A stretch of 64,000 bases of DNA from IMG/VR virus record IMGVR_UViG_3300050336_000035, positions 32,001-96,000 of that record; one strand, given 5' to 3'. The DNA comes from a virus. Taxonomy: Duplodnaviria > Caudoviricetes. The notes under the pieces were generated by a model, which had not been told where the DNA came from, made no database searches, and saw only the letters and a list, made by a program, of their open reading frames with translations. The translations under genes were made by a program, and so were the position numbers. Shown in pieces: positions 1 through 64,000 of the stretch; position 1 is the first letter of the stretch, and every line of letters begins with the position of its first letter.

Positions 1-838
1 CTTATAGTGTGAATAGTAGATTAATCTGGAAACATGAAAGTGGTTATATAGTTGAAGCAACACAAGGACAAATATTTAAAACCTTAAAGGATGCAAAACA
101 AGCTGCTAAAACTCTACCATGGGAATAATAAAATTACCTAGTTTGCTGATATGAAGCAGACTACAAGCGTTATAATCTTAGCTTGTAAATATAAAAGATG
201 TTGGAATAAAAAATACATAATAGGAGCGTGAGCAGATATGAGGAAATTACAAAGAAATTTAAATGATTTGCTTAATAAAATCTATCTGGAACAGGCAAAA
301 GAAATACTAAACAAATATAATATTAAGGTAAGTAATAAATTATAGGACGGCTTAAAACCGTTCTATTTTCTTTTTATAGCCTTTTATTTAGGTCTGGTAT
401 ATAATTACATTGTCGGGCATGGTAGAGCCTTAAAACGGATTTTAGAGCATCATTGTGATTATATATTATTTTTATATTTTATATTGACTTTTGGTAAACA
501 CTTATGTTACTATTATATTGTGATTAATAGATAATATTTCTAAGCCAATTCTGGCAGATAAAATTTAATAATCTAGTGCAATGCTAGACAGTTTAGTTAA
601 AATTATTACATAAGGCTTTGAGCCGATAGAATAGGAGTGTTGAAAATGAAGGAATGTACAATAATGTTTAGTGTAATGGTCAATAACTGGGTAATAGCAG
701 AAGATGGACATTTTAACTATAAGGAAAATTTTGAGACAGCGGAACAGGCAGTAATTTCTGCTTATAGAAAAGGTTATACAACTATAAAAATTGAAACGAA
801 ATAGTCTGTTTATAACATGTTTGGAGGTGTAAAACAAC

Positions 839-3568
839 ATGAAATTTAAAAGGCATAAACTTTTTGATACTGGTATAATAGTTTATGATGGCGAATATAG
901 TAATATAAAATATAGAATCGTAAAAAGAGATAATGTATGGATACTCATGAGATTAAACAAAACTACCAATAAATATTATGATACTTTATGGTCATCAGCA
1001 GGAAAGTTGGCAGTATTTAAAAAATATATGATTGAATTAATTGCAAGTAATAAAATATAATGGAGGTTTTAAAATGAAAATTATAAAAGTATCTCAGAAT
1101 CCTTTTCGTAAGCATGAAGTTAAAAATCTGCCAAAAGACGCAGAATATAGACAACAAAGTATAAATGATAATGAAGTTTATTATAGTGAAACTAAACAAA
1201 GCTATTACGAAATAATAAAATAATATAAGTAAATAAAGAGGTATTTACTATGAATAAAGAAATTAAAAAGCTGATACTTGAAGGGGTTTTTATTACAGTA
1301 TGAACTATAATATGTATAATAGAATTTAATACATAGAATTCTGCTTTCATTTGGTTTTTTTAAATTTCTTGCGTGATATTAAAATAATAGTTGACAGCCA
1401 TTATTCTATCATGTTATAATGAATTATAAAATAATTTAAGGAGTGATTTAAATGAATAAATCAACAGTACAAATTAATTATGAAAAGGCAAACATGGTAG
1501 TAAATGCAATAGTTGAATGTACTTCTAATCCTGAAAACATCCAAATGTACATAGTAAGAGAATTTTACAAAGCATTTAATAATGAAAATATAGACCTTGC
1601 CTATCAGATAATAAATGAAGCATTTAACAAAAATCAAGTAGCAGGATACAAATATTTAGAATGCTGTGAACGCTGCGATAGAAAAGGCGAATTTTACGAT
1701 ATAGCAATGAAAAATCCTTTAATGAATCTAAACTAATATAAATATAAATGTTACTGTTAAAATGCATTATAACAATTTATAGTGCATTTTATAGAGTAAC
1801 ATTGTATAATATTGTTACTACTTGAAAAATGGGAAGGTGTTAATAATGAATTTGAAGACATATGAAAAGATGATGACCATTGAAGTAAAATCGACATTTG
1901 AAAAGAAAGCTATAAAAACAGAAACAACATTGAAAGCAGAACTGACTACTGATAATTTTAACTTTAAATCTATAATAGAATTTGAAAAAGAACGTCAAAA
2001 AATTGACCGTTTTATTAAAAGAATGATAAAGCAATGTCAGTATTTTGAAATGACTATAACTATATCTGAATATTCAAAGGATGAACAATACAATTGTAAA
2101 CAATTATCATTTAATCATTGGACATTTAACGGAATAGCTGATTATACTGAAAATGAGGAAGAAATGGGCGTTTATTTAAAGCCTGATATTAGATATACAC
2201 CAGAACATTTTGATGTATGGTATAATTTTACATTAGAATCTTTACCAGAAATAAATTAATAAGAGGGTGAAATCCCTCTTTTGGTTTTGATGAAATCAGC
2301 CTTTTATGTTGAAATTTGTCGAACTGTTTTTCTTTACAAATTATATTTATAATGCTATAATTTATTCATAAAATAAATTAATAAAGGAGTAATTAATATG
2401 TTATATGTTTTAAATAATAAAACCAATAAAAATAATTTTGTTGATGAAAATAAAACAGTTGATGAATTTGGAATGGAATTAATAAGCGAGATAAGAAAAG
2501 ACAATTCAGAGCAGATGCTTTCTGTTAGTTTTGGATGGAATAATGTTCATATAGTCGCTCATGGAACAGATTTTGACACGTGGATATATAACGATAAACA
2601 TCCAGTATTCCAAAGAGCATTAAAAAATAGTAATATTGAAATGATTACAATTAATAAATAGTGATAAAAGAAGGCTTTTATGTCATTTTTTGTCGAACAA
2701 TTTTTCTTGACATATTATATTTATAATGTTATACTTAATTCATAAAATAACTTGTGGAGGTGCTTTAGTATGGCATTAACTGGTGAAAATTTTTTAAGAA
2801 TAGACCGTCATAATTCTACTATAAATAACTTAAAAGGTAAAATTAATAAAGTAAAAAATGAATTTGATAGTTATATGAGAGTACAATATAATAAAGAAAT
2901 GGGTTATATAGATGGTGAGCCAGATACAGATATTTTTGTCAAATGTCATAAGTTTGAAAAAAGAATTGAGCGTTTAGAATACTTATTATATTGTGCAGAG
3001 TATGAAGAAAATAGAAGGAGAAACTGGAATTAATATACCTGAGCCTTGCAAGAGTATAAAACTTGTAAGGCTTATTTGATGTTAGAATAAATTGTTATTT
3101 ATATATTTACGATATCGGTTTGATATGGTAAAATTAATTATAGACTTCGGACGGAAGCGTGTGAGGAAACACTTAACCTGCCAATTTTTAAGTTATTTGA
3201 TATAAATATAATTATGAGATAATTACCTATTGAATTTAATAATATAATATGGTAATATATATACATGATAGTTAATACATATTTAGGAGGGTGAGAACAT
3301 GCTAAAAGAATTAAAAGAAAAAACATATCAGAATTTTTATATCAATGAAGAAAATGAAATAGTTGGAATAGTTACACCAAAGGAAAAATGGAAAATCAAA
3401 GAACCAGCAGAATTGCAAGCATATTACATAGATAAAATATACAAACTAAAAAGCGGAATGCAAGTACAATTTGTATCTGAAAGAATAAGAAAGTTAGAAA
3501 AACAATTAACTCAGCTAACAAGAGAAATGAATAAAAGATGTACAATGAATGTTGAAGCCGTAAATTAA
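839..3568 (+). other. Run of small hypothetical early genes (839-1060, ~1074-1223, 1452-1736, ~1846-2259, 2398-2661, ~2770-3033, 3299-3568)
   Basis: ORF track, SD sites and several sigmaA-like promoters; no recognisable motifs. Confidence 0.7.
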
Positions 3569-4170
3569 TATGGCTTTTCTTTTATCTTAAATATATCAAG
3601 TCCGTATAAGTCATTTTAAGCCATTATATTAATATCAGTAATATAATAAGCCTTGCGGAGTGCTAAAACGGTTTAAAAGGATTCTAGGCAGTATCTAATA
3701 TAAAAACCACATAAAATGTTGTTTTCAATCACAAATTAAGCTACCCTAAAAAACTGGGTAGCTTTTTTATTTTACATCAGCCGAGCGTATAAAATCAAAG
3801 TCACAGAATCGCTTTAAAACGATTTTTAGGGCATAGGTAATATAATTAGTATGCAGAGATTTTATAAACGCTTAAAAAGGCTAATAATACATTGTATTTA
3901 TTATTAATATTATTTTTGTAACATAGTTGTATTTTTCCAATAATAAGCATATAATATAAATGTATTTACAAATACAATTATTTCACGTTGGGGAAGCTGA
4001 AAAAGCAATAAAAACATAAGCAAATATAAATATAAAATAAATTTAGAAAAATATTAAAAATAGTATTGACATACTAAAAGAATGAGAGTATACTAAAAGA
4101 GTACCAGAGAGGTACACAAAATAAATTTTATAAATCCTCGTACTAAGTCGAGGTAGAAAGCGAGTACAAT

Positions 4171-4587
4171 ATGACAAATTCAAAAATCGAAAGTTTAGCA
4201 AGATTCTTAGAAGTAGAAACAGAAGAAATTTCACAAGGTTACAGCGAAAATATTTTTGAATATGGTAATCAAGAATATTTAATTCTTACAGAAGAAGAAG
4301 CAGATAATGCAGTAAAAGAAAATATAGAAGAATCTGTTTGGGCGTTTAACGCAAACTTTATTCTCGACCATACTAATATTGAATGGAATTCAAGAATAGA
4401 AAAATCATTAAAAAGAATGCAAGAAGAACTTTCCGAAGATGCCAACGACTTATTAAAAGCTATGATAACAGATTTTGACGAGTTCGTTGAAGATGCAATT
4501 TCAGCAGATGGCAGAGGACATTTTTTAGCTGGTTATGATGGAGAAGAAAACGAACAAGATGAATATTATATTTATAGGAATAACTAA
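4171..4587 (+). CDS. Acidic hypothetical phage protein
   Basis: 138-aa ORF with SD; very Glu/Asp-rich. Confidence 0.8.
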   Translation: MTNSKIESLARFLEVETEEISQGYSENIFEYGNQEYLILTEEEADNAVKENIEESVWAFNANFILDHTNIEWNSRIEKSLKRMQEELSEDANDLLKAMITDFDEFVEDAISADGRGHFLAGYDGEENEQDEYYIYRNN

Positions 4588-4588
4588 A

Positions 4589-4654
4589 GTCGAAACTAGC
4601 CATAACAGGCTAGTATATACAAGATGGTAACTTGTATACTGATGAGACAAACCA
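4589..4654 (+). ncRNA. Type II hammerhead ribozyme
   Basis: GTC-GAAA-[CTAGCC/GGCTAG]-TA-[TATACAAG/CTTGTATA]-CTGATGA-GAC; loop TGGT can pair with downstream ACCA; predicted cleavage after GTA at 4615. Confidence 0.9.
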
Positions 4655-4705
4655 AAATTTTATTAATCCTAGTATATTAAATCTAGGTAGAAAGTAGGTT
4701 ATAAA

Positions 4706-5104
4706 ATGAGTATATCAACAACGTTCAAACAGTTTGAGATTAAGGCAAGTTATAAAGGTGATAAAAAATGGAATGATGATACAAACAATTGGAATAATCA
4801 CATGATAAAAGTTACCAATACAGAAACAAAACAGAGTATAGCTTTTGAATTTTGGAGTAGTATTGTAAAACCTGAAATAACAGAAGAAAAAGAAGTATTA
4901 TTTGCTTTTGAATGTTTAATTTTAGATTCAATAGCAGGAGATAAATATTTTGAAGATTTTTGTTCTGAATTTGGATATGATACAGATAGTCGAAAAGCTG
5001 AAAAGATACACAAAAAATGTATTAAACAACTTGAAAAATTAAAAAAAATATATGATGGTGATATTTACGAGTTAGTTAATGAATTGCAGGAGGTAGCAGG
5101 ATAA
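4706..5104 (+). CDS. Hypothetical phage protein
   Basis: 132-aa ORF; FEDFCSEFGYDTDSRKAEK motif. Confidence 0.8.
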   Translation: MSISTTFKQFEIKASYKGDKKWNDDTNNWNNHMIKVTNTETKQSIAFEFWSSIVKPEITEEKEVLFAFECLILDSIAGDKYFEDFCSEFGYDTDSRKAEKIHKKCIKQLEKLKKIYDGDIYELVNELQEVAG

Positions 5105-5319
5105 TGAGCAGACCACAAGCATATCAACCAGAACAAGGTTATAAATATCAAATTTTAACACGTAACAGCCAATATTCAAGAGCCTTCGAGCATTGTGATT
5201 ATGCAAAAGATAATAAAGAAAAGAAATACTTAATTGAAAATTACCGTCAAGCCTATGGCATAGGGTGGGAATTTAAAAGTATAATGTTACCTGAAAAATA
5301 TTGGACAGAAAAACAATAA
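5104..5319 (+). CDS. Hypothetical phage protein
   Basis: 71-aa ORF overlapping the upstream stop. Confidence 0.75.
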   Translation: MSRPQAYQPEQGYKYQILTRNSQYSRAFEHCDYAKDNKEKKYLIENYRQAYGIGWEFKSIMLPEKYWTEKQ

Positions 5320-5431
5320 TATAAAAAGGCATAAATCAAAGTAACAGAATGTGTAAATCTTTGTAGCTGATAGAATAATCCTTAACAGGGTATTTTATCA
5401 GCTATTTTTATTTTTTGGAGGTAACATAGTA

Positions 5432-6223
5432 ATGAATATAATTAAGATATCAGAACAAGTTTTTGAGACTATACAAAACAATGATATATTACCAATAGAA
5501 AAAGAACATTTACCATATAACACAATATGCATTGCGTTTCCTTATTCTTTTTTACGCTCATCCGATGAAATGATAGATGATGCTATTAAAGAATTAAAAG
5601 TAAAAGCCAATCAACAGGGTATAGGATTAAAGAAAATGCTAGAAGATAGAAAGCAAGAAATTGAGGAACAACAAAGAAAGATAATTAATTACTGTAACAG
5701 TGACTTACATGTAATATTCAATATTAATAATTTTGAAATAACAGTAAAACACAGTAGACCGCAAATAATAGGAGTATCGGAGCAAGTTTTATTTCATGGT
5801 GTAAAGGCTTTTGAATTTGTGCCAATGATTAAAGTAAATCAAATGAGTGATAATGGTATATGGTTTTATAATACTATGGTTAAATTGGTATCTGGTGTAA
5901 TATATGCTATTAATAATATGAATATCGAGGTAACAGAGACTACAGAAAATATCAAGTCAAACAGTAACAGACCAACAAAAACCAATAATGAGAAAATACG
6001 TTATATTTCTAATATTAAATATCTTAATTCTACTATAACAGATGGACAAAGTACAAGCCATGAAAAACGTATATTCAATATGGAGGCATGGGAAGTTCGA
6101 GGACATTGGAGACATTATCAAAACGGAAGTAAAATTTGGGTTAATGCTTATGTCAAAGGAGATAAGGAAAAGCTACGTAACAGCGATAATATATATAAGC
6201 TGAATAAAATTGATATTGACTAG
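5432..6223 (+). CDS. Hypothetical phage protein with C-terminal VRGHWR motif
   Basis: 263 aa; WEVRGHWRHYQNGSKIWVNAYVKG. Confidence 0.8.
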   Translation: MNIIKISEQVFETIQNNDILPIEKEHLPYNTICIAFPYSFLRSSDEMIDDAIKELKVKANQQGIGLKKMLEDRKQEIEEQQRKIINYCNSDLHVIFNINNFEITVKHSRPQIIGVSEQVLFHGVKAFEFVPMIKVNQMSDNGIWFYNTMVKLVSGVIYAINNMNIEVTETTENIKSNSNRPTKTNNEKIRYISNIKYLNSTITDGQSTSHEKRIFNMEAWEVRGHWRHYQNGSKIWVNAYVKGDKEKLRNSDNIYKLNKIDID

Positions 6224-6698
6224 GTAACAGCCGATATTTAATGATGCCGAGGTAACAGCACTAAATTTTTATTCCAAGGGTAACAGCGAGGTGAAATTAT
6301 ATGAAGCAATATTCACAGAAAGATATTGAAAATTTGATAAATCAGTATAACAGAACTGACAAGCAGATTATAAAAAAGAATACAGTTAGAATATTATCAG
6401 AATCAGGATATCAATATACAGATATAGCAAACAGGACAGGTATAGGAGTACAAACCCTTTACCAATATAACAAAGAGTATGTAACAAATTACCCTAACTT
6501 TTTAACAGCTTTGAAGATTGCTAATTTTTTGGAAATTGATATAACAGAATTCATTTTGAATAGCAAGGAAAATTTAATGATTAGAGGGTAACAGCACTTG
6601 ATTTTTATTGCATGAGATTTTTATAATTCTCTAGGTAACAGCAATGGTTTTGAGTTACGGAGGGTAACAGCAAGACTTTTAAATCACTAAGGTAACAG
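6223..6698 (+). repeat. Phased GGTAACAG(C) direct repeats flanking an HTH gene
   Basis: Copies at 6223, 6251, 6279 and 6587, 6634, 6663, 6691 (mostly 28-29 bp period). Confidence 0.85.
6301..6591 (+). CDS. XRE/Cro-type HTH protein
   Basis: YTDIANRTGIGVQTLYQY...PNFLTALKIANFLEIDITEF. Confidence 0.8.
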   Translation: MKQYSQKDIENLINQYNRTDKQIIKKNTVRILSESGYQYTDIANRTGIGVQTLYQYNKEYVTNYPNFLTALKIANFLEIDITEFILNSKENLMIRG

Positions 6699-6855
6699 AA
6701 CTTAAAAAATGTTTCAAGAAATATTTATGATTAGTATTGACAGACTATTATAACAGGTATATAATAGAATTATGGAATGTAAATTAATTATATTAATAAC
6801 AGAAAACAGAATGAAAGTTGAATTTGGTCATATTATGAAAGGATGGTAAAGTATT

Positions 6856-8425
6856 ATGATGAACACATTTGTTAGAGGAGAAGTTTATAACACAGTGAAT
6901 GGTATAGTTGTTGTTTTAAATGCAGAACTTAATTCAGATTATGCAATAGTAGCAAACGTAAAAGAAAGTATAAATGATGAAGTTCCTTATGTAAAAATGA
7001 TTGATTTTGATTCTAAAAAGTACTTAGAAATGGGAGCAAAACCTGTTAAGAAAAGCGATATAACTAATTTTTTAGGAATTGCGTCAAAATCAGTTGAAAA
7101 ATTAGAAAAGAAAATTACTAAATGGTTAGATAATAGACCCGAAAAAGTATGGAATGGTACTGAATGGGTAACAGTTCAATAGTTAAAATGAATATTACAA
7201 TTTATAACATATTTAATTGCTACAAAGTAGCAGAAAGAGAGTATTATTATGATGAATATGGAAGTACTTAAAGGTTCTGGAGTTAATGCTGATACTATAG
7301 AGATTATAGTAAGACATGATTCATCCGAGATATTTAAAAAGAAATATTACTATGGATATAGTGTTAGTTATAAGGCTATATTTGCCACAAAAGATAAACC
7401 TCTTGACAAAGACCTCATACAAGATATTGCACAACAGTATAATATACCTTCTGAAAGTATTATATATGGTCAAGGAGTAAACGTATTCAAGGGTTAATTG
7501 TTATAGAAGGTGGATTTGGTCACATAACAAATTTAAGGAGTGCTTAACAATGGAAATACCGAAATATATAATAGAACTGCTTGAACGTTCAAAATATTCA
7601 TATGATAAAAGTCTTTCCAAGAATGAAGATTATGCAGTAGGCTATACAATAGAAATACACAAAAGAACAGAATATGCATATGTATCTACATTAAATGAAG
7701 AAATTGAAAAATTACAAAAATTTGTAATTAAGAATAACAGTGACTGCAAAATATTATCTATACCTAAAGAGACACATTACAATGACCAGTATGCAGTAAT
7801 TACAATCTTTGACCCGATAATGAAACATTTAGAACAGTATATAAAATAAGATTTTTATTATATTAATAAAGGAGATTAAAAATATGTTTAAAATTGAAGT
7901 TGTTGCAAGGATTTATTATACTTGTAATTTATCAAATGAGGATGAGAAGAAAGTGATAAATTATATTAAAGAAAATTATGAAGAATTTAAATTTATGAGT
8001 GAAAAAGATAAAATACTTAAAGCTGTAGAAGAGTTATATTCAAATAACAAAATAGATGTATATAAAAATTCTACCGAAAGCGATATGTCTACAGAGGAAT
8101 TTAACTGGTCTGAGTTTGAAGAAAGAGACGCTGAGGATATTATATCTGGTAAATAATTGCATAAAACAAGGTATTCATCCAGAAATTAAGGAGGTTTAAA
8201 ATGAATAAAGTTAAGACATCTAATGACTTTGAATTATTTACAAAAATTTATATTACAGGACATGATGGTGAATGTTCCATTAGTGAAACAATAAAAGATT
8301 TTGAATCACATAGAGAAGACTTTGAATTTAATTTTAACAACAACGACATAATTAATGTATTTAAGAACTTGGAGAGTAAAAAGCAGATTCAAAAAAGAAC
8401 GAATGATATTTATTATGTGTGGTAA
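6856..8425 (+). other. Five small hypothetical genes (6856-7182, 7249-7497, 7550-7849, 7884-8156, 8201-8425), each bracketed by dyad sites
   Basis: ORF track; sites at 6811, 7188, 7503, 7841, 8161, 8433. Confidence 0.75.
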
Positions 8426-8540
8426 TAACATGATGAAAGTATAATTTCATTCAAAAATTATTTTAATATTTTATATTGACTTTATTAAAATAATTTGATA
8501 TTATATAAACATAAAATAATTCTAAAGGAGAGATTACATA

Positions 8541-9071
8541 ATGAAAAACTTACAAATTGTCACAGATGAGAGTGTTTTAAGAAAAGAGTGTACACCAATA
8601 GATAAGAATGATAATATAAAGGATTTACTTGAATCAGCAAATGGAATGTTAAAACTTATGCTTGAAAAAGAAGGAGTAGGGATAGCTGCTCCACAGGTAG
8701 GAATCAATAAAAGATTTTTTATTGCTTTTGTTGAAATAGAAGAAGGAAAGTTGTATCCTCAATTATTTATTAATCCAGTAATAACAAATAAGAGTGAAAA
8801 AATGAATGAAGGTTCGGAAGGTTGTTTGAGTATTCCTGATTGCTCTGGAATGGTTAGCAGACATGAATATATAACAGTAAAATATTATGATATTGCTACG
8901 GATAAGACAATTCAAAAAGAATTTACAGGTTTTAGTGCTACGGTAATTCAACATGAATATGACCATTTAGAAGGTATTTTATACACTGATAAGGCTGAAA
9001 ACATAATATCCACAAAACTTCTTAATGGACATGAAAGACATAATGCATTAAAGGAATTAGTTGCAAACTAA
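8541..9071 (+). CDS. def: Peptide deformylase
   Basis: GVGIAAPQVG, EGCLSIP and QHEYDHLEG motifs. Confidence 0.95.
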   Translation: MKNLQIVTDESVLRKECTPIDKNDNIKDLLESANGMLKLMLEKEGVGIAAPQVGINKRFFIAFVEIEEGKLYPQLFINPVITNKSEKMNEGSEGCLSIPDCSGMVSRHEYITVKYYDIATDKTIQKEFTGFSATVIQHEYDHLEGILYTDKAENIISTKLLNGHERHNALKELVAN

Positions 9072-9101
9072 ATAATATAAGTAAGTAAGGAAGGTGAAGA
9101 T

Positions 9102-10118
9102 GTGAAAAAATTAAATGTATCATGGACTGTAAAAAAAATAGTATATAATATTGATAAAGGAAATGTATTGTTTAACCATCCTATTCAACGTAAATCGGGA
9201 CAATGGTCAGATGAACAAAAAAGTTTATTAATACATAGTTTGTTATCAGATTATCCTGTACCGCCATTATATGCTGTACAAGACCAAAATGAAAATAGTA
9301 GTAAATATTCTGTTTTGGATGGAAAACAAAGACTTACTGTTTTACAGAATTATATTAAAGACGGATGGAAATTAATGAAAGAAATGCCGGAAGTAATAAT
9401 AAATGAAACTACATATGATATAAGTGGTTTAAAATTTTCACAACTTCCAGAAGATGCAAGAGAGGAATTGGAATCAGCAAATTTATTAATGTACATATTT
9501 GAGGATTGTTCAGATGATGAAATTGAAGAAATATTTTACCGTCTTAATAATGGAACAGCATTAACTAAAGACCAAAAAACTCGTATAAGATTAGGTGATA
9601 GGCTTGCTAGATTTATTGATGAAGTTTTAGAACTAGACTTCTTTAAGACTAAAGCATATTTTTCACCATATCAATTAAAAAGAGCTGAAGACCAAACATG
9701 TATATTACAAACATTAATGTTGCTTGTTGATTACAAATATAAAACATTTAATAATAGTGATGTTTTAGAATTTGCAGAATATTATCGAGAAAACTATAAA
9801 GAAGATGATTTGCAAGAATGTATTAAGCTATTTAGATTGCTTGATAACGCATTTACTGAAAAACATAAACAGATTAAAAAAATTAATATACCTATGTTTG
9901 TAATGGCATTAAAGGCAACATTAGATATGGATTCTTCCTTTGAATTATATTCTGGTTGGGTAAATAAATTTATTGATAGTTATAATCCAAAATGTGAATA
10001 TGCACAGTATTGTGGACAAGGAAGTACTCATAAAGATAAAATTTTAAAACGTCTTGATTTAACTTATAATGATTTAATAGATTATATTTCTGAAAAGGAG
10101 GTACACAATGAGTTTTAA
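9102..10118 (+). CDS. DUF262 (GmrS-like ParB/Srx) domain protein
   Basis: PIQR...W, VLDGKQRLT, IFYRLNNG motifs. Confidence 0.8.
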   Translation: MKKLNVSWTVKKIVYNIDKGNVLFNHPIQRKSGQWSDEQKSLLIHSLLSDYPVPPLYAVQDQNENSSKYSVLDGKQRLTVLQNYIKDGWKLMKEMPEVIINETTYDISGLKFSQLPEDAREELESANLLMYIFEDCSDDEIEEIFYRLNNGTALTKDQKTRIRLGDRLARFIDEVLELDFFKTKAYFSPYQLKRAEDQTCILQTLMLLVDYKYKTFNNSDVLEFAEYYRENYKEDDLQECIKLFRLLDNAFTEKHKQIKKINIPMFVMALKATLDMDSSFELYSGWVNKFIDSYNPKCEYAQYCGQGSTHKDKILKRLDLTYNDLIDYISEKEVHNEF

Positions 10119-11250
10119 TATAGATATTAAAAAAATAAAACCTCATCCTAGAAATAAAGAAATTTATGGTGAGGAAAATATTAATGAACTTGCAGAACAA
10201 ATTATAAAAAGCAACTGGATAAATCCTATTCTTATTAATGATGATAATATAATTATTAGTGGACATAGACGTTATCTAGCATGTTTAATAATTGGTTTAT
10301 TAGAAATTCCTTGTGAACGTATTACATTTAAAGATAAAAACGATGAACTTGAAAGGCTTCTTCTTGAGAATCAATATAGAGAAAAAACAATCTATCAAAA
10401 AATGAAAGAATCAGAAGTTTGGCAAGAGATTGAACCAGAATTAGCTAAAAAAAGGAGATTAGCGAATTTAAAACAAAATTCCGATAAGGACAATTGTCCT
10501 ATTCGGCAAGATGGTCAAGTTCGCGATATTATTGCTGAGAAAGTAGGATTGGGTTCTGGACGTACATATGAAAGAGCAATGCCTGCTGTAAAGAAAATAG
10601 ATGAATTAAAATCACAAGGAAAAGAAAAAGATGCTGAATTTCTTACAGTTGTTTTAAATGGAAGTGTAAGAGGGGCAAAGGATTTGTCTGAAATAGAATC
10701 ATTTGATGAAATATCTAATGAGATTAAAGAAAAAGTAATTAATAAGGAAATTCCTGTGATAAATGCAGTAAAACAAATACGAAATGACTTAGGAATAATA
10801 ACTGATAATAAAAAACAAACAATAAAAAAGAATAGTGAAAAAATCAAGAAGACGAAAATTTGTAATAAATGTGGGGAAGAAAAATCAATATTAGAATTTT
10901 ATGAAGGTAAAAATTATTGTAGAGATTGTCAAAATTCTAATAGAACAAGACAGTTTAAAGATGTTCATGGTAATATTATTCCTACAGACAAAGAAAAATT
11001 AAAAGGAATAGATTTAGATGCTATAGAAGCTGATATAAAAGATACAAATAAAAGCGTTAAAAATAATGATTATGACACTATTACTATGGAAATACAAGCA
11101 AATATAAGTATTTTTATGAACTCAATAAGAAGAATTGTAGAAAGTGAAGATTCTTATGAGGAAATGGATATCTGTAATAAAAATAAGTTATTAGATGCTA
11201 TTAATATGGTGGAAGACACTATTAATATAATAAAAAATAAATTAATTTAA
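10108..11250 (+). CDS. ParB/Spo0J N-terminal domain protein with HTH and Zn-finger region
   Basis: PHPRNKEIYG, IISGHRRYLA, LLENQYRE; CNKC...CRDC. Confidence 0.8.
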   Translation: MSFNIDIKKIKPHPRNKEIYGEENINELAEQIIKSNWINPILINDDNIIISGHRRYLACLIIGLLEIPCERITFKDKNDELERLLLENQYREKTIYQKMKESEVWQEIEPELAKKRRLANLKQNSDKDNCPIRQDGQVRDIIAEKVGLGSGRTYERAMPAVKKIDELKSQGKEKDAEFLTVVLNGSVRGAKDLSEIESFDEISNEIKEKVINKEIPVINAVKQIRNDLGIITDNKKQTIKKNSEKIKKTKICNKCGEEKSILEFYEGKNYCRDCQNSNRTRQFKDVHGNIIPTDKEKLKGIDLDAIEADIKDTNKSVKNNDYDTITMEIQANISIFMNSIRRIVESEDSYEEMDICNKNKLLDAINMVEDTINIIKNKLI

Positions 11251-11265
11251 AAGGAGATTACAATT

Positions 11266-12084
11266 ATGACAATGAGTAGTAATGTAGTAAAATTTAATGA
11301 AATGAATTTAGGAACAACAGTACAGGTTCAACCGATTTCAACAAAGAATTTAACTTCTGGTGCAAAGTATCAAAGAACAATAGACCATAAAAAGGTTGAG
11401 AAGATAGTGAGTACTTATGACCCTCATAAGGTTGGAGTTATTAAAGTAAGTTATAGAGACGATAATTACTGGGTATATGACGGTCAGCACAGATTAATGG
11501 CACTCAAGACAATAAATCATGGTAAAGATTGTATGGTACTATGTGAAGTACATTATGGGCTTACATATGAGGACGAGGCAAGATTATTTGCTGAACAATA
11601 TGATGGTGCTACAAAAGTAGATATAGTCTATCAAATGGGAGCATTACTAGAAGCAAAAGATGAGGACGTTGTTAAAATAAAAGATATTGTTGAATCTACT
11701 GGATTGCAAATACCGTTTACCAAGTCTAAAGGAAATGACAAAATAGTTGCTGTTAGTAAAATAAGAACTATTTATAAAGATTTACAAGAAGACGGATTAA
11801 GAAGAATATTAACTCTTATTAAACAAACATGGAATGGAACATCTTCATCACTTGATAAGTACGTATTAGGTGGTATGCATCAATTCTTAAAGACTTATAA
11901 GACAGAAATAAGTGACATTACATTTATAAAGAATCTAAGTAAGATTGAACCACTTATGATTAAAAGAGTGGGAGATAGTGATATGAGTGCAAAGGGAGAT
12001 TTAAAATATGCAAAAGTAATTCTTGATTATTATAATAAGGGGTTAACATCAAAAAGTAGACTAGAATATAACTTTAAAGGCTAA
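11266..12084 (+). CDS. ParB/Srx-superfamily (DGQHR, DUF6551-like) protein
   Basis: YQR...VYDGQHRLMA...EDEARLF. Confidence 0.75.
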   Translation: MTMSSNVVKFNEMNLGTTVQVQPISTKNLTSGAKYQRTIDHKKVEKIVSTYDPHKVGVIKVSYRDDNYWVYDGQHRLMALKTINHGKDCMVLCEVHYGLTYEDEARLFAEQYDGATKVDIVYQMGALLEAKDEDVVKIKDIVESTGLQIPFTKSKGNDKIVAVSKIRTIYKDLQEDGLRRILTLIKQTWNGTSSSLDKYVLGGMHQFLKTYKTEISDITFIKNLSKIEPLMIKRVGDSDMSAKGDLKYAKVILDYYNKGLTSKSRLEYNFKG

Positions 12085-12225
12085 TACATATTTTATTTAA
12101 AAGAGAACTTGCATATATCAAGTTCTCTTTTTGTTATAAATATAATTTTTAATGTTGACTTTATACATTTAATTTGTTATACTATATTTAAAGAAATTAA
12201 TATTACATATTGAAAGGGTGATTTT

Positions 12226-12579
12226 ATGACAGGTGGGATTGTAGCAATACGAAATATAGAAAACAACAAAGTACATATTGGTAGAACATGTAGCTTAATA
12301 AATACAAGAAACAATTTTGAAAGACATGTAAGAGGATTAAAATATCCTCCTAATCAAGATATTAGAGAAGATTGGAATAAATATGGTAGTAAGAAATTTA
12401 TACTTGAGATTGTAGAAGTTATAGAAGATTATACTTCTTCAAAAGGTGAAAGCAGAAAGAAATATTGGATAAGTAAGATTAATCCTGATATGCTATATAA
12501 CATTAAAGGTGTAATATATAGTGAATCAGAAGTTAATCTTCCACAATTCAATTTTGATGAAAGCATATATGCTTATTAA
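12226..12579 (+). CDS. GIY-YIG nuclease-like protein
   Basis: GIVAIRNIENNKVHIG...DWNKYG...F.LEIVE...YN (degenerate GIY-YIG). Confidence 0.7.
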   Translation: MTGGIVAIRNIENNKVHIGRTCSLINTRNNFERHVRGLKYPPNQDIREDWNKYGSKKFILEIVEVIEDYTSSKGESRKKYWISKINPDMLYNIKGVIYSESEVNLPQFNFDESIYAY

Positions 12580-12849
12580 TATAATTATATGATAGAACGA
12601 GTATTTTAATTAGTATTTTGTTATTAAAATAATTTATAATAACTATTGCATATTAGATTATTATTTGGTATAATATAGTAAAGAGATGAAAGGTGGTACA
12701 TAAATATGAAACTTTGCAAATTGTGTAGTAAAGATATAAGTGAAAGACATCATTCAGCAAAATATTGTGTAGAATGTGCTATAAAGAAGAATTTAGAAGA
12801 TACATATAATAGAAATTGTAAAGACTGTAAAACCAGATATTGTAAATAG

Positions 12850-12948
12850 AATTATGTTATGAAAGAACAGATTTATTCAAATATTTCTATTTGATTTGTG
12901 GTATCTCTAATTATTTAGGCTTAACCATAAGCATATAAATCAATGCTT
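12850..12948 (-). ncRNA. omegaRNA-like guide RNA L1 (scaffold ~12870-12948, putative guide reading leftward)
   Basis: Inverted homolog of the RNA downstream of tnpB; three stems; own consensus promoter. Confidence 0.75.
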
Positions 12949-12954
12949 AATGCT

Positions 12955-12984
12955 ATTATAAATTCTTAATATAATGATTGTCAA
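12955..12984 (-). promoter_or_regulatory. sigmaA promoter for ncRNA L1
   Basis: Minus strand TTGACA-N18-TATAAT. Confidence 0.8.
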
Positions 12985-13068
12985 CTATTTGCTGAAATTT
13001 TTACCATCTTTAATAAAAGTACATAATACAGTATAATAGAAGCAATTAATTAGAGAGGTGGTAAATTA

Positions 13069-13269
13069 ATGGCAGTTAAAAATAGATTAAAAGAAATTAT
13101 AGATGAGCGAGGTATAAAGCAAGTCTGGCTTGCTGAACAAGTAGGTATATCATATAAAACACTATCTAATATAATAGGTGGAAGATATAACACTAGTTTA
13201 GATGTAGCATTAAAAATAGCAGATGTTTTAAACGTAAAGGTCGATGATATTTTTTATTTAGAAAAATAA
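13069..13269 (+). CDS. XRE/Cro HTH regulator
   Basis: KNRLKEIIDERGIKQVWLAEQVGIS...SLDVALKIADVL. Confidence 0.9.
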   Translation: MAVKNRLKEIIDERGIKQVWLAEQVGISYKTLSNIIGGRYNTSLDVALKIADVLNVKVDDIFYLEK

Positions 13270-13304
13270 TGCTTAAATTTAGATATTATTTTTCATAAAA
13301 ACTC

Positions 13305-13352
13305 TTGACATGCAAGATAATTTCCTTTATACTTAAATTACAGGTTGCAACC
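13305..13352 (+). promoter_or_regulatory. sigmaA promoter followed by GGTTGCAACC palindrome
   Basis: TTGACA-N17-TATACT; palindrome at 13343-13352, conserved in module 2. Confidence 0.75.
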
Positions 13353-13381
13353 AAGTAGTTTAGTGTAAAGGAGAATTACAT

Positions 13382-13789
13382 ATGTATGATGAGTTACTAG
13401 AACAATTGAAAGTATTAGATAAATTTAATAAAGGCAAAGTATCAATCACCTTAAACTTTGGTAATTCCTGTATAACCTACACTTATATGAATTTCAGTTG
13501 GGATGAAGATGCAGGATACTTAGTCATGGGAGATAATGACACAATTCACGAAGATGCTACTAGTATAGATTTTGATGATATTTTAGAAGTTGATGAGATG
13601 AATGATGATTTAGTTGAATTGACACTGGAGAATGGAAAAGTAGTTATTATATTAGATACCGAATATTCACTATGCTTTAAATGCGGAGAAAAAAGACCTG
13701 TGTTCTATATGAGGGCTTATGGTGAAAATTCAGAAGAATATGATATAAGAGTATGTCAGGATTGTTTTAATAAGATGATTGAATGTTAA
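13382..13789 (+). CDS. Acidic beta-rich protein with C-terminal Zn ribbon
   Basis: CFKC...CQDC; positional counterpart of 47981-48448. Confidence 0.75.
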   Translation: MYDELLEQLKVLDKFNKGKVSITLNFGNSCITYTYMNFSWDEDAGYLVMGDNDTIHEDATSIDFDDILEVDEMNDDLVELTLENGKVVIILDTEYSLCFKCGEKRPVFYMRAYGENSEEYDIRVCQDCFNKMIEC

Positions 13790-13814
13790 ATATGAACGGA
13801 AAGGAGGAGTAATT

Positions 13815-15215
13815 ATGACTGTTGAAATGAGAACTATTAAATTTTATTCTAATAATAAGACAACTAAAGAAGATTTTGATAAAGGTATTAAATTTTTAAC
13901 TGAATGCCAGGAAGTTCAAAATAAGTTATTGGAATATTATTGGAACAATTTCAGTTTAGTAATTGATTCTAAAAGTTGGATTGATTTCTATAACACAAGA
14001 GTTATGATTACTGCTCCTTCTATTAAGTTTCAACACTATCAACAAATACTTCATATGGTTTATGGTACACTTAAATCTTTACAGGAGAATATTATTCAGA
14101 AAATTCACTTTAAATTTGAAGATAAATTACAACAACGTATTTATAACTATTGTAGTAAGTTTATTTTTGATTGGAATAGGCTTGAAATATATGTTAATAA
14201 ACAAGTTAAAGAGTATAAAAAGAAAGATAAGAAATACTATGAGTTTTTATTAGAAGTTAAAAACGTAATAGATAATGAACAATCTTTTTTGATGTTACAG
14301 CAGGATATAGAAAATAAGTTTTCGGAAATTAAAAATAAAATAAATTTACCACAAAAGAAAACTAAACAGATAATTGCAACTACTCTTCATACAATAGACA
14401 TTGAAAAATATGATAATTATTGGATATTTATAATTGATACTAATCATTTTATAAGTAAAAAGAAAATGGATAAATTCAAAATAGTAATTGATATATCAGA
14501 TTATCATAGAAATGTACTTGACAAATATTGTTTAAAGAATACTTTTACTATAAAACTAAATAATTATGGCAGGATTGAAATTACAGGAGCGTACGAAAAA
14601 GAAATAGATTATCCAGAATCTAACCCTAAATATATTATTGGAATTGATATAGGCTTAAAGAATTTAATTGTATCGTCTGATGGTGAATTTATTGAACAAA
14701 ATAAAACTATTGTAGAGAAAACTCAAAAGCTAATTAAAAATCAAGCTAATAGACAAAGCTTAGAAGCTCATATGAAAAAGAAACTTGATGATGAAAATTT
14801 TACTTTACCTGATAAAAACTATATGAAGAAACAAAATAAGCTTAGTAGATTCGTACAATGTGATAATCGTTACAAGGTTAAACAATTTCTAAAAGGTAGG
14901 GAAGACACTCATATCATTATGGAAGATTTACATTTAAATGATGCTAAGACATATAGCAAAGAAGTAAATTATATGCTGAGAAGAATGAGGATACAAGGCA
15001 TTAAGAATGATTTATTGAAGTACACAAAAGAGATGGGGATTAAAACAACACAAATAAATCCTAGATATACAAGTATTGATTGTCCAATTTGCGGAAATAG
15101 GGATAAATTAAATAGGCAGACACAGGAAACATTCAAATGCACTAAATGTGGTCATACAGATAATGCAGACCATAATGCTAGTGTGAATATTGAAAATAGG
15201 TATTTAAAGGTATAA
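13815..15215 (+). CDS. tnpB: TnpB/Cas12f-like RNA-guided nuclease, RuvC triad intact
   Basis: IGIDIG, IIMEDL, CPIC...CTKC, NADHNASVNI; start at 13815 chosen from the SD and the paralog. Confidence 0.9.
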   Translation: MTVEMRTIKFYSNNKTTKEDFDKGIKFLTECQEVQNKLLEYYWNNFSLVIDSKSWIDFYNTRVMITAPSIKFQHYQQILHMVYGTLKSLQENIIQKIHFKFEDKLQQRIYNYCSKFIFDWNRLEIYVNKQVKEYKKKDKKYYEFLLEVKNVIDNEQSFLMLQQDIENKFSEIKNKINLPQKKTKQIIATTLHTIDIEKYDNYWIFIIDTNHFISKKKMDKFKIVIDISDYHRNVLDKYCLKNTFTIKLNNYGRIEITGAYEKEIDYPESNPKYIIGIDIGLKNLIVSSDGEFIEQNKTIVEKTQKLIKNQANRQSLEAHMKKKLDDENFTLPDKNYMKKQNKLSRFVQCDNRYKVKQFLKGREDTHIIMEDLHLNDAKTYSKEVNYMLRRMRIQGIKNDLLKYTKEMGIKTTQINPRYTSIDCPICGNRDKLNRQTQETFKCTKCGHTDNADHNASVNIENRYLKV

Positions 15216-15226
15216 AATATATAAAA

Positions 15227-15322
15227 AGGCTTTGATTTAATGCCTGTGGTTAAGCGTACTTTAGTACAGATACCATTAATTGCTTTAAAAAGTGAATGAA
15301 TCAGTAGTTTTATTTCGTTAAA
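15227..15322 (+). ncRNA. omegaRNA-like guide RNA R1 (scaffold ~15227-15302)
   Basis: AGGC..GCCT, GGTTAAGCGTACTTTAGTACAGATACC and terminal hairpin, conserved with 50105-50184. Confidence 0.75.
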
Positions 15323-15856
15323 ATAGTTAAAAGCAACCCATTGTGGTTGCAAAACACAATAGCAACCAAATATTATTGCGGAGGTGAATAATAATGAATA
15401 TCAATGAAAATAACTTGAAAAACTATGTTGGATTTTCTGATGAGCAATGGAAAGAAGCGAGACCTTTAATAATAGGTATAGCTAACAAATCAAATAAAAA
15501 TTATAGTGAAATATTAAAGATATTATTAGAAATTGCAAAAGCAATTAAAGGCGAAGAGATGTAAAAAGTTATTGATATTAATATAATAGTATGTTATAAT
15601 TGTATTATAAAATAAATTGAAAGAAGGTATTACATATGAAGGACGTTAAAAGTAGTTCATTAAAACCATTAGAAATTTGCGAATATGCTAGTACTTGTGA
15701 ACATACATGTAATGGTAAGAATGAACAGAGGGATTGTACCTTTAGTTGTGGATTAAGACGAGGTTTATTAATGTGTGACGGTTATGATATTAAATTTGGA
15801 TTACAATAGAAGAAAGGATTTATTCACTAATAAAATAAATTGGGAGGTACATAATA

Positions 15857-16420
15857 ATGTGTAAATTTAATAAGGCTTGGATAGGAATTTGTAATAAAGA
15901 AAATATAATTGGTGAAGAATATTGTGAAGAACATTTACAAATCAAATGTTCGGTTTGCGGAGAACAAGCTACACATGATTGCCATGAAACTAATCAGTTT
16001 GTATGTGGAACTCCTTTATGTGATAAACTTGATTGTAAGCTTATTCATTTTTATCAAAGTCATGGTTATGCTTTTGGAGAACTTGTTGAGTTAGAAAAAG
16101 AATTAAATATAACTCCATTTAAAATAATAGTTTCAAAAATTAATTATGGTATCGGAAAATTTGCAGAATGGTGCAATGAAAATTATAGAGACAGGTTAGA
16201 AGTTTTACTAATGACATATGATAAAAACAATAATGTAAAATTTTATAATGCTCAACATAGATATTATATTAAATTCAAAGAAGAAATTATCAAACTTTTT
16301 GAATATTCTTGGTATGAAGAAATAATAAAAGAAAAAGGTATTTATTATTCTGAAAACCCAATTTATATTCAGAATAAATATTTAACAGATATTATTGATA
16401 CTTTTGAAAAAGTATTATAA
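15857..16420 (+). CDS. Cys-rich hypothetical protein
   Basis: 187 aa with N-terminal Cys clusters. Confidence 0.75.
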   Translation: MCKFNKAWIGICNKENIIGEEYCEEHLQIKCSVCGEQATHDCHETNQFVCGTPLCDKLDCKLIHFYQSHGYAFGELVELEKELNITPFKIIVSKINYGIGKFAEWCNENYRDRLEVLLMTYDKNNNVKFYNAQHRYYIKFKEEIIKLFEYSWYEEIIKEKGIYYSENPIYIQNKYLTDIIDTFEKVL

Positions 16421-16465
16421 TACACAATGAAAGATAGATTTGGTAACGAAAGGAGAATAAAATAA

Positions 16466-16903
16466 ATGTATACAGGATTTGAGCAGGATTTAATTCTTGC
16501 CTGTAAATGTCATTATGGTTCAAAAGGAATAGAAAAGGTTATTAGAGATTATATAGGATATGGTGAAAATCAAGAAATAAAACTAGATTCTAAATATCAT
16601 TTTATATCCGAGTTATTTTTGAAATTGTGTAATAATGGTCATCTAAAGTATATATATTTATTAGATAGATTATCACCTAGAAATATATATGACCAAAAAC
16701 ATATGGAATTCCCTTTAAGTAAAGTCAATTATAATTTATATGATTTACCTAGAATAGTATGTGACCATATGATTGGAGAAATTCAAGGAGTAAGAGTTAA
16801 GGATGGCAATAAAGTATTAATAGAATTGCATGAAAATAATAAAAAATACATTGAGGAAGAAAAGGATGAGAAAAATGAAATTTCTAAAGAAGTTATTTTG
16901 TAA
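16466..16903 (+). CDS. Hypothetical protein
   Basis: 145-aa ORF with SD. Confidence 0.75.
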   Translation: MYTGFEQDLILACKCHYGSKGIEKVIRDYIGYGENQEIKLDSKYHFISELFLKLCNNGHLKYIYLLDRLSPRNIYDQKHMEFPLSKVNYNLYDLPRIVCDHMIGEIQGVRVKDGNKVLIELHENNKKYIEEEKDEKNEISKEVIL

Positions 16904-17439
16904 ACATCAATATAAATACATGGGATTTTTAAATTATGAGGAAGGTACATTTCATACATTTTATTGTAAGAATTGTAACTATTTAAAATTAAGGAAAACA
17001 TTATAGAAACGATATTTTATCATGTTTGGAGGATAAGGAATGTTAGCTACTGAAGGAATTAAAATTGAAGGAAATAAAGTTATTATTAAGGACGAATTAA
17101 CTAAAACAGCTTATAGAGTTGATTTTGATTACTTGGTGGATATTATTCGTACTAAGGTTGCTAAAAATAAATTAGAGCCAACTATAGAAAAACAGAAAGG
17201 AATTCAATGGTATGATTAATATGGATTTCGTAAAAAATGCAAATAAAGCAATTTGCATTGATAATACTGATACTCAATATTTAACATTAAATAAAAAGTA
17301 TTATGTACAAGAAACTTGTAATGGTAATTGCTTAACATATAATGATGAAGGAGTATTACATAATTATTGCATTGATAGATTTAAATTATTAGCTTAAAAT
17401 GGTTATTTGGTATTAATATAATTATAGGAGGAAAATAAC

Positions 17440-18123
17440 ATGTTACATGAAATTTATAATTCTGAAGAGGCTATCAAAAACTACATAAAAGATTTAACAA
17501 CATTACATGAAGTTTGCGACTTCAGACATGATAGAGGTTATCATAAAAATGAAAGAATGAAGGATGTGAAAGTTCTTGATGGTTTTATTTGGCTTGATAC
17601 ATGTGGGAATGCAATGGTGAAAATTAGTAAAGATGCTTATTCTCCAATTTGTTTGCCAAATAAGGATGATATTTGTCCTGTATGCGGAAAAGGATGGAGC
17701 ATATATACCATAGAAGATTATATAACAACATATGACTATAGTAATGAAAAAAGACAGTTTTATCATAAACAATGTAACTTCATAAATAATCTCAATATAG
17801 AGCAAAAACAATTTACAGAAATATTTGATATGGTATATCCAAAGGATTATTATTTAAAAATCACACCAAATGAATATTGTCAATGCAGTAAGTGTGCTCC
17901 ATGGTTTATTTTTACTGTACCTCATGGAGATATAAAAATAGGATGGAGAAAAAGAGTTATAAATATTGAATGGTTAAACAATTATAAACAGTTCTCAGAA
18001 AATTTTGAATCTGAAGATGTTACAAGGGGTTTTGGGAAATGGGGAGATGATAGATATATTCATGCTTGGGGAATAGAAAAGGCTATTGAATATATTAGTA
18101 AAGCAAAGGAATCTATTATATAA
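17440..18123 (+). CDS. Hypothetical phage protein
   Basis: 227 aa; PNEYC...PWF...GDIKIGWRKRVINIEW. Confidence 0.8.
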   Translation: MLHEIYNSEEAIKNYIKDLTTLHEVCDFRHDRGYHKNERMKDVKVLDGFIWLDTCGNAMVKISKDAYSPICLPNKDDICPVCGKGWSIYTIEDYITTYDYSNEKRQFYHKQCNFINNLNIEQKQFTEIFDMVYPKDYYLKITPNEYCQCSKCAPWFIFTVPHGDIKIGWRKRVINIEWLNNYKQFSENFESEDVTRGFGKWGDDRYIHAWGIEKAIEYISKAKESII

Positions 18124-18171
18124 TAGTGTTATGAAATGTGAAATTTATGAACAATTGGGAGGTATAGAATT

Positions 18172-21100
18172 ATGTTAGTTACTAATAATATAAAAGTTGG
18201 AGACAAAATGTATTTTAAAACAAGTAGAAATATAGGAACAATAAAAAATATTGAAATAGGAGAATGGGAGTCTCCTCATGGTTCATGTAGCATAATAGAA
18301 TATATTAAAAATTTTGAAGTAGATATAGATGGCAAAATCTTTAATATTAATCCAGATGATAGAGATATAATGTTTAAAAAAGATTTGGAATATGAAATAT
18401 CTAAACTTGAAAAATATAAAAAGATACTTGAAAAAATGTGACAAAAGACGGAATTTATCATGAAATTTACAAAGGTTTATGATATACTATTTCTATCTCA
18501 ATTATCAAGGAGTTAGTCCTATGCCAAAATGTCAATTTTGCGGTAAGCAAATTAATTGGATAAAAACTAATACAGGTAAGTCAACTCCTGTGGAATTAGA
18601 GCCTATTAATGTTGTTGAAAATAAAAATGGTGATACTGTTATAGTTACTGATAAAGGACAAGTCATTAGAGGTAATATTGTTGGTGACGCTAATGAAGAA
18701 GGATATTATATAGGCTATGAAAGTCATATAGTTAAATCACCTTATTGTAAGAAACCTGATTAATGATTTTTAATTAAATAATTAAATACAAAAATAATTT
18801 ATTTTATATATTGACATACTTATTATAAGGTGCTATACTATAGATGTGGTAAGAAATTACAGATTGGAGTGTTAAATATGACTTATGATGAAGTTGAAAA
18901 GACAATTAATATCCTTAGAAATAAAGGAATGTTAATAGATATTAATCTTCCAATTAAAACATTAAAGTTGATAGCAGAAGCATATGATATTGGGATTGAA
19001 AGTATTAAAAAAGGAAATGATGGATATATTGATTTCGGTGGCGTAATTGGTATCAAACCAATTAAAATAGTTAATAAAAATGATAAATTTGGATATGTTG
19101 AAGTTAAAATAGAAGAGTGAATTTATTAACAAAATATGTGAGGTTTATTATGGATAATGAAATTAATATATATGATATAAAAGATTCTGCTGTATTTAAA
19201 TATAGACAACATGCAATCAAAAATGCAAATATTGATATTGACACTTTACAACGAAAATTAACAGCATTGATATTAAACGCCCAATTTAAAAAACAACTTA
19301 CAACTACTAGATGGTTATATAGATTTGGAGCATTCCAAATGTATACCAATGAAGATATTTTTGAAATAGAAGACATAAGTTGGATTGATGATACTCATGA
19401 AGGTTATCGTATAACAAATGAAATGCAAGCTAATTTACGGAATACATATATTCAATTAGGATTAAATAGTAAAGGAACAAGTATGTACGAAAATGTTATA
19501 AATAAGTAAATCTATCACAAGTTCGAGGTGATTAAGTATGAAAAAATACAAAACTATTACAATAGAAAAATATAATTGGTCTGGTTCTGAAATTCTCATA
19601 GTAGATTTTCAAACTAAAGAAGAAAAGGTATTAAAGGATACAGATTTAAAATCAGTTATAAATGATTTAAATCAAGATGGTTACGTTTTATGTGGTATTA
19701 ATGGTAGAGAATATTATATGACTAAAGAAATTAGCGGATAGAAGTGCAGTTTGGTCACAAAGTATAATTATTTGGAGGATAATATTATGAAGTATAAAAT
19801 TTGGGATAAAGTTAATAAAGAATATCTTGATTTAACTAAATATTGCGTCAATGGTTTTGGAAATGTAATAACTACAAATGGACTAGTAATGATTAATCAG
19901 AACGATTTTGAAATTCAAGTTGATTTAAGAAGTTGATACCAATCGAAGATTTTGTCATGAGATAGGAGTTATATATGGATAATAATTTTATGAACCAATA
20001 TTCAATATATCGTCCAGATTATAAACCTTGGAGTTTAGTTTATATCTATAATGATGGAAGAAAAGTTGCTCAATATAGGGCAAGTTTAGAAGATATTGAA
20101 GAAGGTAAAAAGGCAAGACCATATGGAATACAGAAAATTAAAGTAAGAAAACCATGGGAATGTGAGGTTTGTGAAAAGCAAATTCAAAAAGGTGAAGAAG
20201 CAATTGTATTTACAGGTAGATATGAGTATAAAACTTATGCTCATGTAAATTGCATTAATTTTTATTAAGATAAAACTTTGATTTTATTTAACTATAGAGG
20301 AAAAATATGAAACCTGAAAAATGTTTAGAAGATGGTTGTAATAGTAAATCAGGTATGAAAGGTTATTGTGACAAACATTACATTAGACTTACAACTATAA
20401 TTAATAATCTTACTGATAGTGAAGTGGAATTAAAAAACAAATTAATTCATAAGCTTAATATACTTGATGAAATGTATCCTAAAAAAGAAAAGAAACCAAT
20501 ACTACATAATATAAGAGAAAAATATTCTGCATTTTGTTGTGTAGATGGATGTAATAGACCCCATCATTCAAAAGGATATTGCGAAAGACATTCAAGGCAA
20601 ATTGAAAAATATGGGAGATTAACTCCTGAACTTGAAAGTAAAACATTAAGACCATTGAAATTATGCAGTGTAGAAGGTTGTAATAATATACATTTAGCAA
20701 AAGGTTATTGCAATAAGCACTATATAGAATTTAGGAGATATGGGAAAATATTATAAATTACTCATTTTATAGGGTATAATCAGTCTAATGTGTACCAAAT
20801 GAAAGGAAATGATATTGTGAGTACTGTTATAGAATGGAAAAGAATTGAAGCAGGAGAATATTGGTCAAAGGATGATAGATTTCATATCTTAAAGACTTGG
20901 GATAGAATATATAATTCACATTGGGAATTATATGACAGTATAAGTAAACAAGATTATCCTTGTAATAGCTTAAAAGAATGTAAACGGCGAGCAGAATTAA
21001 TAGTAGAACAAGCATGATTCATAGATGTAGTTATTTCGCCATTTGAATATACTGTGAATATTATAATTATTAATATAATAGGAGTGTGATATTATAATGA

Positions 21101-22550
21101 AATGTCAAAATTGTAACTCAGCAGAATATCAAGATGCTTTTGATACTTGTATAGAGAATGGTCATAAGCATAGAGTTTATATATGCCCTATATGTGAAGA
21201 TATTTTTACTGAAAGGATTCTACCTAGACACAATAAATATAGGTTTAATAAAGCCAAATTAGTTGATTTTATAGGTATTACAAGTGCATCTATAACAATA
21301 TTCTTTATAACATACTATATACTTAATAATATAGGTAAATTTACAACAACTTTTTAATGATATTAAAATAATTTTTTTAAAATTTTATTGACAAATAAAT
21401 GGTATAGTGGTAATATAATAACATAAAATATAAAAAAAAATAAACCAATTCACAAAGAACTATTACATAAAAAAAGAAAGGATGTGAATTGGTGAAAGAA
21501 GACAATATAAGTAAAGCTACAGTAATTCAAAAACTGTTAGAAAGCTTAGTCCAACAAAACCCAAAGTACAAGGAGAATACAGAAGGTATACTTTACCTCA
21601 AACTTTTAAGAAATAAATTATTAGAAGGGAGAGATAAAGAGTGCCAGTAGATGATTGGAGATTAGATATGTTGGCATATACAATTAAGAAAATGCTGAAT
21701 ACATATCATGATTGGAGACATACAAATAACGGTAAAAAGCTATTAAAAGAACATAAAAAGCTTAAAATTAAGCTTAGAAATCGTTTGACAGATAGTACAT
21801 ATTATATAGAGTAAAGCCCTTTTTCATGTGTCCTCCTTTAGCAGTTTGTGGGTATCTGTAAAAACCCTCACCTCCCTAATAAGAATGGAGAAAAATAATA
21901 GGAATATGTACATAAGTAGAGATTTTACAAAACGACCTGTAACAGATTTTATAAAGAATGTGAAACCTATTTTAAATGATAATTTAATAGCTGAAGAAGT
22001 ATATAATGATATGGGGTATTGTGTGGGCTGGAATATAAAAACGTTAGTAAACAAATGAAGTATTTAGTGTTAATATTCATTAAAGGAGATATATATTATG
22101 AATAAATTTATGGTAAAAGTAACATTAAAACAAACAAACTTATCTGGTTATACATGGATTAATAATAAACCAAGTTGGGTAGATGCATATGTAGAAGTTG
22201 ACGCAGAAACATTAAACGATGCTATTGAATTAGTAAAAGAAACATATGGTGATGAAAATAAATATTGGATTAAATCATCTGAAAGTTATATGATGTTACC
22301 TCCAATTATAAAATAATAACACAAAATACTTGATTCATTTAAAAAAGAAAGGATATGAATTAACATGAAAACAGTTACAGTTATACCTGCAAAGAAAATT
22401 ACTTGGGAAAGAATTTATTCCGCTTTAGGTTTTTGGATGTATTATTCTTATGACAAAGATGGAAACAGAATTAAAACAATATATTGGTGTTGTTTGCCTT
22501 TTAAGTTTTTTAGAAAGTTTGATTTGTTTTCATACAAATGTAATCTATAA
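18172..22550 (+). other. Array of small hypothetical genes (18172, ~18521, ~18878, 19117, 19538, ~19787, 19975, ~20817, 21097, ~21906, 22098, 22365)
   Basis: ORF track, SD sites, many dyad boundaries. Confidence 0.7.
20307..20756 (+). CDS. Protein with three C-x3-GC-x6-KGYC-x2-H zinc-binding repeats
   Basis: Three repeats visible in the translation; no nuclease domain seen. Confidence 0.75.
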   Translation: MKPEKCLEDGCNSKSGMKGYCDKHYIRLTTIINNLTDSEVELKNKLIHKLNILDEMYPKKEKKPILHNIREKYSAFCCVDGCNRPHHSKGYCERHSRQIEKYGRLTPELESKTLRPLKLCSVEGCNNIHLAKGYCNKHYIEFRRYGKIL

Positions 22551-22610
22551 TATTACAGAATTCTGATTTCATAAAGATACCAAATAAATATTAATGAAAG
22601 GAGGTGTAAA

Positions 22611-23810
22611 ATGTTATATAAAACAATGATAGTTCCTGTTAATTGTAATAAATCAGATTATAATTATCTTATGCAATGTAATAAGTATTCAGGAATAGTT
22701 TGGAATACTATTGTAAAAATGGATAAAGAAAACAGAGAAAAGTATGGTAAGTCTTTAACTCGTTCAGAGTTACAACATAGTATGAAGAAAAGTGTACCAA
22801 TAATTATGGCTATAAGTATAAATTATGTAATATTGAAGTATATAACTGCTAGAGATGCTATGTTTAGGTCTATGAAAGCGAAGCATAAAAATAGTAATAC
22901 TGTTAGATTACCATATAAAGAAAAGAAATTTTATAATACAATTTGGAGTTATCAAAATTTTAAGATAAATATATCTAAAAATTATATTACACTAGGGAAA
23001 CCAATACTAGTAAATGATAATGGTAAAAATCGAAAACAAAAACCAATTAAATGTAATATAAAAAATATTCCAAACAATATAGTAGAGATTGAATTGATTT
23101 ATCGTAATGGTTTAAAATTAGCCATTAAATATAAAGAAGAAAATAATAATGTTTTAATTCAATCCAATAATGAAGCAGCTATAGACCTTGGTGAAATACA
23201 TAGTATTACTTCTATTGATAGTAATGGTAATGCAATTATAATCACTGGTAGAAAGATTAGAGCTATTAAACAATTGAGAAATAAAGAGTTAGCTAAACTA
23301 AAAAGTCGTAGAAGTAAATGTGCTAAAAGGAGTAAGCAGTATAAGAAATATAGTAAGGCAATTTATAATCTCAAATATAATACTGACAATAGGATATTAG
23401 ATTGTGTTCATAAGATTACAAAGCTATATTTAGATTATTGTTTACAAAATAATATTTCAAAAGTATACTATGGTGACTTAGACAATTGTACAAGAAGTAC
23501 AAAAGAAAATAATCAAGGCAATACAATGGTAAGACAAAAACTAAGTCAATGGTGTTACGGACTAATTATGTTACAACTACAAAATAAACTATCAAGATAT
23601 GGAATTGAATTAGTAAAAGTTAAAGAATATTATACTTCAAAGAAATGTCCTATTTGCAGTAAGTTAAATAAACCTAATGGTAGAAATTATGAATGTGAGT
23701 GTGGTTATAAAATGCATAGAGATGTCAATGGAGCTATAAATATTCTTAATGATAACAGTAATTGGTATGTAGATAGATATACTAATCTAAAGTATCTACG
23801 TATAGCGTAA
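22611..23810 (+). CDS. tnpB: TnpB, IS605/IS607-type with rearranged RuvC-II, no TnpA
   Basis: AAIDLG, YYGDL with the alternative Glu in KEYYTSK, CPIC...CEC, HRDVNGAINI. Confidence 0.9.
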   Translation: MLYKTMIVPVNCNKSDYNYLMQCNKYSGIVWNTIVKMDKENREKYGKSLTRSELQHSMKKSVPIIMAISINYVILKYITARDAMFRSMKAKHKNSNTVRLPYKEKKFYNTIWSYQNFKINISKNYITLGKPILVNDNGKNRKQKPIKCNIKNIPNNIVEIELIYRNGLKLAIKYKEENNNVLIQSNNEAAIDLGEIHSITSIDSNGNAIIITGRKIRAIKQLRNKELAKLKSRRSKCAKRSKQYKKYSKAIYNLKYNTDNRILDCVHKITKLYLDYCLQNNISKVYYGDLDNCTRSTKENNQGNTMVRQKLSQWCYGLIMLQLQNKLSRYGIELVKVKEYYTSKKCPICSKLNKPNGRNYECECGYKMHRDVNGAINILNDNSNWYVDRYTNLKYLRIA

Positions 23811-23924
23811 GCTGAAGTAGTAGATGTGAAGGTTACTCACCTAGTTAATGACTGGTAGCCTATAGATTTTATATAGGAAAGGTTAGATAAAAATATTTGA
23901 CTTGTGACCAAAATCCTATTTTAT
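23790..23924 (+). ncRNA. Probable omegaRNA of the third TnpB, running into the dyad at 23907
   Basis: Hairpins GTGA/TCAC and CCTATA/TATAGG directly after tnpB; boundaries approximate. Confidence 0.5.
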
Positions 23925-24120
23925 TCTGATTTTGAGGTACATATGATAGGTAGATTTGATGGTATTTATTGTAATACTCCATGTTTAATTGAAATTACAG
24001 AAAACGAAATAACAATTACAGGAGTTGATTTAAATGAAAGATTAAGCCATGATAACTATTTAGAGTTAGTTAACAATGGTTTTATAGAAATAATATATTA
24101 AATAGAAAGGTCGTGTACAT

Positions 24121-24411
24121 ATGTCTAATACGGTTCTACAACAAGCTAAAAATAAGTATATTAAAACTAATAATATACATAGGTTTGGATGGCTAAATAT
24201 TAATGATATTGTTATTCCTCAGATTTTTATTGATGCAGGAGTCAATGATTACAAAATACAAAAGTGTATTGATTATTATAATAAAAATGGTCATATGGAT
24301 AAACCTGTTCAAGTTTGTGGAAGAGAACATTATTGTAGAGATGGTTTTAGTAGGTGGGTAGCTTCAATTTATCTTGGATTAGATAAGGTTTGGGTTGAAT
24401 ACATATTTTGA
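24121..24411 (+). CDS. Small ParB-like domain protein
   Basis: DKPVQV...CRDGFSRWVASIYLGLDKV. Confidence 0.55.
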   Translation: MSNTVLQQAKNKYIKTNNIHRFGWLNINDIVIPQIFIDAGVNDYKIQKCIDYYNKNGHMDKPVQVCGREHYCRDGFSRWVASIYLGLDKVWVEYIF

Positions 24412-24607
24412 TTATTAATATAATACATAAAGGAGTATATTACATATGCAATTAAATGATATTGATAAGGGGTATGCTGAATTATTTGGTGCTATATGGA
24501 AACAAGCTGTTCAAGATGATTATAAAGAGAATAAAGACGTTCCATTGAAAATAATTCAAAAATGTGTACTATATGAAGCTAATAAGTGGAGAGTTAGGAG
24601 ATAATTA

Positions 24608-25219
24608 ATGGTAGAATTCATTCTAGGGACATTTATAGTAGTTTTAATTCGCAATAAGATAGTCAGTAATATAAACAGTAAGGCAGAAAAAGAATTGTAT
24701 TCTGTGTATCATTTTAAGCCTTTGTTTAAACATTGGAGTATTTATCCATCATTGATTTGTGTTATTATTTACTTATATTTAGAATATTGTGTTTTTAGAA
24801 GAAATTTTTGGTTTATTCCATATCAGCAATGGTTTAGAATAATTACTATTATGTCATATGTTCCATTAGTTTATAAATATAAGTTGCTTGAGAGTATATC
24901 CAAAAAGCATAAAAGCATCTGTTTTTCACCTTATTTAATTTCTCTTTATCTTATCCTTTTAGGTACAGGGTTAAATTTGATAGCTATGGCATATAACAAT
25001 TGGAAAATGCCTATATTTCCAACGATGACGTATTCCACAGGTTACGCGACTACTTTTATTGATAATAAGCATATTCTTGGAAACATGTATACAAAATTAA
25101 TTCCTTTGACTGATATATTTGATAGTGGATATATGTGTTTTAGCTTAGGTGATGTATTTTTTAGAATGTTTAGTTCTATTTTAATATTTTTTTCAATAAA
25201 AAAAATAAATAAATATTAA
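24608..25219 (+). CDS. DUF5317-like membrane protein
   Basis: Multiple TM segments; LN...NNWKMP...LTDIFD...SLGDV. Confidence 0.7.
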   Translation: MVEFILGTFIVVLIRNKIVSNINSKAEKELYSVYHFKPLFKHWSIYPSLICVIIYLYLEYCVFRRNFWFIPYQQWFRIITIMSYVPLVYKYKLLESISKKHKSICFSPYLISLYLILLGTGLNLIAMAYNNWKMPIFPTMTYSTGYATTFIDNKHILGNMYTKLIPLTDIFDSGYMCFSLGDVFFRMFSSILIFFSIKKINKY

Positions 25220-25303
25220 AATAATTGTTGACTTATTTATGCAATGGTATTATACTATAAATGTACCAAATAAAACCACTACATAAGGAGTGAATAAAAT
25301 AAA

Positions 25304-26092
25304 ATGCAAAATTGGATTAACGCTTTATTGAATTGTTTATTAGTATCAATTCCAGAAGAAATAGTATGGGTTACATTAACTCTTGTTTTACTAAAAAGAT
25401 TTGATTTATTAGATTGGCGAAGATGGAAACGAAATATAAAGTGGTTAAGTATTCCAATTATACCTGTAGCAATTTCTATTAATATATTAAAATATATTTT
25501 TGTTATACCTAGACTAGTAATGAGTATTAGTACATTAATTATGTTAATTTTATTGATTATTTATATAGTTAAAAAAACTGATAAGCTTAAAAATACTAAA
25601 ATATACAAAGTTATATTATTTACATTGTTTGGAAGTTGCTTAATTGCTTTTACTGAGGCAATTTATATTCCTATTATACTATTTATGACAAATTTAAAAA
25701 TATCCCAAATAAATATAGATATTTTGAACAATTTTTTATTTTCATTACCAGAAAGAATAATTCAAATTTGTTTTATTTTATACATCATTTATGGCAAAAC
25801 ATATAAGTTAAAATATAACTATGGTTTTAAAATTTTTGAAAATAAACTTAATGTTTTTAGTTTATTTTCAATTATTATAATTTTAGTAGTATTTTGGTTA
25901 ATATCATTAAATGTTTTTTCTAATCAGGGTATATTTAGAGATTTCCCTATTAATTTAAAAATTTTATTAGGTACTGCAATGAATCTTATGCCAACTCTAT
26001 TTTTTGTAATAATGGTTATTAATAATTTAACTTTTATTCAAAAAAATATTCAAATAGAACAAAAATACTCAGATATGTTGGATGAAAAATAG
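25304..26092 (+). CDS. AgrC-like multi-TM sensor domain lacking a histidine kinase
   Basis: ~7 hydrophobic segments, VSIPEE and SLPER motifs, directly upstream of agrD; no H/N/G boxes. Confidence 0.6.
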   Translation: MQNWINALLNCLLVSIPEEIVWVTLTLVLLKRFDLLDWRRWKRNIKWLSIPIIPVAISINILKYIFVIPRLVMSISTLIMLILLIIYIVKKTDKLKNTKIYKVILFTLFGSCLIAFTEAIYIPIILFMTNLKISQINIDILNNFLFSLPERIIQICFILYIIYGKTYKLKYNYGFKIFENKLNVFSLFSIIIILVVFWLISLNVFSNQGIFRDFPINLKILLGTAMNLMPTLFFVIMVINNLTFIQKNIQIEQKYSDMLDEK

Positions 26093-26110
26093 AAAGTTGG
26101 GGTGTTTTAA

Positions 26111-26230
26111 ATGAAAAAATTGAGTGTTATTGTCAGCTTAGTTACACTTATAGGTATTATATGCTCAAATATGGTGGCTTCATGGTACTTGCTTAGTCAG
26201 CCAGAAACTCCATCAATACTTTCAAAGTAA
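26111..26230 (+). CDS. agrD: AgrD-type cyclic autoinducing peptide precursor (missed by the ORF track)
   Basis: MKKLSVIVSLVTLIGIICSNMVA-SWYLL-SQPETPSILSK; QPxxP follower typical of clostridial AgrD. Confidence 0.85.
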   Translation: MKKLSVIVSLVTLIGIICSNMVASWYLLSQPETPSILSK

Positions 26231-26394
26231 TTTAGGTTACTAAAGAAAGTATTAATTATCTTTTATATCGTATAGGAAACTTATTAAAGCCCTATACGAT
26301 ATAAATATAATTATTTTAAAAAAACTATTGACAATGATTTGGTAATAATATAAAATAATTACATAAACGATATTACAAAAAGGAGTTTAAAAAA

Positions 26395-27273
26395 ATGTTA
26401 GAATTGTTTAGAAAATTTAATGTGAATGAGATTACCAATATACCAACAGAAATTGAAATAATAAATAAAAGATTATCGTATGAATTAGAAACTGTACTAC
26501 AAGATACAACAATAAATATGTTTGCTAGACGTTGCAACCTATTAAGTACGATTCAACTAGAAGATATTTTAAATTTAAAGCTTACTCAGAAACCATCAAG
26601 AGAGCTACTTAGAATTATAGCTAGTAACAGTAATGGAAATGTTACATATAGAAGGCTATATGAAATTTGCAATTATTCTGAATTTGATGAAGAAGAAGAC
26701 AAACGGTGGTTGGATTTTAAACCGAAAAGGGGTCAGATATATTATATAGATTTAGGATTTTCAATTGATAGTGAACAGAGTGGAGTAAGACCATGCTTAA
26801 TATTACAGAATGATGTTGGTAATGATCGAAGTACGACATTAGTGGTTCTCCCAATTTCGACACGATTAAAAAAATTCGGAAAAACACATGTAAGACTTAC
26901 TCGTGAAAACGGGTTAAGAGAAGAATCATATATATTAGCTGAACAAATACGTGTAGTAAGTAAACGTAGAATATATTATAGTGGTTGTGCAAATTTAATT
27001 ACAACTTTATCAGAAGAAAAAATGGAAGAAGTAAGAGTAGCTGTCGAGTTTGAATTAGGTCTTGAAGATTTATCATTTAATGAAGAAAAGGCTTATATAT
27101 TAGCTAATGCAGTAAGAACTTTAAAAAGAAATATTAAAGTAAAACAATCAAGAGATTTAATTGACATATATAAAGAAAAATATAATGAATTCATATCATA
27201 TTGTAAAAAGTTTAACAGAGACCCAGAGGTTGTTTATAGTAGCTATAAAACCTTAGATATTCAATATGCTTAA
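26395..27273 (+). CDS. MazF/PemK endoribonuclease domain with N-terminal HTH-like and C-terminal extensions
   Basis: KRGQIYYIDLG...SEQSGVRPCLILQNDVGN...LAEQIRVVSKRRI. Confidence 0.85.
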   Translation: MLELFRKFNVNEITNIPTEIEIINKRLSYELETVLQDTTINMFARRCNLLSTIQLEDILNLKLTQKPSRELLRIIASNSNGNVTYRRLYEICNYSEFDEEEDKRWLDFKPKRGQIYYIDLGFSIDSEQSGVRPCLILQNDVGNDRSTTLVVLPISTRLKKFGKTHVRLTRENGLREESYILAEQIRVVSKRRIYYSGCANLITTLSEEKMEEVRVAVEFELGLEDLSFNEEKAYILANAVRTLKRNIKVKQSRDLIDIYKEKYNEFISYCKKFNRDPEVVYSSYKTLDIQYA

Positions 27274-27294
27274 AAGAAGGAGATAGAATACAGA

Positions 27295-27948
27295 ATGCAA
27301 AATATATTTACATTTAAGTTTATAGATGCTTGGTCAATATATTGTGCAAAACGATTATATGAACCAATTAAAGATAAACCAGAAATACTTAGACAACTAA
27401 AAGTATTAATTGAAAATATAAAACATGTAACATATGATGACAATGAATTAAATGAACAAAGTTATATAGATATTTTTCAATATGCTTTTAAAGCGATTTA
27501 TGGTGCAATTATTAAGGGTGGACTGTTACTGCTGATAGCATCGTTATTGAATATATTAGTACCAACCTTGGTAGTAACAGCTTCCTTTGGTATAATTAGG
27601 GTGTTTGCAGGAGGGTTACATTTTAAAAGTTATACTCTATGCACATATGTGTCATTAATTTGTTTCCTTATTGGAGGGGTAATAGGAAGTGCCTTTAAAT
27701 ATAATTTATATATTAATATAATAGTATATATCTTTGCATTAACTAACTTTTTATTATATGCTCCAGTAGAAAATGAAAATCTCCCTATCAAACCCCACAA
27801 AAAAATAATATTTAAACGAATAGCTATAGTAAATACAACTATATTGTTACTCTTAAACACAATATTCTTATACAATATATCTATAACAGTTGGTGTTTTT
27901 ATAGCAGGATTAATTACTCTTCCTATTTTTAATAGTAAATTTAAATAA
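27295..27948 (+). CDS. agrB: AgrB peptide-processing membrane protease
   Basis: RVFAGGLHFKSYTLC (His/Cys), YAPV...P. Confidence 0.9.
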   Translation: MQNIFTFKFIDAWSIYCAKRLYEPIKDKPEILRQLKVLIENIKHVTYDDNELNEQSYIDIFQYAFKAIYGAIIKGGLLLLIASLLNILVPTLVVTASFGIIRVFAGGLHFKSYTLCTYVSLICFLIGGVIGSAFKYNLYINIIVYIFALTNFLLYAPVENENLPIKPHKKIIFKRIAIVNTTILLLLNTIFLYNISITVGVFIAGLITLPIFNSKFK

Positions 27949-28097
27949 AGTTTTGACAAAATAAATGACATATATGTTACATTTTCAACAATAATATAAA
28001 GTCTTATCTTATTTTGTCGATTTATAATATATAAGGTCGATATCTTATATTTGAAATGTCGAGAGATTAAGCGTATTATAATTTTTACATAGATATA

Positions 28098-28146
28098 TTG
28101 CAAACAGGGAAATTAACATTTATAATTGATTTAGAACATATGTTCT
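28098..28146 (+). promoter_or_regulatory. sigmaA promoter with LexA (SOS) box
   Basis: TTGCAA...TATAAT(28121), then AGAACATATGTTCT (28133-28146), matching the Firmicute GAAC-N4-GTTC box. Confidence 0.75.
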
Positions 28147-28167
28147 TTTTAAGGAGGGAAAAAGAAA

Positions 28168-28443
28168 ATGAATTATTGTATGCAAGATTGTGAAACAGGG
28201 AACTTTGTATCAAGTAATTCAATTTTAATTGACGGAGGTAAATTATATTATTCTACTTTTACAGGTAGAGACCTATGTGGAGGGTTAGAATATAATTTAA
28301 CACAAGAACAGGCAGAAAAAAAGATGAGCAATTTTATAAAAAAAATGAACAAATATGGATTACATAAAAATTTAAAAATTGTAGGTGTAGATATTACCGC
28401 TTTAAACATAGGAAATATATATACTGTTGAGTATGTAATATAA
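28168..28443 (+). CDS. Small putatively SOS-regulated protein
   Basis: 91-aa ORF with strong SD after the SOS box. Confidence 0.75.
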   Translation: MNYCMQDCETGNFVSSNSILIDGGKLYYSTFTGRDLCGGLEYNLTQEQAEKKMSNFIKKMNKYGLHKNLKIVGVDITALNIGNIYTVEYVI

Positions 28444-28559
28444 TTGAATAAATCTTAAAATAATTTGTTTATTAGCTTGACTTTTTGTACATAATATAAT
28501 ACAATTCAATTATTATATTAGATATTTACAATTATCTATTGAAAGGTGTGTATTGAAGT

Positions 28560-29900
28560 ATGTACAAAGAGAAGCAAGAACAACTGTATTCAAGGATTAA
28601 TAGTATTATAGCTAATACTGATTATCGAATATTTAAAGAAGCTGTAGGAACTGAGTTGAGAAAAAGAGGTCTAGATTCTAGCATCATAATATTAGCATCT
28701 GAAATTATCATGAAAAATGCTAAAGTTGAGCAATTAGTTAATGAAGAAGATAATGATATAAAATTATTATTTTTCTTTGCTGATGCTCTTAATAAGGCTT
28801 TAAGTGATAATGAAGGTGCTATTATTATTTTAGAAAATTATTTTTTAAAAAGTGAAATAGAAGAATTAACGGATTATACAATTAAAGAAGGTAAAGAAAG
28901 TATTTTTCCACTTACAATTTATGATGTTACTCAGTTTAATGACCACCATTGGGAAGGGAGTATAACTGCTCAATATCAAGATAAGTGCAATAGTTATAGA
29001 GTACCTTATTATAATCCTAATACACAGCGTAACCCCAAGAGAACAAAGAAGGGTGATAAAATAAATGTTGACCCTAAAAAAGTACTTGCTATTAGAGATG
29101 AATTATTAAGTGGAGAGTACGAAACAGATTCAATTATCTGGAATATTTTAAAAACTGGAGATGAAAAGTTTACTTATAATCCTAAAAATAGAACATTAAC
29201 AATATTTGAAGGAAGTATTATTAATATAGTTGATGGACAACACCGAAAAGAAGCTAATTCTGCTGCTATAGCTATTAATCCTAATTTGGATTACAAATGG
29301 CCTCTTAGTATTTTTAATGTTAGTGAGATTAAGGCACATAGTATAATGGTTCAGAAAAACAAACAGACGAAAATGCCTGAAGAATGGATTCAAACAAAAG
29401 ATTATAGTAGATATGAAAATGATGTTATTAGTAAGATGAAAGATGAAAAATCTAACCTTTTTAAAATTATGGGTGAAGATGAAAAACAAATTGCCAACAA
29501 TCAATCTTTAGTTAAAAAATCTAATATAGCATTAGCTATTAAAGAAATTTATCAAGAAGAAATATCTGATAATGATGACAGAAGACAACTAGCTAGATGG
29601 TTGTCAGAATTCTTTGATTATATGATAAAACTATATTCTTATGAATTTATTGAGGAGTCTTTAAAAGTAAAAGAAGTTAGTTTTATAAATTGGAAAAATA
29701 TGTTTTTTGGCTATATAGCGTTATCGAGAGCTTTGAGAAATAAAGATAATTGGCGTGAAGTATTTAAAGAAAAAATGTCTTCTATAGATTTTAGTAATAC
29801 AAATCCATTATGGCAAACTTTTGGAATATTAAATACAAAAGATGCCAATGCAACTTTAAGGAAACATTTGTATAATTTATTTAAGGAAGGTGTTGAATAA
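28560..29900 (+). CDS. DGQHR/DndB-like protein, SPbeta YopQ (SroE)-like
   Basis: YNPNTQR, IVDGQHRK; coupled to the integrase-fold gene. Confidence 0.7.
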   Translation: MYKEKQEQLYSRINSIIANTDYRIFKEAVGTELRKRGLDSSIIILASEIIMKNAKVEQLVNEEDNDIKLLFFFADALNKALSDNEGAIIILENYFLKSEIEELTDYTIKEGKESIFPLTIYDVTQFNDHHWEGSITAQYQDKCNSYRVPYYNPNTQRNPKRTKKGDKINVDPKKVLAIRDELLSGEYETDSIIWNILKTGDEKFTYNPKNRTLTIFEGSIINIVDGQHRKEANSAAIAINPNLDYKWPLSIFNVSEIKAHSIMVQKNKQTKMPEEWIQTKDYSRYENDVISKMKDEKSNLFKIMGEDEKQIANNQSLVKKSNIALAIKEIYQEEISDNDDRRQLARWLSEFFDYMIKLYSYEFIEESLKVKEVSFINWKNMFFGYIALSRALRNKDNWREVFKEKMSSIDFSNTNPLWQTFGILNTKDANATLRKHLYNLFKEGVE

Positions 29901-30937
29901 TGAGTTTTGAATATGTTAAATTTTCAAATATAGATGAATTAGTTTTTCAATATAACCAAGAATTGAAGAAAGAGTATTTAAGACAAAAACCATTAGAGAC
30001 AGCAAGAAGTGATTATAAAACTATGGTATCTGTTGATGAATATGAAACATTATTAAAAAAACCTGTATATGATTTTTCGCTAGTAGAACGAAATGAATTG
30101 ATGATGATGAAATTCAGAAATACTACTGTTCATGCAGTTCTTTCGACAGCTTCAAAGATTAAAGGATATATAGATTATTGTGTTAGAGCAGGTGAAGTAC
30201 CTCACAATCAAAATATTTTTGACACTTTTATTAAATCTGAAGCTATGAAATTTGTAAGTAAACATGCTACTGAATTTAGATATATAACTCCAGAACGGTT
30301 AAATGAATATATTCATATTTTAAAAAATTGGCAAGACAAATGTCTAATAAGATTAATAAATGAAGGGGTAAGGGGAAGAACGGTTAAAGGTGGAACATTA
30401 GAAGAAATTATTAATCTACAAATTAAACCTAATAGTGAAGACACAAAAAATTGTATTTTAAGATTAGTAGGTAATGATGGTTCTTTTCGAGAACTTCAAG
30501 TAACTCGTGAAGTAATGGATTTAGTTTTAATGACATATCAGTCAGAAGAATATTTACCAAATAACGGAATTGATGATAAATCTGTAGAAAAGAAAAAAGG
30601 CGCTAAAAAATATACAATTAATAGATATAAAAATTATGTATTTTGTGCTTTAGGAAATAGTAAATTTGGAACATTAAATCCAATAACAATAAATGCTAGA
30701 CTTCAAAAAATTCAGGAATATTGTGATAATCAATTTATTACTGTCTATAATTTATATATGAGTGGAATGATAACTAAAGCAATAGAAATTTACAAAGAAA
30801 AAGGTGAATTAACTTCACAAGATTATATAAATATTTGTTTTAAGTATAAATATGGTGGAGATACGCCTGAAAAATATATGTCTAAATTGAAATATGAAGT
30901 AGAAACCTATTTAAAAGGTGGTATTCAAGATGCTTGA
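29900..30937 (+). CDS. Tyrosine-recombinase-fold lysogeny repressor, YopR (MrpR/SroF)-like
   Basis: SAM-like N-terminus, EGVRG...EEIINL; HxxR replaced by YNLYMSGM, so probably inactive as a recombinase. Confidence 0.7.
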   Translation: MSFEYVKFSNIDELVFQYNQELKKEYLRQKPLETARSDYKTMVSVDEYETLLKKPVYDFSLVERNELMMMKFRNTTVHAVLSTASKIKGYIDYCVRAGEVPHNQNIFDTFIKSEAMKFVSKHATEFRYITPERLNEYIHILKNWQDKCLIRLINEGVRGRTVKGGTLEEIINLQIKPNSEDTKNCILRLVGNDGSFRELQVTREVMDLVLMTYQSEEYLPNNGIDDKSVEKKKGAKKYTINRYKNYVFCALGNSKFGTLNPITINARLQKIQEYCDNQFITVYNLYMSGMITKAIEIYKEKGELTSQDYINICFKYKYGGDTPEKYMSKLKYEVETYLKGGIQDA

Positions 30938-31379
30938 GTATTTAAATAGAAAAGAAAAGATTCTTGTTGGTCTAAAAAACGGATTGACTAACAAAGGATA
31001 TTCTTTTAAAACACTTGCAGGAATTAATGGTAAAATTGATTTATTACAAGAAATAAAAACAAATTATAACTATGAAGTTTTAAAGAATCTTATTGAAAGT
31101 ACAAATTACTCTATAATAAATCAAATCAAAGATGTAAAACATGGATTAGATAATGTTTCTATCATAAATGATAGGAAAAGTGATTTCTATTTATATGCTA
31201 TTAAAACAGATGATATTAAAGAAAAAGATAATGAAGTTTTAAGAGAATCTTTTCTAAGTGATAATACATTAATTTATATTGCTGAAAAAAGCATTGGAAA
31301 TTTTTATGTTATTTTTAGTAAAAAGAAATATGAAGGTAAACACGAATATATTGCTAATCGTTGGCAGCAAGGGAGATAA
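30930..31379 (+). CDS. Hypothetical protein
   Basis: ORF overlapping the repressor stop; likely ATG at 30930. Confidence 0.7.
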   Translation: MLEYLNRKEKILVGLKNGLTNKGYSFKTLAGINGKIDLLQEIKTNYNYEVLKNLIESTNYSIINQIKDVKHGLDNVSIINDRKSDFYLYAIKTDDIKEKDNEVLRESFLSDNTLIYIAEKSIGNFYVIFSKKKYEGKHEYIANRWQQGR

Positions 31380-31383
31380 TACT

Positions 31384-31791
31384 ATGAATATAGGAGAAAA
31401 AATTCAAAAATTAAAAGAATCTATGAATTTTAAGGATTATCAAGAGTTTGGAAAAGCAGTAGGACTACCTGGAGATTGGATAAAAGATGCTTTATCAAAA
31501 AAAGAATCAATCACTACAGTTGATATTACTAGATTAATTAAAATTGCAGAATACTTTAATGTTACATTAGATTGGTTGTTAAAAGATAATAATGAATGGG
31601 TTATAAAGTATAAAGAAGGATTTAAAGAAGGACTTACATCTGATGATATAGGCATAATGCTGGATGAAATTGATAATAAATTATGTGAAACGAATAATAA
31701 ATTTTATGGCTATAATATGAATAAAGATACTATAATTTTATGTAAAGATGCTTTAGATGAAGTGAAAAAGTTAATTAAAGATAATTTATAA
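31384..31791 (+). CDS. XRE HTH regulator (YopS-like position)
   Basis: MNIGEKIQKLKE...LIKIAEYFNVTLDWLL. Confidence 0.85.
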   Translation: MNIGEKIQKLKESMNFKDYQEFGKAVGLPGDWIKDALSKKESITTVDITRLIKIAEYFNVTLDWLLKDNNEWVIKYKEGFKEGLTSDDIGIMLDEIDNKLCETNNKFYGYNMNKDTIILCKDALDEVKKLIKDNL

Positions 31792-31908
31792 TAATATATA
31801 AGGGCTATAAGCCCTTATTACAAGATTAAGTGTAATAAATTTTCCTCTGACAATGATGTCATCTCTAAATACCTCTATTACATAAGAATTACTTAAGGGG
31901 ATGACAGA

Positions 31909-32169
31909 ATGCAGTTTAGAAAAATAGAACAGAATAAAGTGTATGAAACATGGGAGTTTAGAAGTAAAAATGGATTAGTTGCATACATATTTAGAATGCC
32001 AGAGGATTTTAAAAATAATGAGTATTATCATTTTAAGATTTCTGGTGCTAAAAGTAAAAAATATATGGGTTTTCAATATCAATCAATAGATGAATTAAGA
32101 TTATACCCATCTTTTGAAGATACGGTAAAAGCTATAAAAGAATTTTGGCATAAGAATTTCAAAGGCTAA
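31909..32169 (+). CDS. Small hypothetical protein, paralog of the convergent gene
   Basis: Shares ETW, N.YY.F.I and Y.SID...Y motifs with 32206-32451. Confidence 0.75.
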   Translation: MQFRKIEQNKVYETWEFRSKNGLVAYIFRMPEDFKNNEYYHFKISGAKSKKYMGFQYQSIDELRLYPSFEDTVKAIKEFWHKNFKG

Positions 32170-32205
32170 ATTAGCCTTTTCTTTTTATTATAAGCAATAA
32201 ATATT

Positions 32206-32451
32206 TTATGTGTTTCCAGCTATCCAATCTTCAACCGCCATAATAGTTTTATTTAAACCATTATAGTAAAGTTTATAATCTATCGAAGAATAATATGTTC
32301 CATTAGGAAATGTTATATAAAAATAATAATATTTATTTTCAGCAGTTGATAAAGTAGGTAATAGTATTATTTTCACGAAATATCTTTTTTCGGGGTCATG
32401 ATAAGTCCATGTTTCAAGATATTTTCTGCGTTTTAATTGAATAAATTTCAT
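32206..32451 (-). CDS. Small hypothetical protein, paralog of the convergent gene
   Basis: Minus-strand SD AAGGAGGG; homology to 31909-32169. Confidence 0.8.
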   Translation of the reverse strand: MKFIQLKRRKYLETWTYHDPEKRYFVKIILLPTLSTAENKYYYFYITFPNGTYYSSIDYKLYYNGLNKTIMAVEDWIAGNT

Positions 32452-32913
32452 TGGTATAAAAATCCCTCCTTTTGTTAAAAAAATTATTATATATATTATT
32501 CGTAGAAAGCTAAATTTTATGGGTATATAATTCTTTGTATTATTAATTAATTGTTATTAAAATAATTTTTTATTTATATTGACATATTGTTATAATGGTG
32601 ATAAGATATATATGTAAGATAAAGGTAAATAAAAAAAGTGAATAGAGTTAACCTTTGGTAATGTTTTTGAAAGGAATTTAAAATGAGAGATGAATTATAT
32701 GCTTTTAGATGTAAAGAATGCGATTTCATCTATCTTGAACCGTATAATATTTCAGATAGATTTAGTAAATATCCTAGTTGTCCAGATTGCGGTTGTAAAG
32801 ATGTAGAAATATATGAAGGCGAGTTGTCAGAAGATTTACAAGAATTTGCTAGTCAATATGCTGATGAATTAGAAAATGAAGAAGATGAGTAGTTTGAATT
32901 AAAATTGTGTTTC

Positions 32914-33045
32914 ATTAAGAAAGGGAAATTAATCAATGCAGATTTAAATGGAGCGTATCAGATAATAAAGAAAGTAATACCAAATGCTTTTGCTGATGGT
33001 ATAGAGGGTGCAGGTTTACATCCGATTAGAGTTAATTTAATCTAA
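32914..33045 (+). pseudogene. tnpB: C-terminal remnant of a TnpB with the 3' part of its omegaRNA
   Basis: GKLINADLNGAYQIIKKVIPNAFADGIEGAGLHPIRVNLI*; starts at dyad 32898 and is followed by hairpin plus dyad 33069. Confidence 0.85.
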
Positions 33046-33109
33046 TAAATCACTTTGTAAAAAAGTGAATGAATCAGCGATTTGATGATATATAAGAAAG
33101 GAGAAGCTT

Positions 33110-35933
33110 ATGGAAAACAGCAATAACATTGAATTATCTTTAGAAGACATATTTTGGATTGGCAAAGGTTTAGCTAATACTATAAAGGTATTAGAATTAG
33201 AAAATGAATATACTAACCTTATAAAAGAAATTCAAAATATTCAAAATAAATTATGTTCTTTTATTTACAGAGAAGATGCTAAGATTAATGATAGAGTAAT
33301 TATGCAATTGATAAAATAGACAATTTAAGTGATTTAAGGAGGTAATGTTATGTATATTGATAATAGAGGTATTCATTTTGAAGAAAATGATGAAAAAGAA
33401 AAGATCAATTATGGAGTTGGTTATAGTGATGGTTATAAAGCAGCATTAAAAGTTATGCAAATACATTTAGAAGATTTGTCCAACAGAATGATATTAAAAG
33501 AAGATTGATGATAGAATGTAGATTTTGTAATATAAGGAGTAAAAATGAATATTAATTATTTAAAAAGAATACGAGAAAAATATCAACAATTACAAGATAA
33601 ATTCTTTGACGAAGATGATTTTGATTGTGCTGGATTTATGGTTGGAGAACTTGAAAAAATTGATAAACTAATCAATGAAAAAGAGGAGTTTAATATTAAA
33701 TCTTTTCTATATAAAATTTACACAAACAATAATAAAGAAGTTATGTGGATTGAGTCTACTGCACCAAAAGACAAATTTAAATCATTGTTACAAGCTTATT
33801 TTATGACCACAAAAATTAATGGAAAAATTGGAATTGGATTTGGAGAAGTAATAGAAAGTAGTGGATATAAATCTGAGTTATTATTTGAAGGGATAGATAA
33901 TATTCCTAATGATTATCAAGTTATATATTTAAGTGATATTAATATTTTTGATATTTAATAGAGGGAGTACACATATGAAATATATAGAAGTTAGTCAAAA
34001 TAAGTATAGGAATTTTATACTTAATAGTGATTTAAATATATATGGCGTTTCTAATGGAATTGTTGAAGTTACATATATAAAACCCAATGATTGTTTAGCT
34101 TTTAGATTTCAAAAGGGAAATCAAAAGTGTTATATTAGAGAAGATTATATTTATCTTTGTGAATAAATATATCTTTTATAGCAAGCATTGTTTTTAGGAT
34201 ATTAATATAATTTATTATATTGACAATTACATATATTGGGAGTATAATAAAATTGCATCAAAGGAATAAGCTTTTTAAATATATAAAAAAGTGAGGACTA
34301 AATATGGATAATATAATACAGTTTAAAGATTTTGAAAGACCTGTAAAACGAAATGAAGATGAATGTAGAGAGTACTGGCAAGAACAATACGAAAGAAGAA
34401 AAGAAAGTCGATTACATATACATGCGGAAGAAATAGAGAGTAAAGTAATAAATAATGAAAATGTTGTTAATATAGTAGGAAAACTATTAAAAGTAACATT
34501 TAAAAATATTGAACAGGTTGAGCAATTTGAAAAACAAGAATGTGAAAATCAACCATGTGAAAATTCTTGGATGTCATGTAAGGAGAAATTCAATAAATTT
34601 CCTTGTGTTATTTATTGTAGATTTACAAAAAGAGGTATTCTTGAAGGATATGTGGCTCAATATATAACTAAAGATGAATATATTGCTGAGTTAAAAAATC
34701 AATTATTACAAGCTGTATAGTACTTAATATCTTTGAGTGGTTGAAGCAGTAGACAATGCATAACATTCGGATATTAATATAATATGACTAAATATTAGTT
34801 TTATAATGAAAGGAAGTGATTTTATTGTTAGAAACTATATTTTGTATATCAATTCTTTGGTTTACTCCTAGTTTAATTTTATGGTTGGTTGTTTTTGATT
34901 GGTTTTGGAAACAGGAAGTATTAACTATTGGGCATATTATATTTGCTATATTTACATATCCAATGACAATATTGGCAGTAATAGTCTATTTATTATTCCT
35001 ATTAATAATTGGGTTTATTAAATTATGTAACATAAAAATTAGAATAAGATAAATGATTCATTTGGTCACGAAATAATTTAGAAAGGAGTTTTAAATATGT
35101 GTAAAAAAGTAATGTCAGCTATAATCATTATACTAATAGTTTTAGCTTTAATTGTGATTGGAAGTGTGTTATTACCAACCAATTTAAAAATGTTAAATAC
35201 CTTATTAGGATTTATATATGGATTTCTTGCAATGAAAATTTATTTGAGTATTAATAACATATAAAAAAAATACATAAAACATCCATTTTATAAAATAAAA
35301 AAATATAAAGGAGAATAATACATATGAGTGAATTTCTTACTAAAAGTGAAAACGATGAATTAATAAAGAGAATTGAAGAAGGAGATATTTTACTAGCTAA
35401 AATTACTGATGCTTATAATGAAGCTGCTAAAGATTATAATAAAGCATCTTCCGAAAGAGAATCAATGAAGGTTGTTATTAGACATTTATTAGGATGGGCT
35501 GAAGAAGAAGGTCTAAATATTCCATATGAAAAATGGGATGAGGTTATTGACAAAGCACACGATAACGATGGTTTCTTTACAGCAATGTTAGAATGGTTCG
35601 TAGACCATATGAATGATTTTGGTGAAAACTATGGTGTTGAATTTGAAGATTAAACATGATGAATAATCAATTTTATGATGTTATAAGAAAGGAGTTTATA
35701 TGATTTATATAATTTTAGGTTATATAGTATCAATTGTTTTATCATTTTTGATTTTACGTTATGCTTTTATTAATATGGAAAAATACGCTAAAGAATCAGC
35801 ACCTATACCAATAATAATTTTTATGATGTTAATTCCAATAATAAATATATTTTTTGGATTAGCAATTGTGAATGCCTTTGTAGAAAAAGATTGTTCTGAT
35901 ATTATTAATAAAATATTTAGGATAAAAAGTTGA
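33110..35933 (+). other. Array of small hypothetical and membrane-protein genes (33110, 33545, ~33975, 34304, 34816, 35324, 35700)
   Basis: ORF track, SD sites, dyad boundaries. Confidence 0.7.
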
Positions 35934-35973
35934 TTTCATAATAATATAATATTAAATAAGGAGATTTTAGAAG

Positions 35974-36497
35974 ATGAAGTTTGAAGATGTTAAAATAGGA
36001 ATGAAAGTAGTTCCTTTTAAGAAAACACAAGGACAGGTAAAATTAGAAGAATCTATGGAACAAGCAAATAAAATTAAGCAGAAATATCTCTTTATGTATC
36101 ATGTATAGATAATAATGAAAGAAAAATCGGATTATGGCATGAAAAATATTGTTCTTGTAGAGATTGGTTCGATGCATCAGATTTTAACTTATACATAGAA
36201 AACGAAAAGAATGTAAATGTAGAACAATACATATTTGAATCTATGCCATTTATAATCAATTTTAAAGTTACTGATAAAAATAATAAAATTACATATCAAA
36301 CAGTTAATACGGAGCACTTAAAATATAAACTTATCATTAATGGCACAACTACAGTAGTAATTCTTAAAGATGGTTCTAAAGGTGTTTCTAAGTGTTTACC
36401 TACAGACATATATGATAGGGATAAGGGTATAGATATTGCATATAAAAAGGCATTAATTAAATCATATCAAAAGGAATTAAATGATTTAATGAAATAA
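35974..36497 (+). pseudogene. Frameshifted hypothetical gene
   Basis: ATG 35974 with SD reads MKFEDVKIGMKVVP...KYL; removing 2 nt at tatctctttat (~36088) joins it to the open frame containing 36243-36497. Confidence 0.65.
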
Positions 36498-36531
36498 CTG
36501 TTTTAAGTGGTTTTAGATTGGAGGTGTTATT

Positions 36532-36897
36532 ATTTATTATTTTGCAAGTGAACAAAATTTTAATGGAAAAACTTTATACCCTAGAATTCCAGAGCATAGA
36601 ATGCAAAAAGAAGATTTTTCAACAAAGAGAATATGTGTTTCTAAATCAATTAATGGGTGTTTAACGGCAATAGAACCATGTGAAGGAGATTTGTTATATA
36701 TACACTGGTGTGAGTCTAACAATGTTACACAACCATCAATAAACCAAGTTGCTGATGCTCCTTTTACTGGAGAAGAATGGATTTTAGAGCCTGTGGTCAT
36801 GAATGCTTTTATGACAATTAGAATAATAAAGCGTTATTCTAATATGATTAATAATTTATCCAACAATTTATATACATATGAATTAATAGAAGGATAA
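36532..36897 (+). CDS. Phage protein (PRIP...ED...RICVS...E.W family), probable ATT start
   Basis: SD GGAGGTG at 36520, then in-frame ATT and an open frame to 36897. Confidence 0.6.
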   Translation: MYYFASEQNFNGKTLYPRIPEHRMQKEDFSTKRICVSKSINGCLTAIEPCEGDLLYIHWCESNNVTQPSINQVADAPFTGEEWILEPVVMNAFMTIRIIKRYSNMINNLSNNLYTYELIEG

Positions 36898-36941
36898 CAT
36901 AATGAAACACTTCATTTATTCAGAATGAAAAGGAAAAACAT

Positions 36942-37469
36942 ATGATTGAAGCAATTTTAGTAGCTTTTATAATAGCTATTGTTAATAATATAAATGTCAT
37001 ACCAGTTTTAACTAAAATATTTATGATACCTATATACATGGCATCAGTTTTATATATTGTAATTATTGTCTTAGAACAACTTAATATTTCTAAACATAGT
37101 AAGTACTTTACCTTCAGTATATTAGGCTTAATAGTCATTCCAACTATGTATTGTATATTTGTTTATCACCTATATTTTTACATCTTAATAGGGTTTATAT
37201 GCTCTGTAGTAGGTATGCTACTTAATCAGATAGTTGTTAGAGCTAATGGTAATAAAATGCCTATGTTTTTAAGTTTATCAAAGTTAACAGGAAGTATTGA
37301 TTTAGAAGAACTTAAAGTTAGTCAAACACATCAACTTGGAGATAAGAATACAAAATTGAAATTTTTAACAGATATAATTGATTTGGGATATAACGTTTTT
37401 AGTATTGGTGATGTAATGATATTTAGTATTTTTGGCATTGTTATGTATGGAATCTTAATTAATATATAA
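36942..37469 (+). CDS. Second DUF5317-like membrane protein
   Basis: LN...ANGNKMP...FLTDIID...FSIGDV. Confidence 0.75.
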   Translation: MIEAILVAFIIAIVNNINVIPVLTKIFMIPIYMASVLYIVIIVLEQLNISKHSKYFTFSILGLIVIPTMYCIFVYHLYFYILIGFICSVVGMLLNQIVVRANGNKMPMFLSLSKLTGSIDLEELKVSQTHQLGDKNTKLKFLTDIIDLGYNVFSIGDVMIFSIFGIVMYGILINI

Positions 37470-38876
37470 TAGGAGGAGTTTTATGATTAAACTAAAAACA
37501 AAATGGTATAATATCATAGGAATTAGTATAGGATTGGCTTATTTTGTGTTAATGTTATTGTTGGGAGGTATGATTCATGGATAGAGTTATAGAACGTTTA
37601 TTAATTGAAAATGGACTGAAAGAAATTAATAAAAAGTTTGGTAAAATAAATTGGGAATACATAGCTCCAGATATTGATTTAATTTATGAAGGAAATAATT
37701 TCATATTTAAGTGTCCTAAAGGTATTATTAATTTCGGTTTTGAAGAAATATGGACATGGTTATATGATGAAGATTATGCAGGATGTATTCATGATTGTGA
37801 TATGTGTTTGACACCAATATGTTAAAAGAAAGGAGAATAATTATGTTTAAAATTTTTAATAAAAAAGAAAAACATCAATACTTAGAAGAAATATATAATA
37901 AATATAATTTAGTAATTAAATTAAAAGGTGCTTCATATGAAAGAACGTTTTCTACAGAAACTTCTGCAATACCAGATTCATATAGACAATTATTAGGTTG
38001 GTATCACAGCCGTATATCGGATACATATAGTTTTAGATATAAAGATGGAATATTAAGTTTTAATAGAAGTAATATTGAATATATTAATGTTTTTAAATCA
38101 CAACATACAAGAAAAATATAATAGAAAGATTATTTTATTAGAAATGAGGGTGTTTATGGGAATAAGACTTAATATATATGAGAAATCTCCATACGAGGGA
38201 TTAGGCACAGAGTTATTAAATGGAGGTTCCTTTGGTTGGGGTATTACTTCAGAATTAAATGATTGTGAAATTGTAAATAAATACAAAGATGACTGTAAAA
38301 ATAGAAATAGTTATAGTGGCTGTTTTATGTGTGAATGTTCAGATAGTGATTATACAAAAGTAACATATGAAAAATTATTAACAATAAATAAGGAAATATT
38401 ATATAGAAATACAAATATTATTAATGCATTTTGTTTAAATAGGGATAATTGTATTTTAGAAAAAGAATGTGGATTAGATTGTATATCGAATAATCATAGA
38501 AATTGTATATGGGTAAATTTTAGTTAGAATGAAAGACATATTTCATGAAGAAAGGAAATAATTAAAATGATAGAGAGAATATTTTGTGAAGATAATTCAT
38601 CTAAAAACTATGAACAATTATCTGAAGAAAGAAAGTTAAAATATCAGGAGTTTTATAAGGATACTGCATGTTGTCCTGAGAAATATGTTATATCTGTAGA
38701 TGTGGCTTCACCAAACATCAAAGACCAAAGTTGTGTAGTTAGATATAATTATGAAGAGTATTTAAAAGGTAATTTAGTTATTGATAGTGTTAAGTATTTT
38801 TAACCACTTCACGATTTGATATTGTTTTATTTAAAATTATATTGCTCATATGAGCAGAAAGATGAGGAAATTTTAT

Positions 38877-39275
38877 ATGAAAAAGAAGTTAATAATAATT
38901 ATATCTGCATTAAGTATTATGTTGTTTTTATTAACAGGATGTGACACAGAAGCAAGTAGAGTTTCTTATAATTTATCACAAGAAGCAGATAATTTTAATG
39001 TAATTAGACAATTAACAGTTATAAATTGTATACAGGGTGATGTGTTATTCCAAATGACGGGTAGAATTTCCATAACTGCGGATACTGCTGATAATCAATT
39101 GGAAGTAATTGTTGAAGATTCAGACGGTTCTTATCAAAAGCATTTTATTGGATTAAGTGATAACGTTACATATGTTGTTGAACAGAAAAACTTTAAGAAT
39201 GTTGATAAATATAAATATACTTTGAATTATAATCCTAAGATGTGGATTCCTGTAGATGTAAAAAATATAGATTAA
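38877..39275 (+). CDS. Phage lipoprotein
   Basis: Signal peptide with LTGC lipobox. Confidence 0.8.
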   Translation: MKKKLIIIISALSIMLFLLTGCDTEASRVSYNLSQEADNFNVIRQLTVINCIQGDVLFQMTGRISITADTADNQLEVIVEDSDGSYQKHFIGLSDNVTYVVEQKNFKNVDKYKYTLNYNPKMWIPVDVKNID

Positions 39276-39365
39276 AAAGTAAATAAAATGTATTTTCTAT
39301 TGTTAATAATTTATTGGATATTAAAATAATATCTATTGACAATACTAAAATAATATGTTAATATA

Positions 39366-39466
39366 TAAATATGGAGCGAGGACTACAGAAAAACTCGATT
39401 CGGTGTACATAGCAATTCAAGTGTCCGAGAGAATGTATAAATACCGAATGATATGCTCCATTTATA
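39366..39466 (+). ncRNA. Unidentified structured RNA at the head of the RNA operon
   Basis: Stems ATGGAGC/GCTCCAT, ATTCGGT/ACCGAAT, TACAT/ATGTA; follows the TTGACA(39336) promoter. Confidence 0.5.
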
Positions 39467-39467
39467 A

Positions 39468-39541
39468 GGGGAAGTAGTTTAATTGGGAGATGCGTGGCTA
39501 AAAGCTAGGTGGTATTGGTTCAAGTCCAGTCTTCCCCACCA
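39468..39541 (+). tRNA. Atypical tRNA, anticodon loop CTAAAAG (AAA)
   Basis: GGGGAAG/CTTCCCC acceptor, TTCAAGT T-loop, encoded CCA; imperfect anticodon stem. Confidence 0.6.
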
Positions 39542-39543
39542 AA

Positions 39544-39620
39544 TGATTGAGAGGATAGGAGATGAGGGTTCGAATCCCTTCTGATGTAGTTCAAAGGTAA
39601 AATACTTATCTAATCAATCA
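39544..39620 (+). ncRNA. Permuted tRNA mimic (YrlA/Y RNA-like)
   Basis: T arm GAGGG-TTCGAAT-CCCTT precedes the D-arm-like TAGTTCAAAGGTAAAAT; ends pair as TGATTGA/TCAATCA. Confidence 0.65.
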
Positions 39621-39626
39621 AATTAT

Positions 39627-39701
39627 AGGAAAGTAACACAATGGATAGTGTGTACGGCTTTGAACCGTAATATGAAGTTTCGATTACTTCCTTTCCTGCC
39701 A
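39627..39701 (+). tRNA. tRNA-Gln (UUG)
   Basis: Full cloverleaf; TACGG-CTTTGAA-CCGTA; encoded CCA. Confidence 0.9.
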
Positions 39702-39702
39702 A

Positions 39703-39954
39703 ATATTTATACTTTAGTGGTGGAATAGACATAATAAATAGGAATGTTTGTATATGGTAAAATCTATAGTTCCGCAATCGGAGCTTGGATAATAGTAGAC
39801 ATTATCGTGTGAATTAGTATGTCAGGACTTAAAATCCAATGGCATACTATAGTAATAGGAGCATCATGGAGAGAACCATGTTTTAACAAAAACTCGTTAG
39901 GTTGAGAGCTTGGCAACCATGTAAGGTGCAAATCCTTACCTAAAGTATAAATAT
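39703..39954 (+). ncRNA. Expanded tRNA-Leu(UAA)-like RNA (~250 nt)
   Basis: 15-bp terminal stem; TGGTGGAATAG D-loop-like start; GGACTTAAAATCC; GTAAGG-TGCAAAT-CCTTAC T arm. Confidence 0.6.
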
Positions 39955-40208
39955 AATTTAATAATATTTTTGTGTTATAAGGGATGTGATTTTAACAATG
40001 ATGTTTCCTAGAGAATTTGATTATGCTAATAGAAAGCGTAAACTATTATCTGAACGAGAAAGACGAAATATTGAAAGACGGAATAAATTGCAAGCTTTAA
40101 TAAATGATTCTGCCTCAACCGATTGTGAAAAAGCTGAAGCCAAACGAGCTTTAGAAAGAATAAGTGAATAATATGCGACTTTTATTAAAATTTAGAAAGG
40201 ATTAATAA

Positions 40209-40847
40209 ATGGATAACTTACATATATTTTCAGTTGATAATATGGAACAATATCTTCCGCATGTTGAGTATCATGGATATGGTGGATATATACAATCTTT
40301 TTGTGATTCATTTAGCAATTGGTTGTTTCCAAAAGCCAAAAGTATATATTTTGATGGTGAAGAAAAACAGTTATGGCTTAATATGATTAATAATGCACGC
40401 AAATTACAATTGTTAGATAATCAAAAAACTTTGACAATTAAAAAGATGAATTGGTATACTAATAAACTTGTGGATTTGCTAAAAACTGATGAATGCAATT
40501 TTGATTGTTATGTTTACTTTTTAGATATTATAGTTTCACAATATAAGGATTCTAAGTATAAGAATATTGAAGTTACATTAAAATGTGAAGATAAAAACGG
40601 TGAAGACATACATATTAAAAAGTCTTTTGAAGATTTTAATTTTTTAAATTATATATCTGAAGCTAACTATCTGAAAAGGGATTATTCAAATAAAATACTG
40701 GCATACTCAGCAAATCTAGCCGAATTATATGGTAAATACTTTGATGAAGATGGTTTAACATATGATAAAAAAGGAAGACTTTTCGTTTACTTAAGTCCAA
40801 CCTTACATGGTACAAAAGCTATTCAACATGGATGGATTGAATGGTAA
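40209..40847 (+). CDS. Hypothetical protein
   Basis: 212-aa ORF bounded by dyads 40168 and 40858. Confidence 0.8.
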   Translation: MDNLHIFSVDNMEQYLPHVEYHGYGGYIQSFCDSFSNWLFPKAKSIYFDGEEKQLWLNMINNARKLQLLDNQKTLTIKKMNWYTNKLVDLLKTDECNFDCYVYFLDIIVSQYKDSKYKNIEVTLKCEDKNGEDIHIKKSFEDFNFLNYISEANYLKRDYSNKILAYSANLAELYGKYFDEDGLTYDKKGRLFVYLSPTLHGTKAIQHGWIEW

Positions 40848-41091
40848 CGTGAAATTGATAAAATGAACTTTCTATCATATTTTAAAAGGAGAAAAGAATG
40901 CTTACATATAAATGTATAATTAACAATAAAGAAGAAAAAAATATTACAAGTTTTTCTGAGCCTGAAATTGGTCAAGTAATTTTATCTCCTTCAGGTGAAC
41001 AATACGAAATTCTAAAGATAGAATTAAAAAATAATTTATATTATATTGCAACAAAATAATGCATTCATTATAAAAATAATAGGAGGTTTTA

Positions 41092-41739
41092 ATGATATAC
41101 GTTATGTCAGATATACATGGAGAATATGAAAAGTTTCTTGCCATGTTAGAACAAATAAAATTCAACAACAATGATACTTTATACATATTAGGTGATGTTG
41201 TTGATAGAGGTAGTGAATCTATCAAGTGTTTGCAATATATTATGCATAAACCAAATATAAAAATGATTTTAGGTAATCATGAAGAAATGATGTTACGTTC
41301 ATTGATTAATGGAGATAGAGGTTATTACAATTGTTGGATGGGTAATGGTGGATATAATACTTTAAGAAAATTTGATGATTTATCTATTGATTTTCAACAT
41401 AAAATTTTAGATTATCTCCAACAACTACCACTTACAATTACTATCTCTGATTTCGAAGAAGATTACATATTAGTTCATGCAGGAGTTAATTTTGACGAAG
41501 ATACTCAAGATAGAGAAACTGTGTTATGGGCTAGAGATGAATTTATTTACGGGAATGATAGATTTGACGGTGTCACAGTAATATTTGGTCATACCCCTAC
41601 TAAATATATGCAAAATATAAAACCTTATAAAATATGGAATACGGGCAATGGTAAAATAGGAATTGACTGTGGAGCTTGTTTTGAGGGTGGACAGTTAGGT
41701 TGTTTAAGACTAGATGATATGAAAGAGTTTTATGTATAA
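41092..41739 (+). CDS. Ser/Thr protein phosphatase (calcineurin-like metallophosphoesterase)
   Basis: SDIHG, LGDVVDRG, GNHE, HAG, FGHTPT, IDCGA. Confidence 0.95.
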   Translation: MIYVMSDIHGEYEKFLAMLEQIKFNNNDTLYILGDVVDRGSESIKCLQYIMHKPNIKMILGNHEEMMLRSLINGDRGYYNCWMGNGGYNTLRKFDDLSIDFQHKILDYLQQLPLTITISDFEEDYILVHAGVNFDEDTQDRETVLWARDEFIYGNDRFDGVTVIFGHTPTKYMQNIKPYKIWNTGNGKIGIDCGACFEGGQLGCLRLDDMKEFYV

Positions 41740-42627
41740 AACATGACCAAATACGAATATTATCTCAATTGATAAAACATGGCAATATACTAAAGATATT
41801 AAAGTACAAAAGTATTATTAATATTAAAATAATCAGGAAAGGAGTATATTGCTATGTTAGGAAAATTAGAAGATAAGCTAGTTGAAAAGTGTAGAGAATC
41901 CGAATCATTTGCATGGGGATTAACTGCATTTGGTATGGTTCTGATGGTTGTAATAGCAAGTTTATAAGATTACATAATTACAGGGTGGTAGGGTGGGGAG
42001 ATAAAACATATGAATGAAAAATTTTGGGAATTTATAAATAATCATTGGGTATTTTCACAAAGAGAAAAAGATATTAACTCTATGACGGGATTATTATATG
42101 AAATGAATAGAAGACATAATTATACAATAAAAGTAGATTATGAAGGAGCTTATTTAGATTTATTGTGCTTGTTTGAAGATTATGTAGAATTTGTGAATGG
42201 AAAACAGGAGGAAAATTAAATGAAGGAATGGTGTATGGCTCATCCATGGATGACATTCTTTATAATAATTGCATTTTTAATAACAATGGAAAATGTATTT
42301 GTAGTTATAAATAATAAGATAAAATTAAGAGCTATAGAAATTGAGAATAAAAAATAGGTTTGATATAGATTGGAGATTGAAGTAGATGAAACATACAGGA
42401 TTATATTGTTTAATATGTGAACCGCTTGTTGAGTTAATAGAACAACCTACTGGTATAGTAGATATATATGACCAATGGTTTTACCAAGATTATACCTGTC
42501 CTAATTGTGGAGCATATCATAGATGTTCTTCACAATCTGGTGATATGATTCAAGAAAACTTAGATATAATTGGGTAGTTAATGAATATTAGATTTTATCC
42601 TATTAATATAATAGAAAGGTATTAAAA

Positions 42628-43449
42628 ATGAGTGAATATAAATTAATAAATGTAAGAGTTTTTCATCCTGCGGCTAAAGACGTTAAAGAAAGATGTGAAT
42701 ATACATATTGTAATAATTGTGAGAATTGTGAATTATATAAACAAAGAAAATGCCTACATGACTATAGATATTTTGGTTGTATTCAATGTCCTTATGGAAA
42801 ATATTCTCAGGAACAAGGATATACTCAAAAAGCGAAATCATTTTATAGTTGGATGAATAATAAAAAAGAGACTTACAAAGATGTTTTAAATGCAGTTGAA
42901 TTTTATACCGATAAACTTGCAAAAGTCGGAGAATACATATATCTTCCATATCCTCATTTAAAAAACTATGTAAATTCTTTAAATGGACTAATAAATGAAC
43001 ATTTTTTAAAAGAAGCTGATTTTACAAGTCAGAAAATATTAGAAATTATTAACTTTAGACCACAGGCATTAATGGGTGGAGAAATAAGAGATTTTCAGAT
43101 AAAAGAAGTGCCTAAGTTTATTCAACATTTAAAAGAAGAACTTCCAGAAAAATATAATGAATTTGTTAAAACATATCCAGAGAAAACTAAGCAATACTCA
43201 GAAATAGCAAGTAATTATATTGGAAGAAAAGCTTATATTAAAACATTAAAAATAGGTACTGCTGTAGTAGATATACATGGAGATAGTTTTATATTTGATG
43301 GAGAGTACTTATATAATGAAAATTTTAAACCTAGTTTTGCTCCATTTGATACTAAAGGTGGATTATTTAAGTTTAAAGTTACTGATGATATGGTAGTAAA
43401 AATAACAAACAATGAACAAGTAATTAATACTACAAAATTTATAGATTAA
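42628..43449 (+). CDS. Cys-rich hypothetical phage protein
   Basis: 273 aa; bounded by dyads 42581 and 43450. Confidence 0.8.
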   Translation: MSEYKLINVRVFHPAAKDVKERCEYTYCNNCENCELYKQRKCLHDYRYFGCIQCPYGKYSQEQGYTQKAKSFYSWMNNKKETYKDVLNAVEFYTDKLAKVGEYIYLPYPHLKNYVNSLNGLINEHFLKEADFTSQKILEIINFRPQALMGGEIRDFQIKEVPKFIQHLKEELPEKYNEFVKTYPEKTKQYSEIASNYIGRKAYIKTLKIGTAVVDIHGDSFIFDGEYLYNENFKPSFAPFDTKGGLFKFKVTDDMVVKITNNEQVINTTKFID

Positions 43450-44087
43450 ATCAAACTTCGATTTCATGGAAAGGACGGTAAGTATGGAAAATAATATATA
43501 TTTTATATCTACAAATGATAAACCTGTTAAATTAATAATAGAAAATCAAAATGACACAACAACAAAAACAGAGAAATATAAAAAGACATTATATGAAGTG
43601 CTAAAAAACGAATTGAGATTTAACCACACACTAAGAAGAAATTTAACTAAACAACAAATACATACAGAAAATGGTAAATTAAAACATGGAAGATTTAATG
43701 AAGTTATTAATTTCTTAATTAAAAGAGGAGTATCAAAAGAATATATAGAAACTGAAGTTAATCAAGAAAGAGAAAGAGTAGTATTTAGTACAAGAATAAA
43801 TATTCCAATCAGCAATATTTCAGACAATAGATTTGGAATTATCAATTTAACATAAAATTTCTATTTTATAACATGTAAGGAGTGATAAATATGCCATTTT
43901 TAACAGGATTGATAGGATGTTTAATAATTAGTTTATGGGTAATAGGTCTTATTAAAGGCAATGAAGTAGCTTGTGATTGGTATGGAGCTAAAGGTAATTG
44001 GTTTATTTTTATATATTTAGTGTTATCAGTTTTAATTGCTGACGGAATATTTAATATTATTACTAGAATATAGAAAGGGACTACATA

Positions 44088-44363
44088 ATGGATAATAGGA
44101 TAAAAGTTTTAGATTGGGTCAATTCTGAAAGAGATAGACAAGAGTCTAAATGGGGAGAACAAAATCATACTCCTGAAAAATGGGTAGGGATTTTAGGTGA
44201 AGAATATGGGGAGTTTTGTGAGGCAATAAATGAAACAGTTTTCTTTAATAATACTACTAAAGGTGGTTATGAAAATATGAAAAATGAAGCAATACAGACT
44301 GCTGCTGTAGCAATTGCTTTTGTAGAATGTTTGGAAAGAAATAAAGAAAAGTGGGGTTTATAA
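44088..44363 (+). CDS. MazG-like nucleotide pyrophosphatase
   Basis: ERDRQESKWGEQNH...LGEEYGEFCEA...EAIQTAAVA. Confidence 0.85.
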   Translation: MDNRIKVLDWVNSERDRQESKWGEQNHTPEKWVGILGEEYGEFCEAINETVFFNNTTKGGYENMKNEAIQTAAVAIAFVECLERNKEKWGL

Positions 44364-44410
44364 AACCAAACCAAATGACACTTCTATAGCATTTAAAGAA
44401 AGGCTTTTAT

Positions 44411-46438
44411 ATGAGAAAAGATGGATTAACTGAGCAAGAAGGAAAAATAATGGATTCATTAGTAGATGCTTGGAATGAATTTATTAAATTAGATAGACAG
44501 CATCCTTGTGAAATTAATGATTTTGCAGACGGAATACATAGATGTCAATATCAATTGACTATGAGAATATTAAGAAGAGATTATCCAGAAGGATATCCAA
44601 TAAAAATATAATTCTAAAGGAGATAAATATATGAAAATTGAAATTAAAGGCGATAGTAATAGTAAACAACTAATAAAAATGCTTGCATGGATTGAATTGT
44701 TAGGTAATGTAGGGCACAGTGCTTCATTTAAAGTATTTGCTGATGGAGATGGTTCTACTAGATGGAAGTTCAAATTTGAAGATGAAGAACAACAGAAAGA
44801 GTTTGATTTATTGAGAAAAGAATTGTGTAAAGTACATATTGATGGAAATAAGGATATAGAATATTTTTCTATATAACATGATGAAACAGCTCATTTATCA
44901 TGAGTGGAAAGGATAAAAATGTTAGAAAATATGAACACAGCTAGTCCATTTTTAACAGGTATAATTGAAGGTGAATTTATGACTTATTGTTATCAAGTTA
45001 AATGTGGTAGTAAACCTATAGCATTCACAACTTTAAAAACTAAATATATTGATTTAGCGGTATCTTATGTAAAAGAGAAATACAGTCTTAATACTTATAT
45101 TGAGGAAATAGAAAATTGTCCTGAATGGAAGATTATTTATATATACAAGCATGATTATCTAATAGAAATAATTAAATACTTACCTAAGAATCCTCAAACT
45201 TCTTATGACCATTGGATAATTGGGAAAGCATGTGGATATTCAGATGATGCTATTGGCGAATTTCTTAGTAAAAGAGTTGTAAAATAATATAATAAAAACC
45301 CAATTTGCTTCTGATTTTTGGAAAGGAGAATATTATGACAGCATTAAAATTGTATAAGTTTATTCAAGAAAATGATATAGAGCTTCGTTGGGAAGATGAA
45401 GAATTAATTGCATGGGTTGGATTTCATTGTATTAGTGAATTTACAGACATGATAGGATATGATTATTTATCAGATGGAGGATTAGATGCAAATTTACAAT
45501 ATCATTGTCTTGCTTTAGATATTGTTCCTATATGTGAATACTTTGATATTGAACCTACAGATATATTAGAAAAGGAATAATAAAAACACAATGAAATTCC
45601 ATTTTCATGTGGTTTGAAAGGAGTAATTTAAAACTATGAGATTAATAACAATTGTTGAAAATAAAATAGATATTGGAGATATTTTTATTTTTTCAGATTG
45701 TAATGCATTCATGATTAGTAAATTAGAAGATTTATATTTAGCAACACAATTATTAAATAATGGAAATAGAGAGTTAGGATTTGTTGATTATTCTGACAAG
45801 AATATATATAAATTAAAAGAAAGATTATGTCATGATTACGGAACGCCAAAAAATATAGTTCATATGAAAGATGTGAATTTATCTATATTTTAGATAAAAC
45901 CATTCTTTGGTTGTAATATAGGAGACTTAATAAAGAAATTTAAGGAGAAATTGTTATGGGAATGTATACAGGAATTAGATTTAAGGGATATGTTAAACCT
46001 CAATTTAGAGAAGATTTTGAAGGAATAGCATTAAGCGGTGATTGGAATGAATCTAACGATGAAGTATTTAGAACTTTTGGTCAGATAGGTAGGTCTGGGT
46101 TTATACCATGTGGCGGTTTATCATATATGCCTGATGAATGGGAAGTGTATGATGAATCATTAAAGGGTTCATATGATTATTATCGGTTAGCAAAGGCTAC
46201 CGATGGTTTTGAAAGAACTTGGAACAAAGATACAGGTTATTGGACTTTTCAATGTAGCTTAAAGAATTATGAAGATGAAATTGAAGAATGGTTCAAAATC
46301 GTTCCATATTTTATTGATAAGATAGAGCATCTAGAATATTTCTATGAAGAATGGACGTATAGCCAACAATATGATTTAGTTGATGGAAAAATCGAATTAA
46401 TAAATGATAGATTTAGAAAATACGGATATGAAGATTAA
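44411..46438 (+). other. Small hypothetical genes (44411, 44631, ~44919, ~45335, 45636, 45956)
   Basis: ORF track, SD sites, dyads at 44370, 44881, 45292, 45591, 45894, 46446. Confidence 0.7.
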
Positions 46439-46496
46439 TATTAACATAAATCTTATCTTTTATGCACTTTTAATATTATTATAATTTTTAAGGAGA

Positions 46497-47312
46497 GTGA
46501 TTACTATTTCGAAAATAGTAAATGATAAATATTATACTTCGCCAGAATTGGCAGAATACATAGTTAATAAAACAAAAGAAGTAATAGGTGTAGAAAACAT
46601 TTCAGAATATTTAGAATCATCAGCAGGGGCAGGAGTGTTTTTAGATTATCTTGATAAACCTTACATAGCTTATGATATTGAGCCTGAAGATGATAGAATT
46701 ATTAAACAAGATTTTCTTAGTCTAAATTTAGATTACAAAAAGAATAGATGCATTATAGGAAATCCACCTTATGGAGAAAAGAATGTTTTATCAGTTCAAT
46801 TCTTTAAAAAAGCTTTAGAGTTAGGTGACTATATAGTATTTATACTTCCTATTAGTCAATATAAAAATAATTATCAAATGTTTGAATTTGATATGATTTA
46901 TAGTGAAGACTTAGGATTACAACATTATACCGATAGAGATTTACAATGTTGCTTGAATATCTATAAAAGACCTAAAAATGGTTTAAATAAGAAACCGAAC
47001 TACAAGCTTAAAGACGTTGAAATAAAAGAAAATAGGCGAACAGGACAACAAATATCCGATATTAAAGATTATGATGTGGGCATTTGTTCTTTTGGAAGTG
47101 GAATTATAGGTAGGCAACCTCAATATCAAGGACAATATGCTAAAGAATTTTATTTTAAAATACATAATGATAACTTGAAAAATAGAATAATTGAATTAAT
47201 ATCAACTACCGACTGGGAATTGGAAGTTTGTAACGGAATAAGTGGTCAGACTAATTTAGCTCAATGGCAAGTATATAAATACATAAAAGAACAAATTCCA
47301 GAAATTCAGTAA
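46497..47312 (+). CDS. Amino-DNA methyltransferase (orphan)
   Basis: DKYYTS, LESSAGAGVF (SAM binding), IIGNPPYG. Confidence 0.85.
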   Translation: MITISKIVNDKYYTSPELAEYIVNKTKEVIGVENISEYLESSAGAGVFLDYLDKPYIAYDIEPEDDRIIKQDFLSLNLDYKKNRCIIGNPPYGEKNVLSVQFFKKALELGDYIVFILPISQYKNNYQMFEFDMIYSEDLGLQHYTDRDLQCCLNIYKRPKNGLNKKPNYKLKDVEIKENRRTGQQISDIKDYDVGICSFGSGIIGRQPQYQGQYAKEFYFKIHNDNLKNRIIELISTTDWELEVCNGISGQTNLAQWQVYKYIKEQIPEIQ

Positions 47313-47387
47313 GTTTGTCACATAATTATAATATGATAATCGAAGTATACGAGAGATTGTAAGAGTAAACAGAAGTTATAGTTTACC

Positions 47388-47487
47388 AATTTATGAATGA
47401 AAACGCTGATTCATTCACTTTTTAAAAGTGATTTATGGTATCTGAACTAATGTCCGCTTAACCAACAAGCATATTGAATCAATGCTT
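47388..47487 (-). ncRNA. omegaRNA-like guide RNA L2 (scaffold ~47408-47487)
   Basis: Homologous to L1/R1/R2 with compensatory changes. Confidence 0.75.
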
Positions 47488-47494
47488 AATTAGA

Positions 47495-47523
47495 ATTATA
47501 ATAGTAATTGTAATAATTGTCAA
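47495..47523 (-). promoter_or_regulatory. sigmaA promoter for ncRNA L2
   Basis: Minus strand TTGACA-N17-TATAAT. Confidence 0.8.
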
Positions 47524-47662
47524 TACTTTTAGTATTTTATCGTTATTAATATAAATTATGTTGACATTGTAGTTCAATTAATGTATACTAATAATTGTAA
47601 GATAACATCTCTTCCCCGTTACTACATAATATTATATAATAGCTTATGGGAGAGTGATATAT

Positions 47663-47866
47663 ATGGTTAAGAATAGGTTAAAAGAAATATTAGATGACAG
47701 AGGAATTAAACAAAAATGGTTAGCTGAAAAAGCAAATGTTAAAGAAAACACATTATCAGGTATCATAAATAATAAAACCGTAACAAGTGTAGATATAGCA
47801 ATAAGAATTGCAAAAGTTTTAGAAATGCCTGTTGAAGATATATTTCAAGACCAAGATTCATTTTAA
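47663..47866 (+). CDS. XRE/Cro HTH regulator (paralog of 13069)
   Basis: KNRLKEILDDRGIKQKWLAEK; start could be GTG 47654. Confidence 0.9.
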   Translation: MVKNRLKEILDDRGIKQKWLAEKANVKENTLSGIINNKTVTSVDIAIRIAKVLEMPVEDIFQDQDSF

Positions 47867-47980
47867 CAGAATTATTATTCATTATTCTGAATTTTTATAT
47901 TGACATATTGAATTTATTCCCTTATAATAAAAATGTAAGTTAAAGGTTGCAACCACACTTACCAAATTTATTATAAGGGA

Positions 47981-48448
47981 GTGTCTAATATGAAATTAGA
48001 AAAATTGAATCAGTTGGGTAAAGAATGTAGTTTAAGGAAATTATCTCAATTCTTAGGTATGAGGGTTGAAGTAAGTATTAATACTCATACTCATAATAAC
48101 AATTTAATGTGTACATATTTCTATGAAAGTTTCGATTTTGATGCAGGTGAATTTATACTATGTCTATTTGATAAGAAAGATGAAACATTAAATACTAGGA
48201 TTAATAATGAATTAATTTTAGAAGTAAAAAATCTAACTGAAGATTTATATGATGATGTAATTCATATCTATACAAATGATTTTATCTTATCCATTACAAC
48301 ATTAGAACAGAAACTTATCCTTCCTAAATGCAATCATTGTGGCAAAGAAATTGAGCATAATGAATACTGGTTATCTGGAGCTTATGGTGATTTGAGATTA
48401 TGCGAAGATTGCTCTTATCCATTATATCCAATCAGTGAAGAAAATTAA
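47981..48448 (+). CDS. Beta-rich protein with C-terminal Zn ribbon
   Basis: CNHC...CEDC; preceded by TTGACA-N17-TATAAT and GGTTGCAACC (47945). Confidence 0.75.
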   Translation: MSNMKLEKLNQLGKECSLRKLSQFLGMRVEVSINTHTHNNNLMCTYFYESFDFDAGEFILCLFDKKDETLNTRINNELILEVKNLTEDLYDDVIHIYTNDFILSITTLEQKLILPKCNHCGKEIEHNEYWLSGAYGDLRLCEDCSYPLYPISEEN

Positions 48449-48475
48449 AAATATGAGTAGAAAGGAGGAGTAATC

Positions 48476-49879
48476 ATGGCTATGGAAATGAGAGCAATCA
48501 AATTTTATTCCAATAATAAAACTACAACTGAAGATTTTAATCGAGGCATTAACTTTTTAACCGAATGCCAAGAAGTTGAAAATAAGCTATTAGAATATTA
48601 CTGGACTAACTTTAATGAAGTTATTAGTGTTAGAACTTGGATTGATTTCTATAGTAAAAGAATTATGATTACTTCTCCTTCTACTAAATTTCAGCATTAT
48701 ATGCAAATACTTCACATGGTTTATATGCAATTAAAAAGTTTAGAAGAAAAAACTAAGCAAAAGGTTCACTTTAAATTTGAAGATAAAATGCAACAACGCA
48801 TTTACAATTACTGTAGTAAGTTTGTTTTTGACTGGGATAGACTTGAAAAGTACATTAATAAACAAGTTAAAGAATATAAAAAGAAAGATAAGAAATATTA
48901 TGATTTCTTAATGGAAGTAAAAAATATAATAGACAATGACTTATACTTCTTAACTTTACAACAAGATATTGAAAATAAGTTTTGGGAGTTAAAAAACAAA
49001 ATAAATCTACCTAGAAAGAAGTCTAAACAAATTTGGGCTACTACGTTTCATACCGTAGATATTGAGAAGTATGAGGGTTATTGGATTTTTGTTATTGATA
49101 CTAATAAGTTTATTACTAAACGTAAAATGGAAAATTTCAGAATAGTAGTAGATATATCAGATTATCATAATAGTATATTAGATAATTATAATTTAAATAA
49201 CACTTTTACTATTAAATTTAATAATTATGATAGATTTGAAATTATTGGTGTATATGAAAAAGAAATTATTTATCCTGAACCTAAACCTACTAAAACAATT
49301 GGTATTGATATTGGCTTAAAGAATTTAATTGTATCTTCCGATGGTGATTATATTGAGCAGAATAAAACAATATTAAAGAAAGCTCAAAAATTAATTAAGA
49401 ATCAAGCAAATAGACAAAGTTTAGAAGCACATATGAAAAAGAAATTAGATAACGAAAATTATACTCTACCTGATAAAAATTATATGAAGAAGCAGAACAA
49501 ACTAAGTAGATTTGTTCAATGTGATAATCGTTATAAAGTTAAACAATTTCTCAAAGGTAAAGAAGATACCCATATCATTATGGAAGACTTACAATTAAAT
49601 GATGCTAAGACTTATAGTAAAGAAGTAAATTATATGCTTAGAAGAATGAAGATTCAAGGGGTTAAAAATGATATTTTAAAGTATACAAAAGAAATGGGTA
49701 TAAAGACAACACAAGTAAATCCAAGATATACAAGTATTGATTGCCCTATCTGTGGAAATAGAGACAAACAAAATAGACAAACACAAGAATTATTTAAATG
49801 TACTAAATGTAGTCATACAGATAATGCAGACCATAATGCTAGTGTTAATATTGAAAATAGATATTTGAAAGCACAATGA
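48476..49879 (+). CDS. tnpB: TnpB/Cas12f-like RNA-guided nuclease, RuvC triad intact
   Basis: IGIDIG, IIMEDL, CPIC...CTKC, NADHNASVNI; close paralog of 13815-15215. Confidence 0.9.
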   Translation: MAMEMRAIKFYSNNKTTTEDFNRGINFLTECQEVENKLLEYYWTNFNEVISVRTWIDFYSKRIMITSPSTKFQHYMQILHMVYMQLKSLEEKTKQKVHFKFEDKMQQRIYNYCSKFVFDWDRLEKYINKQVKEYKKKDKKYYDFLMEVKNIIDNDLYFLTLQQDIENKFWELKNKINLPRKKSKQIWATTFHTVDIEKYEGYWIFVIDTNKFITKRKMENFRIVVDISDYHNSILDNYNLNNTFTIKFNNYDRFEIIGVYEKEIIYPEPKPTKTIGIDIGLKNLIVSSDGDYIEQNKTILKKAQKLIKNQANRQSLEAHMKKKLDNENYTLPDKNYMKKQNKLSRFVQCDNRYKVKQFLKGKEDTHIIMEDLQLNDAKTYSKEVNYMLRRMKIQGVKNDILKYTKEMGIKTTQVNPRYTSIDCPICGNRDKQNRQTQELFKCTKCSHTDNADHNASVNIENRYLKAQ

Positions 49880-49888
49880 GGATATGTT

Positions 49889-50086
49889 ATGAATGATGGA
49901 TATTATGAAACAATTGGATTTTTAGGACAAAAATTTACTTGGTATTTTTCAAATGATTCATGTGTTGTAGTTAATGAAGCCACTGAAGAAGAATGCGAGT
50001 TTCCTATTTCAAAAATTAGTATTACAAATGATACAATAAAAATTAAAGGAAGCCATTCTTTTACAATTTTACCTTTGGATAACTAA
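49889..50086 (+). CDS. Small hypothetical protein inside module 2
   Basis: 65-aa ORF with SD between tnpB and ncRNA R2. Confidence 0.65.
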   Translation: MNDGYYETIGFLGQKFTWYFSNDSCVVVNEATEEECEFPISKISITNDTIKIKGSHSFTILPLDN

Positions 50087-50104
50087 GTGAATATTTCAAT
50101 AAAA

Positions 50105-50204
50105 AGGCATTTATTTATATGCCTGTAGGTTAAGCGTACTTTAGTACAGACACCACAAATCACTTTATAATAAGTGAATAAATAACGTGTTTTATTTACT
50201 TTTA
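50105..50204 (+). ncRNA. omegaRNA-like guide RNA R2 (scaffold ~50105-50184)
   Basis: AGGCAT/ATGCCT, GTAC/GTAC and CACTT/AAGTG stems. Confidence 0.75.
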
Positions 50205-50232
50205 GTTATTAATATAATATGGAGGTTAATTT

Positions 50233-50994
50233 TTGGCACATAGAAAATATAAAGATACTCATAGAATAAATGAACAAGGTTTAGAAGAAAAACAGTGTAG
50301 AGATTGTAATGAATGGCTTTTAATGAATAATACATACTTTAACACAGTAAATGGGAAGAAAGATAAATTAAATGACAGATGTAAAATATGCCAAGACATT
50401 TATCAAAGAATCAATTATTTAAAAAATGCCGACAAACAAAGAGAAAAAGCTAAAAAGAGAAGACTTGAAAAACTACCTGAAATTACTGAATATTTTTTGC
50501 AGTATTATAAAAACAATAGAGAGTCTATGAAAGCAAAAAATAAACAGTATAAAAAGGAACATTCTGAATATTATAAAGAAAATAGCAGAAAATTTAGACA
50601 GTCTGAACGTGGTCGTGAAAGATGTAAAATTTATAACAGGAAACATAGAATCAAAAAACACCAAATAACTAATAAGGAATGGGAAAATTGTAAAAAGTAT
50701 TTTGATTACAAATGTTGTTATTGTGGGCTTCCATTATCAGAACATTATTATACCAGAAAAGGTATTACAAAACTAGGAGATTTTCACAAGGAACATATTA
50801 TAGATGATGGGAAGAATGATTTAAGTAATTGTGTTCCTAGCTGTCAATCTTGTAATAGTAGTAAAAGAGAGTACTCTTTACATACATGGTATAACCCTCA
50901 AAATCCTTTTTATGATAAAGATAGATATCATAAATTGTATTTATGGATTAGATATGATTATAAAAAATACATAAAAAAGAAAAAGATAAAATAG
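50233..50994 (+). CDS. HNH endonuclease
   Basis: CCYCG...HKEHII...NCVPSCQSCNSSK. Confidence 0.9.
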   Translation: MAHRKYKDTHRINEQGLEEKQCRDCNEWLLMNNTYFNTVNGKKDKLNDRCKICQDIYQRINYLKNADKQREKAKKRRLEKLPEITEYFLQYYKNNRESMKAKNKQYKKEHSEYYKENSRKFRQSERGRERCKIYNRKHRIKKHQITNKEWENCKKYFDYKCCYCGLPLSEHYYTRKGITKLGDFHKEHIIDDGKNDLSNCVPSCQSCNSSKREYSLHTWYNPQNPFYDKDRYHKLYLWIRYDYKKYIKKKKIK

Positions 50995-51740
50995 GAAAGG
51001 AGAAAATTAATATATGATATATCAGTTTACAGCTTATTATGGAGCGTTAATAAGAGATAAGGTGATTTACTCTATGGAATTAAGCTTCAATGATTGTACT
51101 AAATTTTTAACTGAAGATATTGATAGTGAACCATATAAAGATTACATAGCTAAAAAGATTATTGCTGATGGATTCAATCCAAATGATTTCACTTTTGATT
51201 GGTTAACCAAAGAACAGTATAAAAATAAAATTGAATCAAAAGTTGATGAGAGATATGAATTTGATGAGAATAATTTTACTAAGAAAGGAATAGAATAATA
51301 TGTTTAAGAAATTAAAAATTAAGTATAAAAAGTCAAGTCAAAATGTACATATTATATGGATGACATGGGGCAAGAAATTTAGATGGATAAGTTTTGAATG
51401 TAGTACTCCTGCATGGTGGCTACCTAAATATGAGAAGTTTAATAAAGGTACTAGATTTGGATGGTTAGTATTTGCTATTGGTACAGGAGTTGTTACTAGA
51501 GAACAAATGGACGCACTTAATATGATGCAAATTCAATAATATAATGAAACAATGATTTTCTTCACTTTTTTCCTAACTAACATGGTGAGATTCCATGTTA
51601 ATATAGACTTCATATAGAGTGACTTACTATTATGCCCCTACGGGCTTTATATAGATTTAAATAATCTTATGAATATTAATATAATATGTAACACTTGACA
51701 ATATTAAAATAATATACTATAATAAAGAGGTGGTAAACAA

Positions 51741-51944
51741 ATGTGTGAAATGAGAGGATATAGTCCAAGAGAATTTAAGATGATACTTGATAAAAATGGA
51801 TGGAAACCGAACCATCAAAAAGGGACACACTGTACATATATTAAAGATGGAATGTCATATCATATTACCTTTTCTGATAAAGGTAAAGAATTGAGTAGGC
51901 CATTGGTAAAACGGATAATAAAGGAAGCACATTTAGTTGTGTGA
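51741..51944 (+). CDS. hicA: HicA-family toxin-like protein (no hicB adjacent)
   Basis: ILDKNGWKPNHQKGTHCTY...ELSRPLVKRIIKEA. Confidence 0.8.
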   Translation: MCEMRGYSPREFKMILDKNGWKPNHQKGTHCTYIKDGMSYHITFSDKGKELSRPLVKRIIKEAHLVV

Positions 51945-51978
51945 TTAGTAATATAATTATAGAAAGGATTTATTACAT

Positions 51979-53003
51979 ATGTGGATTAGAACACAGGATA
52001 GAAAAATATTAGTAGAAATTAAAACTAAAATTGAAATTATTCATGATGATGAAGATATAGATATACCAATTGGAATATTTAATTTTGATTCAGGGCTTAC
52101 ACTTTTAGGCGAATATAAAACTATGGAGAGAGCATTAGAAGTTATTGATGATATTCAACTTAAATTATCAGAATATGAAGCATTTAAGTCAAGGAATGTT
52201 TTAGAAAGTGTTGATACATGTTTTTGTATGCCGTTAGAATAGTGTACATAGAATATATGTATGATTCTGTTTTTAAAGAGAGGAATAAATTTATGAATCA
52301 CGAAACAAAAGAAATCATAATTAATAATGATGTAATCCCCGTAGATAAAGAAATGGCAGATGTAATAATTACCTTAAATAAATTAGGATATAAAACCAGT
52401 GGTTGTTGTATTGGCAATGAAGGAAATAATTCTGCATGGATAATTATTCAAGAAATAAACGAAGATAAAATGATTAACTTAATGAAAAAATTAGATAATT
52501 GTTGTTATCAGTTAACTAAGCAGTTATATAAGAAAAAATCAGATAATATAATTTATGTACAATATAAATTAGAAACACCAGAAGGGAATATACCTAATAG
52601 GATATTGTGGGTTAATCAGTGGGCAAATATTCTAGAATGGTGTGATATAGCTACACAATGTTATACAGATTATAAAACTCAAAATCAAATTATAAATTAT
52701 AATACTGTAGATAAATTATTTCAATAAAATGTTTATTTTATTTAGAGTGAGGTGATTAAAATTAAATTAATTAGTAATGTAAAATTAATATCAAATAAGA
52801 AAAATGGTAACTGGTTTTTATGGTTTACCCATAATGAAAAGCATTATTGCATCTTTTGGGAGTGTTCTAAACCTGTATGGTGGATTCCAAAGATTGATAA
52901 AAGTACTACTTATATAAGATTTGGATGGTTACTATTTTCTTTTGGTTTTGGTAAACATCCAAAAGAGAACAAGACAAAGACACTTGACAAATTATTTTAT
53001 TAA
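51979..53003 (+). other. Hypothetical genes (51979-52242, ~52293-52727, 52752-53003); 52752 is paralogous to 51300-51539
   Basis: Shared ECS.P.WW.PK...RFGWL.F motif. Confidence 0.7.
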
Positions 53004-53039
53004 TGTTAAAATAAATTTAGACAATATGAAAGGAGATTT

Positions 53040-54989
53040 ATGCAAACAAAAATTGAAAGAATACAGAATTTAGTAAAAGAGCTTAATACATATAGAAATG
53101 AATACTATAATCTGAATAAACCAAGCATATCTGACTTAGAGTATGACACAAAGTTTGACGAACTTTCTAAGTTAGAGAAGGAACATGATTACATATTATC
53201 AGATAGCCCTACACAGAGCGTAGGATATGAAGTTAAATCAAAACTAAATAAGAGACAACATCCTACTCCATTAAAGTCACTTGACAAAACAAAGTCTATA
53301 GATGAATTAAATAAGTGGAAAAATGGTAAAGATACAATTCTGATGATAAAGGCAGATGGTCTTACAGTTGAATTAGATTATGAGAATGGACAGTTTATAA
53401 ATGGTTACACTAGGGGTAACGGAGAAATAGGAGAAGAAATAGGACACAATTGTAGAGTTTTTAAAAATATTCCTTTAACAATCCCATTCAAAGGAAAACT
53501 GCGTGTCTCAGGAGAAGCTATAATTCATTGGAATGACTTTAATAATATAAATTCTAAACTAACTGATGATGAAAAATATGCCACTCCAAGAAACTTAGTG
53601 AGTGGTTCAGTTAGACAATTAGATAGCAAAATATGTTCTCAGAGAAATGTTTATTTTTATGCTTTTAATATTTTAGAATGTGAAGATATGTTATATGATT
53701 CAAAATTTGAAAGATTTAATGGATTGTATAGATTAGGCTTTACAGTAATACCAACTATAAATTTATGGAATAATTCAATTACTGAAAATAATATAAATGA
53801 ATTAAAGAATCAAGCTAACAAATTAGGAATACCAATAGACGGGTTAGTAGCTAGTTATGACTCAGTTAAATATTCAAATAGTCTTCCTATAACATCACAT
53901 CATCCTTTACACAGTTTGGCGTTCAAATTTTACGATGAAACAGAAGAAACTATATTAAGAGATGTAGAATGGAATACTACAAGAAGTGGTCAGATTAATC
54001 CTACAGCTATATTTGATACAGTAATAATTGATGGTACAGAAGTAAGTAGAGCATCACTACATAATTTATCTATAATAGAAGGTTTACAATTAGATATAGG
54101 AAATCATATTTTAGTATCTAAGAGAAATCTCATAATCCCTCATGTAGAAGATAATCTTGATAGAGATGAGAATATCTTATCTTATCCTTCCGTATGTCCT
54201 TCATGTGGTGGTAAAACTAAAATAAGAAATACTGGAACAGCAGACTTCTTATTTTGTACTAATGATGATTGTTCAGCAAAGTTACTTAATAAGTTTGTAA
54301 ACTTCGTTAAGCGTGATGCAATGAATATTGAAGGATTATCTGAAGCTACACTTGAAAAATTTATAAACAAGGGTTGGCTACAGAAGTTTGATGATATTTA
54401 CTATCTTGATGAACATAAATCTGAAATAGTTAGAATGGAAGGATTTGGTTTAAAATCATATAATAATCTGATAGAGTCGATTGAAAAGTCAAAAAATGTT
54501 AAATTAGAAAACTTTCTTACAGCACTAGGTATTGAAGGTGTAGGACTATCTACAGCAAAGTTGTTAACAAAGAAATTTAAGACTATTGATAATTTACTTG
54601 GTGCAAGTAGAGCCGAATTTATGAACATTGATGGTATTGGTGAAATAACTGCTAATTCAATATATGAATATAGGCTATTACATATTGGAACAATTCAATG
54701 TTTGAGAGATAAAGTTAATATTATTGAAGAAGAAAAGAAGGAAATAATAAGTTCAGACTCACCATTCGCAGGGAAAAAGATTTACGGTACTGGTACATTT
54801 GCTAACTATAAAAAGGAAGAACTTAAAACATTACTTGAGAGTTTAGGTGCTGAATTTGCAAATGGTTATGCAAAGAGTCTTGATTACTTGATAGTAGGTA
54901 GTTTAAAGGGAAGTAGTAAGGAAGATAAGGCAAAGAAAGATGGAATATCAATATTAACTGAGGATAAATTTATTAAAATGTTAAAATAA
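53040..54989 (+). CDS. ligA: NAD+-dependent DNA ligase
   Basis: KADG adenylation motif, TRGNG, PRN...GS.RQLD, Zn finger, HhH, BRCT. Confidence 0.95.
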   Translation: MQTKIERIQNLVKELNTYRNEYYNLNKPSISDLEYDTKFDELSKLEKEHDYILSDSPTQSVGYEVKSKLNKRQHPTPLKSLDKTKSIDELNKWKNGKDTILMIKADGLTVELDYENGQFINGYTRGNGEIGEEIGHNCRVFKNIPLTIPFKGKLRVSGEAIIHWNDFNNINSKLTDDEKYATPRNLVSGSVRQLDSKICSQRNVYFYAFNILECEDMLYDSKFERFNGLYRLGFTVIPTINLWNNSITENNINELKNQANKLGIPIDGLVASYDSVKYSNSLPITSHHPLHSLAFKFYDETEETILRDVEWNTTRSGQINPTAIFDTVIIDGTEVSRASLHNLSIIEGLQLDIGNHILVSKRNLIIPHVEDNLDRDENILSYPSVCPSCGGKTKIRNTGTADFLFCTNDDCSAKLLNKFVNFVKRDAMNIEGLSEATLEKFINKGWLQKFDDIYYLDEHKSEIVRMEGFGLKSYNNLIESIEKSKNVKLENFLTALGIEGVGLSTAKLLTKKFKTIDNLLGASRAEFMNIDGIGEITANSIYEYRLLHIGTIQCLRDKVNIIEEEKKEIISSDSPFAGKKIYGTGTFANYKKEELKTLLESLGAEFANGYAKSLDYLIVGSLKGSSKEDKAKKDGISILTEDKFIKMLK

Positions 54990-55400
54990 TATAAAGGAGT
55001 GTTTGTAATGAATATTAAAATGAACAGATATGCAATTGTTACAAAAGAAAAGCCTTTTGAATTTGTAATGTCAGATTTACATCAAACAAATGATATTGAA
55101 AAAGCTATGTTAAATGATTCAGAAAAGATTTGCAATGATATTATTAAAAGTTTTTCATGTCCAAACGAATATGAAGTAATGAGAGTTGAAGTTATATATA
55201 AAATATAGAAAGCGAGTGATTATATGAAATATATGAAAATAAAAATGACAATGCCATTTAAGAAACATTGTCGAGAATGTACTGAGTACATAAAAAGAAA
55301 GTATAATACAATTGAAAGAATTATATGCTATAAAGGTACAAAAGAATTCTTTGAAATTGTATTTAAAAATGGTAAAAATAAATTTATCAAGGCTTATACA

Positions 55401-55622
55401 CTATGGCAGTTTGAACAATGTATTTAGTTCATGCTCAAGATTAGCTTTTGTTTCTAAATCAAATGTGTGGTCTATAATCAAAAAAGACGAATCTCCATTA
55501 GATTTAGTTTCAAAACTACAATATAACCCCTTTAGGGTAGGTATTTCTTGTACTTTACTATTTCGCATTTTAGTTTTTAGTTCTTTTTCTGATATGTTAA
55601 ATTTAAATACAGTATCAGGCAT
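55401..55622 (-). CDS. Small hypothetical protein on the minus strand
   Basis: Minus-strand SD GAAAGGATG before the ATG. Confidence 0.6.
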   Translation of the reverse strand: MPDTVFKFNISEKELKTKMRNSKVQEIPTLKGLYCSFETKSNGDSSFLIIDHTFDLETKANLEHELNTLFKLP

Positions 55623-55761
55623 TTGTCAACATCCTTTCATTTGCTATTTTAAATTTAGAATACCATATATTACATTTTTTAGCAATTAGTCTAATAACAA
55701 AATGCAATGAAGATTAATTTTATAGTATTATAAAAATAAAACATAAAAGGAGATATGTAAA

Positions 55762-56241
55762 ATGGGATTAGATATTACGGCATATAAAAATTTAAAGGCA
55801 GTACAAAATCCAGAAGTTGATGAGGATGGATATCCTGTTAATTGGGAAACAGAGTATAAAGCTGGAGCAAGTATGGATTGGTCAGAATCAGTATGGAAAG
55901 GTCGAGGTGAAGGTTTAGATTCACAGACAGTATATACATATGAAGATGAATATGATTTTAGAGCAGGAAGTTATTTTGGCTATGGTTCATGGAGAGAATC
56001 ACTAAATGAATTTAAGGGTGATACTGCTTTTCAGGAATTGATTGATTTTGCAGATAATGAAGGTGTTATAGGAAGTGTAGTTTCTAAAAAACTATTAAAT
56101 GATTTTGTAACATATAAAAAAGAAGCAGAAGAATTTTCTAAATCGTTAGGAGAAAATAGTGAATGGTGGTTTAATAAATATTGTGATTGGGAAAAGGCTT
56201 TTGAGTTTGCTTCCAACAATGGTTGTGTAGATTTTCATTAA
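55762..56241 (+). CDS. Hypothetical phage protein (MGLDI family)
   Basis: 159-aa ORF with SD. Confidence 0.8.
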   Translation: MGLDITAYKNLKAVQNPEVDEDGYPVNWETEYKAGASMDWSESVWKGRGEGLDSQTVYTYEDEYDFRAGSYFGYGSWRESLNEFKGDTAFQELIDFADNEGVIGSVVSKKLLNDFVTYKKEAEEFSKSLGENSEWWFNKYCDWEKAFEFASNNGCVDFH

Positions 56242-56303
56242 AACCACATAAAAGGTCAGTTCTATGGCAATATTAAAATAAATATTAATGAAGGAGAAAT
56301 AAA

Positions 56304-57960
56304 ATGACACTCAAAGAATTAAATGAAATTTTTACAACTTGTAAAGAAGAATGTGCTGGTACTGGTGTAGGTTGTGTAGCAATACAAGTTCGTATGGATG
56401 GTTTTCCAGAAGATGAAATAATAGTCAATAAGTATGAAAATATAGATACAAAATTAGACTATTATAATAAAACTTATGATGAAAATTGTAATCACAAGTT
56501 TGCAAAAGGTATTCGTATTGTTAATGCAACTTGGACGTATTACTTTGATGAAATTGGTTTGTCTTTGGCAGGAGAATAAACATGACCAAATGTTAGATTC
56601 GTGTAAAGTTATTAAAATAAATTATTTATAAAGGAGATTATTATGGGTATCGGAATAAGTAATGTAAGTAGTTTTCAAATGATAAATACTAAAACTGGAG
56701 AAGTTGTATTATCAGGCAATGTTAATAATTTAAATGTAAAGGAGAATATTAAAATGGAAGAGAAATTAAACAAGTATTTAGTAGAAAATGAAATTAAGGT
56801 TGATGAAAATGGAAATTTTGAAATGTTTGTTGTGGTTGATGCAGATGATAAAGACCATACAGTAGGTACAATATTTAATGGAAAAGAAACAGAAGTATAT
56901 TCTGAAGAGAGAGCATATGAAGATTTGAAAGAAAATAATGTAGGAGGTTATATTTCTTCTAATCCTTTTTTATTTAACATACCAACGTTATTTTCATCAA
57001 AAGTTGAACCAAAAAAGAAAACTACTATCAGAGATGATTTATTAAAACTTGAAGATAAGATGTTTAAAGTATTGGTTAATGTAGAAAATATAACTGATTT
57101 AATAGGAAGAGTCGTATATGTTAATAAATATAAGGTTTTAGAAGAAATAGTTTTAAATTCAACATTAAAGTACAAAGTAAAATCAATTAGTTCGGATAAA
57201 GTTACTGTTTTACTTTACAATAGCTTAACTGAGAAATCAAAAACAATTGAAATTGATTGCAATAGCGAAGTAAATTCTTTAGAAGATGTAAAAGAATTAA
57301 TTAATAAGTATCTTGAGAATGATGAAAAGAAAGTAGCCTTAATTAATTCAATAATTGAAGATGGAGCAGAGCTATAAATTATTTTGACCAAAAGGAGATT
57401 CTATAATATTATGAATAAATTTTTTAAATGGGCAGGATTATTATTTTTTGTTGCAATTGCAACTGAACTGGTATTATACATATTAGGCAAATACACACCT
57501 TCAAATTTTAGTATAGGAACATATATGTTTATTACAGCAATTTCATTTTTAGAGATGTTTATGGAATATAGAAAGAATAACAAATAAGTTTATAATACAA
57601 ATATAAATATAATTTTAATTAAAGAAAAGGAGACTAAATAAAATGGTAAATGTAAGTGATAATTATAAGTTAGTAAACATGGAGATTGATGGTGAAGAAA
57701 GAACAGAAAGACTTGATGAAAAGCCTTGGAATGTAATGGAAGTTGAGTTTGAAGGAAAGACTACAACGATTCAGGAAGGTGATGAAATTAGGTTTGTAGT
57801 AGAAACTGGTGAAATTATTGAAGGAGTTCTCAATAAGATATCTGGTAAAGCTGAAAAGACTAAACTACAGATTAATCCCTTTGGTAAGGAATATGAACAG
57901 ATTTGGTCGGTAGTTTCAATTAAGGAAGGTACATTGAAGGTTATTGAACAGGAAAAGTAA
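56304..57960 (+). other. Hypothetical genes (56304, 56643, ~57411, 57643)
   Basis: ORF track and SD sites. Confidence 0.7.
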
Positions 57961-57976
57961 GAGAGGATGATAAAAT

Positions 57977-58228
57977 ATGAAATTAAATGAAACAGCAGAA
58001 ATGATGAATAGTGCAGATTATAAGGAAAGATTTAGAGCAGAATATTTACAGTTAAAAATAAGAATGGAAGGATTAAGTGCTATGCTTAAAAAATATAAAT
58101 CTGGTGAACTTAATTTTACTCCATCTTGTAGTTATGATTTACTAAATGGACAATATAAGGCTATGGATTTGTATGCTTCATACCTTGAAGAACGTGCAGT
58201 TATTGAAAATATTGATTTAGAATTCTAA
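57977..58228 (+). CDS. crAss001_48-like helical phage protein
   Basis: M.S.DYKERF.AEY.QLKIR...L..Q...M..Y...LEERA. Confidence 0.7.
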   Translation: MKLNETAEMMNSADYKERFRAEYLQLKIRMEGLSAMLKKYKSGELNFTPSCSYDLLNGQYKAMDLYASYLEERAVIENIDLEF

Positions 58229-58470
58229 GAAAATAAAATAATAGGAGTACATAATGAAAATGAAAGCAAATATTAAGCGTCCAATAAAACGCTGTCAATC
58301 TCCACCTATAGTATAATTATAAAAATATGTGTGTATTTATACCAATATAATGCCTATTACAAGACTTAAAAATGTATAGACATACAGAATAATGTGATGA
58401 AATGAATATTTTATCGTAAGTTAGTTAAAAACAATATTAAAATAATTTATAATAAGGAGATTACATATTT

Positions 58471-59694
58471 ATGGCTAAAAAGAATGAACCAGTCCAAGTT
58501 AAAAAGGGTATTAGTACATTTAATCTCGTAGGTAAGGCTATTGTGAAAGATTATACTTTTACAATAGATGCTTCATCTAATAATTCTGATTGGGTTTACA
58601 ATAGATTAAATTTACAAGTTGATTGTGGTTCTAATGGAATCATAAATGCAGAATTAATGGGTGGTTATGGTTCTGATAAGAAAAGAGAAAATAAAATTTA
58701 TGTACATGGTAAAAAGAAAAATGAAGAAGGTAAAGATGTAGATGATTATTCAAATCAATTTACTATTGATTGGGATGATAGACTAGACGAAGATATGTTT
58801 GAAGAAATTGGAGATAATTGTTTTCTTACCATAGGTCTTGAAAAAGAGAAGAAAGGTGAAACTTTCTATAAGAAATTTCTTTCAGCATACGATGCAATTG
58901 AATATGTAAAAGAACATCTTGAAGACGGTACAGTAATTAATGTTAAGGGTAGTCTTAATTATAGTGAATATAAGGGTAATACTCAAATTAAAAAGGAAAT
59001 TACTTCAATTGCTCTATCTAAGGTTGCCGATGACAAAGATTTTAAAGCAGTATTCCAACAGACAGTTCTTATTGATAAAGATAGTATTCAGAAATATGAT
59101 TCTGAAAAAAATGCTTTTCCAATAGAATGTTATATTCCTGAATATGTATCAAAGATTCAAACAGAAAATAGTAAGATTGATGTCCCTAAAGAAAAGAGAA
59201 ATATACTTTTCAAAAAGACATTTGATTATGATTGTGGAAATAAAGAATCTGATAGAATACTTACATTTCTTAAAAAGCATTTTTCAGCAAAAAAGGATAA
59301 TGTACATGAAGTTGCTTTTGAGGGTATTATCACCAAGAGTGGTTCATTACAGACTGTAACATTAGAAGATTTACCTGATGATATTCAGGAACTTGTTGAA
59401 ATAGGTGCTTTTACTGAGGAAGAAGCAATTGAGAAGTGTGTTGGAAATGGTAATAAGGTTGAGAATTATATATTCAAAGTACCTAAGATTAAAAAAGTTG
59501 GGGAAGAGAAGACTCCTACCATTGATAAAACAGAAGATAAATATAAATTTGAAGATTTAAGATTTTACTCTGCTTTGGTAAAGGAATTAGTCCCAGATGA
59601 AGATTCTGAAGATGAAGATAGTGAAAATGATAGCGAAGATTCATCAGATGAATTAGATATGGATGCATTGCTTAATGAATTAGACGAAGATTGA
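58471..59694 (+). CDS. Putative ssDNA-binding/replication protein
   Basis: OB-like beta-rich sequence, acidic C-terminal tail, first gene of the replication operon. Confidence 0.6.
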   Translation: MAKKNEPVQVKKGISTFNLVGKAIVKDYTFTIDASSNNSDWVYNRLNLQVDCGSNGIINAELMGGYGSDKKRENKIYVHGKKKNEEGKDVDDYSNQFTIDWDDRLDEDMFEEIGDNCFLTIGLEKEKKGETFYKKFLSAYDAIEYVKEHLEDGTVINVKGSLNYSEYKGNTQIKKEITSIALSKVADDKDFKAVFQQTVLIDKDSIQKYDSEKNAFPIECYIPEYVSKIQTENSKIDVPKEKRNILFKKTFDYDCGNKESDRILTFLKKHFSAKKDNVHEVAFEGIITKSGSLQTVTLEDLPDDIQELVEIGAFTEEEAIEKCVGNGNKVENYIFKVPKIKKVGEEKTPTIDKTEDKYKFEDLRFYSALVKELVPDEDSEDEDSENDSEDSSDELDMDALLNELDED

Positions 59695-59749
59695 TTTCTT
59701 CGTCTAACCTTCCTATAATAATTAGAATTTAAAATAAAGGAGATTTGAT

Positions 59750-60886
59750 ATGGCTAAATTTGGTAAGAAGAATGTTATTAAAATAGACCCCTTAGCATAT
59801 AATATTTGTTTGTTAGGTGAACCTAAGATTGGAAAAACTACTGTTATTAAAGAGACTTTAGATAAATTAGTTGGAGAAGATGGATATATATTTCTAGAAA
59901 TGGCAGGAGAAGCAGGAGCAGATGCTATCAATGGTATAGTTTATGAAGATGTTGATGACTGGGATGATTTAGAAAGTATTATAGATGACATAGAAACAAA
60001 TAGAAATACAGATTATGCTGGTTTAAAATCTATTGTTGCCGATACATATGACGGATGGATTAAATTAGCTGAAAAAGAAGCTATTCGCTTATGGAATAGA
60101 GACCATCAAGATAAGAAAGCAGATTCTATAGATGCATCGTGGAATGGTTTCCAAAAAGGTCAGGCAAAAGCATTTGAATTAATGTTTGATATTGTTGTAA
60201 GATTAAGAAAAATTGGTATTTCAATGATTATTATTGGTCATGTAAAAAATAGAGATGTTACTGATATAGCAACTGGTACTACATATCAAACATTGACTTC
60301 TGATGTTGAGAAAATATATTTCAATCTTTTGAAGAAGAAAATGCACTTTATAGGTCTTGCATATTATGATAGAACCATTATTACTGAAAAAACAGGTAAG
60401 AAAAATATTGTTACTAAGAAAGAAGAAACAGTAAATAAAATAGCTGAAGAAAGTAGAAAAATTAAATTTAGAGATGACAACATGGCTTTGGATAGTGGTA
60501 GTAGATTTGCAGATATAATAGAAGAAATACCACTCGATGCAGATGCTTTAATTAATGCTCTTAGAGATGCAATAAAAGCAGAGTTTGAAAAAAGAGATAT
60601 TAATAAGTCAATAGATGAAATTCAAAAAGAGCAGGAATTAGCTAAAGAAACAAAAGTTAAGGAAAATATAGAAAAAATTCAAGAAAAGAAGCAACTTGAA
60701 AATGATTCTTCTGAATTTGAAACCTTAAAAGAAAAGATTGGAGAATTTATCAAAGATAATAAATTAGACAATCCTATGATACTTAAACCTGTTTTAAAAG
60801 CAATGACCGCTTATGGCTATAAGAGTGCATCTAAAATTGAAACTCTCGAACATGCGAGAGAAATTGCAGATTTAATTGTTGAGTAA
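59750..60886 (+). CDS. AAA/Sak4-like ATPase
   Basis: GEPKIGKTT Walker A, IVADT Walker B, IIIGH. Confidence 0.85.
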   Translation: MAKFGKKNVIKIDPLAYNICLLGEPKIGKTTVIKETLDKLVGEDGYIFLEMAGEAGADAINGIVYEDVDDWDDLESIIDDIETNRNTDYAGLKSIVADTYDGWIKLAEKEAIRLWNRDHQDKKADSIDASWNGFQKGQAKAFELMFDIVVRLRKIGISMIIIGHVKNRDVTDIATGTTYQTLTSDVEKIYFNLLKKKMHFIGLAYYDRTIITEKTGKKNIVTKKEETVNKIAEESRKIKFRDDNMALDSGSRFADIIEEIPLDADALINALRDAIKAEFEKRDINKSIDEIQKEQELAKETKVKENIEKIQEKKQLENDSSEFETLKEKIGEFIKDNKLDNPMILKPVLKAMTAYGYKSASKIETLEHAREIADLIVE

Positions 60887-60955
60887 TTATTAAAATAATA
60901 TATGAGTAGGTAATGAAATTAGTAGTTGCCTACTCATAATAATATAGGTGATATT

Positions 60956-61387
60956 ATGGCAAAAGATTTAGATTGGGATGAATTATATAATTACGTTAAA
61001 ATAGAAATATTAAATTATACTGATAAAAAAATGCCTAAAGATATGATTTTGCGACTAATTGGCTTAAAAGATGGAAAATTTTTTGCCAACAATAATGTAA
61101 AAATAGAAGCTAAATATGACTACAAACTTATTTTATTAACTTTCAAATTAATGAAAGGAACGATTTTAAATTATTTAAATTCCGTAGAATTTAAAGATGA
61201 AAGACATAAGATAAATTGTATAATGAAAATAATTGAATCTGAAATTAATAATGTTAAAGATAGGATTGAATCTAAAAAAAAGAGTGAAGAAAAATTATTA
61301 GAAACAGATTTTTCTCATCAGGTTCATGAACAATCAAACTATACAAAAAAATCAACACAAACGGGGAAATTAAAAAATTTATGGTAA
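60956..61387 (+). CDS. Hypothetical replication-region protein
   Basis: ORF between the ATPase and the helicase; SD before ATG 60956. Confidence 0.7.
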   Translation: MAKDLDWDELYNYVKIEILNYTDKKMPKDMILRLIGLKDGKFFANNNVKIEAKYDYKLILLTFKLMKGTILNYLNSVEFKDERHKINCIMKIIESEINNVKDRIESKKKSEEKLLETDFSHQVHEQSNYTKKSTQTGKLKNLW

Positions 61388-61391
61388 TGGA

Positions 61392-62912
61392 GTGGATAGT
61401 TTGACAACGGCTAAAACTAGCAAAGAAAAAAAGAAATTAACTCCTTATCAAGAAGAGTTAATAGAGACTATAAAAAAAATAAAAGAATTCAAATTGGCTG
61501 TAGAAGCAAATGTTGTATCAATTTTATGGTCAAATAAAGATTTATATTATACATATTTTAATCTTAAATTATCAGATTTTAGTAGTAATGTTTGGAAGGT
61601 TTTTTGGCAAATTGGATATGATGTGGTTATTAAAGAAAATAAAGTACTAGATGAAATAACAATTAATTTTTATTTAGAAAAACATGCAAAGTTAAAGGAA
61701 AAATATATAGAATATGGTGGATATGAAACTATTGAAAAAGCTAATGAATACATAAATAAAGATAACATTGATGGCTATGTTAAAGAATTATATAAATGGA
61801 ATACCGTTTTAGCGATGGCAAAAGAAGGATTCCCTGTTTCTAATAGATTAAGTGAATTAACTGACATGAGTATAGATGATATATATGATGAATATGAAGC
61901 AAAATTAAATCATTTGTTTATTAATGCTGAAACAGAGATAAAAAGTTATAGCTTATCTGATGGTTTGGATGAATTAATTGAAAAATTAGATGAGGGTATG
62001 GCTGTGGGAATGCCTTATTATAATATGCCATTAGTTAATAAGGATACAGGTGGACAACAACTTGGAAGTATTACTATGTTGGCAGGAGTAAGCAATGTGG
62101 GTAAATCAACAGTTGCAAGAAGTATGACAATTCCAGCATGTATTGATTTTAATGAACCATTAATAATTATGATTAATGAGGAAGGTAAGGAAAAATGGCA
62201 AAGAGAAATGCTTGTATGGACAGCTAATAATATATATAAAGAAGATTTACAAAAATATATTGTTCGAGATGGAAAATTTACACCAGAAGTTAAATCATTA
62301 TTAAAGAAATGTGCTAGTTGGATAAAAGAAAAAGACAAAGATAAAACAATTAGAATTATTCCTTTTCCAAAATATAAAACTTCTACAGCTATTAAAGTAA
62401 TAAATAAATATTCAGCTCTAGGCGTTAAATATTTTATACTAGATACATTTAAAGCTGATTCGGGGAATATTTCAGCACAAACATGGTTAGAAATGCAACA
62501 AAATATGGTTGATATTAATGATGCTGTTAAGCCAGAATCAAAAAATGTACATATTTTTATAACCTTACAATTGCATAAAGGGTCTACTCGACAAAGATAT
62601 TATACACTAGATAATATTGGAGTTTCTAAAAATGTGGTTGACGTTGCATCAACTGTAATCATGGTGAGAGATTTATATGATGATGAATATGAAGGTGAAA
62701 AACACGCATTAAAGGTTTTTAGATTGGATGGTAAAAAAAATGCCACACAAATTCCTGTACATTTAAATGATAAAAAAAAGACTTATCAAATCATATTTAT
62801 TGTTAAAACAAGGGAAGGGGCAGCTAATGCATATCAGATAGTTATTGAACACGATAAGTCAAGAAATATAATTAAAGAAATTGGTGTAACAAATGTTCCA
62901 ATGGATTTTTAA
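61392..62912 (+). CDS. DnaB-like replicative helicase
   Basis: GVSNVGKST, NEE, FILDTFK, TLQL, IVKTREG. Confidence 0.85.
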   Translation: MDSLTTAKTSKEKKKLTPYQEELIETIKKIKEFKLAVEANVVSILWSNKDLYYTYFNLKLSDFSSNVWKVFWQIGYDVVIKENKVLDEITINFYLEKHAKLKEKYIEYGGYETIEKANEYINKDNIDGYVKELYKWNTVLAMAKEGFPVSNRLSELTDMSIDDIYDEYEAKLNHLFINAETEIKSYSLSDGLDELIEKLDEGMAVGMPYYNMPLVNKDTGGQQLGSITMLAGVSNVGKSTVARSMTIPACIDFNEPLIIMINEEGKEKWQREMLVWTANNIYKEDLQKYIVRDGKFTPEVKSLLKKCASWIKEKDKDKTIRIIPFPKYKTSTAIKVINKYSALGVKYFILDTFKADSGNISAQTWLEMQQNMVDINDAVKPESKNVHIFITLQLHKGSTRQRYYTLDNIGVSKNVVDVASTVIMVRDLYDDEYEGEKHALKVFRLDGKKNATQIPVHLNDKKKTYQIIFIVKTREGAANAYQIVIEHDKSRNIIKEIGVTNVPMDF

Positions 62913-62951
62913 ATTATTAATATAATTAATCGAAAGGATGTGTGAAGGTGA

Positions 62952-64000
62952 GTGCTTGCTGATGAATTATTAGAATATATATATCAAAACGATAAAGTAG
63001 TTTTTATTTTAGAATTAGTTGGATGTCATCATATATCTTCTCACTCTTTAAAAGAATATAGATGTGGATTGCCAAATCATAGTAATAAAACAACTGTGGC
63101 TATAAAAAAATCAGAAACACTAAAAACAAAAATATATTCTGAAGAAGAAATAATTCGAGGGAACTTATTTACATTGATAATGTATATTAATAAATGCAAT
63201 TTTTCAGAAGCAAGCAAGTTTCTTCATAGTCATTTAAATTTAGAATATACAAAATATAATAAACAAGAAATAGCAAAAAAAGAAAATCCACTAGATATAT
63301 TTTTAAAGGTTAAACCAAAGAAAAAGTATACAGTAGATGTACAAGATATTAAATTTATTGACCAAGAATTTATATCTGATTATACACCTAATTTACATAT
63401 ATCATGGATTAAAGAAGGTATTATAAAAAGAACTGCAAGAAGATTTAATATTGGTTATGATTATAACTCTAAAAGAATAATCATACCTCATAGATATTGG
63501 TGTGGAGAAGAAAATGAATATATTGGTATAATAGGCAGAACTACATTAACTTCTCAGCAATGCGAAATTCTTGATATACCTAAATATTACCCTTTAAAGG
63601 CTTATCCTAAAAGTATTAATTTATATGGTTTAAATGAAAATTATAAATCAATTCAAGAAAAAGGTTATACAGTTGTATTTGAAGCTGAAAAATCAACACT
63701 TAAACGTCATAGTAGATTAGATGAAACTGGTGTTTCAATTTGTTCTCATGATTTAAGTGATGAACAAGTAAAAATATTAATTAGTTTAGATGTAGAAATA
63801 ATTATAGCTTATGACCAAGATGTTTCATTATATCACATAAGAAGTCAATGTGAAAAGTTTTATGGTATTAGACAAGTTTCATATTTATATGACAAGTGGG
63901 ATTTGCTTGAAGAGAAAGAGTCTCCAGCAGATAAACCCAATAAAATTTATAATTTTTTACTTAAACACAAAGTCGAATATAATAACAAAGAACATGAACT
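62952..64000 (+). CDS. DNA primase (TOPRIM), truncated by the window end
   Basis: GTG start after AAGGTGA; IIIPH...GRT, NLYGL, VFEAEKS, IIAYDQD. Confidence 0.85.
   Translation, partial: MLADELLEYIYQNDKVVFILELVGCHHISSHSLKEYRCGLPNHSNKTTVAIKKSETLKTKIYSEEEIIRGNLFTLIMYINKCNFSEASKFLHSHLNLEYTKYNKQEIAKKENPLDIFLKVKPKKKYTVDVQDIKFIDQEFISDYTPNLHISWIKEGIIKRTARRFNIGYDYNSKRIIIPHRYWCGEENEYIGIIGRTTLTSQQCEILDIPKYYPLKAYPKSINLYGLNENYKSIQEKGYTVVFEAEKSTLKRHSRLDETGVSICSHDLSDEQVKILISLDVEIIIAYDQDVSLYHIRSQCEKFYGIRQVSYLYDKWDLLEEKESPADKPNKIYNFLLKHKVEYNNKEHE

Follow-up and report, generated by a model that had tools for sequence, protein, structure and literature searches.

An uncultured phage genome of 167 kb carries a short inverted-repeat motif, two 6-bp arms around a 6-bp spacer (dyad), between most of its accessory genes, as does the model phage SPbeta. 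The motif is real, symmetric without base pairing, located at gene junctions, conserved across the phage family and associated with breakpoints of homology. The window analysed was a stretch of 64,000 nucleotides of this genome (Table 1), in which the initial annotation had listed 62 sites as recombinase-type elements dividing the accessory genes into cassettes. All 62 carried the 6-6-6 pattern, 46 with the strict half-site vocabulary and 16 deviating at one or two positions. At 6-bp spacing, the strict words gave 46 matches in the window, compared with 0–8 at other spacings (0–14); 100 dinucleotide shuffles gave 5.15 ± 2.06 matches (maximum, 10), confirming the enrichment that had been suggested as a check. 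When the vocabulary was not imposed, the partner hexamers 6 bp from a good half-site included ATAAAA (61 vs. 6.5 expected), ATGAAA (33 vs. 3.2), ATAGAA (25 vs. 2.5) and ACCAAA (15 vs. 1.2).

A relaxed 34-bp matrix, from which all scores in Table 1 are taken, was used for the genome-wide search and detected 124 sites. It recovered 60 of the 62 listed sites, with 22051 and 38803 falling below the threshold, and added approximately 11 in the window, of which the several lying within coding sequence are probably chance matches. In this matrix, the base frequencies of the left and right arms mirror each other, with the core consensus A-T/C-R-R-A-W, N6, W-T-Y-Y-R-T. The halves are freely reassorted, as had been claimed: 13 perfect dyads were observed and 17.6 were expected if the halves were independent. 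The flanks are A/T-rich and weakly symmetric, with tracts in 10-bp phasing; they paired no better than chance beyond the arms, and the frequent extension to CATG/GTG...CATG/CAC described earlier is therefore not general. Folding of the dyad regions revealed no hairpin (mean energy, −2.4 kcal/mol per 38 nt), and a hairpin reading was rejected on these grounds. Since the halves vary independently and the regions do not fold, the dyad appears to be double-stranded DNA read by a protein. The centre was indeed always 6 bp and highly variable, all 124 spacers being distinct within the genome, with a GC content of 40–43% vs. 26% for the genome.

Ninety of the 124 sites are intergenic, although non-coding DNA makes up only 13.8% of the genome. 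The order at a junction is stop codon, dyad and Shine-Dalgarno sequence, and the dyads delimit accessory units of one to a few genes. Dyads occupied 62–67% of junctions in accessory stretches, 0 of 8 in the regulatory core and 0 of 4 in the replication operon, so that their reported absence from the latter two regions was essentially right. After the rightward early promoter, the next dyad lies at an estimated position of about +27 to +45. In six genomes of the phage's clade, only one of the 32 junctions at which gene adjacency is conserved had a dyad, compared with 142 of 322 junctions between genes without a homologue in relatives.

Table 1. Dyads and related features in the window (score, relaxed 34-bp matrix)
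Feature	Position	Strand	Score or basis
Dyad, extra (not in initial list), 25 nt before ATG at 839	796..813	.	12.0
Dyad ATAGAA-N6-TTTCAT	1333..1350	.	14.5
Dyad, opens 92-nt repeated unit (dyad + TTGTCGAA + promoter)	2290..2307	.	16.8; repeat D3
Dyad, second copy of 92-nt unit	2664..2681	.	19.4; repeat D3
Dyad	3711..3728	.	14.7
Dyad	6811..6828	.	18.0
Dyad, weak	7188..7205	.	10.1
Dyad	7503..7520	.	12.1
Dyad, spacer holds upstream stop codon	7841..7858	.	12.1
Dyad	8161..8178	.	17.3
Dyad, then promoter	8433..8450	.	18.9
Dyad	12592..12609	.	15.0
Dyad adjoining left end of TnpB module 1	12859..12876	.	14.9
Dyad adjoining right end of TnpB module 1 (AAAAGTGA/dyad)	15296..15313	.	18.1
Dyad, stop codon from left arm	15806..15823	.	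11.3
Dyad	16427..16444	.	15.2
Dyad	17003..17020	.	19.0
Dyad, weak, stop from left arm	17394..17411	.	10.3
Dyad	18131..18148	.	14.3
Dyad	18441..18458	.	21.2
Dyad, extra, junction 19509/19538	19498..19515	.	13.5
Dyad	19738..19755	.	12.8
Dyad	19938..19955	.	13.0
Dyad	20270..20287	.	14.7
Dyad, stop from left arm	20753..20770	.	16.5
Degenerate dyad remnant (ATGGAG...), L008 homology ends here; L008 dyad intact	21870..21887	.	L008 comparison
Listed site ACAAAT-N6-TTTAGT, under threshold	22051..22068	.	pattern check
Dyad	22321..22338	.	14.7
Dyad ahead of TnpB gene 22611-23810	22555..22572	.	15.2
Dyad, left edge of conserved regulatory core	23907..23924	.	16.5; L008 comparison
Rightward early promoter TTGACA-17-TAAGAT, TG-extended	32579..32607	+	
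Dyad in 5' leader of first early gene	32642..32659	.	11.5
Dyad	32898..32915	.	11.8
Dyad	33069..33086	.	18.5
Dyad	33511..33528	.	14.3
Dyad	34787..34804	.	14.6
Dyad, stop from left arm	35049..35066	.	14.7
Dyad	35274..35291	.	15.6
Dyad	35659..35676	.	19.6
Dyad	35922..35939	.	17.6
Dyad	36489..36506	.	15.1
Dyad	36902..36919	.	20.0
Dyad	38121..38138	.	16.6
Dyad	38529..38546	.	18.0
Listed site ACCACT-N6-TTTGAT, under threshold	38803..38820	.	pattern check
Dyad, 36 nt upstream of -35 of promoter 39336-39364	39283..39300	.	12.5
Dyad, stop from left arm	40168..40185	.	17.3
Dyad	40858..40875	.	13.9
Dyad, extra, ahead of gene at 41092	41051..41068	.	13.9
Dyad	41746..41763	.	17.0
Dyad	42347..42364	.	16.0
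Dyad	42581..42598	.	11.1
Dyad	43450..43467	.	14.6
Dyad, stop from left arm	43852..43869	.	15.4
Dyad	44370..44387	.	15.6
Dyad	44881..44898	.	21.3
Dyad	45292..45309	.	17.4
Dyad	45591..45608	.	20.2
Dyad	45894..45911	.	12.4
Dyad	46446..46463	.	15.7
Dyad adjoining left end of TnpB module 2 (dyad/TCACTTTTTAAAAGTGA)	47397..47414	.	14.0
Dyad adjoining right end of TnpB module 2	50178..50195	.	17.6
Dyad	51544..51561	.	17.1
Dyad, stop from left arm	52724..52741	.	17.5
Dyad	56248..56265	.	19.2
Dyad	56585..56602	.	16.4
Dyad, extra, junction 57377/57384	57387..57404	.	15.0
Dyad, last before dyad-free replication operon	58397..58414	.	20.1
MrpR/SroF-like recombinase-fold repressor gene, catalytically dead (context)	29900..30937	+	
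AAA_24 (Sak4/YorG-like) candidate single-strand annealing protein (context)	59750..60886	+	SPbeta yorG annotation

The motif and its layout were also found in the relatives L008, L011, L014, G001 and G003. In the whole genome of Bacillus phage SPbeta, the core TRAAA-N6-TTTYA occurred 34 times, compared with 2 for the reversed control; in the comparison of spacings, copies numbered 15 in SPbeta, 10 in phi3T, 20 in SPR and 15 in Goe14, vs. 0–2 at other spacings. In orthologous dyads, 8 of 396 positions were changed, compared with 50 of 880 in the flanks, and spacers (3/132) seem, from these alignments, as conserved as arms (5/264). The phage and L008 share about 72% identity overall, and their spacers matched at 12 of 12 positions (ATCCTA in dyad 23907 and TTAACC in dyad 32642).

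Sequence comparison partly supports the cassette reading of the dyads. Among four SPbeta-like Bacillus phages (SPbeta, phi3T, SPR and Goe14), breakpoints occurred in 30 of 44 dyad junctions (68%) and 43 of 228 non-dyad junctions (19%), with an odds ratio of 9.2 (p = 2.7e-10), these phages sharing ancestry and their junctions not being independent. The association held at the nucleotide level. In dyad-bearing junctions, 20 of 44 breakpoints fell inside the dyad ±4 nt (10.2 expected), and 33 of 172 homology-block ends lay ≤12 nt from a dyad centre. A uniform distribution over the sequence would give 2.9 such ends; spreading the 97 ends located in or close to intergenic DNA evenly over that DNA would give 6.3. 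Part of this clustering is expected, because only whole-gene recombinants survive and the dyad fills approximately 40% of a typical junction. Relative to the dyad centre, block starts clustered between −12 and −7 and block ends between +3 and +9; in the alignments, homology began at the first base of the dyad and stopped in the far arm. The entire dyad was retained by the backbone, and the intervening gene was swapped out. A replacement was also observed between the window and L008, affecting a 2-kb segment flanked by dyads at 21887 and 23907. L008 homology resumed 3 nt inside dyad 23907.

The units of one to a few genes and the replacement breakpoints at dyads agree with the shuffled cassettes envisaged initially; no evidence was found for the accompanying Xer/dif, Tn916 or integron chemistry. 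The apparent conservation of spacers to the same degree as arms fits a role in recombination specificity better than a reader of the arms alone. A dedicated reaction of the Xer or integron type seems less likely. In the four Bacillus phages, the arms had the breakpoints at their outer edges; the N6 core, which the initial annotation had proposed as the place to look, did not hold them, and the spacer stayed with the conserved backbone. Because all 124 spacers differ, a classical tyrosine recombinase would be unable to recombine any pair of sites within the same genome. The dyad is conserved over only about 6 bp in each arm, and the whole site sums to roughly 14 bits in the relaxed matrix; this is different from dif/pdif sites, whose arms hold far more information, and from attC, which needs a hairpin. 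As had been stated, no catalytically intact recombinase was found in the window; the whole genome encodes three intact-looking tyrosine recombinases, all outside it. No recombinase is common to the phage and SPbeta beyond the family level, although the dyad is common to both.

As for the protein that would read the dyads, the MrpR/SroF-like repressor is probably not a candidate, and the dyads are probably not its operators: MrpR/SroF binds a different, asymmetric box of 24–26 bp as a monomer. Only about 20 proteins are common to the phage and SPbeta, and among them no obvious dimeric site-specific binder was found. The AAA_24 protein is a possible agent of short-homology exchange.

The best explanation, tentative and as a whole somewhat short of probable, is that protein-bound junction dyads serve as joints of a mosaic, with genes exchanged most likely by relaxed short-homology recombination. 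The dyads would be one family of double-stranded-DNA protein-binding sites, placed by SPbeta-like phages at accessory-gene junctions, with a putative dimeric reader other than the MrpR/SroF repressor contacting both arms. On this reading, they would be kept by selection for the action of the bound protein at gene ends, such as transcription insulation or road-blocking. Over evolutionary time they would become the joints, each dyad staying with its own site-specific spacer on the conserved backbone while replacement affects the one or more genes lying between a pair of dyads. Crossovers would fall in or at the arms, the only sequence common to unrelated cassettes, most likely by a relaxed recombination of the phage itself that uses short homology and acts at these conserved, protein-marked junctions. 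Even for relaxed recombination, a 6-bp arm offers very little homology, and a reader touching only the arms does not explain the spacer conservation. Conservation of the dyad across phages whose repressors share only 26% identity is also unusual for a phage-specific regulator. Compared with Xer/dif, Tn916 or integron chemistry, it is at least as likely that the dyad primarily serves to bind a protein at junctions and that recombination is a by-product. Gene exchange between related phages has taken place at the points marked by the dyads.

The virus record behind the window is 167,493 bp long, has terminal repeats and contains 26.5% G+C. DNA of the window was found in its source sample only, an anaerobic-digester metagenome, and a DNA-level search revealed no isolated phage close to it. 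The window codes for three TnpB-like genes, an NAD-dependent ligase and a replication block (AAA_24, YorH and helicase), and a DndB/YopQ-like gene is followed there by a gene of the MrpR/YopR/SroF family. Approximately 20 of the phage's proteins are related to proteins of Bacillus phage SPbeta; one is a YonO-like RNA polymerase that was detected only by ORF-to-ORF BLAST, a six-frame search with part of YonO having missed it. The SPbeta homologues, the repressor-family gene and the replication block together indicate a distant, uncultured SPbeta-like phage. In the accessory region, GmrSD_N-like and ParB_N/HNH-like nuclease genes adjoin each other, a pair that could serve in defence or counter-defence. 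Feature coordinates are collected in the table below.

Coordinates of features in the window or in the whole genome
Feature	Position	Strand	Remarks
Xer-like tyrosine recombinase, 302 aa	genome 128246-129154	+	R...HxxR...H/W...Y complete
Tyrosine recombinase, 210 aa	genome 19806-20438	-	catalytic residues complete
Tyrosine recombinase, 384 aa	genome 151492-152646	-	catalytic residues complete
Truncated tyrosine recombinase copy	genome 110649-111086	+	
YoqL-like HNH endonuclease, two copies	window 50233-50994; genome 111316-112203		34-37% identity to SPbeta YoqL
YonO single-chain RNA polymerase homologue	genome 11213-13927	-	26% identity over 580 aa
DndB/YopQ-like gene, then MrpR/YopR/SroF-family gene	window 28560-30937		
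MrpR/SroF-like protein	window 29900-30937		matches PF22822 and PF22823; 26% identical to YopR; hits PDB 8a0a and 9rd5
GmrSD_N-like and ParB_N/HNH-like gene pair	window 9102-11250		
92-nt unit	window 2288-2379 and 2662-2753; also genome 27517-27570		two window copies, 82% identity
TnpB-only modules, a dyad at both ends	window 12859-15313 and 47397-50195; genome 106003 onward		
Other dyads immediately preceded by AAAAGTGA	window 32642, 33069, 40168; genome 103228, 108556, 121552, 122612		
ATTAA(A/T)ATAAT	window 1378, 8484, 12623, 21362, 25215, 32556, 39320, 41823, 51703, 58436, 60889 and others	mostly +	

In the initial annotation, 62 sites of 18 bp, each with inverted 6-bp arms around a 6-bp spacer, had been listed between accessory genes and interpreted as an integron/pdif-like cassette array. 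The 6-6-6 pattern (hereafter, dyad) was seen at all 62 positions. The half-site words given there matched 46 times in the window at a gap of exactly 6 bp, compared with 0-8 times at other spacings (0-14) and 5.15±2.06 times in dinucleotide shuffles; the whole genome contained 92 such strict matches. The word list is not circular; the partner half at 6 bp from one good half was found 61 times for ATAAAA (6.5 expected), 33 times for ATGAAA (3.2), 25 times for ATAGAA (2.5) and 15 times for ACCAAA (1.2), and it was found for ATAAAT and ATGAAT as well. A relaxed 34-bp matrix gave 124 sites genome-wide, versus approximately 33 in random sequence matched in first-order composition, and regained 60 of the 62 listed sites. 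Chance or AT-richness as the source of the dyads is ruled out by the spacing and shuffle controls.

Base frequencies showed that each arm mirrors the other, with the same statistics on both strands. Weak symmetry extends outward (AAAA-Y-NN-R-[arm]-T-N4-A-[arm]-Y-NN-R-(T/A)4), A/T tracts around the dyad repeat every 10 bp, and the central four bases have 43% G+C compared with 26% for the genome. The site carries approximately 14 bits of information (our sum over the relaxed matrix), concentrated in 6 bp per arm, the outer positions being weak. All 124 spacers are distinct within the genome, where chance would give approximately 2.4 identical pairs according to our estimate. The arms are statistically independent (13 perfect dyads versus 17.6 expected), pairing between the flanks is at chance level, the mean folding energy of 38-nt dyad windows is -2.4 kcal/mol, and the best fold pairs both arms at only 48 of the 124 sites. 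Arm independence, weak folding and mirrored arms thus indicate that the signature is that of a dimeric protein on double-stranded DNA and not that of an RNA or DNA hairpin.

The favoured left half-sites ATAAAA, ATGAAA and ATAGAA spell A, a stop codon and AA, and many upstream genes do in fact use the left arm as their stop codon. The non-stop combination ATGGAA was not observed, compared with approximately 7 expected by our estimate if positions 3 and 4 were independent. Because the right arms show the mirrored pattern, it may reflect the tolerance of the protein that reads the dyad rather than coding.

An element acting as RNA or as a folded strand (weak terminator, RNase site, translation element or attC-/REP-like structure) is highly improbable. 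Its arms would be expected to covary, and they do not; folding is weak, and the arm statistics are symmetric on both strands. Neither a stable stem nor compensatory changes, as in intrinsic terminators and REP-like hairpins, were found. The place between stop codon and Shine-Dalgarno sequence would fit such an element, as would the A-rich runs before and T-rich runs after the dyad, the stop codons often provided by the left arm and the near lack of canonical terminators in the accessory region (3 found versus 2.2 in shuffles), but several dyads of SPbeta directly adjoin annotated stem-loop terminators and are therefore not replacing them. A hairpin, a terminator and an attC-like fold were rejected as candidates on the lack of arm covariation and the weak folding.

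Mapping of the 124 dyads showed that 90 are intergenic, the non-coding share of the genome being only 13.8%. The usual order is a stop codon 0-10 nt before or inside the left arm, the dyad, 8-12 nt, GGAGG and ATG. Dyads were present at 62-67% of accessory junctions whose gap was 25 nt or longer and at 20-28% of junctions in the late arms; the regulatory core and the replication operon, which had been described as free of dyads, indeed had them at 0 of 8 and 0 of 4 junctions, respectively. Among six genomes of this clade, a dyad was found at 1 of 32 junctions with conserved gene adjacency versus 142 of 322 junctions of genes without homologues in relatives. Since conserved adjacent gene pairs are nearly dyad-free, orthologous-dyad statistics within the clade rest on two sites only. 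The distance between promoter and dyad is not fixed. In long intergenic regions the dyad is usually upstream of the next promoter and does not cover it; at the main early promoter, it lies approximately 27 to 45 nt downstream of the transcription start.

Modules containing only TnpB have a dyad at both ends, the first being followed by TCACTTTTTAAAAGTGA and the second preceded by AAAAGTGA, and AAAAGTGA stands immediately before seven other dyads as well. The right arm (TTCAT/TTTAT) may be the insertion target or TAM of the TnpB elements. The 92-nt unit consists of a dyad, TTGTCGAA, a -35 and then a -10 element. The word TTGTCGAA, which we take to resemble a Spo0A box, hints at a spore-forming host and at sporulation-linked control of some accessory promoters.

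Relatives were reached via homologues of the MrpR-like protein. Their contigs share a common regulatory core, and the flanking small genes are almost entirely unrelated; three pairs of entries were identical in sequence (L007 and the window, L010 and G001, L023 and G003). The dyad, in identical layout, was enriched in L008, L011, L014, G001 and G003 and more weakly in L017 and L013, and an array was absent or unclear in G002, L019, L021/G004, L022 and L015. Examination of 49 kb of SPbeta showed TAAAA-N6-TTTTA 15 times versus 0-2 times at other spacings, and in the whole SPbeta genome the core occurred 34 times versus 2 for a reversed control. The core was also present in the SPbeta-like Bacillus phages phi3T (10 copies), SPR (20 copies) and Goe14 (15 copies), and in all four the layout is likewise stop codon, dyad and Shine-Dalgarno sequence. 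No description of the dyad was found in the SPbeta literature searched.

Conservation of the core from Bacillus phages to an anaerobic-digester phage with which they share few proteins would suit a conserved Firmicutes host factor, nucleoid-associated or architectural, that is recruited at gene ends, and the A/T tracts phased at 10 bp and the GC-richer centre suggest bent or wrapped DNA. We know of no Bacillus regulator with the dyad as its box, however: the ComK box is A4-N5-T4, CodY has the reverse order, and those of Rex, Fur and LexA differ. The relatives G002, L019, L021, L022 and L015 come from similar habitats and are without the array, and a host factor is considered improbable. Two phage-encoded candidates were rejected. 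An HU-like protein as reader was dismissed as the genome has no PF00216 gene. In SPbeta, YonO transcribes one late operon; signals for a YonO polymerase were dismissed since, although the genome has a YonO-like gene, the dyads are mainly in early and accessory DNA.

The MrpR/SroF operator was our own first idea of the dyad. The phage encodes a homologue of the repressor that reads the SPBRE/SroF box (MrpR, YopR), and this box, like the dyad, is repeated, intergenic and often just upstream of the Shine-Dalgarno sequence in the same phage family. The MrpR-like protein is without the second catalytic Arg, the second His and the Lys of tyrosine recombinases (N284, M287/S288 and S195), which agrees with the initial annotation that the window holds no catalytically intact recombinase. 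At the position of the first catalytic Arg, the clade's protein keeps an Arg (R158 or R160, in GVRGRT) and has a 5-residue insertion, compared with V137/S138 in SPbeta MrpR. The minus-strand small gene beside the core showed no similarity to SPbeta YopS.

From the SPbeta promoters that PMC10516654 names, we derived the SPBRE box as AAATACAAAWAATATGTATA; both it and the phi3T box are asymmetric and have no sequence relation to the dyad. The ChAP-seq peaks of SPbeta MrpR are ten SPBRE boxes (PMC10516654), and the eight yoq-region dyads of SPbeta lie at none of these ten peaks. SPBRE is an asymmetric box of approximately 20-26 bp, read by a monomer, in approximately 10 promoter copies, that differs between SPbeta and phi3T (PMC10516654; bioRxiv 10.1101/2025.11.27.690993), and SroF binds its 24-26-bp asymmetric box as a monomer (bioRxiv 10.1101/2025.11.27.690993). 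The dyad, in contrast, is symmetric, occurs in 34 to approximately 120 copies at gene ends and has one core in all of these phages; it does not match the monomer box. The operator idea was therefore dropped on the derived SPBRE box, the presence of dyads in SPbeta and the monomeric binding of SroF to an asymmetric box. At NC_001884 76171 and 99498, dyads of SPbeta precede the SPBRE boxes of aimR and yorE by approximately 10-85 nt, and the two repeated elements thus share control regions in SPbeta.

A broader form of this idea is that dyads are distributed operators or road-blocks by which a prophage repressor, most obviously the MrpR/SroF-like protein, silences accessory genes in lysogens. Its precedent is the stoperators of mycobacteriophage L5 and Cluster A, where more than 20 sites for a repressor occupy short intergenic spaces; like these, the dyads are many, spread genome-wide over short intergenic spaces and often touch stop or start codons. 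Stoperators are 13-bp asymmetric sites oriented with transcription, are bound by a monomer of the immunity repressor and change with the immunity group (PMC9283540). The dyads differ in being symmetric, free of orientation and conserved across distant phages. A repressor is also suggested by the window's MrpR-family gene adjoining a DndB/YopQ-like gene, by the binding of SPbeta MrpR to a repeated intergenic element, by the dyad-free lysogeny core and by the dyad just past the main early promoter start. Immunity operators normally diverge, whereas the dyad is identical in SPbeta and phi3T despite their different SroF boxes and is common to phages with MrpR proteins only 26-38% identical. SPbeta has both SPBRE and dyad as different elements, the symmetric site misfits the SroF monomer, and the dyad is usually upstream of the promoter, not on top of it. 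Road-blocks of this kind are accordingly rated as distinctly unlikely.

A better candidate for the repressor box is a second oriented motif, ATTAAAATAAT (ATTAA(A/T)ATAAT), beside strong promoters, for which 72 matches with up to one mismatch were counted versus 42±6 expected. It is often just upstream of a -35 TTGACA, including that of the main early promoter (32579), and is AT-rich and asymmetric, as is the phi3T SroF box. This motif could be an UP-like element or an MrpR/SroF-like repressor box.

Breakpoints of homology were compared with the dyads. Relative to L008, a relative with approximately 72% identity, homology stops inside a dyad remnant at 21887 and restarts 3 nt inside the dyad at 23907, the two enclosing a replaced 2-kb segment; a third boundary is 25 nt beyond the dyad at 32642. 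Few DNA-level blocks were obtained within the clade because identity is approximately 70%. Between SPbeta and phi3T, a 3.2-kb block of 99.97% identity runs from the first base of one dyad to the far arm of another, and four further boundaries fall on dyads. In all six pairs of the four Bacillus phages, 33 of 172 block ends were within 12 nt of a dyad centre, compared with 2.9 expected if uniform over sequence, or 6.3 if the 97 ends in or near intergenic DNA were uniform over it. A boundary was found in 30 of 44 dyad junctions versus 43 of 228 others (odds ratio 9.2, p=2.7e-10), the junctions not being independent as the four phages are related, and selection for intact genes limiting surviving breakpoints to junctions.

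Of 44 boundaries located in dyad-bearing junctions, 20 were inside the dyad ±4 nt versus 10.2 expected. Measured from the dyad centre, block starts pile up between -12 and -7 and block ends between +3 and +9, positions that conserved arms may shift by lengthening alignments by a few bases. Breakpoints in the 6-bp core would be looked for under the cassette model; instead they lie mostly at the outer arm edges, with the spacer kept on the backbone (26 versus 7 events). The conserved backbone retains the whole dyad, including the spacer, and the gene between two dyads changes. Changed positions between orthologues numbered 3 of 132 in spacers, 5 of 264 in arms and 50 of 880 in flanks, and the spacers of two orthologous pairs shared with L008 were identical at 12 of 12 positions.

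Outside the window, three tyrosine recombinase genes that look intact and a truncated copy were identified. The 302-aa enzyme scored 233 bits to XerC, below the model cut-off of 335 bits, and 106 bits to the integron integrase (cut-off, 265 bits). The model of the initial annotation, in which dyads are dedicated site-specific recombination sites and accessory genes move as cassettes, would have a phage tyrosine recombinase bind both arms and exchange strands at the spacer edges, the candidates being the 302-aa Xer-like protein and the 210-aa and 384-aa enzymes; in one variant, a junction with its unique spacer could exchange only with its orthologue in a co-infecting relative. The model agrees with the 6-6-6 geometry of inverted arms, three recombinases appear intact, breakpoints cluster at dyads, conserved operons lack dyads, the spacers are unique, and orthologous spacers are as well conserved as arms. 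Several observations argue against it. With unlike spacers, no two sites of the same genome could undergo classical tyrosine recombination, and the breakpoints at outer arm edges leave the spacer with the backbone; with a site of approximately 14 bits only, chance sites would be plentiful in an AT-rich host, and approximately a hundred active sites would put a genome at risk of deletions. No recombinase is common to this clade and SPbeta, the dyad being common to both; SPbeta YopP has a Lys at the second catalytic Arg and showed no similarity to the recombinases of this phage. Co-occurrence of the Xer-like gene and the array is imperfect, G002 carrying the gene without a clear array and G004 showing a weak excess of dyads at most. 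No inverted segments were seen between the four Bacillus phages, and 15 of 16 laboratory SPbeta-phi3Ts hybrids were joined at ordinary homologous regions. Dedicated sites are thus a possible reading, though a rather unlikely one. What stands of the cassette proposal is that breakpoints fall at dyads; the unlike spacers, the breakpoints at arm edges and the lack of a fold speak against the rest.

The XerC/D sites that flank resistance modules in Acinetobacter plasmids (pdif), and the related dif and IMEX sites, share with the dyad inverted arms, a centre of 6-8 bp (6 bp in the dyad) and flanked small gene modules. In dif and pdif, arms of 11 bp are strongly conserved and the XerC side differs from the XerD side, whereas the dyad has approximately 6 conserved bp per arm and two equivalent arms, in neither of which the XerD arm TTATGTAAACT is matched. 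A shared centre was not found within the genome; only orthologous sites in relatives share spacers. Integron attC sites resemble the dyad in forming a co-directional array with one element per gene cassette, but attC works in single-stranded form, folded with extrahelical bases, and requires IntI beside attI, and the dyad shows no single-strand fold of an imperfect palindrome.

In heterospecific lox/FRT sites the arms are identical and the spacer varies between sites, deciding which of them recombine; this laboratory concept of Cre and Flp is used here as an analogy only. Dyads might form a natural array of such lox-like sites, with arms common to all junctions, a spacer unique per genome and conserved at orthologous junctions, and exchange confined to matching junctions of co-infecting relatives. 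A phage tyrosine recombinase or a dyad-specific nuclease would then act, and unrelated accessory genes would be swapped cleanly, with no deletions within a genome. A speculative candidate for a dyad-directed nuclease is the YoqL-like HNH protein, one of the few non-structural, non-replication proteins common to SPbeta. This lox-like reading is regarded as a long shot.

That junctions of phage modules carry conserved linker or boundary sequences was reportedly proposed by Susskind and Botstein in 1978, and the PeSL, said to have been described by Arbiol, Comeau and Krisch in 2010, are 'mobile regulatory cassettes' of T4-type phages. As with these, the dyad is a conserved short element at accessory-gene borders, in hyperplastic regions, and its positions match those where swapped genes and exchanged segments end. 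A PeSL combines a promoter with a stem-loop in 50-100 bp and acts via ordinary homology, whereas the dyad is 18 bp long, does not fold, has a spacer specific to its site and does not constitute a promoter. The dyad array resembles linkers and PeSL in place and outcome, stoperators in number and a recombinase core in geometry, and it lacks a defining property of each of these and of folding elements.

Our tentative preference is for a protein-marked junction element, retained for another function at gene ends. The conserved arms would be the sole homology between unrelated cassettes, so that rare short-homology exchange would land on dyads, and the Sak4-like AAA_24 protein, which is conserved in the family, could perform it. 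The data fit this model and dedicated recombination about equally in kind.

Phage genomes are mosaic, and the sequences and proteins that set the points at which modules are cut and joined are mostly unknown. From a digester phage to SPbeta, one short dyad marks two thirds of accessory junctions and the ends of replaced genes. Since SPbeta and phi3T are genetically tractable, the question of what reads the dyad, and to what end, is directly testable. If the reader is a recombination enzyme, this would be a new route of gene trade among viruses; a regulator or insulator would instead amount to a control layer, common to the whole family, alongside the arbitrium/SroF circuit.

Follow-up and report, generated by a model that had tools for sequence, protein, structure and literature searches.

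TnpB nucleases use an omegaRNA derived from the 3' end of their element, the guide being the DNA that flanks it, and thereby aid retention of the element by homing (PMC8612924; bioRxiv 10.1101/2023.03.14.532601). Precedents exist for inverted terminal repeats around DDE-associated TnpB genes, and for more than one guide through the duplicated omegaRNA scaffolds of Sigma-TnpB arrays (PMC10691335). In phages, the free-standing homing endonucleases Seg and Mob of T4 mediate intronless homing and marker exclusion (PMC13565253). Here we describe TnpB modules in a stretch of 64,000 nucleotides (the window) from a complete 167-kb phage genome (G000), to whose window all coordinates refer unless prefixed G000. 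The genome has 26.7% GC, and the carrier is a large phage of low-GC bacteria. A sequence-only reading of the window had described two modules, both of which stand; the genome contains three in total, the third lying outside the window (G000 106008-108568). In the literature, we found no description of a transposase-less TnpB cassette with an outward guide-RNA gene at both ends.

Module anatomy and encoded proteins

Each module opens with a leftward RNA gene and closes with a rightward one, so that the two guide-RNA genes point outward. Between them lie, in order, a small regulator of the XRE HTH or Arc-like RHH type, a Zn-ribbon ORF of ~140 aa and the gene of an intact TnpB/Cas12f-like nuclease (Table 1). 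The parts listed for modules 1 and 2 by the sequence-only reading were all recovered in place, and module 2 (47397-50195) has the same layout as module 1. This architecture is kept in six independent contigs. L123, which was found independently via the Zn-ribbon profile, carries the left RNA, HTH, Zn-ribbon and TnpB in the same order.

Table 1. Positions of the features of modules 1 and 2 in the window
Feature	Position	Strand	Evidence or remark
Module 1 left boundary dyad	12859..12876	no strand	6-6-6 palindrome; motif scan; inner half is part of left RNA
Module 1 left omegaRNA-like gene	12864..12953	-	covariance model R1, 93.9 bits; three hairpins and pseudoknot; covariation; fold z -3.0
Module 1 left-RNA sigma-70 promoter	12955..12984	-	12/12 vs consensus, 18-nt spacer
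Module 1 HTH-gene promoter-like site	13010..13037	+	10/12; divergent from left-RNA promoter
Module 1 XRE/Cro-type HTH regulator, 66 aa	13069..13269	+	Pfam HTH_26 and HTH_3, E 4e-12
Module 1 near-consensus promoter for Zn-ribbon and TnpB genes	13305..13333	+	11/12
Module 1 Zn-ribbon ORF, 135 aa	13382..13789	+	no Pfam, PHROG or NCBIfam match
Module 1 TnpB/Cas12f-like nuclease, 466 aa	13815..15215	+	PF07282, PF01385; clade alignment
Module 1 promoter-like site at tnpB end, just upstream of right RNA	15190..15218	+	10/12
Module 1 right omegaRNA gene, adjoining 3' end of tnpB	15222..15308	+	covariance model R1, 89.7 bits
Module 1 right boundary dyad	15296..15313	no strand	motif scan
Module 2 left boundary dyad	47397..47414	no strand	motif scan; same dyad and same N6 in related phage G001
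Module 2 left omegaRNA-like gene	47402..47492	-	covariance model, 93 bits
Module 2 left-RNA promoter	47495-47523		promoter scan
Module 2 XRE HTH regulator	47654..47866	+	domain search
Module 2 Zn-ribbon ORF, type B	47981..48448	+	~30% identity to module 1 protein
Module 2 TnpB, 467 aa	48476..49879	+	80% identity to module 1 TnpB
Module 2 65-aa ORF	49889-50086		between tnpB and right omegaRNA gene
Module 2 right omegaRNA gene	50100..50190	+	covariance model, 96.4 bits
Module 2 right boundary dyad	50178..50195	no strand	same N6 and outer half in G001 and L006

The TnpB of module 1 retains the RuvC residues D278/E370/D452 and a CxxC..CxxC zinc finger, and in the clade alignment both the D/E/D triad and the zinc finger are invariant across 22 members. 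Domain search matched PF07282 to the two TnpBs of the window with 59.6 and 55.6 bits, both above the cutoff, and PF01385 with 31.3 bits in module 2 (above the cutoff) and 27.1 bits in module 1 (just below), while the NCBIfam guided_TnpB profile was aligned over its full length with 86.7 bits against a cutoff of 100 bits. Judged by sequence, the clade of ~60 proteins appears divergent, with its next relatives only at E 1e-15. The nearest solved structure to the clade profile is Cas12f (9nzq), with an E value of 6e-24, compared to 2e-5 for ISDra2 TnpB. Identity among the three TnpB copies of the genome is 78-80%, a divergence equal to that of copies in other phages, indicating that the spread of the modules is old or slow. 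GenBank phages gave neither a DNA match to the module locus nor a tblastn match to TnpB at E <= 1e-20, and a metagenome scan with the TnpB alignment returned just a duplicate of L002, plus L240.

The HTH regulator matched NCBIfam repressors and antitoxins below threshold only. Relatives of the Zn-ribbon protein amount to 43 cluster representatives among 1.84 billion proteins, and scanning metagenomes with an alignment of these proteins gave no match. Its AlphaFold model, with a pLDDT of 71, has no significant fold match in the PDB; in the Atlas, it neighbours hypothetical and YmzB-like proteins. At another place in the genome, the pair of HTH and Zn-ribbon genes occurs without TnpB and drives a Bro-N/ANT antirepressor gene, so that it looks like a general regulatory switch.

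The claim that the modules are transposase-free holds for the complete 167-kb genome, which encodes no Y1 TnpA (PF01797), serine resolvase (PF00239) or DDE_3 enzyme. Its four tyrosine recombinases are all located away from the modules, which neither contain nor adjoin a recombinase gene. No CRISPR repeat array is present in 10000-18000, and none was seen in the module sequence. At both module ends stands the same RNA gene of ~90 nt, in inverted orientation, whereas IS200/IS605 or IS607 elements have asymmetric ends. Compared to TldR, in which RuvC is inactivated, the modules have an intact triad; compared to integron-like or site-specific cassette systems, they lack both an adjacent recombinase and an identical crossover core at the two ends. 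As in TnpB/OMEGA systems, a conserved structured 3' RNA abuts the element boundary.

Guide-RNA scaffold and its promoters

The RNA of ~85 nt has three hairpins and a pseudoknot formed by loop 1 with the 3' end. Across 15 aligned copies, drawn from 9 elements, the cells in stems 1-3 and the pseudoknot are 93.3% paired, and both sides have changed in 18 of the 26 pairs, four of them in the pseudoknot; none of 500 shuffles matched this covariation, and slid controls reached 32-44% pairing. Both the covariation and the pseudoknot put forward in the sequence-only reading are borne out by these values. In the left copies by themselves, pairing reaches 94% and 12 pairs show changes on both sides; they contain seven G-U cells versus one C-A cell, which fixes the outward strand as the RNA strand. 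Single-sequence folding energies beat shuffles only modestly (z -0.7 to -3.2); it is the covariation that makes the case for the structure.

The sequence-only reading had also proposed a covariance-model search for the scaffold. The model gave scores of 85-100 bits (E ~1e-12). It matched directly after the TnpB stop codon at every clade locus of which the 3' end is covered, and this includes non-seed copies (L007, 62 bits; L082, 51 bits; L158, 69 bits). Given its position directly 3' of every clade TnpB examined, the ~85-nt RNA is the putative omegaRNA of this TnpB clade. The model found no further matches in ~1.3 Mb of other phage DNA, Rfam holds no family for the RNA at the gathering or E <= 10 thresholds, and an IMG/VR pattern scan for the RNA core yielded mostly chance matches, with one of 80 loci being real. 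The inverted left copy is a feature of a subclade, and the five clade members examined that carry the right RNA only indicate that the left copy is dispensable for persistence.

The coordinates confirm that the RNAs face outward and end inside the dyads. If read through, the guides of module 1 would extend leftward from ~12870 and rightward from ~15302; as expected from the scaffold ends, they would be flanking DNA. Each 16-nt guide is unique in the phage genome.

The left RNA gene of each module has a consensus sigma-70 promoter, that of module 1 being the best in the region (12/12), and all six left copies examined possess a near-consensus promoter that ends 1-3 nt before the RNA model, in agreement with the consensus promoters noted earlier at the left RNAs. 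The promoter-like site of the module 1 right RNA (10/12) has a weak counterpart or none in the sister modules. In total, the region has 25 promoter-like sites, versus 21.9 in shuffles, which is not above chance.

Boundary dyads and an alternative allele in a related phage

The 18-bp dyad occurs in 51 copies genome-wide, compared to 8.0 +/- 3.5 in shuffles, nearly all in short intergenic gaps and at almost every gene boundary; it is also enriched in the TnpB-free phage L044 (8 vs 0.24). The dyads had been taken for module-specific sites. Their distribution instead marks them as general gene-boundary punctuation of this phage group, not as sites owned by the element. The half-site WTTYAT is found at a fixed 6-nt spacing in ~14 of 18 ends, the N6 core differs between the two dyads of every module, and the single-RNA element L008 is likewise bracketed by two dyads. 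Mismatches within the dyads (G-T vs A-C) are without strand bias, which suggests a protein site at the DNA level. The proposed rule that outer halves read ATRAAA is broken by module 3, both outer halves of which are of the ATAAAT type.

At the module-2 locus, the related phage G001 has the same two dyads, but they enclose four unrelated genes that have no homologue in G000, and the homology of the two genomes breaks inside the inner dyad halves. Presence or absence of a module at one locus thus varies between related phages. At these dyads of G001, the left guide of module 2 matches at 16/16 positions and the right guide at 14/16, 13 of them contiguous. The sequences at the putative TAM positions of G001 are ATAAAT and ATGAAA, and module 2's own junctions are ATGAAT and ATAAAT. 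A simple TAM rule, such as the suggested one in which TRAAA is cut and ATRAAT spared, therefore fails, as the left-site ATAAAT of G001 is identical to the right junction of module 2 itself. Neither G001 nor the IMG/VR relatives of the flank proteins provided a truly empty allele, the one alternative allele being that of module 2; with four genes between two separate dyads, it departs from the earlier expectation of an empty allele rejoined at the N6 core. The loci of modules 1 and 3 have no allele in G001. In IMG/VR, the right-flank protein of module 1 is without relatives and that of module 3 has 68, none with a shared left flank and none with the RNA. A second G000/G001 indel, near window position 51970, lacks clear bounding dyads, so general dyad-to-dyad exchange is not demonstrable from it.

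Proposed mechanism and comparison with known systems

On balance, we favor by a little the reading of each module as a two-guide, transposase-free homing and cassette-replacement element built on a TnpB/Cas12f-like nuclease. The omegaRNA guide would be flanking phage DNA transcribed just past the scaffold, and the inverted second scaffold, with its own sigma-70 promoter, would arm the nuclease with two guides, one per flank. Since each scaffold terminates within the inner half of a boundary palindrome, the boundary sites to the left and right of the module would be the protospacers. If the phage met, during mixed infection or in the form of a prophage, a related genome with another cassette, or none, between the same flanks, that genome would be cut at one or both boundaries, and recombinational repair off the module-bearing genome would replace the resident cassette with the module. 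Homing would be the primary function and competitor exclusion a side effect, while the HTH/RHH regulator and the Zn-ribbon protein probably set the timing of nuclease production. That the left RNA is expressed, that the nuclease loads both RNAs and cleaves, that gene conversion follows, as well as the TAM and the rule separating self from non-self, are inferences. The selfish two-guide homing cassette envisaged by the sequence-only reading keeps its transposase-free state and its outward RNAs, gains guide matches in G001, and loses the ownership of the dyads, the rejoining at N6 and the TAM rule. Points against homing are the single alternative allele, found for module 2 alone and not empty, the failure of the simplest self/non-self rule, the dispensable left copy, the old or slow spread and the just 13 contiguous nucleotides in the right-guide match to G001.

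A bolder and more doubtful version is a two-guide, RNA-guided gene drive acting on whole cassettes, in which the universal boundary palindrome would serve as a TAM-bearing frame, both boundaries of a rival's cassette would be cut and the cassette replaced, and self-protection might arise from the pseudoknot strand forming the module's own half-site.

The abundance of dyads at nearly every gene boundary, together with their enrichment in L044, would also suit a non-autonomous cassette moved by the boundary-site machinery of the phage. The 90-bp ends would then be terminal repeats, and the dyads would be sites at which a recombinase acts in trans to shuffle all cassettes that lie between dyads; TnpB would be served by the right RNA only, and the left copy would be a by-product of symmetric ends. 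The non-TnpB cassette between the same dyads in G001, the two dyads flanking L008, the four tyrosine recombinases, the symmetric ends reported for DDE-associated TnpBs (PMC10691335) and the unbiased dyad mismatches are consistent with such movement. We nevertheless consider it unlikely, since the left copies keep RNA-type covariation, outward-strand G-U pairs and an own promoter positioned for the stem-1 start, all unexpected for plain terminal repeats, and since the N6 differs within each module, which a classical tyrosine-recombinase overlap would forbid, and no recombinase lies inside or adjoining the modules. As the way in which new sites are reached, such movement is compatible with homing.

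A further reading is that TnpB is domesticated for a role other than homing and controlled by a lysogeny-type regulator pair; its two fixed guides would be directed, for example, against related resident prophages or competitors at conserved boundaries, or it would cut or bind its own flanking DNA in a regulated way. This appears quite improbable. The RuvC residues are intact, unlike those of TldR; the guides simply follow the flanking DNA of each of the three module loci, as is typical for a mobile element and not for a target that was chosen; and presence or absence at a locus varies between related phages. These points outweigh the age of the module lineages (78-80% identity between copies), the use of the same regulator pair at the antirepressor gene and the known non-homing roles of phage-encoded TnpB relatives (TldR; bioRxiv 10.1101/2023.11.30.569447). 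Short AT-rich motifs are common at 26.7% GC and promoter-like sites do not exceed shuffles, so inverted repeats and dyads might be an AT-rich coincidence or annotation artefact. This reading is extremely improbable and was rejected in view of the covariation exceeding all 500 shuffles, the covariance-model scores and the clean scans of other phage DNA, in addition to the fixed spacing of WTTYAT and the architecture kept in independent contigs.

If the left RNA is functional, the homing module would be a TnpB element freed of transposase, with a guide per flank, and would correspond, as a natural system in phage populations, to engineered dual-guide gene drives; the persistence of solo-TnpB without TnpA and cassette exchange among large phages would become testable. 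The modules would also link RNA-guided nucleases to a genome-wide boundary palindrome. The compact scaffold, lying wholly outside the ORF and showing clear covariation, combined with a ~466-aa nuclease, is of interest for genome editing.

With solo-TnpB (IS1341-type) and IS200/IS605 elements such as ISDra2, the modules have in common the RuvC and zinc-finger nuclease, the pseudoknotted 3' RNA, the expected flank guide and the homing logic. However, they have no TnpA in the element or genome, their ~85-nt scaffold lies entirely outside the ORF, their ends are symmetric rather than of the LE/RE type, and they add a promoter-driven scaffold facing out of the other end; the clade is also distant in sequence from ISDra2 TnpB. 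Cas12f (type V-F; 9nzq, PMC13186708), the best solved-structure sequence match, is of similar size and uses a pseudoknotted guide RNA, whereas the phage module is devoid of CRISPR array and adaptation genes, and its scaffold is a single fused one, the guide of which would be fixed and supplied by the flank. Compared to DDE-associated TnpBs and Sigma-TnpB arrays, the phage genome has no DDE transposase, the duplicate scaffold lies inverted at the opposite end, under a promoter of its own, instead of forming a tandem array, and the predicted catalytic residues of the nuclease are intact. As with T4 Seg and Mob, a nuclease gene is placed between conserved genes and would be expected to cut the allele of a competitor in co-infection and be copied in by repair, but the target would be read by RNA rather than protein, with two programmable specificities bracketing the cassette. 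The resemblance to Seg and Mob is one of mode of action, not of family membership.

Module anatomy and the nuclease clade

The phage record under study, G000, is a complete viral genome of 167,493 bp (the window being its bases 32001-96000) with direct terminal repeats and a GC content of 26.7%. As the one relative of the nuclease that resides in a genome comes from a Bacillota MAG, the phage probably infects a low-GC Firmicute. Modules 1 and 2 consist of the parts, in the order, first described from the sequence alone, and a whole-genome BLAST and covariance-model (CM) search added a third module outside the window, in which an Arc/CopG-like RHH regulator replaces the XRE HTH.

Coordinates of the modules and associated features (window positions unless stated otherwise)
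Feature	Position	Strand	Remarks
Module 1	12859-15313		left dyad to right dyad end
Module 1 left RNA gene	12864-12953	minus	
Module 1 left-RNA promoter	12984-12955	minus	12/12 sigma-70 match, best promoter match of the region
Module 1 XRE HTH gene			divergent from left RNA gene
Module 1 second promoter	13305-13333		near-consensus
Module 1 Zn-ribbon ORF			135 aa
Module 1 TnpB			466 aa
Module 1 right RNA gene	15222-15308	plus	
Hairpin right of module 1	15333-15350		GC-rich
GIY-YIG-like ORF	12226-12579		weak; left of module 1
Module 2	47397-50195		gene order of module 1 plus a 65-aa ORF ahead of the right RNA
HNH endonuclease ORF	50233-50994		right of module 2
Type-B leader	47600-47665; L001 2215-2275; L002 3120-3180		L001, module 3 region of G000; L002, locus of the related phage G001
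Decayed cassette	32896-33085		between two boundary sites
Module 3	G000 106008-108568 (L001 2009-4569)		
HTH + Zn-ribbon + Bro-N/ANT locus	G000 about 138240-140030 (L241 1240-3031)	minus	

The TnpBs belong to a sharply bounded clade of ~60 proteins sharing 45-82% identity, the next matches being ordinary TnpBs at an E-value of 1e-15. The D/E/D triad and the zinc finger are invariant across the clade, and the closest solved relatives are Cas12f chains, ISDra2 TnpB being distant.

The Zn-ribbon proteins form a small family of 43 cluster representatives and fall into two types of ~30% identity to each other; family and fold searches with the Zn-ribbon protein yielded no assignment. Outside the window, a Bro-N/ANT antirepressor gene stands behind an XRE HTH gene of 90 aa and a 168-aa Zn-ribbon homologue; neither a TnpB gene nor a scaffold lies near this locus. 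Because the pair accompanies an antirepressor in the absence of TnpB and RNA, we infer that it is a regulatory switch that can be separated from the nuclease, and not a cofactor of it.

The 5′ leader of the type-B modules is conserved and contains a pyrimidine stretch complementary to the RBS of the first gene, which is kept although the first gene varies by module; the leader could form a hairpin that hides the RBS. The hairpin ~30 nt past the right scaffold of module 1 has a terminator score on the minus strand only, and could block antisense read-through into the module.

Scaffold RNA and its inverted left copy

For an alignment of 15 RNA copies, drawn from nine elements, we scored a structure model with three hairpins and a pseudoknot that joins the stem-1 loop to the final 7 nt of the scaffold. 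In this model 93.3% of the cells are paired, and changes on both sides occur at 18 of the 26 pairs, including four of the seven in the pseudoknot. None of 500 shuffles equalled this covariation, and slid partners gave a pairing of only 32-44%. The scaffold RNA is real, and the covarying stems and pseudoknot of the sequence-only reading stand. A CM built without the pseudoknot scored 85-100 bits on the seed copies and also detected non-seed copies at loci L007 (62 bits), L082 (51), L158 (69), L123 (84) and L240 (54). No additional match turned up in ~1.3 Mb of DNA from other phages, and Rfam holds no matching family.

In every clade locus with the 3′ side covered, the RNA starts a few bases past the tnpB stop codon, except that one short ORF intervenes in module 2. 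In TnpB biology, the RNA 3′ of the gene is the guide scaffold and the flank after it is the guide (PMC8612924; bioRxiv 10.1101/2023.03.14.532601). Given this biology and the fixed position, the scaffold RNA can be assigned as the putative omegaRNA of the clade.

The left copy is found in modules 1-3 and at loci L002, L004, L005, L123 and L240 (L239 is the same phage as L002, at 99.99% identity), and is missing from five other clade members, four of which were searched with filters off. Taken alone, the left copies reach 94% pairing, and both sides have changed at 12 of their pairs. They have seven G-U cells versus one C-A cell, a bias that marks the strand reading outward as functional. The consensus promoters proposed earlier were confirmed: in all six left copies examined, a TTGACA-like/TATAAT promoter stops 1-3 nt short of the first base of the model. 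The left copy thus appears to be maintained as an RNA gene. Left and right copies are of separate sequence types, each common to several modules, and the TnpBs of modules 1, 2 and 3 are mutually 78-80% identical and equally far from copies in other phages. Because the types are common to modules whose TnpBs are as divergent as those between phages, the two-RNA layout is of long standing and conserved, and does not stem from a recent duplication. At L240 (3187-5436), the order is an ordinary TnpB gene (397 aa), a scaffold copy on the minus strand, and the clade TnpB. The left RNA here lies upstream of the clade TnpB without a regulator or Zn-ribbon gene, and is therefore not strictly tied to them.

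Boundary dyads and the allele in a related phage

The 18-bp 6-6-6 palindrome at the module ends occurs in 51 copies in the genome, compared to 8.0 ± 3.5 in dinucleotide shuffles. Nearly all copies lie 2-11 nt past a stop codon and 20-40 nt ahead of the next start, and the dyad is also enriched at the loci of relatives and in a 180-kb phage that lacks TnpB. Because of this distribution, the dyads, initially taken as module-specific sites, represent general gene-boundary punctuation and not a component of the element. They mark almost all gene boundaries of the plus-strand accessory region (examples in the window at 2290, 7841, 18131, 35274, 43852 and 52724). Their mismatches lack strand bias, suggesting that a dimeric protein recognises them as DNA sites.

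The scaffolds do end within the flanking dyads: the inner half-site is the scaffold's own last bases, i.e., the 3′ strand of the pseudoknot, and the outer half-site follows after exactly six variable bases in ~14 of 18 scaffold ends. Since the scaffold supplies one half-site and the flank the other, every module fits flush into a boundary site. The outer halves are not all ATRAAA, both being of the ATAAAT type in module 3. The decayed cassette retains a relic of ~45 C-terminal residues from a different TnpB-like gene and, after it, just the final third of a scaffold: stem 3, the pseudoknot strand, the N6 and a half-site. This scaffold part is almost identical to the module 2 left end (CM match of 25 bits).

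The module 2 locus is recognisable on both sides in G001, via a ~105-nt intergenic leader on the left and an HNH gene (protein 78% identical) on the right. G001 has both module 2 dyads with identical N6 cores, and homology to G000 breaks within the inner half-sites. Between the dyads lie four ORFs of 142, 100, 155 and 144 aa, without homologues anywhere in G000. The anticipated empty allele rejoined at one N6 core was therefore not found; this allele fits a cassette-for-cassette replacement at two boundary sites, rather than insertion into one. Of the would-be guides of module 2, the left one matches G001 at 16/16 positions (19/20) and the right one at 14/16, with a contiguous run of 13; apart from this, each guide occurs only in its own flank. 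The TAM-position sequences are ATAAAT (left) and ATGAAA (right) in G001, and ATGAAT and ATAAAT at the module's own junctions. A TAM rule by the last base of the half-site fails here, because it cannot cut the G001 left site and spare the module 2 right junction when both read ATAAAT. Moreover, the T at this base pairs in the pseudoknot and is structurally constrained in any case. A TnpB-only element of another phage (L006, 6480-6535) has the N6 of the module 2 right end (50178-50230) and the same first 12-13 flanking nucleotides, but an N6/N4 methyltransferase lies downstream, versus the HNH gene at module 2.

Mobility and known systems

No Y1, serine or DDE_3 transposase was found in the complete genome, in agreement with the transposase-free module originally proposed, and none of its four tyrosine recombinases is near a module. 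A weak GIY-YIG-like ORF flanks module 1 and an HNH ORF flanks module 2; the L002 module and the alternative cassette in G001 have HNH-like genes on their right side too. The RNA-guided nuclease thus has protein homing endonucleases as neighbours.

Altogether, we lean slightly towards the modules being a transposase-free, two-guide TnpB element for homing and cassette replacement. The chief competing explanation makes cassette movement dependent on a putative dyad-acting system. The sequence-only observation is confirmed and its interpretation supported in part: it keeps its transposase-free module and outward-facing RNAs, and loses the element-specific dyads, the N6 rejoining and the TAM rule. 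In the literature searched, no TnpB cassette is described as carrying omegaRNA genes that point outward from its two ends; the nearest precedents are the symmetric ends of DDE-associated TnpBs, for the two-ended layout, and tandem omegaRNA arrays, for the two omegaRNA genes (PMC10691335).

Follow-up and report, generated by a model that had tools for sequence, protein, structure and literature searches.

A candidate agr-type peptide cassette with a MazF fusion in the arbitrium position of an SPbeta-like lysis-lysogeny locus

To our knowledge, arbitrium is so far the only dedicated peptide language between phages that has been demonstrated, and its linear peptides are imported and meet their receptor in the cytoplasm. 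Genes of the agr type have been noted in Brevibacillus phages. The site of Bacillus-type MazF is UACAU. The sro operon of phi3T is spared by MazF, which promotes lysogeny in this phage, and the antirepressor Sar is small and under LexA control (10.1101/2025.11.27.690993; PMC10769878); Sar proteins are reported to be less than 20% identical to each other (10.1101/2025.11.27.690993). Ser-lactone AIPs are known from S. pseudintermedius, from C. difficile agr2 and as GBAP from E. faecalis (PMC12312760).

The locus described here belongs to a complete 167-kb phage of the Clostridium type and occupies positions 24608-31791 of the window, i.e. of the whole 64-kb stretch of DNA that was analysed. We found no publication describing this cassette.

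Layout and conservation of the cassette

The order of genes and signals is given in Table 1. The agr cassette is split into two units, the membrane-protein gene with agrD and the MazF fusion with agrB. All elements listed in a sequence-only reading of this DNA, from a kinase-less AgrC-like membrane protein to the XRE gene, were found where that reading had placed them. Its statement that AgrA, aimR and aimP are missing from the window holds as well and, for AgrA and AimR, extends to the complete phage, which gave no match to PF04397 (LytTR, AgrA), to HATPase_c (AgrC kinase) or to SPbeta AimR, the last being an empty search that is weak by itself. The 153-aa gene has no family match in Pfam, PHROG or NCBIfam. 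The likely start of the XRE-type HTH gene is the ATG at 31384, which is preceded by an AAAGGAG ribosome-binding site. A ParB-like gene is also present in the window.

Table 1. Features of the cassette and of the adjoining repressor operon, in window coordinates
Feature	Position	Strand	Basis or match
DUF5317 membrane protein, conserved first cassette gene	24608..25219	+	PF17248, E 7e-12
Promoter-like site TTGACT-17-TATACT, 5' of membrane gene	25228..25256	+	consensus match only
262-aa membrane protein, about 7 TM, without kinase domain, candidate peptide receptor	25304..26092	+	
agrD, 39-aa propeptide, predicted Ser-closed ring S-W-Y-L-L	26111..26230	+	
15-bp perfect hairpin 3' of agrD, then T-rich tail, terminator-like	26262..26305	+	inverted repeat I1
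Promoter-like site TTGACA-17-TAAAAT, 11/12, best of the region	26328..26356	+	
XRE-HTH/MazF/helical-tail fusion	26395..27273	+	PemK/MazF, E 6.6e-25
agrB peptidase	27295..27948	+	PF04647, E 1.9e-29
Promoter-like site TTGCAA-17-TATAAT, then perfect LexA box AGAACATATGTTCT at 28133-28146	28098..28146	+	
91-aa SOS-boxed gene, candidate Sar-like antirepressor	28168..28443	+	position and LexA box
Promoter-like site 5' of repressor operon	28477..28505	+	
DndB/DGQHR protein, homologue of SPbeta YopQ (SroE)	28560..29900	+	PF14072; phrog_5732, E 3e-60
MrpR/YopR/SroF-type integrase-fold repressor	29900..30937	+	MrpR N- and C-terminal domains, PF22822 and PF22823
153-aa conserved repressor-operon gene	30918..31379	+	kept in 9/14 related loci
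XRE-type HTH protein	31384..31791	+	HTH_3, HTH_19 weak; phrog_8, phrog_4; RstR-like
GC-rich hairpin, closes operon	31798..31818	.	

The order DUF5317, membrane protein, AgrD, MazF fusion, AgrB, LexA box, YopQ-like gene and MrpR is kept in loci L001-L015, with MazF identity falling from 84% to 30% across the loci that keep synteny. The conserved linkage on which the sequence-only reading depended is borne out in 13 diverged phage loci. Among the 13 related agr-bearing loci, DUF5317 comes first in 12 and has no match in L007. A tblastn search of 50,697 phage records with the AgrB of this phage gave no hit. One further locus, L016, has MazF adjoining the YopQ-like gene and MrpR without any agr genes, which argues that MazF belongs with the switch.

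Peptide, membrane protein and MazF fusion

The AgrD product scores 15.6 bits with TIGR04223, below the cut-off of 19. It has the features of a propeptide, namely a hydrophobic leader, a Ser followed by four ring residues and a Pro-rich tail. The AgrD pattern occurs a single time in the six frames of the 167-kb genome, and the ring aligns with that of C. perfringens ([CLWFT]). Among the 13 orthologues the Ser is invariant, the four ring residues after it come in 13 different versions, and the tail is conserved as [NSH][QE]PxxP, in short QPxxP. The comparison of these 13 phages thus supports the proposed AgrD peptide by a pherotype-like hypervariability of the ring. In AgrB, H109 and C116, seven residues apart, are invariant in 13 orthologues, and judged by its sequence the His/Cys dyad is intact.

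The 262-aa membrane protein has no match in Pfam, PHROG or NCBIfam. Its relatives, 117 matches in an exhaustive phmmer search, are all 56-326 aa long, none of them reaching kinase length, and 76% of its ESM-Atlas cluster is viral. By hydropathy and the positive-inside rule the protein is predicted to have seven TM segments with the N-terminus outside, and it ends 12-18 residues past the last of them. The conserved parts are cytoplasmic loop 1 and the C-tail, TM5-7 are variable, and the only near-invariant residues are P17, E18 and P149. In the ESM Atlas its structure matches best the sensor part of HATPase_c_5 kinases (TM 0.61 over 205 residues, from an Atlas model with a pLDDT of only 0.67), followed by a match with TM 0.46. 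Profile searches and an HMM against HPK10 kinases detected no sequence link between the membrane family and kinase sensors. The term AgrC-like is the only soft point of the reading, as it denotes a fold-level similarity taken from one structural match to a model, and we regard the protein as a candidate peptide receptor.

The sequence-only reading had proposed a check for co-variation of receptor and peptide. Given MazF identity, membrane-protein identity does track ring similarity (partial Mantel r 0.38, p 0.006), in contrast to AgrB (-0.09), the YopQ-like protein (-0.22) and MrpR (-0.24). Among close phages the membrane protein also diverges faster than MazF: L013 and L014 are 82% identical in MazF and 83% in DUF5317, but 42% in the membrane protein.

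The fusion, the only MazF of the phage, consists of an XRE-type HTH (about residues 15-97), an acidic linker SEFDEEEDKRW (about 95-105), the MazF part (about 108-225, with the Pfam PemK/MazF domain spanning 111-217) and a helical tail (225-292). A PDB profile search matches it to the whole B. subtilis EndoA/MazF with E 4e-28. In the AF2 model (pLDDT 82) the MazF part aligns with MazF at a VIA-align Z of 19.2 (rmsd 1.8, 113 aligned) and the HTH part with the XRE regulator 2ofy_B (Z 9.5, rmsd 3.2, 76 aligned); the MazF domain reaches TM 0.91 to YdcE at 39-42% identity. Because the pTM is 0.50, the packing of the domains and the docking of the acidic linker are not fixed by this model. R132, the equivalent of the catalytic Arg25, is invariant together with the surrounding RNA-binding motif, and T148, the equivalent of Thr48, is present in this copy. 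No gene for a separate MazE is adjacent: the 165-nt gap upstream holds only the hairpin and the promoter-like site, and agrB starts 21 nt downstream.

Fold prediction of the membrane protein together with the MazF fusion gave a score of 0.45, the best of three controls scoring 0.00 (contact agreement of the runs at least 0%, partner pLDDT at least 74). By benchmark counts that are only rough, as the analyst's own alignments were used, 58 out of 80 solved complexes passed the mark of this test, as did 2 out of 110 mismatched pairs, with scores of 0.60 or under in only 7 of those 80 complexes and in both passing mismatches. The prediction thus hints weakly at a contact between the two proteins.

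Repressor operon and UACAU content

Downstream of the cassette follows a repression module of the SPbeta type, in which an integrase-fold MrpR is preceded by a YopQ homologue. The latter is 27% identical to SPbeta YopQ over 398 aa (BLASTP, E 1e-29), and with tblastn MrpR matches SPbeta yopR (E 5e-9) and phi3T. As the sequence-only reading had claimed, the cassette sits in the arbitrium position, that is, like aimR-aimP-aimX of SPbeta upstream of and co-oriented with the yopQ/yopR homologues. The LexA box AGAACATATGTTCT is the only GAAC-N4-GTTC in the 64 kb; of 13 related loci, 9 (this window and eight others) have an exact box in the corresponding position, and two more have it with one mismatch. 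The 91-aa gene behind it has no sequence similarity to YopT, and its position differs from that of Sar.

A tie between MazF and the switch had also been proposed and finds support in the UACAU content, as the repressor genes avoid this word on the RNA strand only. In the repressor genes from 14 loci, 18 UACAU were observed against 39 expected from synonymous-codon shuffles (z -4.5), which places the word fourth of 1024 pentamers in depletion, behind AAAAA and two GATC words; the loci are related and the pooled P-values hence optimistic. The reverse complement is not depleted (63 observed, 55 expected), and neither is UACAU in the agr and membrane genes. Measured against the density of each locus and pooled over the 14, the YopQ-like genes have 6 sites with 39 expected and MrpR 12 with 29.8, and 13 of the 14 loci lie below expectation. 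In the phage studied here both genes have no UACAU at all, and window positions 28488-31265, covering them and most of the 153-aa gene, are the longest run without TACAT anywhere in the 167-kb genome, with the depletion in this genome alone amounting to just P 0.03 and 0.07 per gene. UACAU is taken as the specificity of the phage MazF on the assumption that about 40% identity to the Bacillus and Staphylococcus enzymes suffices to transfer it, and the avoidance could also reflect a host MazF of the same specificity.

Proposed circuit, alternatives and comparison with known systems

We put at roughly 0.42 the probability that a kinase-less agr-type cassette of the phage feeds the adjacent SPbeta-type lysis-lysogeny switch. 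Infected cells and lysogens would secrete a Ser-lactone pentacycle (SWYLL here), which the 7-TM protein would bind at the membrane via its variable TM5-7 half. The conserved cytoplasmic loop and the acidic tail of this protein might then alter its hold on the HTH-MazF fusion, whose HTH and acidic linker would otherwise serve as built-in antitoxin and autoregulator. Active MazF would cleave UACAU-rich phage transcripts and spare the UACAU-free repressor operon, leading to lysogeny, a step that would resemble what host MazF does in phi3T in the absence of AimX. Separately, DNA damage could relieve the LexA repression of the 91-aa gene, whose product would then serve as a Sar-like antirepressor. 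The direction of this logic, with MazF switched on at high peptide, is guessed from the analogy with arbitrium.

The 7-TM protein could instead be a factor for maturation, export or immunity, in a role like that of MroQ or an exporter, the signal being read by a host kinase of the HPK10/AgrC or VirS type. The phage would then manipulate host quorum sensing (lysogenic conversion, cross-inhibition by the Ser-lactone) or listen via host regulators. Phage agr genes of the phiCDHM1 type are indeed thought to use host AgrA (PMC3901668), leader removal in S. aureus needs a second membrane protease (PMC12312760), and the missing sequence link to kinase sensors fits as well. Bacterial relatives of the membrane family lie beside AgrD-like genes and lack an AgrB within 6 kb, a pairing that would also suit such a role. 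We nevertheless consider this explanation unlikely, since it is the membrane protein and not AgrB that co-varies with the ring, and the protein has no conserved His and no CPBP-type motif. L013 and L014 each carry a second, orphan copy of it without a second peptide, which suits a receptor better than a maturase, and host manipulation would not call for so tight and conserved a link with the repressor module.

Two further explanations concern the fusion. It might be an independent single-chain toxin-antitoxin, for plasmid-like prophage addiction or for defence against superinfection, which came to lie by agr in a variable accessory region, with UACAU avoidance protecting against host MazF. MazF proteins with extensions are common phage accessory genes (phrog_1936, phrog_35650), additional stand-alone copies exist elsewhere in L004, L008 and L012-L015, and the ParB-like gene would agree with this, as would a 98-aa protein with an acidic tail that precedes MazF in L016 and resembles a separate antitoxin. 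We think it improbable, because the fusion is predicted to be co-transcribed with agrB from one promoter-like site, its position is kept through 30-84% identity, and MazF stands beside the YopQ-like gene and MrpR even where agr is missing. More improbable still is that the fusion is mainly a transcription factor, with XRE binding cassette or switch promoters and with MazF and tail as a regulatory or oligomerisation module and not an RNase. In its favour are the clear HTH fold, the AT-rich dyads on either side of the promoter-like site at 26328, and the Ile, Asn or Met that 5 of 19 orthologues carry in place of Thr48; on the other hand the Arg25 equivalent and its motif are invariant, the copy in the window has both catalytic residues, and the strand-specific avoidance of UACAU in the adjacent operon points to cleavage of RNA.

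If the cassette does feed the switch, large temperate phages of anaerobic Clostridia would use agr-type cyclic peptides, a kinase-less receptor and their own MazF for the problem that arbitrium solves. This would join agr pherotypes, toxin-antitoxin RNases and SPbeta-type repressors, would provide a natural AgrC-like sensor that signals without a phosphorelay, and gives a testable rule, namely that transcripts without cleavage sites survive. The cassette is in our view a strong candidate for a second phage-to-phage communication besides arbitrium. A bolder version remains rather doubtful: a mechanistically distinct communication in which secreted cyclic Ser-lactones of phage-specific pherotypes act from outside the cell on a kinase-less 7-TM receptor that directly gates a self-inhibited phage HTH-MazF, the RNase selecting lysogeny through a repressor operon free of cleavage sites. 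The orphan second receptors might in that case serve for eavesdropping on the peptides of other phages.

Compared with agrBDCA of S. aureus and clostridial agrBD, the locus shares the catalytic dyad of AgrB, the leader, five-residue ring and PxxP tail of AgrD, and a hypervariability, resembling that of pherotypes, in both the ring and its membrane partner. It differs by lacking a histidine kinase or LytTR regulator anywhere in the complete phage, by a gene order in two units and by an output that is apparently an RNase/HTH fusion. Like agr3 of phiCDHM1 it is a phage-borne agrB and agrD without agrA (PMC3901668), but the two are mirror images, as the AgrC of phiCDHM1 has a kinase domain and no identified receptor domain (PMC3901668); moreover, phiCDHM1 has neither the MazF fusion nor the context of an SPbeta-type switch. 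With the UACAU-specific MazF (EndoA) of Bacillus and Staphylococcus the phage protein has the whole fold and the catalytic Arg and Thr in common, whereas it has no separate MazE and carries an N-terminal XRE HTH with acidic linker and a C-terminal helical domain common to other phage MazFs.

The locus also resembles arbitrium, sroA-F (yopM-R) and Sar of SPbeta and phi3T, where a peptide module also lies directly upstream of and co-oriented with the YopQ/YopR genes, a MazF RNase takes part in the decision (PMC10769878; 10.1101/2025.11.27.690993) and a small LexA-boxed gene lies beside the repressor. In contrast to SPbeta, the cassette is without equivalents of yopM-P, its SOS gene stands upstream of the YopQ-like gene and not downstream of the repressor, and the UACAU depletion of its repressor genes has no counterpart in SPbeta. 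Instead of AimR and AimP there is a peptide of the AgrD/AgrB type, presumably cyclic and perceived from outside without being imported, and instead of a host MazF inhibited by AimX there is a MazF encoded by the phage and fused to an HTH.

A conserved agr-type cassette in a complete phage genome

ORF calling placed the genes of the cassette exactly where the sequence-only reading had seen them. Clear Pfam, PHROG or NCBIfam matches were found for the MazF domain (E 6.6e-25), AgrB (1.9e-29), DndB/DGQHR and both MrpR domains, and the gene upstream of the membrane protein belongs to DUF5317, a family for which our literature search found no paper. Because a perfect 15-bp hairpin lies 3' of agrD and the promoter-like site scoring best in the region stands before the MazF fusion, the cassette reads as two units, one comprising the membrane gene and agrD, the other the fusion and agrB. 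In this AT-rich DNA the overall frequency of promoter-like matches is no better than chance (72 vs 66); only their intergenic placement was used. Three intergenic regions were searched for direct-repeat operators, and none was convincing.

Related loci were obtained by exact protein look-up and a viral-contig scan. The linkage is conserved, as 13 distinct loci keep the order DUF5317, membrane protein, small ORF, fusion, AgrB, small gene, YopQ-like, MrpR, 153-aa gene and HTH. Full-length relatives of the fusion have 83-42% identity, and their contigs include several of 135-214 kb. The modules are mosaic: the related locus L001 is near the window in MazF and AgrB and distant in YopQ-like and MrpR, while L002 shows the reverse. 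The clade with 42% identity carries an extra gene between the MazF fusion and agrB, and stand-alone MazF genes occur near the cassette in several relatives (see table).

The membrane protein and DUF5317 might be the counterparts of a pair of hypothetical genes that the agr operon of C. perfringens contains (PMC2706048). In Clostridiaceae the membrane-protein family is rare, being found in at least 5 of the 392 genomes searched (six candidates per genome scored). Agr genes are indeed known from phage phiCDHM1, where AgrC comprises a kinase domain and no identified receptor domain (PMC3901668). For Brevibacillus phages they are mentioned too, with no demonstrated function (PMC3901668, PMC11945551). 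Full-text literature searches gave no paper in which agr genes and a MazF fusion stand together next to an SPbeta-type switch.

The phage record comprises 167,493 bp with direct terminal repeats and a completeness rating of 100%; the window represents its bases 32001-96000. The absence of AgrA and AimR extends to this complete phage, which is without any LytTR, HATPase_c or SPbeta AimR match, and the fusion is its sole MazF. The GC content of the window is about 26%, and almost all of its genes, many of them small, lie on the + strand; recognisable among them are also an NAD-dependent ligase, a Sak4-like protein and a DnaB-like helicase. The ParB-like gene and the terminal repeats may point to a plasmid-like prophage lifestyle. 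Throughout the 167-kb genome short palindromes are extremely avoided (GATC 3 vs 354 expected, GGCC 2 vs 52, CCGG 1 vs 39; GTAC and AGCT near expectation), which looks like strong restriction-site avoidance. Searching 50,697 phage records at the DNA level with the 7.2-kb region gave no match, nor did a tblastn search of phage records with AgrB.

Features of the window, of related phage loci (L004-L016) and of two bacterial contigs (L084, L085)
Feature	Location	Remark
ParB-like nuclease or partition protein	window 10108-11250	
Three TnpB/IS605-type transposase-like ORFs	window 22611-23810, 13779-15215, 48476-49879	phage early region; phrog_506, phrog_12300
LexA box AGAACATATGTTCT	window 28133-28146	sole GAAC-N4-GTTC in 64 kb
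Longest genomic stretch without TACAT	window 28488-31265	spans YopQ-like, MrpR, most of 153-aa gene
Extra gene of about 100 aa	L005:8895-9203	no family match; similar gaps in L008-L010
Stand-alone MazF genes (134-217 aa)	L004:12848-13501, L008:2247-2696	also upstream in L012-L015
Second membrane-gene copies	L013:7559-8410, L014:7578-8441	after agrB
Three tandem 7-TM paralogues	L084:4672-8141	adjoining ctsR-mcsB-clpC
One 7-TM paralogue	L085:6001-7080	
MazF locus lacking agr genes	L016:4507-9607	tyrosine integrase, 98-aa protein, MazF (223 aa), YopQ-like, MrpR, LexA box at 9203, 81-aa gene

The predicted peptide and the seven-TM membrane protein

For the 39-aa ORF the AgrD family score is under the cut-off. 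In the alignment all 13 small ORFs share a leader of MKK plus a hydrophobic stretch, an invariant Ser and a conserved [NSH][QE]PxxP tail; judged by sequence, this is the layout of AgrD. The four residues after the Ser are hypervariable and mostly aromatic or hydrophobic (WYLL, WLML, WYLF, WLFY, IGWF, LMWL, AWTF, HTLF, FMWL, WLFT, WLFS, MFFS and WLGA), and the ring position matches that of the C. perfringens AgrD ring [CLWFT]. Ser-lactone AIPs are established (PMC12312760), and in AgrB the His and the Cys, spaced by seven residues, are both invariant. Taken together these features make peptide production by the cassette well supported, and the predicted product of the window would be a cyclic S-W-Y-L-L peptide.

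The 262-aa membrane protein has no Pfam, PHROG or NCBIfam match. It had been called a kinase-less AgrC-like protein, and the first half of this description holds, since all 117 relatives found by exhaustive phmmer are 56-326 aa long. Likewise, a 94-row family profile run against 5.8 billion proteins, with the best 8000 candidates by shared words scored, recovered family members only, none of them fused to a kinase or carrying a Pfam domain. The likeness to AgrC is a lead at fold level only: in the ESM-Atlas, where the cluster of the protein is 76% viral, the closest structural match is to the sensor half of histidine kinases with HATPase_c_5 (TM 0.61 over 205 residues; next 0.46), but the family HMM had no real match to HPK10 kinases from two MAGs. 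An Atlas feature search among named clusters gave nothing above 0.77. A CPBP/MroQ-type protease was also considered and rejected, as the conserved His motifs are lacking.

Several observations independently support a peptide-contacting role. Hydropathy and charge indicate seven TM segments and an extracellular N-terminus; conservation is highest in cytoplasmic loop 1 and the acidic C-tail, and variability in TM5-7. Between close phages the membrane protein diverges faster than MazF (42% vs 82% identity for L013 and L014). The co-variation of receptor and peptide proposed as a check was found: pairwise identity of the membrane protein tracks ring similarity with MazF identity removed (partial Mantel r 0.38, p 0.006), which in the same test the identities of AgrB, YopQ-like and MrpR do not. 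Finally, L013 and L014 harbour second membrane-gene copies, 84% identical to each other vs 42% for the first copies and with no second agrD; these may be orphan "eavesdropping" receptors. However, the bacterial paralogues count against a receptor role, because in L084 and L085 each AgrD-like gene (38-39 aa, Cys or Ser; rings CWWIL, CAWVF and SFWFA) comes after a paralogue while AgrB is absent within 6 kb. At 300-313 aa, these paralogues have a more extended helical tail. The phage seven-TM protein would, in our interpretation, be the receptor of the peptide.

The HTH-MazF fusion and its possible partner

An AF2 model of the fusion from the single sequence was unusable (pLDDT 41), and a 19-row alignment gave pLDDT 82 and pTM 0.50. 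Residues 108-225 resemble MazF from S. aureus and B. subtilis (VIA Z 19.2, rmsd 1.8, 113 aligned; Foldseek TM 0.91), and residues 15-97 match the XRE-family HTH, with 2ofy_B as best hit (VIA Z 9.5, rmsd 3.2, 76 aligned), followed by CapH, SinR, ImmR, 434 repressor, HigA and HipB. PDB profile searches with the N- or C-terminal domain alone gave nothing significant. A helical tail of 70 residues at the C-terminus is common to other phage MazFs; a match of this tail to the influenza NS1 RNA-binding domain (VIA Z 8.2, rmsd 2.9, 68 aligned) is within helical-bundle noise. The equivalent of MazF Arg25 is invariant, and that of Thr48 is present in the window copy and replaced in 5 of 19 relatives. 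The HTH and MazF domains are joined by a conserved acidic linker whose last residue is Trp, and no separate antitoxin gene exists; we infer that HTH and acidic linker might stand in for MazE.

For the complex of membrane protein and fusion the prediction score was 0.45, with 0.00 as the best of three controls. Among 80 solved complexes 58 attain the mark used, and among 110 mismatched pairs 2 do so, rough counts as own alignments were used; at scores up to 0.60 the mark is attained by 7 of the 80 solved complexes and by both passing mismatches. Agreement between runs is at least 0% of contacts, and the partner pLDDT is at least 74. The model thus hints weakly that the two proteins may bind, moving the odds only slightly, and the link from receptor to MazF would be a putative one.

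UACAU avoidance and the SPbeta-type switch

MazF of the Bacillus, Staphylococcus and C. difficile type has UACAU as its site, and the RNase specificity of the fusion would presumably be similar. The prediction, fixed beforehand, was that the repressor operon should be without UACAU. Over 14 loci the site occurs 6 times in YopQ-like genes vs 39 expected and 12 times in MrpR vs 29.8 expected, and in the membrane gene, AgrB and DUF5317 it is at or above expectation. With amino-acid sequence and codon usage fixed, TACAT in the repressor genes across the loci numbers 18 vs 39 expected (z -4.5), ranking 4 of 1024 pentamers behind AAAAA and two GATC-containing words. TACAT is below expectation in 13 of 14 loci, and its reverse complement is not depleted; for this genome alone the per-gene P values are 0.03 and 0.07, and the pooled loci are related to one another.

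The avoidance could be selected by a host MazF. In phi3T without AimX, host MazF reportedly degrades most phage mRNAs with the exception of the sro operon, so that lysogeny is favoured (10.1101/2025.11.27.690993; PMC10769878). In SPbeta the repressor genes are not depleted of UACAU. What had been observed in the locus is confirmed, and the proposal of a circuit in which the peptide acts through a phage-encoded MazF is partly supported, strengthened by two new results, the receptor-ring co-variation and the strand-specific UACAU avoidance in repressor genes. In which direction the signal would act on lysis versus lysogeny is part of the model that we infer.

The neighbouring genes are those of an SPbeta-type switch. 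MrpR matches SPbeta YopR and phi3T SroF, and YopQ is homologous to the DndB-like protein; in SPbeta, yopM-R are preceded by co-oriented aimR-aimP. In the window the LexA box follows a promoter-like site and precedes the ribosome-binding site that serves the 91-aa gene. Eight related loci share with the window an exact box between agrB and the YopQ-like gene, and two more have it with one mismatch. Sar, a small antirepressor of SroF, is LexA-controlled (10.1101/2025.11.27.690993; PMC10769878). In L016 a MazF without HTH but with the same C-terminal domain (hhalign 95%) adjoins YopQ-like and MrpR. The 98-aa protein of this locus has an acidic tail, EDDEYYDEEEFD, and is not homologous to the fusion HTH domain. 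As in SPbeta, the LexA box of L016 lies downstream of MrpR, and together with the 81-aa gene it resembles the position of Sar.

Follow-up and report, generated by a model that had tools for sequence, protein, structure and literature searches.

The 64,000-nucleotide stretch of phage DNA analysed here (the window) carries a structured RNA gene of 237 bases at positions 39711-39947, and this RNA belongs to a large phage family of which no trace was found in Rfam or the literature searched. The best explanation for the RNA, to which we assign a joint probability of roughly 0.6, is that it is an expanded, non-decoding descendant of a tRNA-Leu(UAA) that undergoes tRNA-like processing and serves as a mimic or scaffold. 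The window comprises bases 32001-96000 of a complete phage genome (167,493 bp, direct terminal repeats, ~26% G+C), in which the element occurs as a single copy. That phages make stable tRNA-like RNAs is an observation going back to the T4 and T5 era, and the window helps to show that one kind of phage tRNA-like RNA forms a very large conserved family present in both cultured phages and metagenomes. Its own copy adds a conserved, covarying D-loop module, a tie between the family and genuine tRNA-Leu(UAA) genes that have the same odd T loop, and what appears to be an intermediate form in which the anticodon loop is still displayed.

A first-pass annotation of the sequence had proposed that positions 39703-39954 encode an inflated tRNA-Leu(UAA)-like RNA with its tRNA landmarks in the correct order, and all of these were located where it had placed them. 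This included the D-arm motifs TGGTGGAATAG (39718-39728) and GTAGACA (39795-39801), the anticodon-like motif GGACTTAAAATCC (39825-39837) and the T arm (39921-39939). The reported 15-bp acceptor-like stem and the lack of an encoded CCA were equally apparent, with 39703-39717 forming 15 perfect pairs with 39940-39954 and the discriminator A39947 being followed by TAAAT. The inner 7 bp of this closing stem (39711-39717/39940-39946) correspond to the acceptor as defined by the family. Based on sequence and fold, the outer 8 bp are an extension in which a 5' leader strand (39703-39710, plus strand, as are all features of the element) pairs with the 3' trailer (39947-39954), lengthening the acceptor helix from 7 to 15 bp. 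A leader-trailer extension of at least 7 bp was present in only 4/110 family members.

The fold of 39703-39954 had a predicted free energy of -68.8 kcal/mol (z = -4.4 versus dinucleotide shuffles) and 0/200 shuffles were as stable. When only the family acceptor, D and T stems were imposed on the window RNA, the constrained fold (-67.3 kcal/mol) lay 1.5 kcal/mol above the free minimum and recovered both D-loop hairpins. Four of the five inserted hairpins listed by the first-pass annotation (GTTCCG/CGGAGC, AGTATGTCA/TGGCATACT, CATGG/CCATG and GGTTG/CAACC) were present in this fold. The fifth, GATAAT/ATTATC, probably does not form: it and the conserved D stem are competing structures, and relatives lack it.

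The order of parts along the RNA was as follows. The acceptor 5' strand (39711-39717), U8 and G9 (39718-39719) and the D-stem 5' strand GUG (39720-39722) were delimited by two alignments (A1 and A2, below) and by a partial match to a model (R1, below). The expanded D loop (39723-39799) then reads GAAUAGA (39723-39729), hairpin 1 (39730-39756), the linker GUAAA (39757-39761) within the conserved UGGUAAAA motif, hairpin 2 (39762-39790) and AAUAGUAGA (39791-39799), after which the D-stem 3' strand CAU (39800-39802) pairs with 39720-39722. This D stem has U11:A24 in place of C11:G24, a covarying alternative known from other family members. A cargo region unique to the source phage follows (39803-39918), delimited by the fold and by the identity of a 13-mer to anticodon arms of real tRNA-Leu(UAA). 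It comprises an anticodon-like arm (39815-39849; 10 + 3 bp with an AA bulge; loop CUUAAAA at 39828-39834, UAA at 39830-39832) and, in the constrained fold, a 5-bp hairpin (39865-39880) and a variable-arm-like 5-bp hairpin (39900-39918) that ends just 5' of the T arm, a class II-like position. The cargo fold, anticodon-like arm included, is predicted from one sequence and has no comparative support. Finally, an AU linker and the T arm (39919-39939; 6-bp stem GUAAGG/CCUUAC, loop UGCAAAU), recognised by identity to the family consensus and by R1, lead into the acceptor 3' strand (39940-39946), the discriminator and the trailer strand of the extended stem, which together occupy 39940-39954.

No Rfam family, including RF00005, matched 39703-39954 even at E values up to 10, and ARAGORN made no call on the element with or without its intron mode, also at a lowered threshold. 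The element was rejected as a tRNA-Leu(UAA) carrying a group I intron, as the anticodon loop is uninterrupted and the inserts are hairpins of 27-77 nt. No intron or ribozyme family matched in the region; the insertions correspond to no known intron type, in line with the earlier view that they look too short for group I/II introns. A tmRNA was likewise rejected, there being no ARAGORN or RF00023 call on the element, while the same tool detected a true tmRNA in Enterococcus phage EFDG1.

The element lies in a small tRNA cluster. ARAGORN found only two tRNA genes in the whole genome, both with an encoded CCA: tRNA-Phe(AAA) (39468-39541; RF00005, 44.6 bits) and tRNA-Gln(UUG) (39627-39701; RF00005, 63.5 bits), both on the plus strand. 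A single base separates the end of tRNA-Gln from the start of the extended stem at 39703. Upstream of the cluster is a candidate promoter-like site (39336-39364, plus strand; TTGACA, a 17-nt spacer and a TG-extended TAATAT), which matched 10/12 positions in a consensus scan. No terminator-like site was found 3' of the element, where small ORFs continue on the same strand. The anticodon of the tRNA-Phe is AAA (loop CUAAAAG) where GAA is usual, and its anticodon stem has one mismatch; an unmodified A34 is unusual in a Phe tRNA. The spacer between the two tRNA genes (39544-39620) holds a canonical T arm (GAGGGTTCGAATCCCTTC) in a non-tRNA context, where the Rfam YrlA score was only 15 bits.

In the window, the element is flanked by genes for a VG64/RDF-like protein, a lambda-type Ser/Thr phosphatase and two proteins that belong to no family; none of these could be linked to RNA, and a search of the neighbourhood revealed no partner protein. 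A side observation at L213:869-1807 concerned the only distant relative of the 212-aa protein encoded downstream: a Thg1-like gene (Pfam PF04446) lies ~2.3 kb upstream there. Thg1-family enzymes act on tRNA 5' ends.

Relatives were not recovered by similarity or synteny. Neither the element nor the surrounding 20 kb had a BLAST match among 50,697 phage records. The upstream VG64/RDF-like protein led to 80 related loci, with the element near none of them, and it was also absent from the whole records of five large relatives; the downstream 212-aa protein had only two homologues, in unrelated contexts. Exact scans for the anticodon arm alone, for the D motifs plus anticodon and for the anticodon plus T loop were empty, as was an exact metagenome scan for the D-loop module plus anticodon. 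BLAST and nhmmer searches of the window cargo against all fetched loci found no homologue, and the longest complement of the cargo in the phage genome was 13 nt, within shuffle expectation for an antisense target.

The T arm, on the other hand, was widespread. A scan with its 15-mer core matched at least 120 viral contigs, and among the matches listed there were 77 cases in the same frame, defined by a complementary acceptor and a leucine-type D arm. Almost all T-arm matches comprised AUG followed by a 6-bp T stem with the loop UGCAAAU. After the T stem comes a 7-nt strand whose complement lies 50-400 nt upstream, directly 5' of U-G and a leucine-type D arm. In a BLAST search with the T-arm region, 111 cultured-phage records carried the motif, nearly all of them unannotated at the match, and carriers included phages of Enterococcus, Listeria, Lactobacillus, Leuconostoc, Escherichia and others. 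Family members of 97, 99 and 205 nt were found in Leuconostoc phage LN34, Listeria phage LP-HM00113468 and Enterococcus phage EFDG1, respectively, the last directly 3' of the phage tmRNA. Rfam searches of three cultured-phage members and 15 loci with the D-loop module gave no match at the elements. Full-text literature searches, including one with the T-loop motif, found no description of the family, an absence that does not amount to proof.

Members share a 7-bp acceptor, U8-G9, a leucine-type D arm, a 6-bp T stem, the invariant loop UGCAAAU and the lack of an encoded CCA, with a lineage-specific variable cargo in place of the anticodon and variable arms. From the T-arm matches listed, 75 distinct members were extracted under the rule that at least 6/7 acceptor pairs form. 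In an alignment of 25 short members (A1), the acceptor, D and T stems were 98% paired compared to 34-43% when partner columns were slid, a figure to which the acceptor contributes partly by construction given the extraction rule. Changes on both sides were observed in 11/16 pairs. The two outer T-stem pairs and the D-stem pairs, neither of which was selected by the extraction, covaried.

A model built from A1 (R1), when run over the 64-kb window and the whole 167-kb genome, matched only at the element. It gave two partial matches (39846-39947, 42.4 bits, E = 2.6e-8; 39711-39771, 19.7 bits), since the model cannot span the inserts. A degenerate second 5' frame at 39846-39864 in the best of these alignments was too weak to claim. 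The window RNA showed every feature of the frame. Positions 39918-39939 (AUG and T arm) are the commonest T arm of the family, 39711-39717 and 39940-39946 pair perfectly on either side of U8-G9 and the T stem with no CCA encoded, and the leucine-type D arm GGYGGAAUAGGUAGACRY is present as two halves (39720-39728 and 39795-39802) split by the D-loop module. This D arm is near-invariant in the family (A14, A15, G18G19). The discriminator is A in 59% of members and the next position U in 49%. Members as a whole obey no common rule of aminoacylation or recognition.

The D-loop insertion proved to be a conserved module and is not private to this RNA. Four members retrieved through the T arm alone share the D-loop module of the window, which reads GGAAUAG, ACA, a hairpin, UGGUAAAA, a second hairpin, AAUAG and UAGAC. 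A scan with this pattern returned 17 viral contigs and 23 GTDB contigs, all 23 being metagenome-assembled genomes of Clostridia or Bacilli, and with the window included the module is conserved in 39 distinct sequences. In an alignment of the window and 34 others (A2, 35 sequences), 94.5% of cells in hairpin 1, hairpin 2 and the D stem were paired compared to 23-44% when slid. Two-sided changes were seen in 15 of 20 pairs, the hairpins accounting for 14, and no shuffle reached the observed values; in this alignment the invariance of the motifs follows partly from the search pattern, but the covariation of the hairpins does not. Most members have a tandem A-A mismatch between covarying pairs of hairpin 2. 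The window, which carries the pattern GGAAUAG|ACA ... AAUAG|UAGAC, belongs to this newly delimited subclass, its hairpin 2 and flanks being the most divergent in A2. In the subclass the D loop is split after G18 by the module and the G18G19 region is rearranged. The first-pass annotation had called for an Rfam scan, a homologue search and a covariation analysis, and had named a match to a known Rfam family or a lack of conserved structure in homologues as grounds for abandoning its proposal; neither was found, and the homologues show conserved, covarying structure.

Cargo was highly variable. Its length between the D stem and the T arm ranged from 8 to several hundred nt, and most family members had no anticodon arm. 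Several classes of cargo were seen repeatedly, joined to differing D-module variants, which agrees with cargo exchange. At the lower extreme, a 61-nt member (L137:5678-5738) consists of acceptor, leucine-type D arm, 8 nt and T arm, in effect a cargo-free chassis. In another (L171:4903-5104, minus strand), the cargo encloses a complete tRNA-Lys(UUU) called by ARAGORN. The commonest cargo class of the D-module subclass (L111, L187, L220, L221, L229, L235, L243, L248 and L250) combines a T-loop-like GGTGCAGAAT with a D-arm-like GTGGCGGAGATATCC after it, so that the frame encloses a second tRNA-like module whose parts stand in permuted order. In a further subclass member (L225:4448-4630, minus strand), the cargo terminates with a 6-bp hairpin; its loop, CUUUAAA, resembles an anticodon loop, one that would read the stop codon UAA.

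Several lines of evidence point to the origin of the frame. Genuine tRNA-Leu genes from EFDG1, T5 and T4 received R1 scores of 18-28 bits and T5 RNA1 (below) was also detected, so the frame is leucine-tRNA-like. Of the four copies of the 13-mer GGACTTAAAATCC in 2.3 Mb of fetched phage loci, the three outside the window each belong to the anticodon arm of a genuine tRNA-Leu(UAA). A scan for CUUAAAA at a tRNA-like distance from a UGCAAAU T loop revealed ARAGORN-called tRNA-Leu(UAA) genes with the UGCAAAU loop, which have a normal 5-bp T stem and, in one case, an encoded CCA. The window RNA is co-linear with these class II genes (L374:10179-10262; L286:2055-2138), sharing the acceptor, U8-G9, leucine D arm, CUUAAAA, a variable-arm-like hairpin, the T loop and A73. 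In addition, CUUAAAA occurred in the cargo of 9 members compared to 1.2 expected, in at least four unrelated cargo types. From the existence of such genes, their co-linearity, the shared 13-mer and the CUUAAAA enrichment, the family most likely descends from a phage tRNA-Leu(UAA) with a UGCAAAU T loop, these tRNA genes representing the probable ancestor. The window copy would then be a form in which, unusually, the Leu(UAA) anticodon loop has stayed intact, but is carried by a 13-bp bulged arm.

In comparison to tRNA-Leu(UAA), the window RNA differs by ~150 extra nucleotides, a split D loop, the 13-bp bulged anticodon arm and a 6-bp T stem. The loop CUUAAAA is canonical, whereas in place of a canonical 5-bp anticodon stem there are 3 bp, an AA bulge and 10 bp. 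The acceptor/T helix is 7/6 bp (13 bp) versus 7/5 in true tRNAs, and neither an RF00005 score nor a tRNA-finder call supports a canonical decoding tRNA. Taken together, the bulged arm, the 7/6 helix, more than 150 extra nucleotides, the rejection by tRNA models and the conserved D-loop module indicate that the window RNA probably cannot decode.

Among the closest known systems was RNA1 of phage T5 (AY543070, L257:3502-3645, minus strand), annotated as a misc_RNA, 'tRNA-like stable RNA with unknown functions'. It too lies in a phage tRNA cluster and combines an acceptor and T arm with a leucine-type D arm, the anticodon region being replaced by an insert that is not tRNA-like, and its R1 score (25 bits) is like those of true tRNA-Leu genes. 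However, its T loop (UUCAACU) is ordinary, and it lacks both the D-loop module and an anticodon-like arm. Judged by these features, T5 RNA1 is the same kind of RNA, placed outside the UGCAAAU family. The earlier proposal of an undescribed tRNA-derived ncRNA therefore holds only in part: the RNA is non-canonical, most likely derived from tRNA-Leu and without an Rfam match, but it is not isolated, having a large family and an analogue in T5 RNA1, and its suggested use as an anticodon-nuclease decoy is speculative.

Other known RNAs resemble the element in part. The species 1 and 2 stable RNAs of T4 (rnaC and rnaD; L214:4909-5172, minus strand) are non-decoding, lie at the end of a phage tRNA cluster and have a tRNA-like 3' T arm and acceptor. 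However, they have an ordinary T loop, no leucine-type D arm and no significant R1 match, and were rejected as family members since the frame is not shared. YrlA-type Y RNAs (RF02553) also mimic tRNA for non-decoding use and often lie beside phage tRNA genes, but they have a permuted topology and a Ro60/Rsr partner. This identity was rejected, with no RF02553 match on 39703-39954 and neither a TROVE-like family nor a Ro60-like gene seen among the seven flanking proteins examined. In plant mitochondrial t-elements, the tRNA-like/miRNA transcripts of murine gammaherpesvirus-68 and engineered tRNA scaffolds, a tRNA-like fold recruits processing enzymes or protects attached RNA. None of these has any sequence relationship to the family, and all lack the leucine-type elbow, the UGCAAAU loop and the D-loop module.

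In the explanation that we favour, transcription starting at the promoter-like site at 39336 would probably cover tRNA-Phe, tRNA-Gln and the element together, and the tRNA-like upper body of the element would probably be recognised by host RNase P, RNase Z and the CCA-adding enzyme. The RNA would then persist as a stable tRNA mimic outside translation. The working part shared by the family would be the conserved upper body, acting either as a processing/stability scaffold or as bait for a factor that binds this part of a tRNA. In the source phage, the anticodon-loop mimic could act as a second bait for a reader of the tRNA-Leu(UAA) anticodon loop. The majority of members without an anticodon arm, and the one that is almost cargo-free, suggest that the upper body, not the anticodon mimic, is the shared functional part. 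The case for tRNA-like processing is weakened for the window copy by its 8-bp leader-trailer extension, which could get in the way of RNase P and RNase Z and may change how or whether they cut it. The failure to find a partner protein nearby and the variable discriminator likewise count against this explanation.

Foremost among the rival explanations, and in our estimate an unlikely one, is that the element is a punctuation or stability element, providing an RNase P/RNase Z site or a structured 5' end by which parts of a polycistronic transcript are separated and stabilised, as in plant mitochondrial t-elements, with the cargo and its anticodon-like arm as evolutionary baggage. Genomic context, obtained by clustering ORFs within 3 kb of 109 members and naming the commonest clusters, gives this some appeal. 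Small phages have the RNA within a late operon, on its coding strand, often downstream of a transcription activator and upstream of HNH endonuclease and small and large terminase genes, and nine D-module members lie between minor head protein and scaffold genes. The near cargo-free 61-nt member, and the same-strand ORFs that follow the window element with no intervening terminator, point the same way. Late-operon context thus fits a processing or stability role but leaves the conserved elbow unexplained by that role. RNase P and RNase Z need only an acceptor/T-arm minihelix, so punctuation does not account for the near-invariant leucine-type D arm, the UGCAAAU loop, the D-loop module or the shuffled cargo classes.

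A role purely as bait, in which members are 'upper-half tRNA' decoys that soak up or mislead a host factor attacking or sensing tRNA, appears rather doubtful. Candidate targets would be an abortive-infection toxin directed at the acceptor end or T arm, or a tRNA-sensing immune trigger, and G55 together with the 13-bp helix would make the upper body unfit for translation. The anticodon loop of the source phage, as its second bait, would be aimed at an anticodon-loop nuclease or modifier.

The prospect that the RNA is a leucine-charged carrier acting off the ribosome is poor. Here LeuRS would charge the chassis for use of leucine in a non-ribosomal reaction, while the 13-bp acceptor/T helix and G55 would keep the RNA off EF-Tu. 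E. coli LeuRS identity resides in A73 and tertiary structure, not in the anticodon or variable arm, and the near-invariant D arm with A14, A15 and G18G19, along with A73 in the window copy and 59% of members, would suit such charging. Against it, A73 is absent from 41% of members, the G18G19 region is rearranged in the very subclass to which the window belongs, and no aminoacyl-transferase gene was found nearby.

It is very improbable that the element is a functional tRNA-Leu(UAA) supplying the commonest leucine codon of the phage, whether with its expansions in place or once the hairpins have been removed. Codon use argues for it and speaks against the non-decoding reading: UUA makes up 59% of Leu codons in the phage, and the neighbouring tRNA-Phe and tRNA-Gln read its dominant codons UUU (90% of Phe) and CAA (79% of Gln), so that the cluster has the look of a real tRNA supply. 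Decoding is also favoured by the discriminator A73, by real tRNA-Leu(UAA) genes that have the same T loop, and by the CUUAAAA loop, which together with its GGA/UCC closing pairs is exactly that of such genes. However, no tRNA caller or model accepts the element, and with three anticodon-stem pairs, a bulge and 13 bp in all the anticodon would sit too far from the elbow, on an RNA whose acceptor/T helix is also 13 bp. Nor does any ribozyme or intron model offer a route to excision; we know of no way in which bacteria remove tRNA inserts that do not self-splice, and the conservation of the D-loop module as structure is unexpected for a discarded intron. A functionless tRNA pseudogene or chance motifs in AT-rich DNA, for which the single copy, unique cargo and very AT-rich context might be cited, is scarcely credible given frame motifs identical to a family with covarying helices, stability far above that of shuffles and a position abutting a tRNA gene in a cluster with a promoter-like site.

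The favoured explanation, a tRNA-derived mimic or scaffold, bears on the old question of what role non-decoding tRNA look-alikes play in phages, and a natural tRNA scaffold with exchangeable cargo is of interest to RNA engineers. The family offers testable handles in the form of defined ends, defined helices and cultivable phages that carry relatives.

Several members lay close to other structured RNAs. Within L224:251-1280, one with the D-loop module and a 7-bp leader-trailer extension was located ~260 nt upstream of a ROOL RNA (RF03087, 318 bits). In Enterococcus phage EFDG1 (KP339049, L216:1976-2530), a tmRNA (RF00023, 140.6 bits) occurs in an unannotated stretch, directly followed by the 205-nt member, under which there is no GenBank feature. 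In Listeria phage LP-HM00113468 (MT500540, L217:1861-2177), the member at 1938-2036 follows a leader matching positions 80-157 of Rfam rliG. Identity of the family with rliG was rejected: the late region of phage A118 holds a full, different rliG (with an rli62-like stretch) that lacks the frame. The same Listeria phage locus also contains an mcrA RNA motif at 2127-2177.

Follow-up and report, generated by a model that had tools for sequence, protein, structure and literature searches.

What is a TnpB gene doing in a phage genome without a transposase, between two outward-pointing copies of what appears to be its guide RNA? TnpB, the ancestor of Cas12, is usually seen as assisting IS200/IS605 transposons and as having a single guide RNA, at one end. 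The cassette considered here (M2) is carried by a large low-GC phage and lies at 47397-50195 of the window (the whole 64,000-nt stretch analysed, positions 32,001 to 96,000 of IMG/VR record IMGVR_UViG_3300050336_000035). M2, which lies in a phage accessory region, is a TnpB cassette that is complete in itself and lacks a transposase, and it looks like an RNA-guided selfish element that can mark both of its own borders.

Organisation of the cassette

All features of M2 named in a preliminary description of this DNA were located where it had placed them. As it had also claimed, M2 has the architecture of a first module (M1) in the same window, while flanks and 6-nt cores are unrelated between the two (ACGCTG/AACGTG in M2, GAACAG/CAGTAG in M1). 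The features are as follows (window coordinates, strand).

47311-47396, +: non-coding leader left of the cassette, with a promoter-like TTGTCA/extended -10 element facing the cassette
47389-47408, -: putative guide of the L RNA (L2), 20 nt of flank directly after the scaffold end
47397-47414: left boundary dyad, ATGAAA-acgctg-ATTCAT; the final 6 nt of the L scaffold form its inner arm
47409-47490, -: L omega-RNA-like scaffold, 81 nt, four helices, read outward (leftward); covariance model E=4e-15
47495-47523, -: predicted L RNA promoter, TTGACA-17-TATAAT (12/12), whose end lies a few nt ahead of the scaffold
47561-47589, +: predicted regulator-gene promoter P1, matching at 11/12
47664-47866, +: Cro/C1-type HTH regulator (Pfam HTH_3, E=2.4e-10; PHROG transcriptional repressor, E=6e-14)
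47900-47928, +: predicted promoter P2 of the Zn-ribbon/tnpB operon, TTGACA-17-TATAAT (12/12)
47918-47980: 63-bp palindrome (inverted repeat, 14/14) centred on GGTTGCAACC
47990-48448, +: Zn-ribbon protein, 152 aa, with a C-terminal CxxC...CxxC zinc ribbon
48476-49879, +: tnpB, encoding a TnpB/Cas12f-like nuclease of 467 aa (Pfam Cas12f1-like_TNB, E=6e-15; OrfB_IS605, E=2.6e-7)
49889-50086, +: extra 65-aa ORF (ORF65) with its own RBS, between tnpB and the R scaffold
50102-50183, +: R omega-RNA scaffold 3′ of tnpB, the canonical position; covariance model E=3e-15
50178-50195: right boundary dyad, ATAAAT-aacgtg-TTTTAT; core and outer arm shared with phage G001 and with locus L021
50184-50203, +: putative guide of the R RNA (R2)

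The order is thus L scaffold (-), HTH regulator, Zn-ribbon protein, tnpB, ORF65 and R scaffold (+), without a transposase, and both scaffold genes point outward across a short palindrome into neighbouring DNA. Three such cassettes are present in this phage genome, the third lying outside the window, and seven dual-scaffold cassettes were found in total, at seven different sites. Matches to Y1_Tnp and Resolvase were absent from the complete genome, indicating that it encodes neither a Y1 transposase nor a serine recombinase. No CRISPR-like array was detected in the whole genome (no 18-mer occurring at least three times at 40-100 nt spacing) or seen in a local repeat search.

Translation of the regulator is taken to start at ATG 47664, which follows an RBS, although the ORF listing gives an earlier GTG at 47654; in Module 3 an Arc/CopG-like protein takes the place of the HTH regulator. 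The 63-bp palindrome covers both the P2 -10 box and the RBS preceding the Zn-ribbon gene, and the same element is present in M1, M3 and M4. The Zn-ribbon protein, found in all seven dual cassettes as two subtypes only ~30% identical, has no Pfam or PHROG family, and its relatives fall into 24 rare clusters, every one hypothetical. Its look-alikes in a structure atlas scored only 0.76, with TM ~0.5 to PH-like or Veg-like small folds, and serve as leads only. ORF65, likewise without a Pfam or PHROG family, is restricted to M2 (absent from M1, M3, M4, L019, L020 and L091); it does part tnpB from the R RNA as originally noted, and the R2 scaffold is intact.

Nuclease and scaffold RNAs

TnpB carries a TNB domain (PF07282, E=6e-15), and the catalytic residues of its split RuvC domain (D278, E370 and D452; D-E-D) and the zinc-finger cysteines (C423, C426, C442 and C445) do not vary among 22 clade members. 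The AlphaFold model has a pLDDT of 91, and the best folds retrieved by Foldseek were AsCas12f (E=1e-16), ISFba1 TnpB (E=4e-13) and ISDra2 TnpB (E=7e-11); Cas12f was also the best match by sequence. Between tnpB paralogs dN/dS is 0.06-0.13, with saturated synonymous sites (dS >1). This TnpB is an intact nuclease under purifying selection. TldR, a nuclease-dead TnpB-like repressor, was considered as an identity and rejected, the RuvC triad being intact and invariant. Among cultured phages there was no DNA match, and TnpB matched only generic TnpBs at ≤31.5% identity.

The L and R scaffolds (81 nt each) are inverted copies of one RNA, with inverted arms at 47425-47474 and 50117-50166 that are 86% complementary and are extended by a second arm pair. 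Compensatory changes, involving both sides of the pair, occur at 10 of 17 scaffold base pairs, and G-U pairs are confined to the outward strand. Standard pairs fill 98.5% of pair cells, compared with 21-47% when the partners are slid, and none of 500 shuffles reached any of these measures. Identity among scaffold copies is 74-96% despite the saturation of synonymous sites. No Rfam family was found for the scaffolds in the window (gathering score) or in seven related loci (E up to 0.05).

Of the 16 clade loci checked, 14 have an R scaffold 3′ of tnpB, and none was detected next to tnpB in L027 and L030. The L scaffold is present in 7/7 three-gene cassettes and was detected in 0/9 TnpB-only loci; these TnpB-only relatives (43-69% identity) have the canonical 3′ scaffold only. 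Every left copy has its own promoter, a near-consensus sigma-70 one that stops 2-5 nt short of the scaffold (10-12/12 in six copies; TTGACA-17-TATAAT in the seventh, L091). L copies are as far from the R copy of their own module (74% identity) as from other R copies. The duplication must therefore be old, with both copies retained. The L RNA gene is thus best described as an ancient inverted duplicate with its own strong predicted promoter.

Putative guides, boundary dyads and an alternative allele

The sequences directly following the scaffolds, L2 and R2, would serve as guides if these RNAs behave as omega-RNAs do. The guides had been proposed to derive from the flanks and to begin at particular bases; the flank origin fits, and the start was moved one base earlier, right after the scaffold end GAATRAAT. 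Each guide sequence occurs once in its own genome. In phage G001, L2 has a 16/16 match and R2 a 14/16 match (the first 13 positions contiguous), both beside alternative cargo. A search of IMG/VR with the L2 16-mer gave 49 matches, of which G001 alone is homologous and the others are chance matches. The same core and flank start as at R2 are found at the R scaffold of L021, a TnpB-only locus 69% identical, which indicates that guides pass down together with the site in addition to being reset. The earlier idea that each new flank reprograms the module agrees with the unrelated flanks and cores of the modules, and is modified by the flank start shared by R2 and L021.

Both borders are formed by a dyad (motif ATRAAW-N6-WTTYAT). 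In either module region, the boundary dyads are the only ones with zero mismatches (in M2, two between 47200 and 50400). The strict motif occurs 51 times in the genome compared with 7.6 +/- 3.1 in shuffles (6.7-fold), mostly at gene ends, and is also enriched in other phages of the group that carry this TnpB clade. Occurrence at most gene ends in this phage and in others with this TnpB clade implies that the dyads exist independently of TnpB. Whether ends of homologous modules always coincide with dyads had been put forward as a check: in 15 loci, ~20 of 21 ends of homologous elements stop in a dyad, with the scaffold end followed by N6 and a TTTYAT-like arm. Homology among copies stops at the scaffold end and the flanks are otherwise unrelated, so that no extension past the dyads was observed. 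The dyad cores belong to the locus, not to the cassette. A truncated scaffold relic ends at a dyad. A canonical IS605-type TnpB in G001 (L006) has ordinary ends unrelated to dyads.

G001 matches M2 in both dyads, their cores and the outer flanks (at the left dyad, outer arm and core are common to both) but has ~1.7 kb of unrelated genes between the dyads. The cassette closest to M2 (85% TnpB identity) is also in G001, at another site. M2 is therefore one of the alternative cargoes that two dyads can enclose, and has not been inserted into a single dyad. Between this phage (G000) and G001, the breakpoints on both sides coincide exactly with the boundary of core and inner arm, and this allele provides direct comparative evidence for cassette exchange at dyads. 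Of the proposal that the module moves between dyad sites, exchange at dyads is upheld by the G001 allele, while insertion into a single dyad is not compatible with two pre-existing dyads. The suggested search with the guides for empty sites recovered this alternative-cargo allele and no empty site for M2. A metagenome scan with the left junction yielded only two short contigs, both identical to the G001 allele at the junction.

The left flank shared with G001 extends for only ~100 bp at 72-76% identity; the leader (47311-47396) is the sole left-flank segment in common (G001:18209-18312), and the genes upstream of it are unrelated to those of G001. Such a short, diverged flank is poor homology for recombinational repair and counts against homing. 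The flanks of M1, M3, M4, M19 and M20 have no counterpart in the genomes compared, so that the allelic evidence comes from M2. A search with the HNH protein of the flank returned a distant paralog only.

The dyad arms are candidate positions for a target-adjacent motif (TAM), but no consistent TAM or rule distinguishing self from non-self emerges from them. In G001 the arm beside the L2 target is ATAAAT, a sequence that the cassette itself has as inner arm at R2, L1 and other ends; as ATAAAT borders both the G001 target and the cassette's own arms, simple TAM-based self-avoidance is not evident. A rule in which the final base of the inner arm (usually T in scaffolds and A in generic dyads) would tell self from non-self was considered and discarded, as it fails for L4, L19, R29 and the G001 arm beside the L2 target.

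Interpretation and comparison with known systems

The reading that best accommodates these features, to which we give somewhat better than even chances, is a transposase-free TnpB cassette in which two outward omega-RNAs with junction-specific 3′ extensions direct cutting of rival alleles for homing. As each scaffold ends in the inner arm of an 18-bp border dyad, transcription would run on into the core and the neighbouring DNA, and each RNA would gain a 3′ extension specific to its junction. L2 and R2 would then function as guides, and TnpB with the two RNAs would cut related phage genomes that have the same junctions but other cargo, as in G001. Cuts at both borders would remove the foreign cargo, and the cut ends could be repaired from the cassette-bearing genome, so that the cassette would be copied in or the rival genome destroyed. 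Flank-derived guides driving homing or allele replacement would thus best explain the locus, and we infer expression of the RNAs and their 3′ extent, loading of both on TnpB, cleavage, homing and a TAM as its component steps. The mechanism is drawn from established TnpB biology, and the allelic comparisons have n=1. Homing-type maintenance is an established role of IS200/IS605-type TnpB (PMC10055086; review PMC13565253). A broader and more tentative proposal, to which we lean less than halfway, is that the TnpB clade has adapted to dyad-bounded genomes: two flank-reading guides would cut both borders of a rival cassette and lead to its replacement, the dyad arm would act as the target-adjacent motif, and the 81-nt scaffold would suffice away from the tnpB coding sequence.

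The most serious competitor, although on balance an unlikely one, is that site-specific recombination at dyads, for example by a phage tyrosine recombinase, moves the cassette as it would any other cassette of this genome, with TnpB and the R RNA as cargo and the L copy concerned with regulation, retention or nothing related to mobility. The 6.7-fold enrichment of dyads, their position at gene ends genome-wide and their enrichment in other phages of the group, as well as the truncated scaffold relic terminating at a dyad, all suit this explanation, and breakpoints precisely where core meets inner arm are explained by site-specific exchange no less well than by homing. The genome also encodes four Phage_integrase-domain ORFs and one MrpR-like ORF, but none of these recombinase ORFs is linked to dyad sites and the cassettes have no linked recombinase. 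Classical tyrosine recombinases require matching overlap regions, whereas the 6-nt cores vary among sites, and recombination leaves unexplained why a structured 81-nt left RNA with a consensus promoter has been kept in 7/7 three-gene cassettes over a time in which synonymous sites became saturated. Action of TnpB and the two RNAs on their own genome or transcripts, as a roadblock or insulator at the borders or as a TldR-like regulator of neighbours, would account for the perfect match between guides and the cassette's own junctions, for an L RNA antisense to the promoter-like leader facing the cassette, and for elaborate self-regulation (regulators of two types, three promoters and a palindrome in the leader). 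We consider it improbable, since the RuvC triad is invariant across the clade, unlike in nuclease-dead TldR, and a nuclease cutting its own genome would be harmful.

There is very little to recommend the view that the inverted ends are not RNA genes but terminal inverted repeats of DNA bound by a protein, or else ssDNA hairpins for a trans-acting transposase. Inverted repeats do terminate a mobile-looking unit, and DNA hairpins would also tolerate G-T pairs, but covariation across the 81 nt keeps pairing and not sequence in the four helices, relatives that lack a left copy have this element 3′ of their tnpB, a precisely placed promoter accompanies each left copy, and the genome has no Y1 or serine transposase.

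Homing by TnpB and homing endonucleases of phages are described in the literature searched, in which no phage TnpB cassette with two guides was found. M2 departs from the usual TnpB in having no transposase, its own regulator, a partner gene and two guide-RNA genes with separate predicted promoters, and cassettes of its type reside in phage genomes whose accessory genes are divided by a common palindrome. If both RNAs guide, this would be a natural two-guide TnpB system; if the homing reading is correct, it would also be the first case in which an RNA-guided nuclease takes the part of a phage free-standing homing endonuclease and acts at both borders of an allele, and would tie RNA-guided nucleases to phage gene-cassette shuffling. 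In practical terms, the cassette provides a nuclease of 467 aa whose compact scaffold (81 nt) can be separated from the coding sequence and has its own promoter.

Among known systems, TnpB of IS200/IS605 elements (ISDra2, ISFba1; OMEGA) shares with M2 the RuvC D-E-D residues, the zinc-finger TNB domain and the TnpB/Cas12f fold (WED, REC, RuvC), as well as a structured RNA 3′ of tnpB whose scaffold ends at the element boundary, so that the flank becomes the guide. M2 differs in having an inverted second omega-RNA gene with its own promoter at the opposite end, a short scaffold (81 nt) wholly outside the coding sequence, an added regulator and a Zn-ribbon gene. Unlike IS200/IS605 or IS607 elements, it has no TnpA and no asymmetric LE/RE ends, both ends being one inverted element; its borders are dyads common to all other cassettes of the phage, and its known allele contains other cargo instead of an empty donor joint. 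Cas12f of type V-F (AsCas12f, OsCas12f) is the best match by sequence and structure and is of similar protein size, but the genome carrying M2 has no CRISPR array and the putative guides of M2 are single and fixed by position.

In T4-like phages, the gene for a free-standing homing endonuclease lies amid conserved DNA and its product cuts the allele of a co-infecting relative, into which the gene is then copied (PMC13565253). These enzymes (Seg, Mob; intronless homing or marker exclusion) are proposed as a functional analogy, with no homology, and M2 would use RNA to recognise its target, at two sites. Integron attC, Xer-dependent pdif and T4 PeSL cassettes resemble M2 as units of one to few genes with repeated inverted-arm border sites, between which relatives carry alternative cargo (G001 for M2). 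The phage site is only 6-6-6 with a free core and has no dedicated integrase linked to it and, in contrast to these systems, one class of phage cassette brings an RNA-guided nuclease with RNAs predicted to end inside the sites themselves.

Layout of the M2 cassette and its relatives

The source record is a complete IMG/VR virus genome of 167,493 bp with direct terminal repeats, of which the window covers bases 32001-96000 (GC ~26%, nearly all genes on the plus strand). No DNA-level match to cultured phages was found. The NAD-dependent DNA ligase (53040-54989) has 49% identity to that of Clostridium phage c-st, the closest cultured relative among the genes checked, and a low-GC Firmicute is the probable host, which is a lead only. 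M2, the element studied here, is best read as a TnpB cassette with two putative omega RNAs reading into the flanks. The arrangement noted in the preliminary description (dual elements, tnpB, the plan of module 1 and an extra 65-aa ORF) was confirmed at 47397-50195.

Features of the M2 cassette, in order (window positions)
47397-50195: whole cassette, a structured element at each end, inverted relative to each other
First item of 47397-50195, minus strand: left structured element
47523-47495, leftward: 12/12 sigma-70 promoter, reading into the left structured element
Next in order: 11/12 promoter and Cro/C1-type HTH gene
Between the HTH and zinc-ribbon genes: second 12/12 promoter
47990-48448: zinc-ribbon protein, 152 aa, in no known family
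3' of the zinc-ribbon gene: TnpB-like ORF, 467 aa (Cas12f1-like_TNB, E=6e-15)
After the TnpB ORF, before the right element: 65-aa ORF with its own ribosome-binding site
Last item, plus strand: right structured element, the same element as the left, the two forming inverted repeats

Module 1 (M1; ~12859-15313) shares this layout but lacks the 65-aa ORF; the TnpBs of M1 and M2 are 80% identical. The zinc-ribbon proteins (47990-48448 in M2; 13382-13789 in M1) are only ~30% identical, and the two subtypes are common to different phages, which points to rapid evolution or exchange of the gene. In a third module of the same genome, M3, outside the window, an Arc/CopG-like ribbon-helix-helix gene (53 aa; L003:698-859) replaces the HTH gene of M1 and M2, so the regulator slot is itself exchangeable. 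A 63-bp palindrome (47918-47980; centre GGTTGCAACC) extends over both the operon promoter's -10 box and the ribosome-binding site of the zinc-ribbon gene. It is kept, with apparently compensatory changes, in four modules (also 13300-13375, L003:955-1020 and L004:3465-3530), even where the Arc/CopG-like regulator replaces HTH.

D278, E370, D452 and four zinc-finger cysteines of TnpB are invariant in 22 clade members. Its AlphaFold model (pLDDT 91) matches AsCas12f (E=1e-16), OsCas12f, ISFba1 TnpB and ISDra2 TnpB, and the closest solved chain by sequence is a Cas12f (E=2e-14). No CRISPR-like array, Y1 transposase or serine recombinase was found in the genome. The clade is rare and sharply bounded (~55 clusters, 42-85% identity), and most of the members looked up come from large phage-like contigs. 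The right scaffold (the omega-RNA-like element) is present 3' of tnpB in 14/16 loci checked, and was not detected beside tnpB in L027 or L030. An inverted left copy accompanies all seven cassettes with a regulator and zinc-ribbon gene (three in this genome, L004, L019, L020 and L091) and was detected in 0/9 TnpB-only loci (L021, L022, L023/L024, L025, L027, L029, L030, L092 and L093), indicating that the two-RNA architecture is derived in one subclade. DndB-like and MrpR-like recombinase genes directly adjoin the TnpB element in two phage contigs (L020:426-2707, L092:5770-8226); the same pair is also found in the window (28560-30937).

End elements as predicted RNA genes

Alignment of eight scaffold copies from four modules (81 nt) yielded a structure of four helices and 17 pairs. 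Standard pairs occupy 98.5% of pair cells, compared with 21-47% when partners are slid, both sides have changed in ten of the 17 pairs, and 0/500 shuffles attained any of the measures. G-U pairs fall on the outward-read strand and would be A-C mismatches on the opposite one, identifying the former as the functional strand. A covariance model search of the whole genome recovered six module ends, one truncated relic and nothing else. All 7/7 left copies have a 10-12/12 promoter whose -10 box stops a few nt short of the first hairpin; matches are weaker at right copies, whose RNAs are predicted probably to come from the tnpB transcript. Although the tnpB paralogs show dS >1 (dN/dS 0.06-0.13), scaffold identity is still 74-96%. 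A left copy resembles the right copy of its own module and other right copies to the same degree (74% in both cases), while right copies are 84% identical to each other; the duplication is thus old, and selection has kept both copies. On this comparative evidence the end elements are predicted RNA genes.

Dyads at cassette ends and the alternative allele

At ~20/21 ends of homologous modules, the scaffold terminates in AATRAAT, after which come six bases unrelated between copies and a TTTYAT-like arm (L91 departs clearly, R25 partially); flanks past this arm are unrelated too, so that homology does not run on beyond the dyads. The genome contains 51 copies of the strict palindrome (ATRAAW-N6-WTTYAT) versus 7.6 +/- 3.1 in shuffles, with 61% of copies at plus-strand ORF ends (6% of random positions) and bunching at 27-53, 67-85 and 100-123 kb in genome coordinates. 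Enrichment is about six-fold (23 vs 4.0) in nine other contigs with this TnpB clade. In the M2 and M1 regions, perfect dyads mark the four module ends only. A relic at 32930-33086, starting directly behind another dyad at 32898, consists of the C-terminal end of a TnpB ORF that differs from the cassette ones and is more typical, then the last scaffold stem, a GAATGAAT end and a dyad. Another ~45-nt repeat (two copies; G000:C1:103180-103250, 122560-122640) likewise ends GTGAATRRAA, then a dyad.

G001, a 65 kb fragment of a related phage, has its own cassette at another site (TnpB 85% identical). At the counterpart of the M2 site it carries the same left dyad (outer arm and core identical) and the same right dyad core and outer arm, followed by an HNH gene (~80% identity), with ~1.7 kb of unrelated small genes between the two; two metagenome contigs agree with this allele in the junction sequence. 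It follows that the cores are a property of the locus, that the breakpoints lie at the core/inner-arm boundary, and that the two dyads were there first, with M2 as one of several alternative cargoes found between them. The proposal that the module moves between dyad sites and is reprogrammed by each new flank is partly supported, by the dyad ends and the unrelated flanks; the dyads on both sides were already in place. L021 (TnpB-only, 69% identical) has the right core and ~50 nt of flank in common with M2. An ordinary IS605-type TnpB (L006:967-2097; 34% identity) is present in G001 as well; it has conventional hairpin ends and is unconnected to dyads.

The putative guides, i.e. the 20 nt past each M2 scaffold, are unique within their own genome. 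Searching phage genomes with them, as had been suggested for finding empty sites, gave matches in G001 (left 16/16; right 14/16, first 13 contiguous), although that site is occupied by the ~1.7 kb of other cargo.

Proposed border cutting or recombinase exchange

The chief rival explanation is recombinase-driven exchange at the dyads, which accounts for the sharp breakpoints and for which the genome encodes candidate enzymes:

G000:C1:128612-129109, 19857-20405, 151624-152169, 110712-110978: four Phage_integrase-domain ORFs
Window 30281-30817: one MrpR-like recombinase-fold ORF

Such exchange leaves unexplained why a left RNA with its own promoter has been kept over the long term. If the two RNAs instead serve as guides, they could lead TnpB to cut rival alleles at both borders when phages co-infect a cell, after which gap repair would copy the cassette in. 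A second guide makes sense here because cassette arrays have no empty sites, and it would clear away the heterologous cargo standing in the way of repair. Two observations are difficult for cutting: no TAM rule sparing the cassette's own junctions was found, the arm adjoining the left target in G001 being the same as the cassette's own arm at its right end; and left-flank homology between M2 and G001 is short. The reading of M2 as a TnpB cassette with two putative flank-reading RNAs remains the best supported, and double-border cutting is proposed on the analogy of TnpB homing, which has been demonstrated (PMC10055086), and of phage endonucleases that undergo intronless homing (reviewed in PMC13565253).
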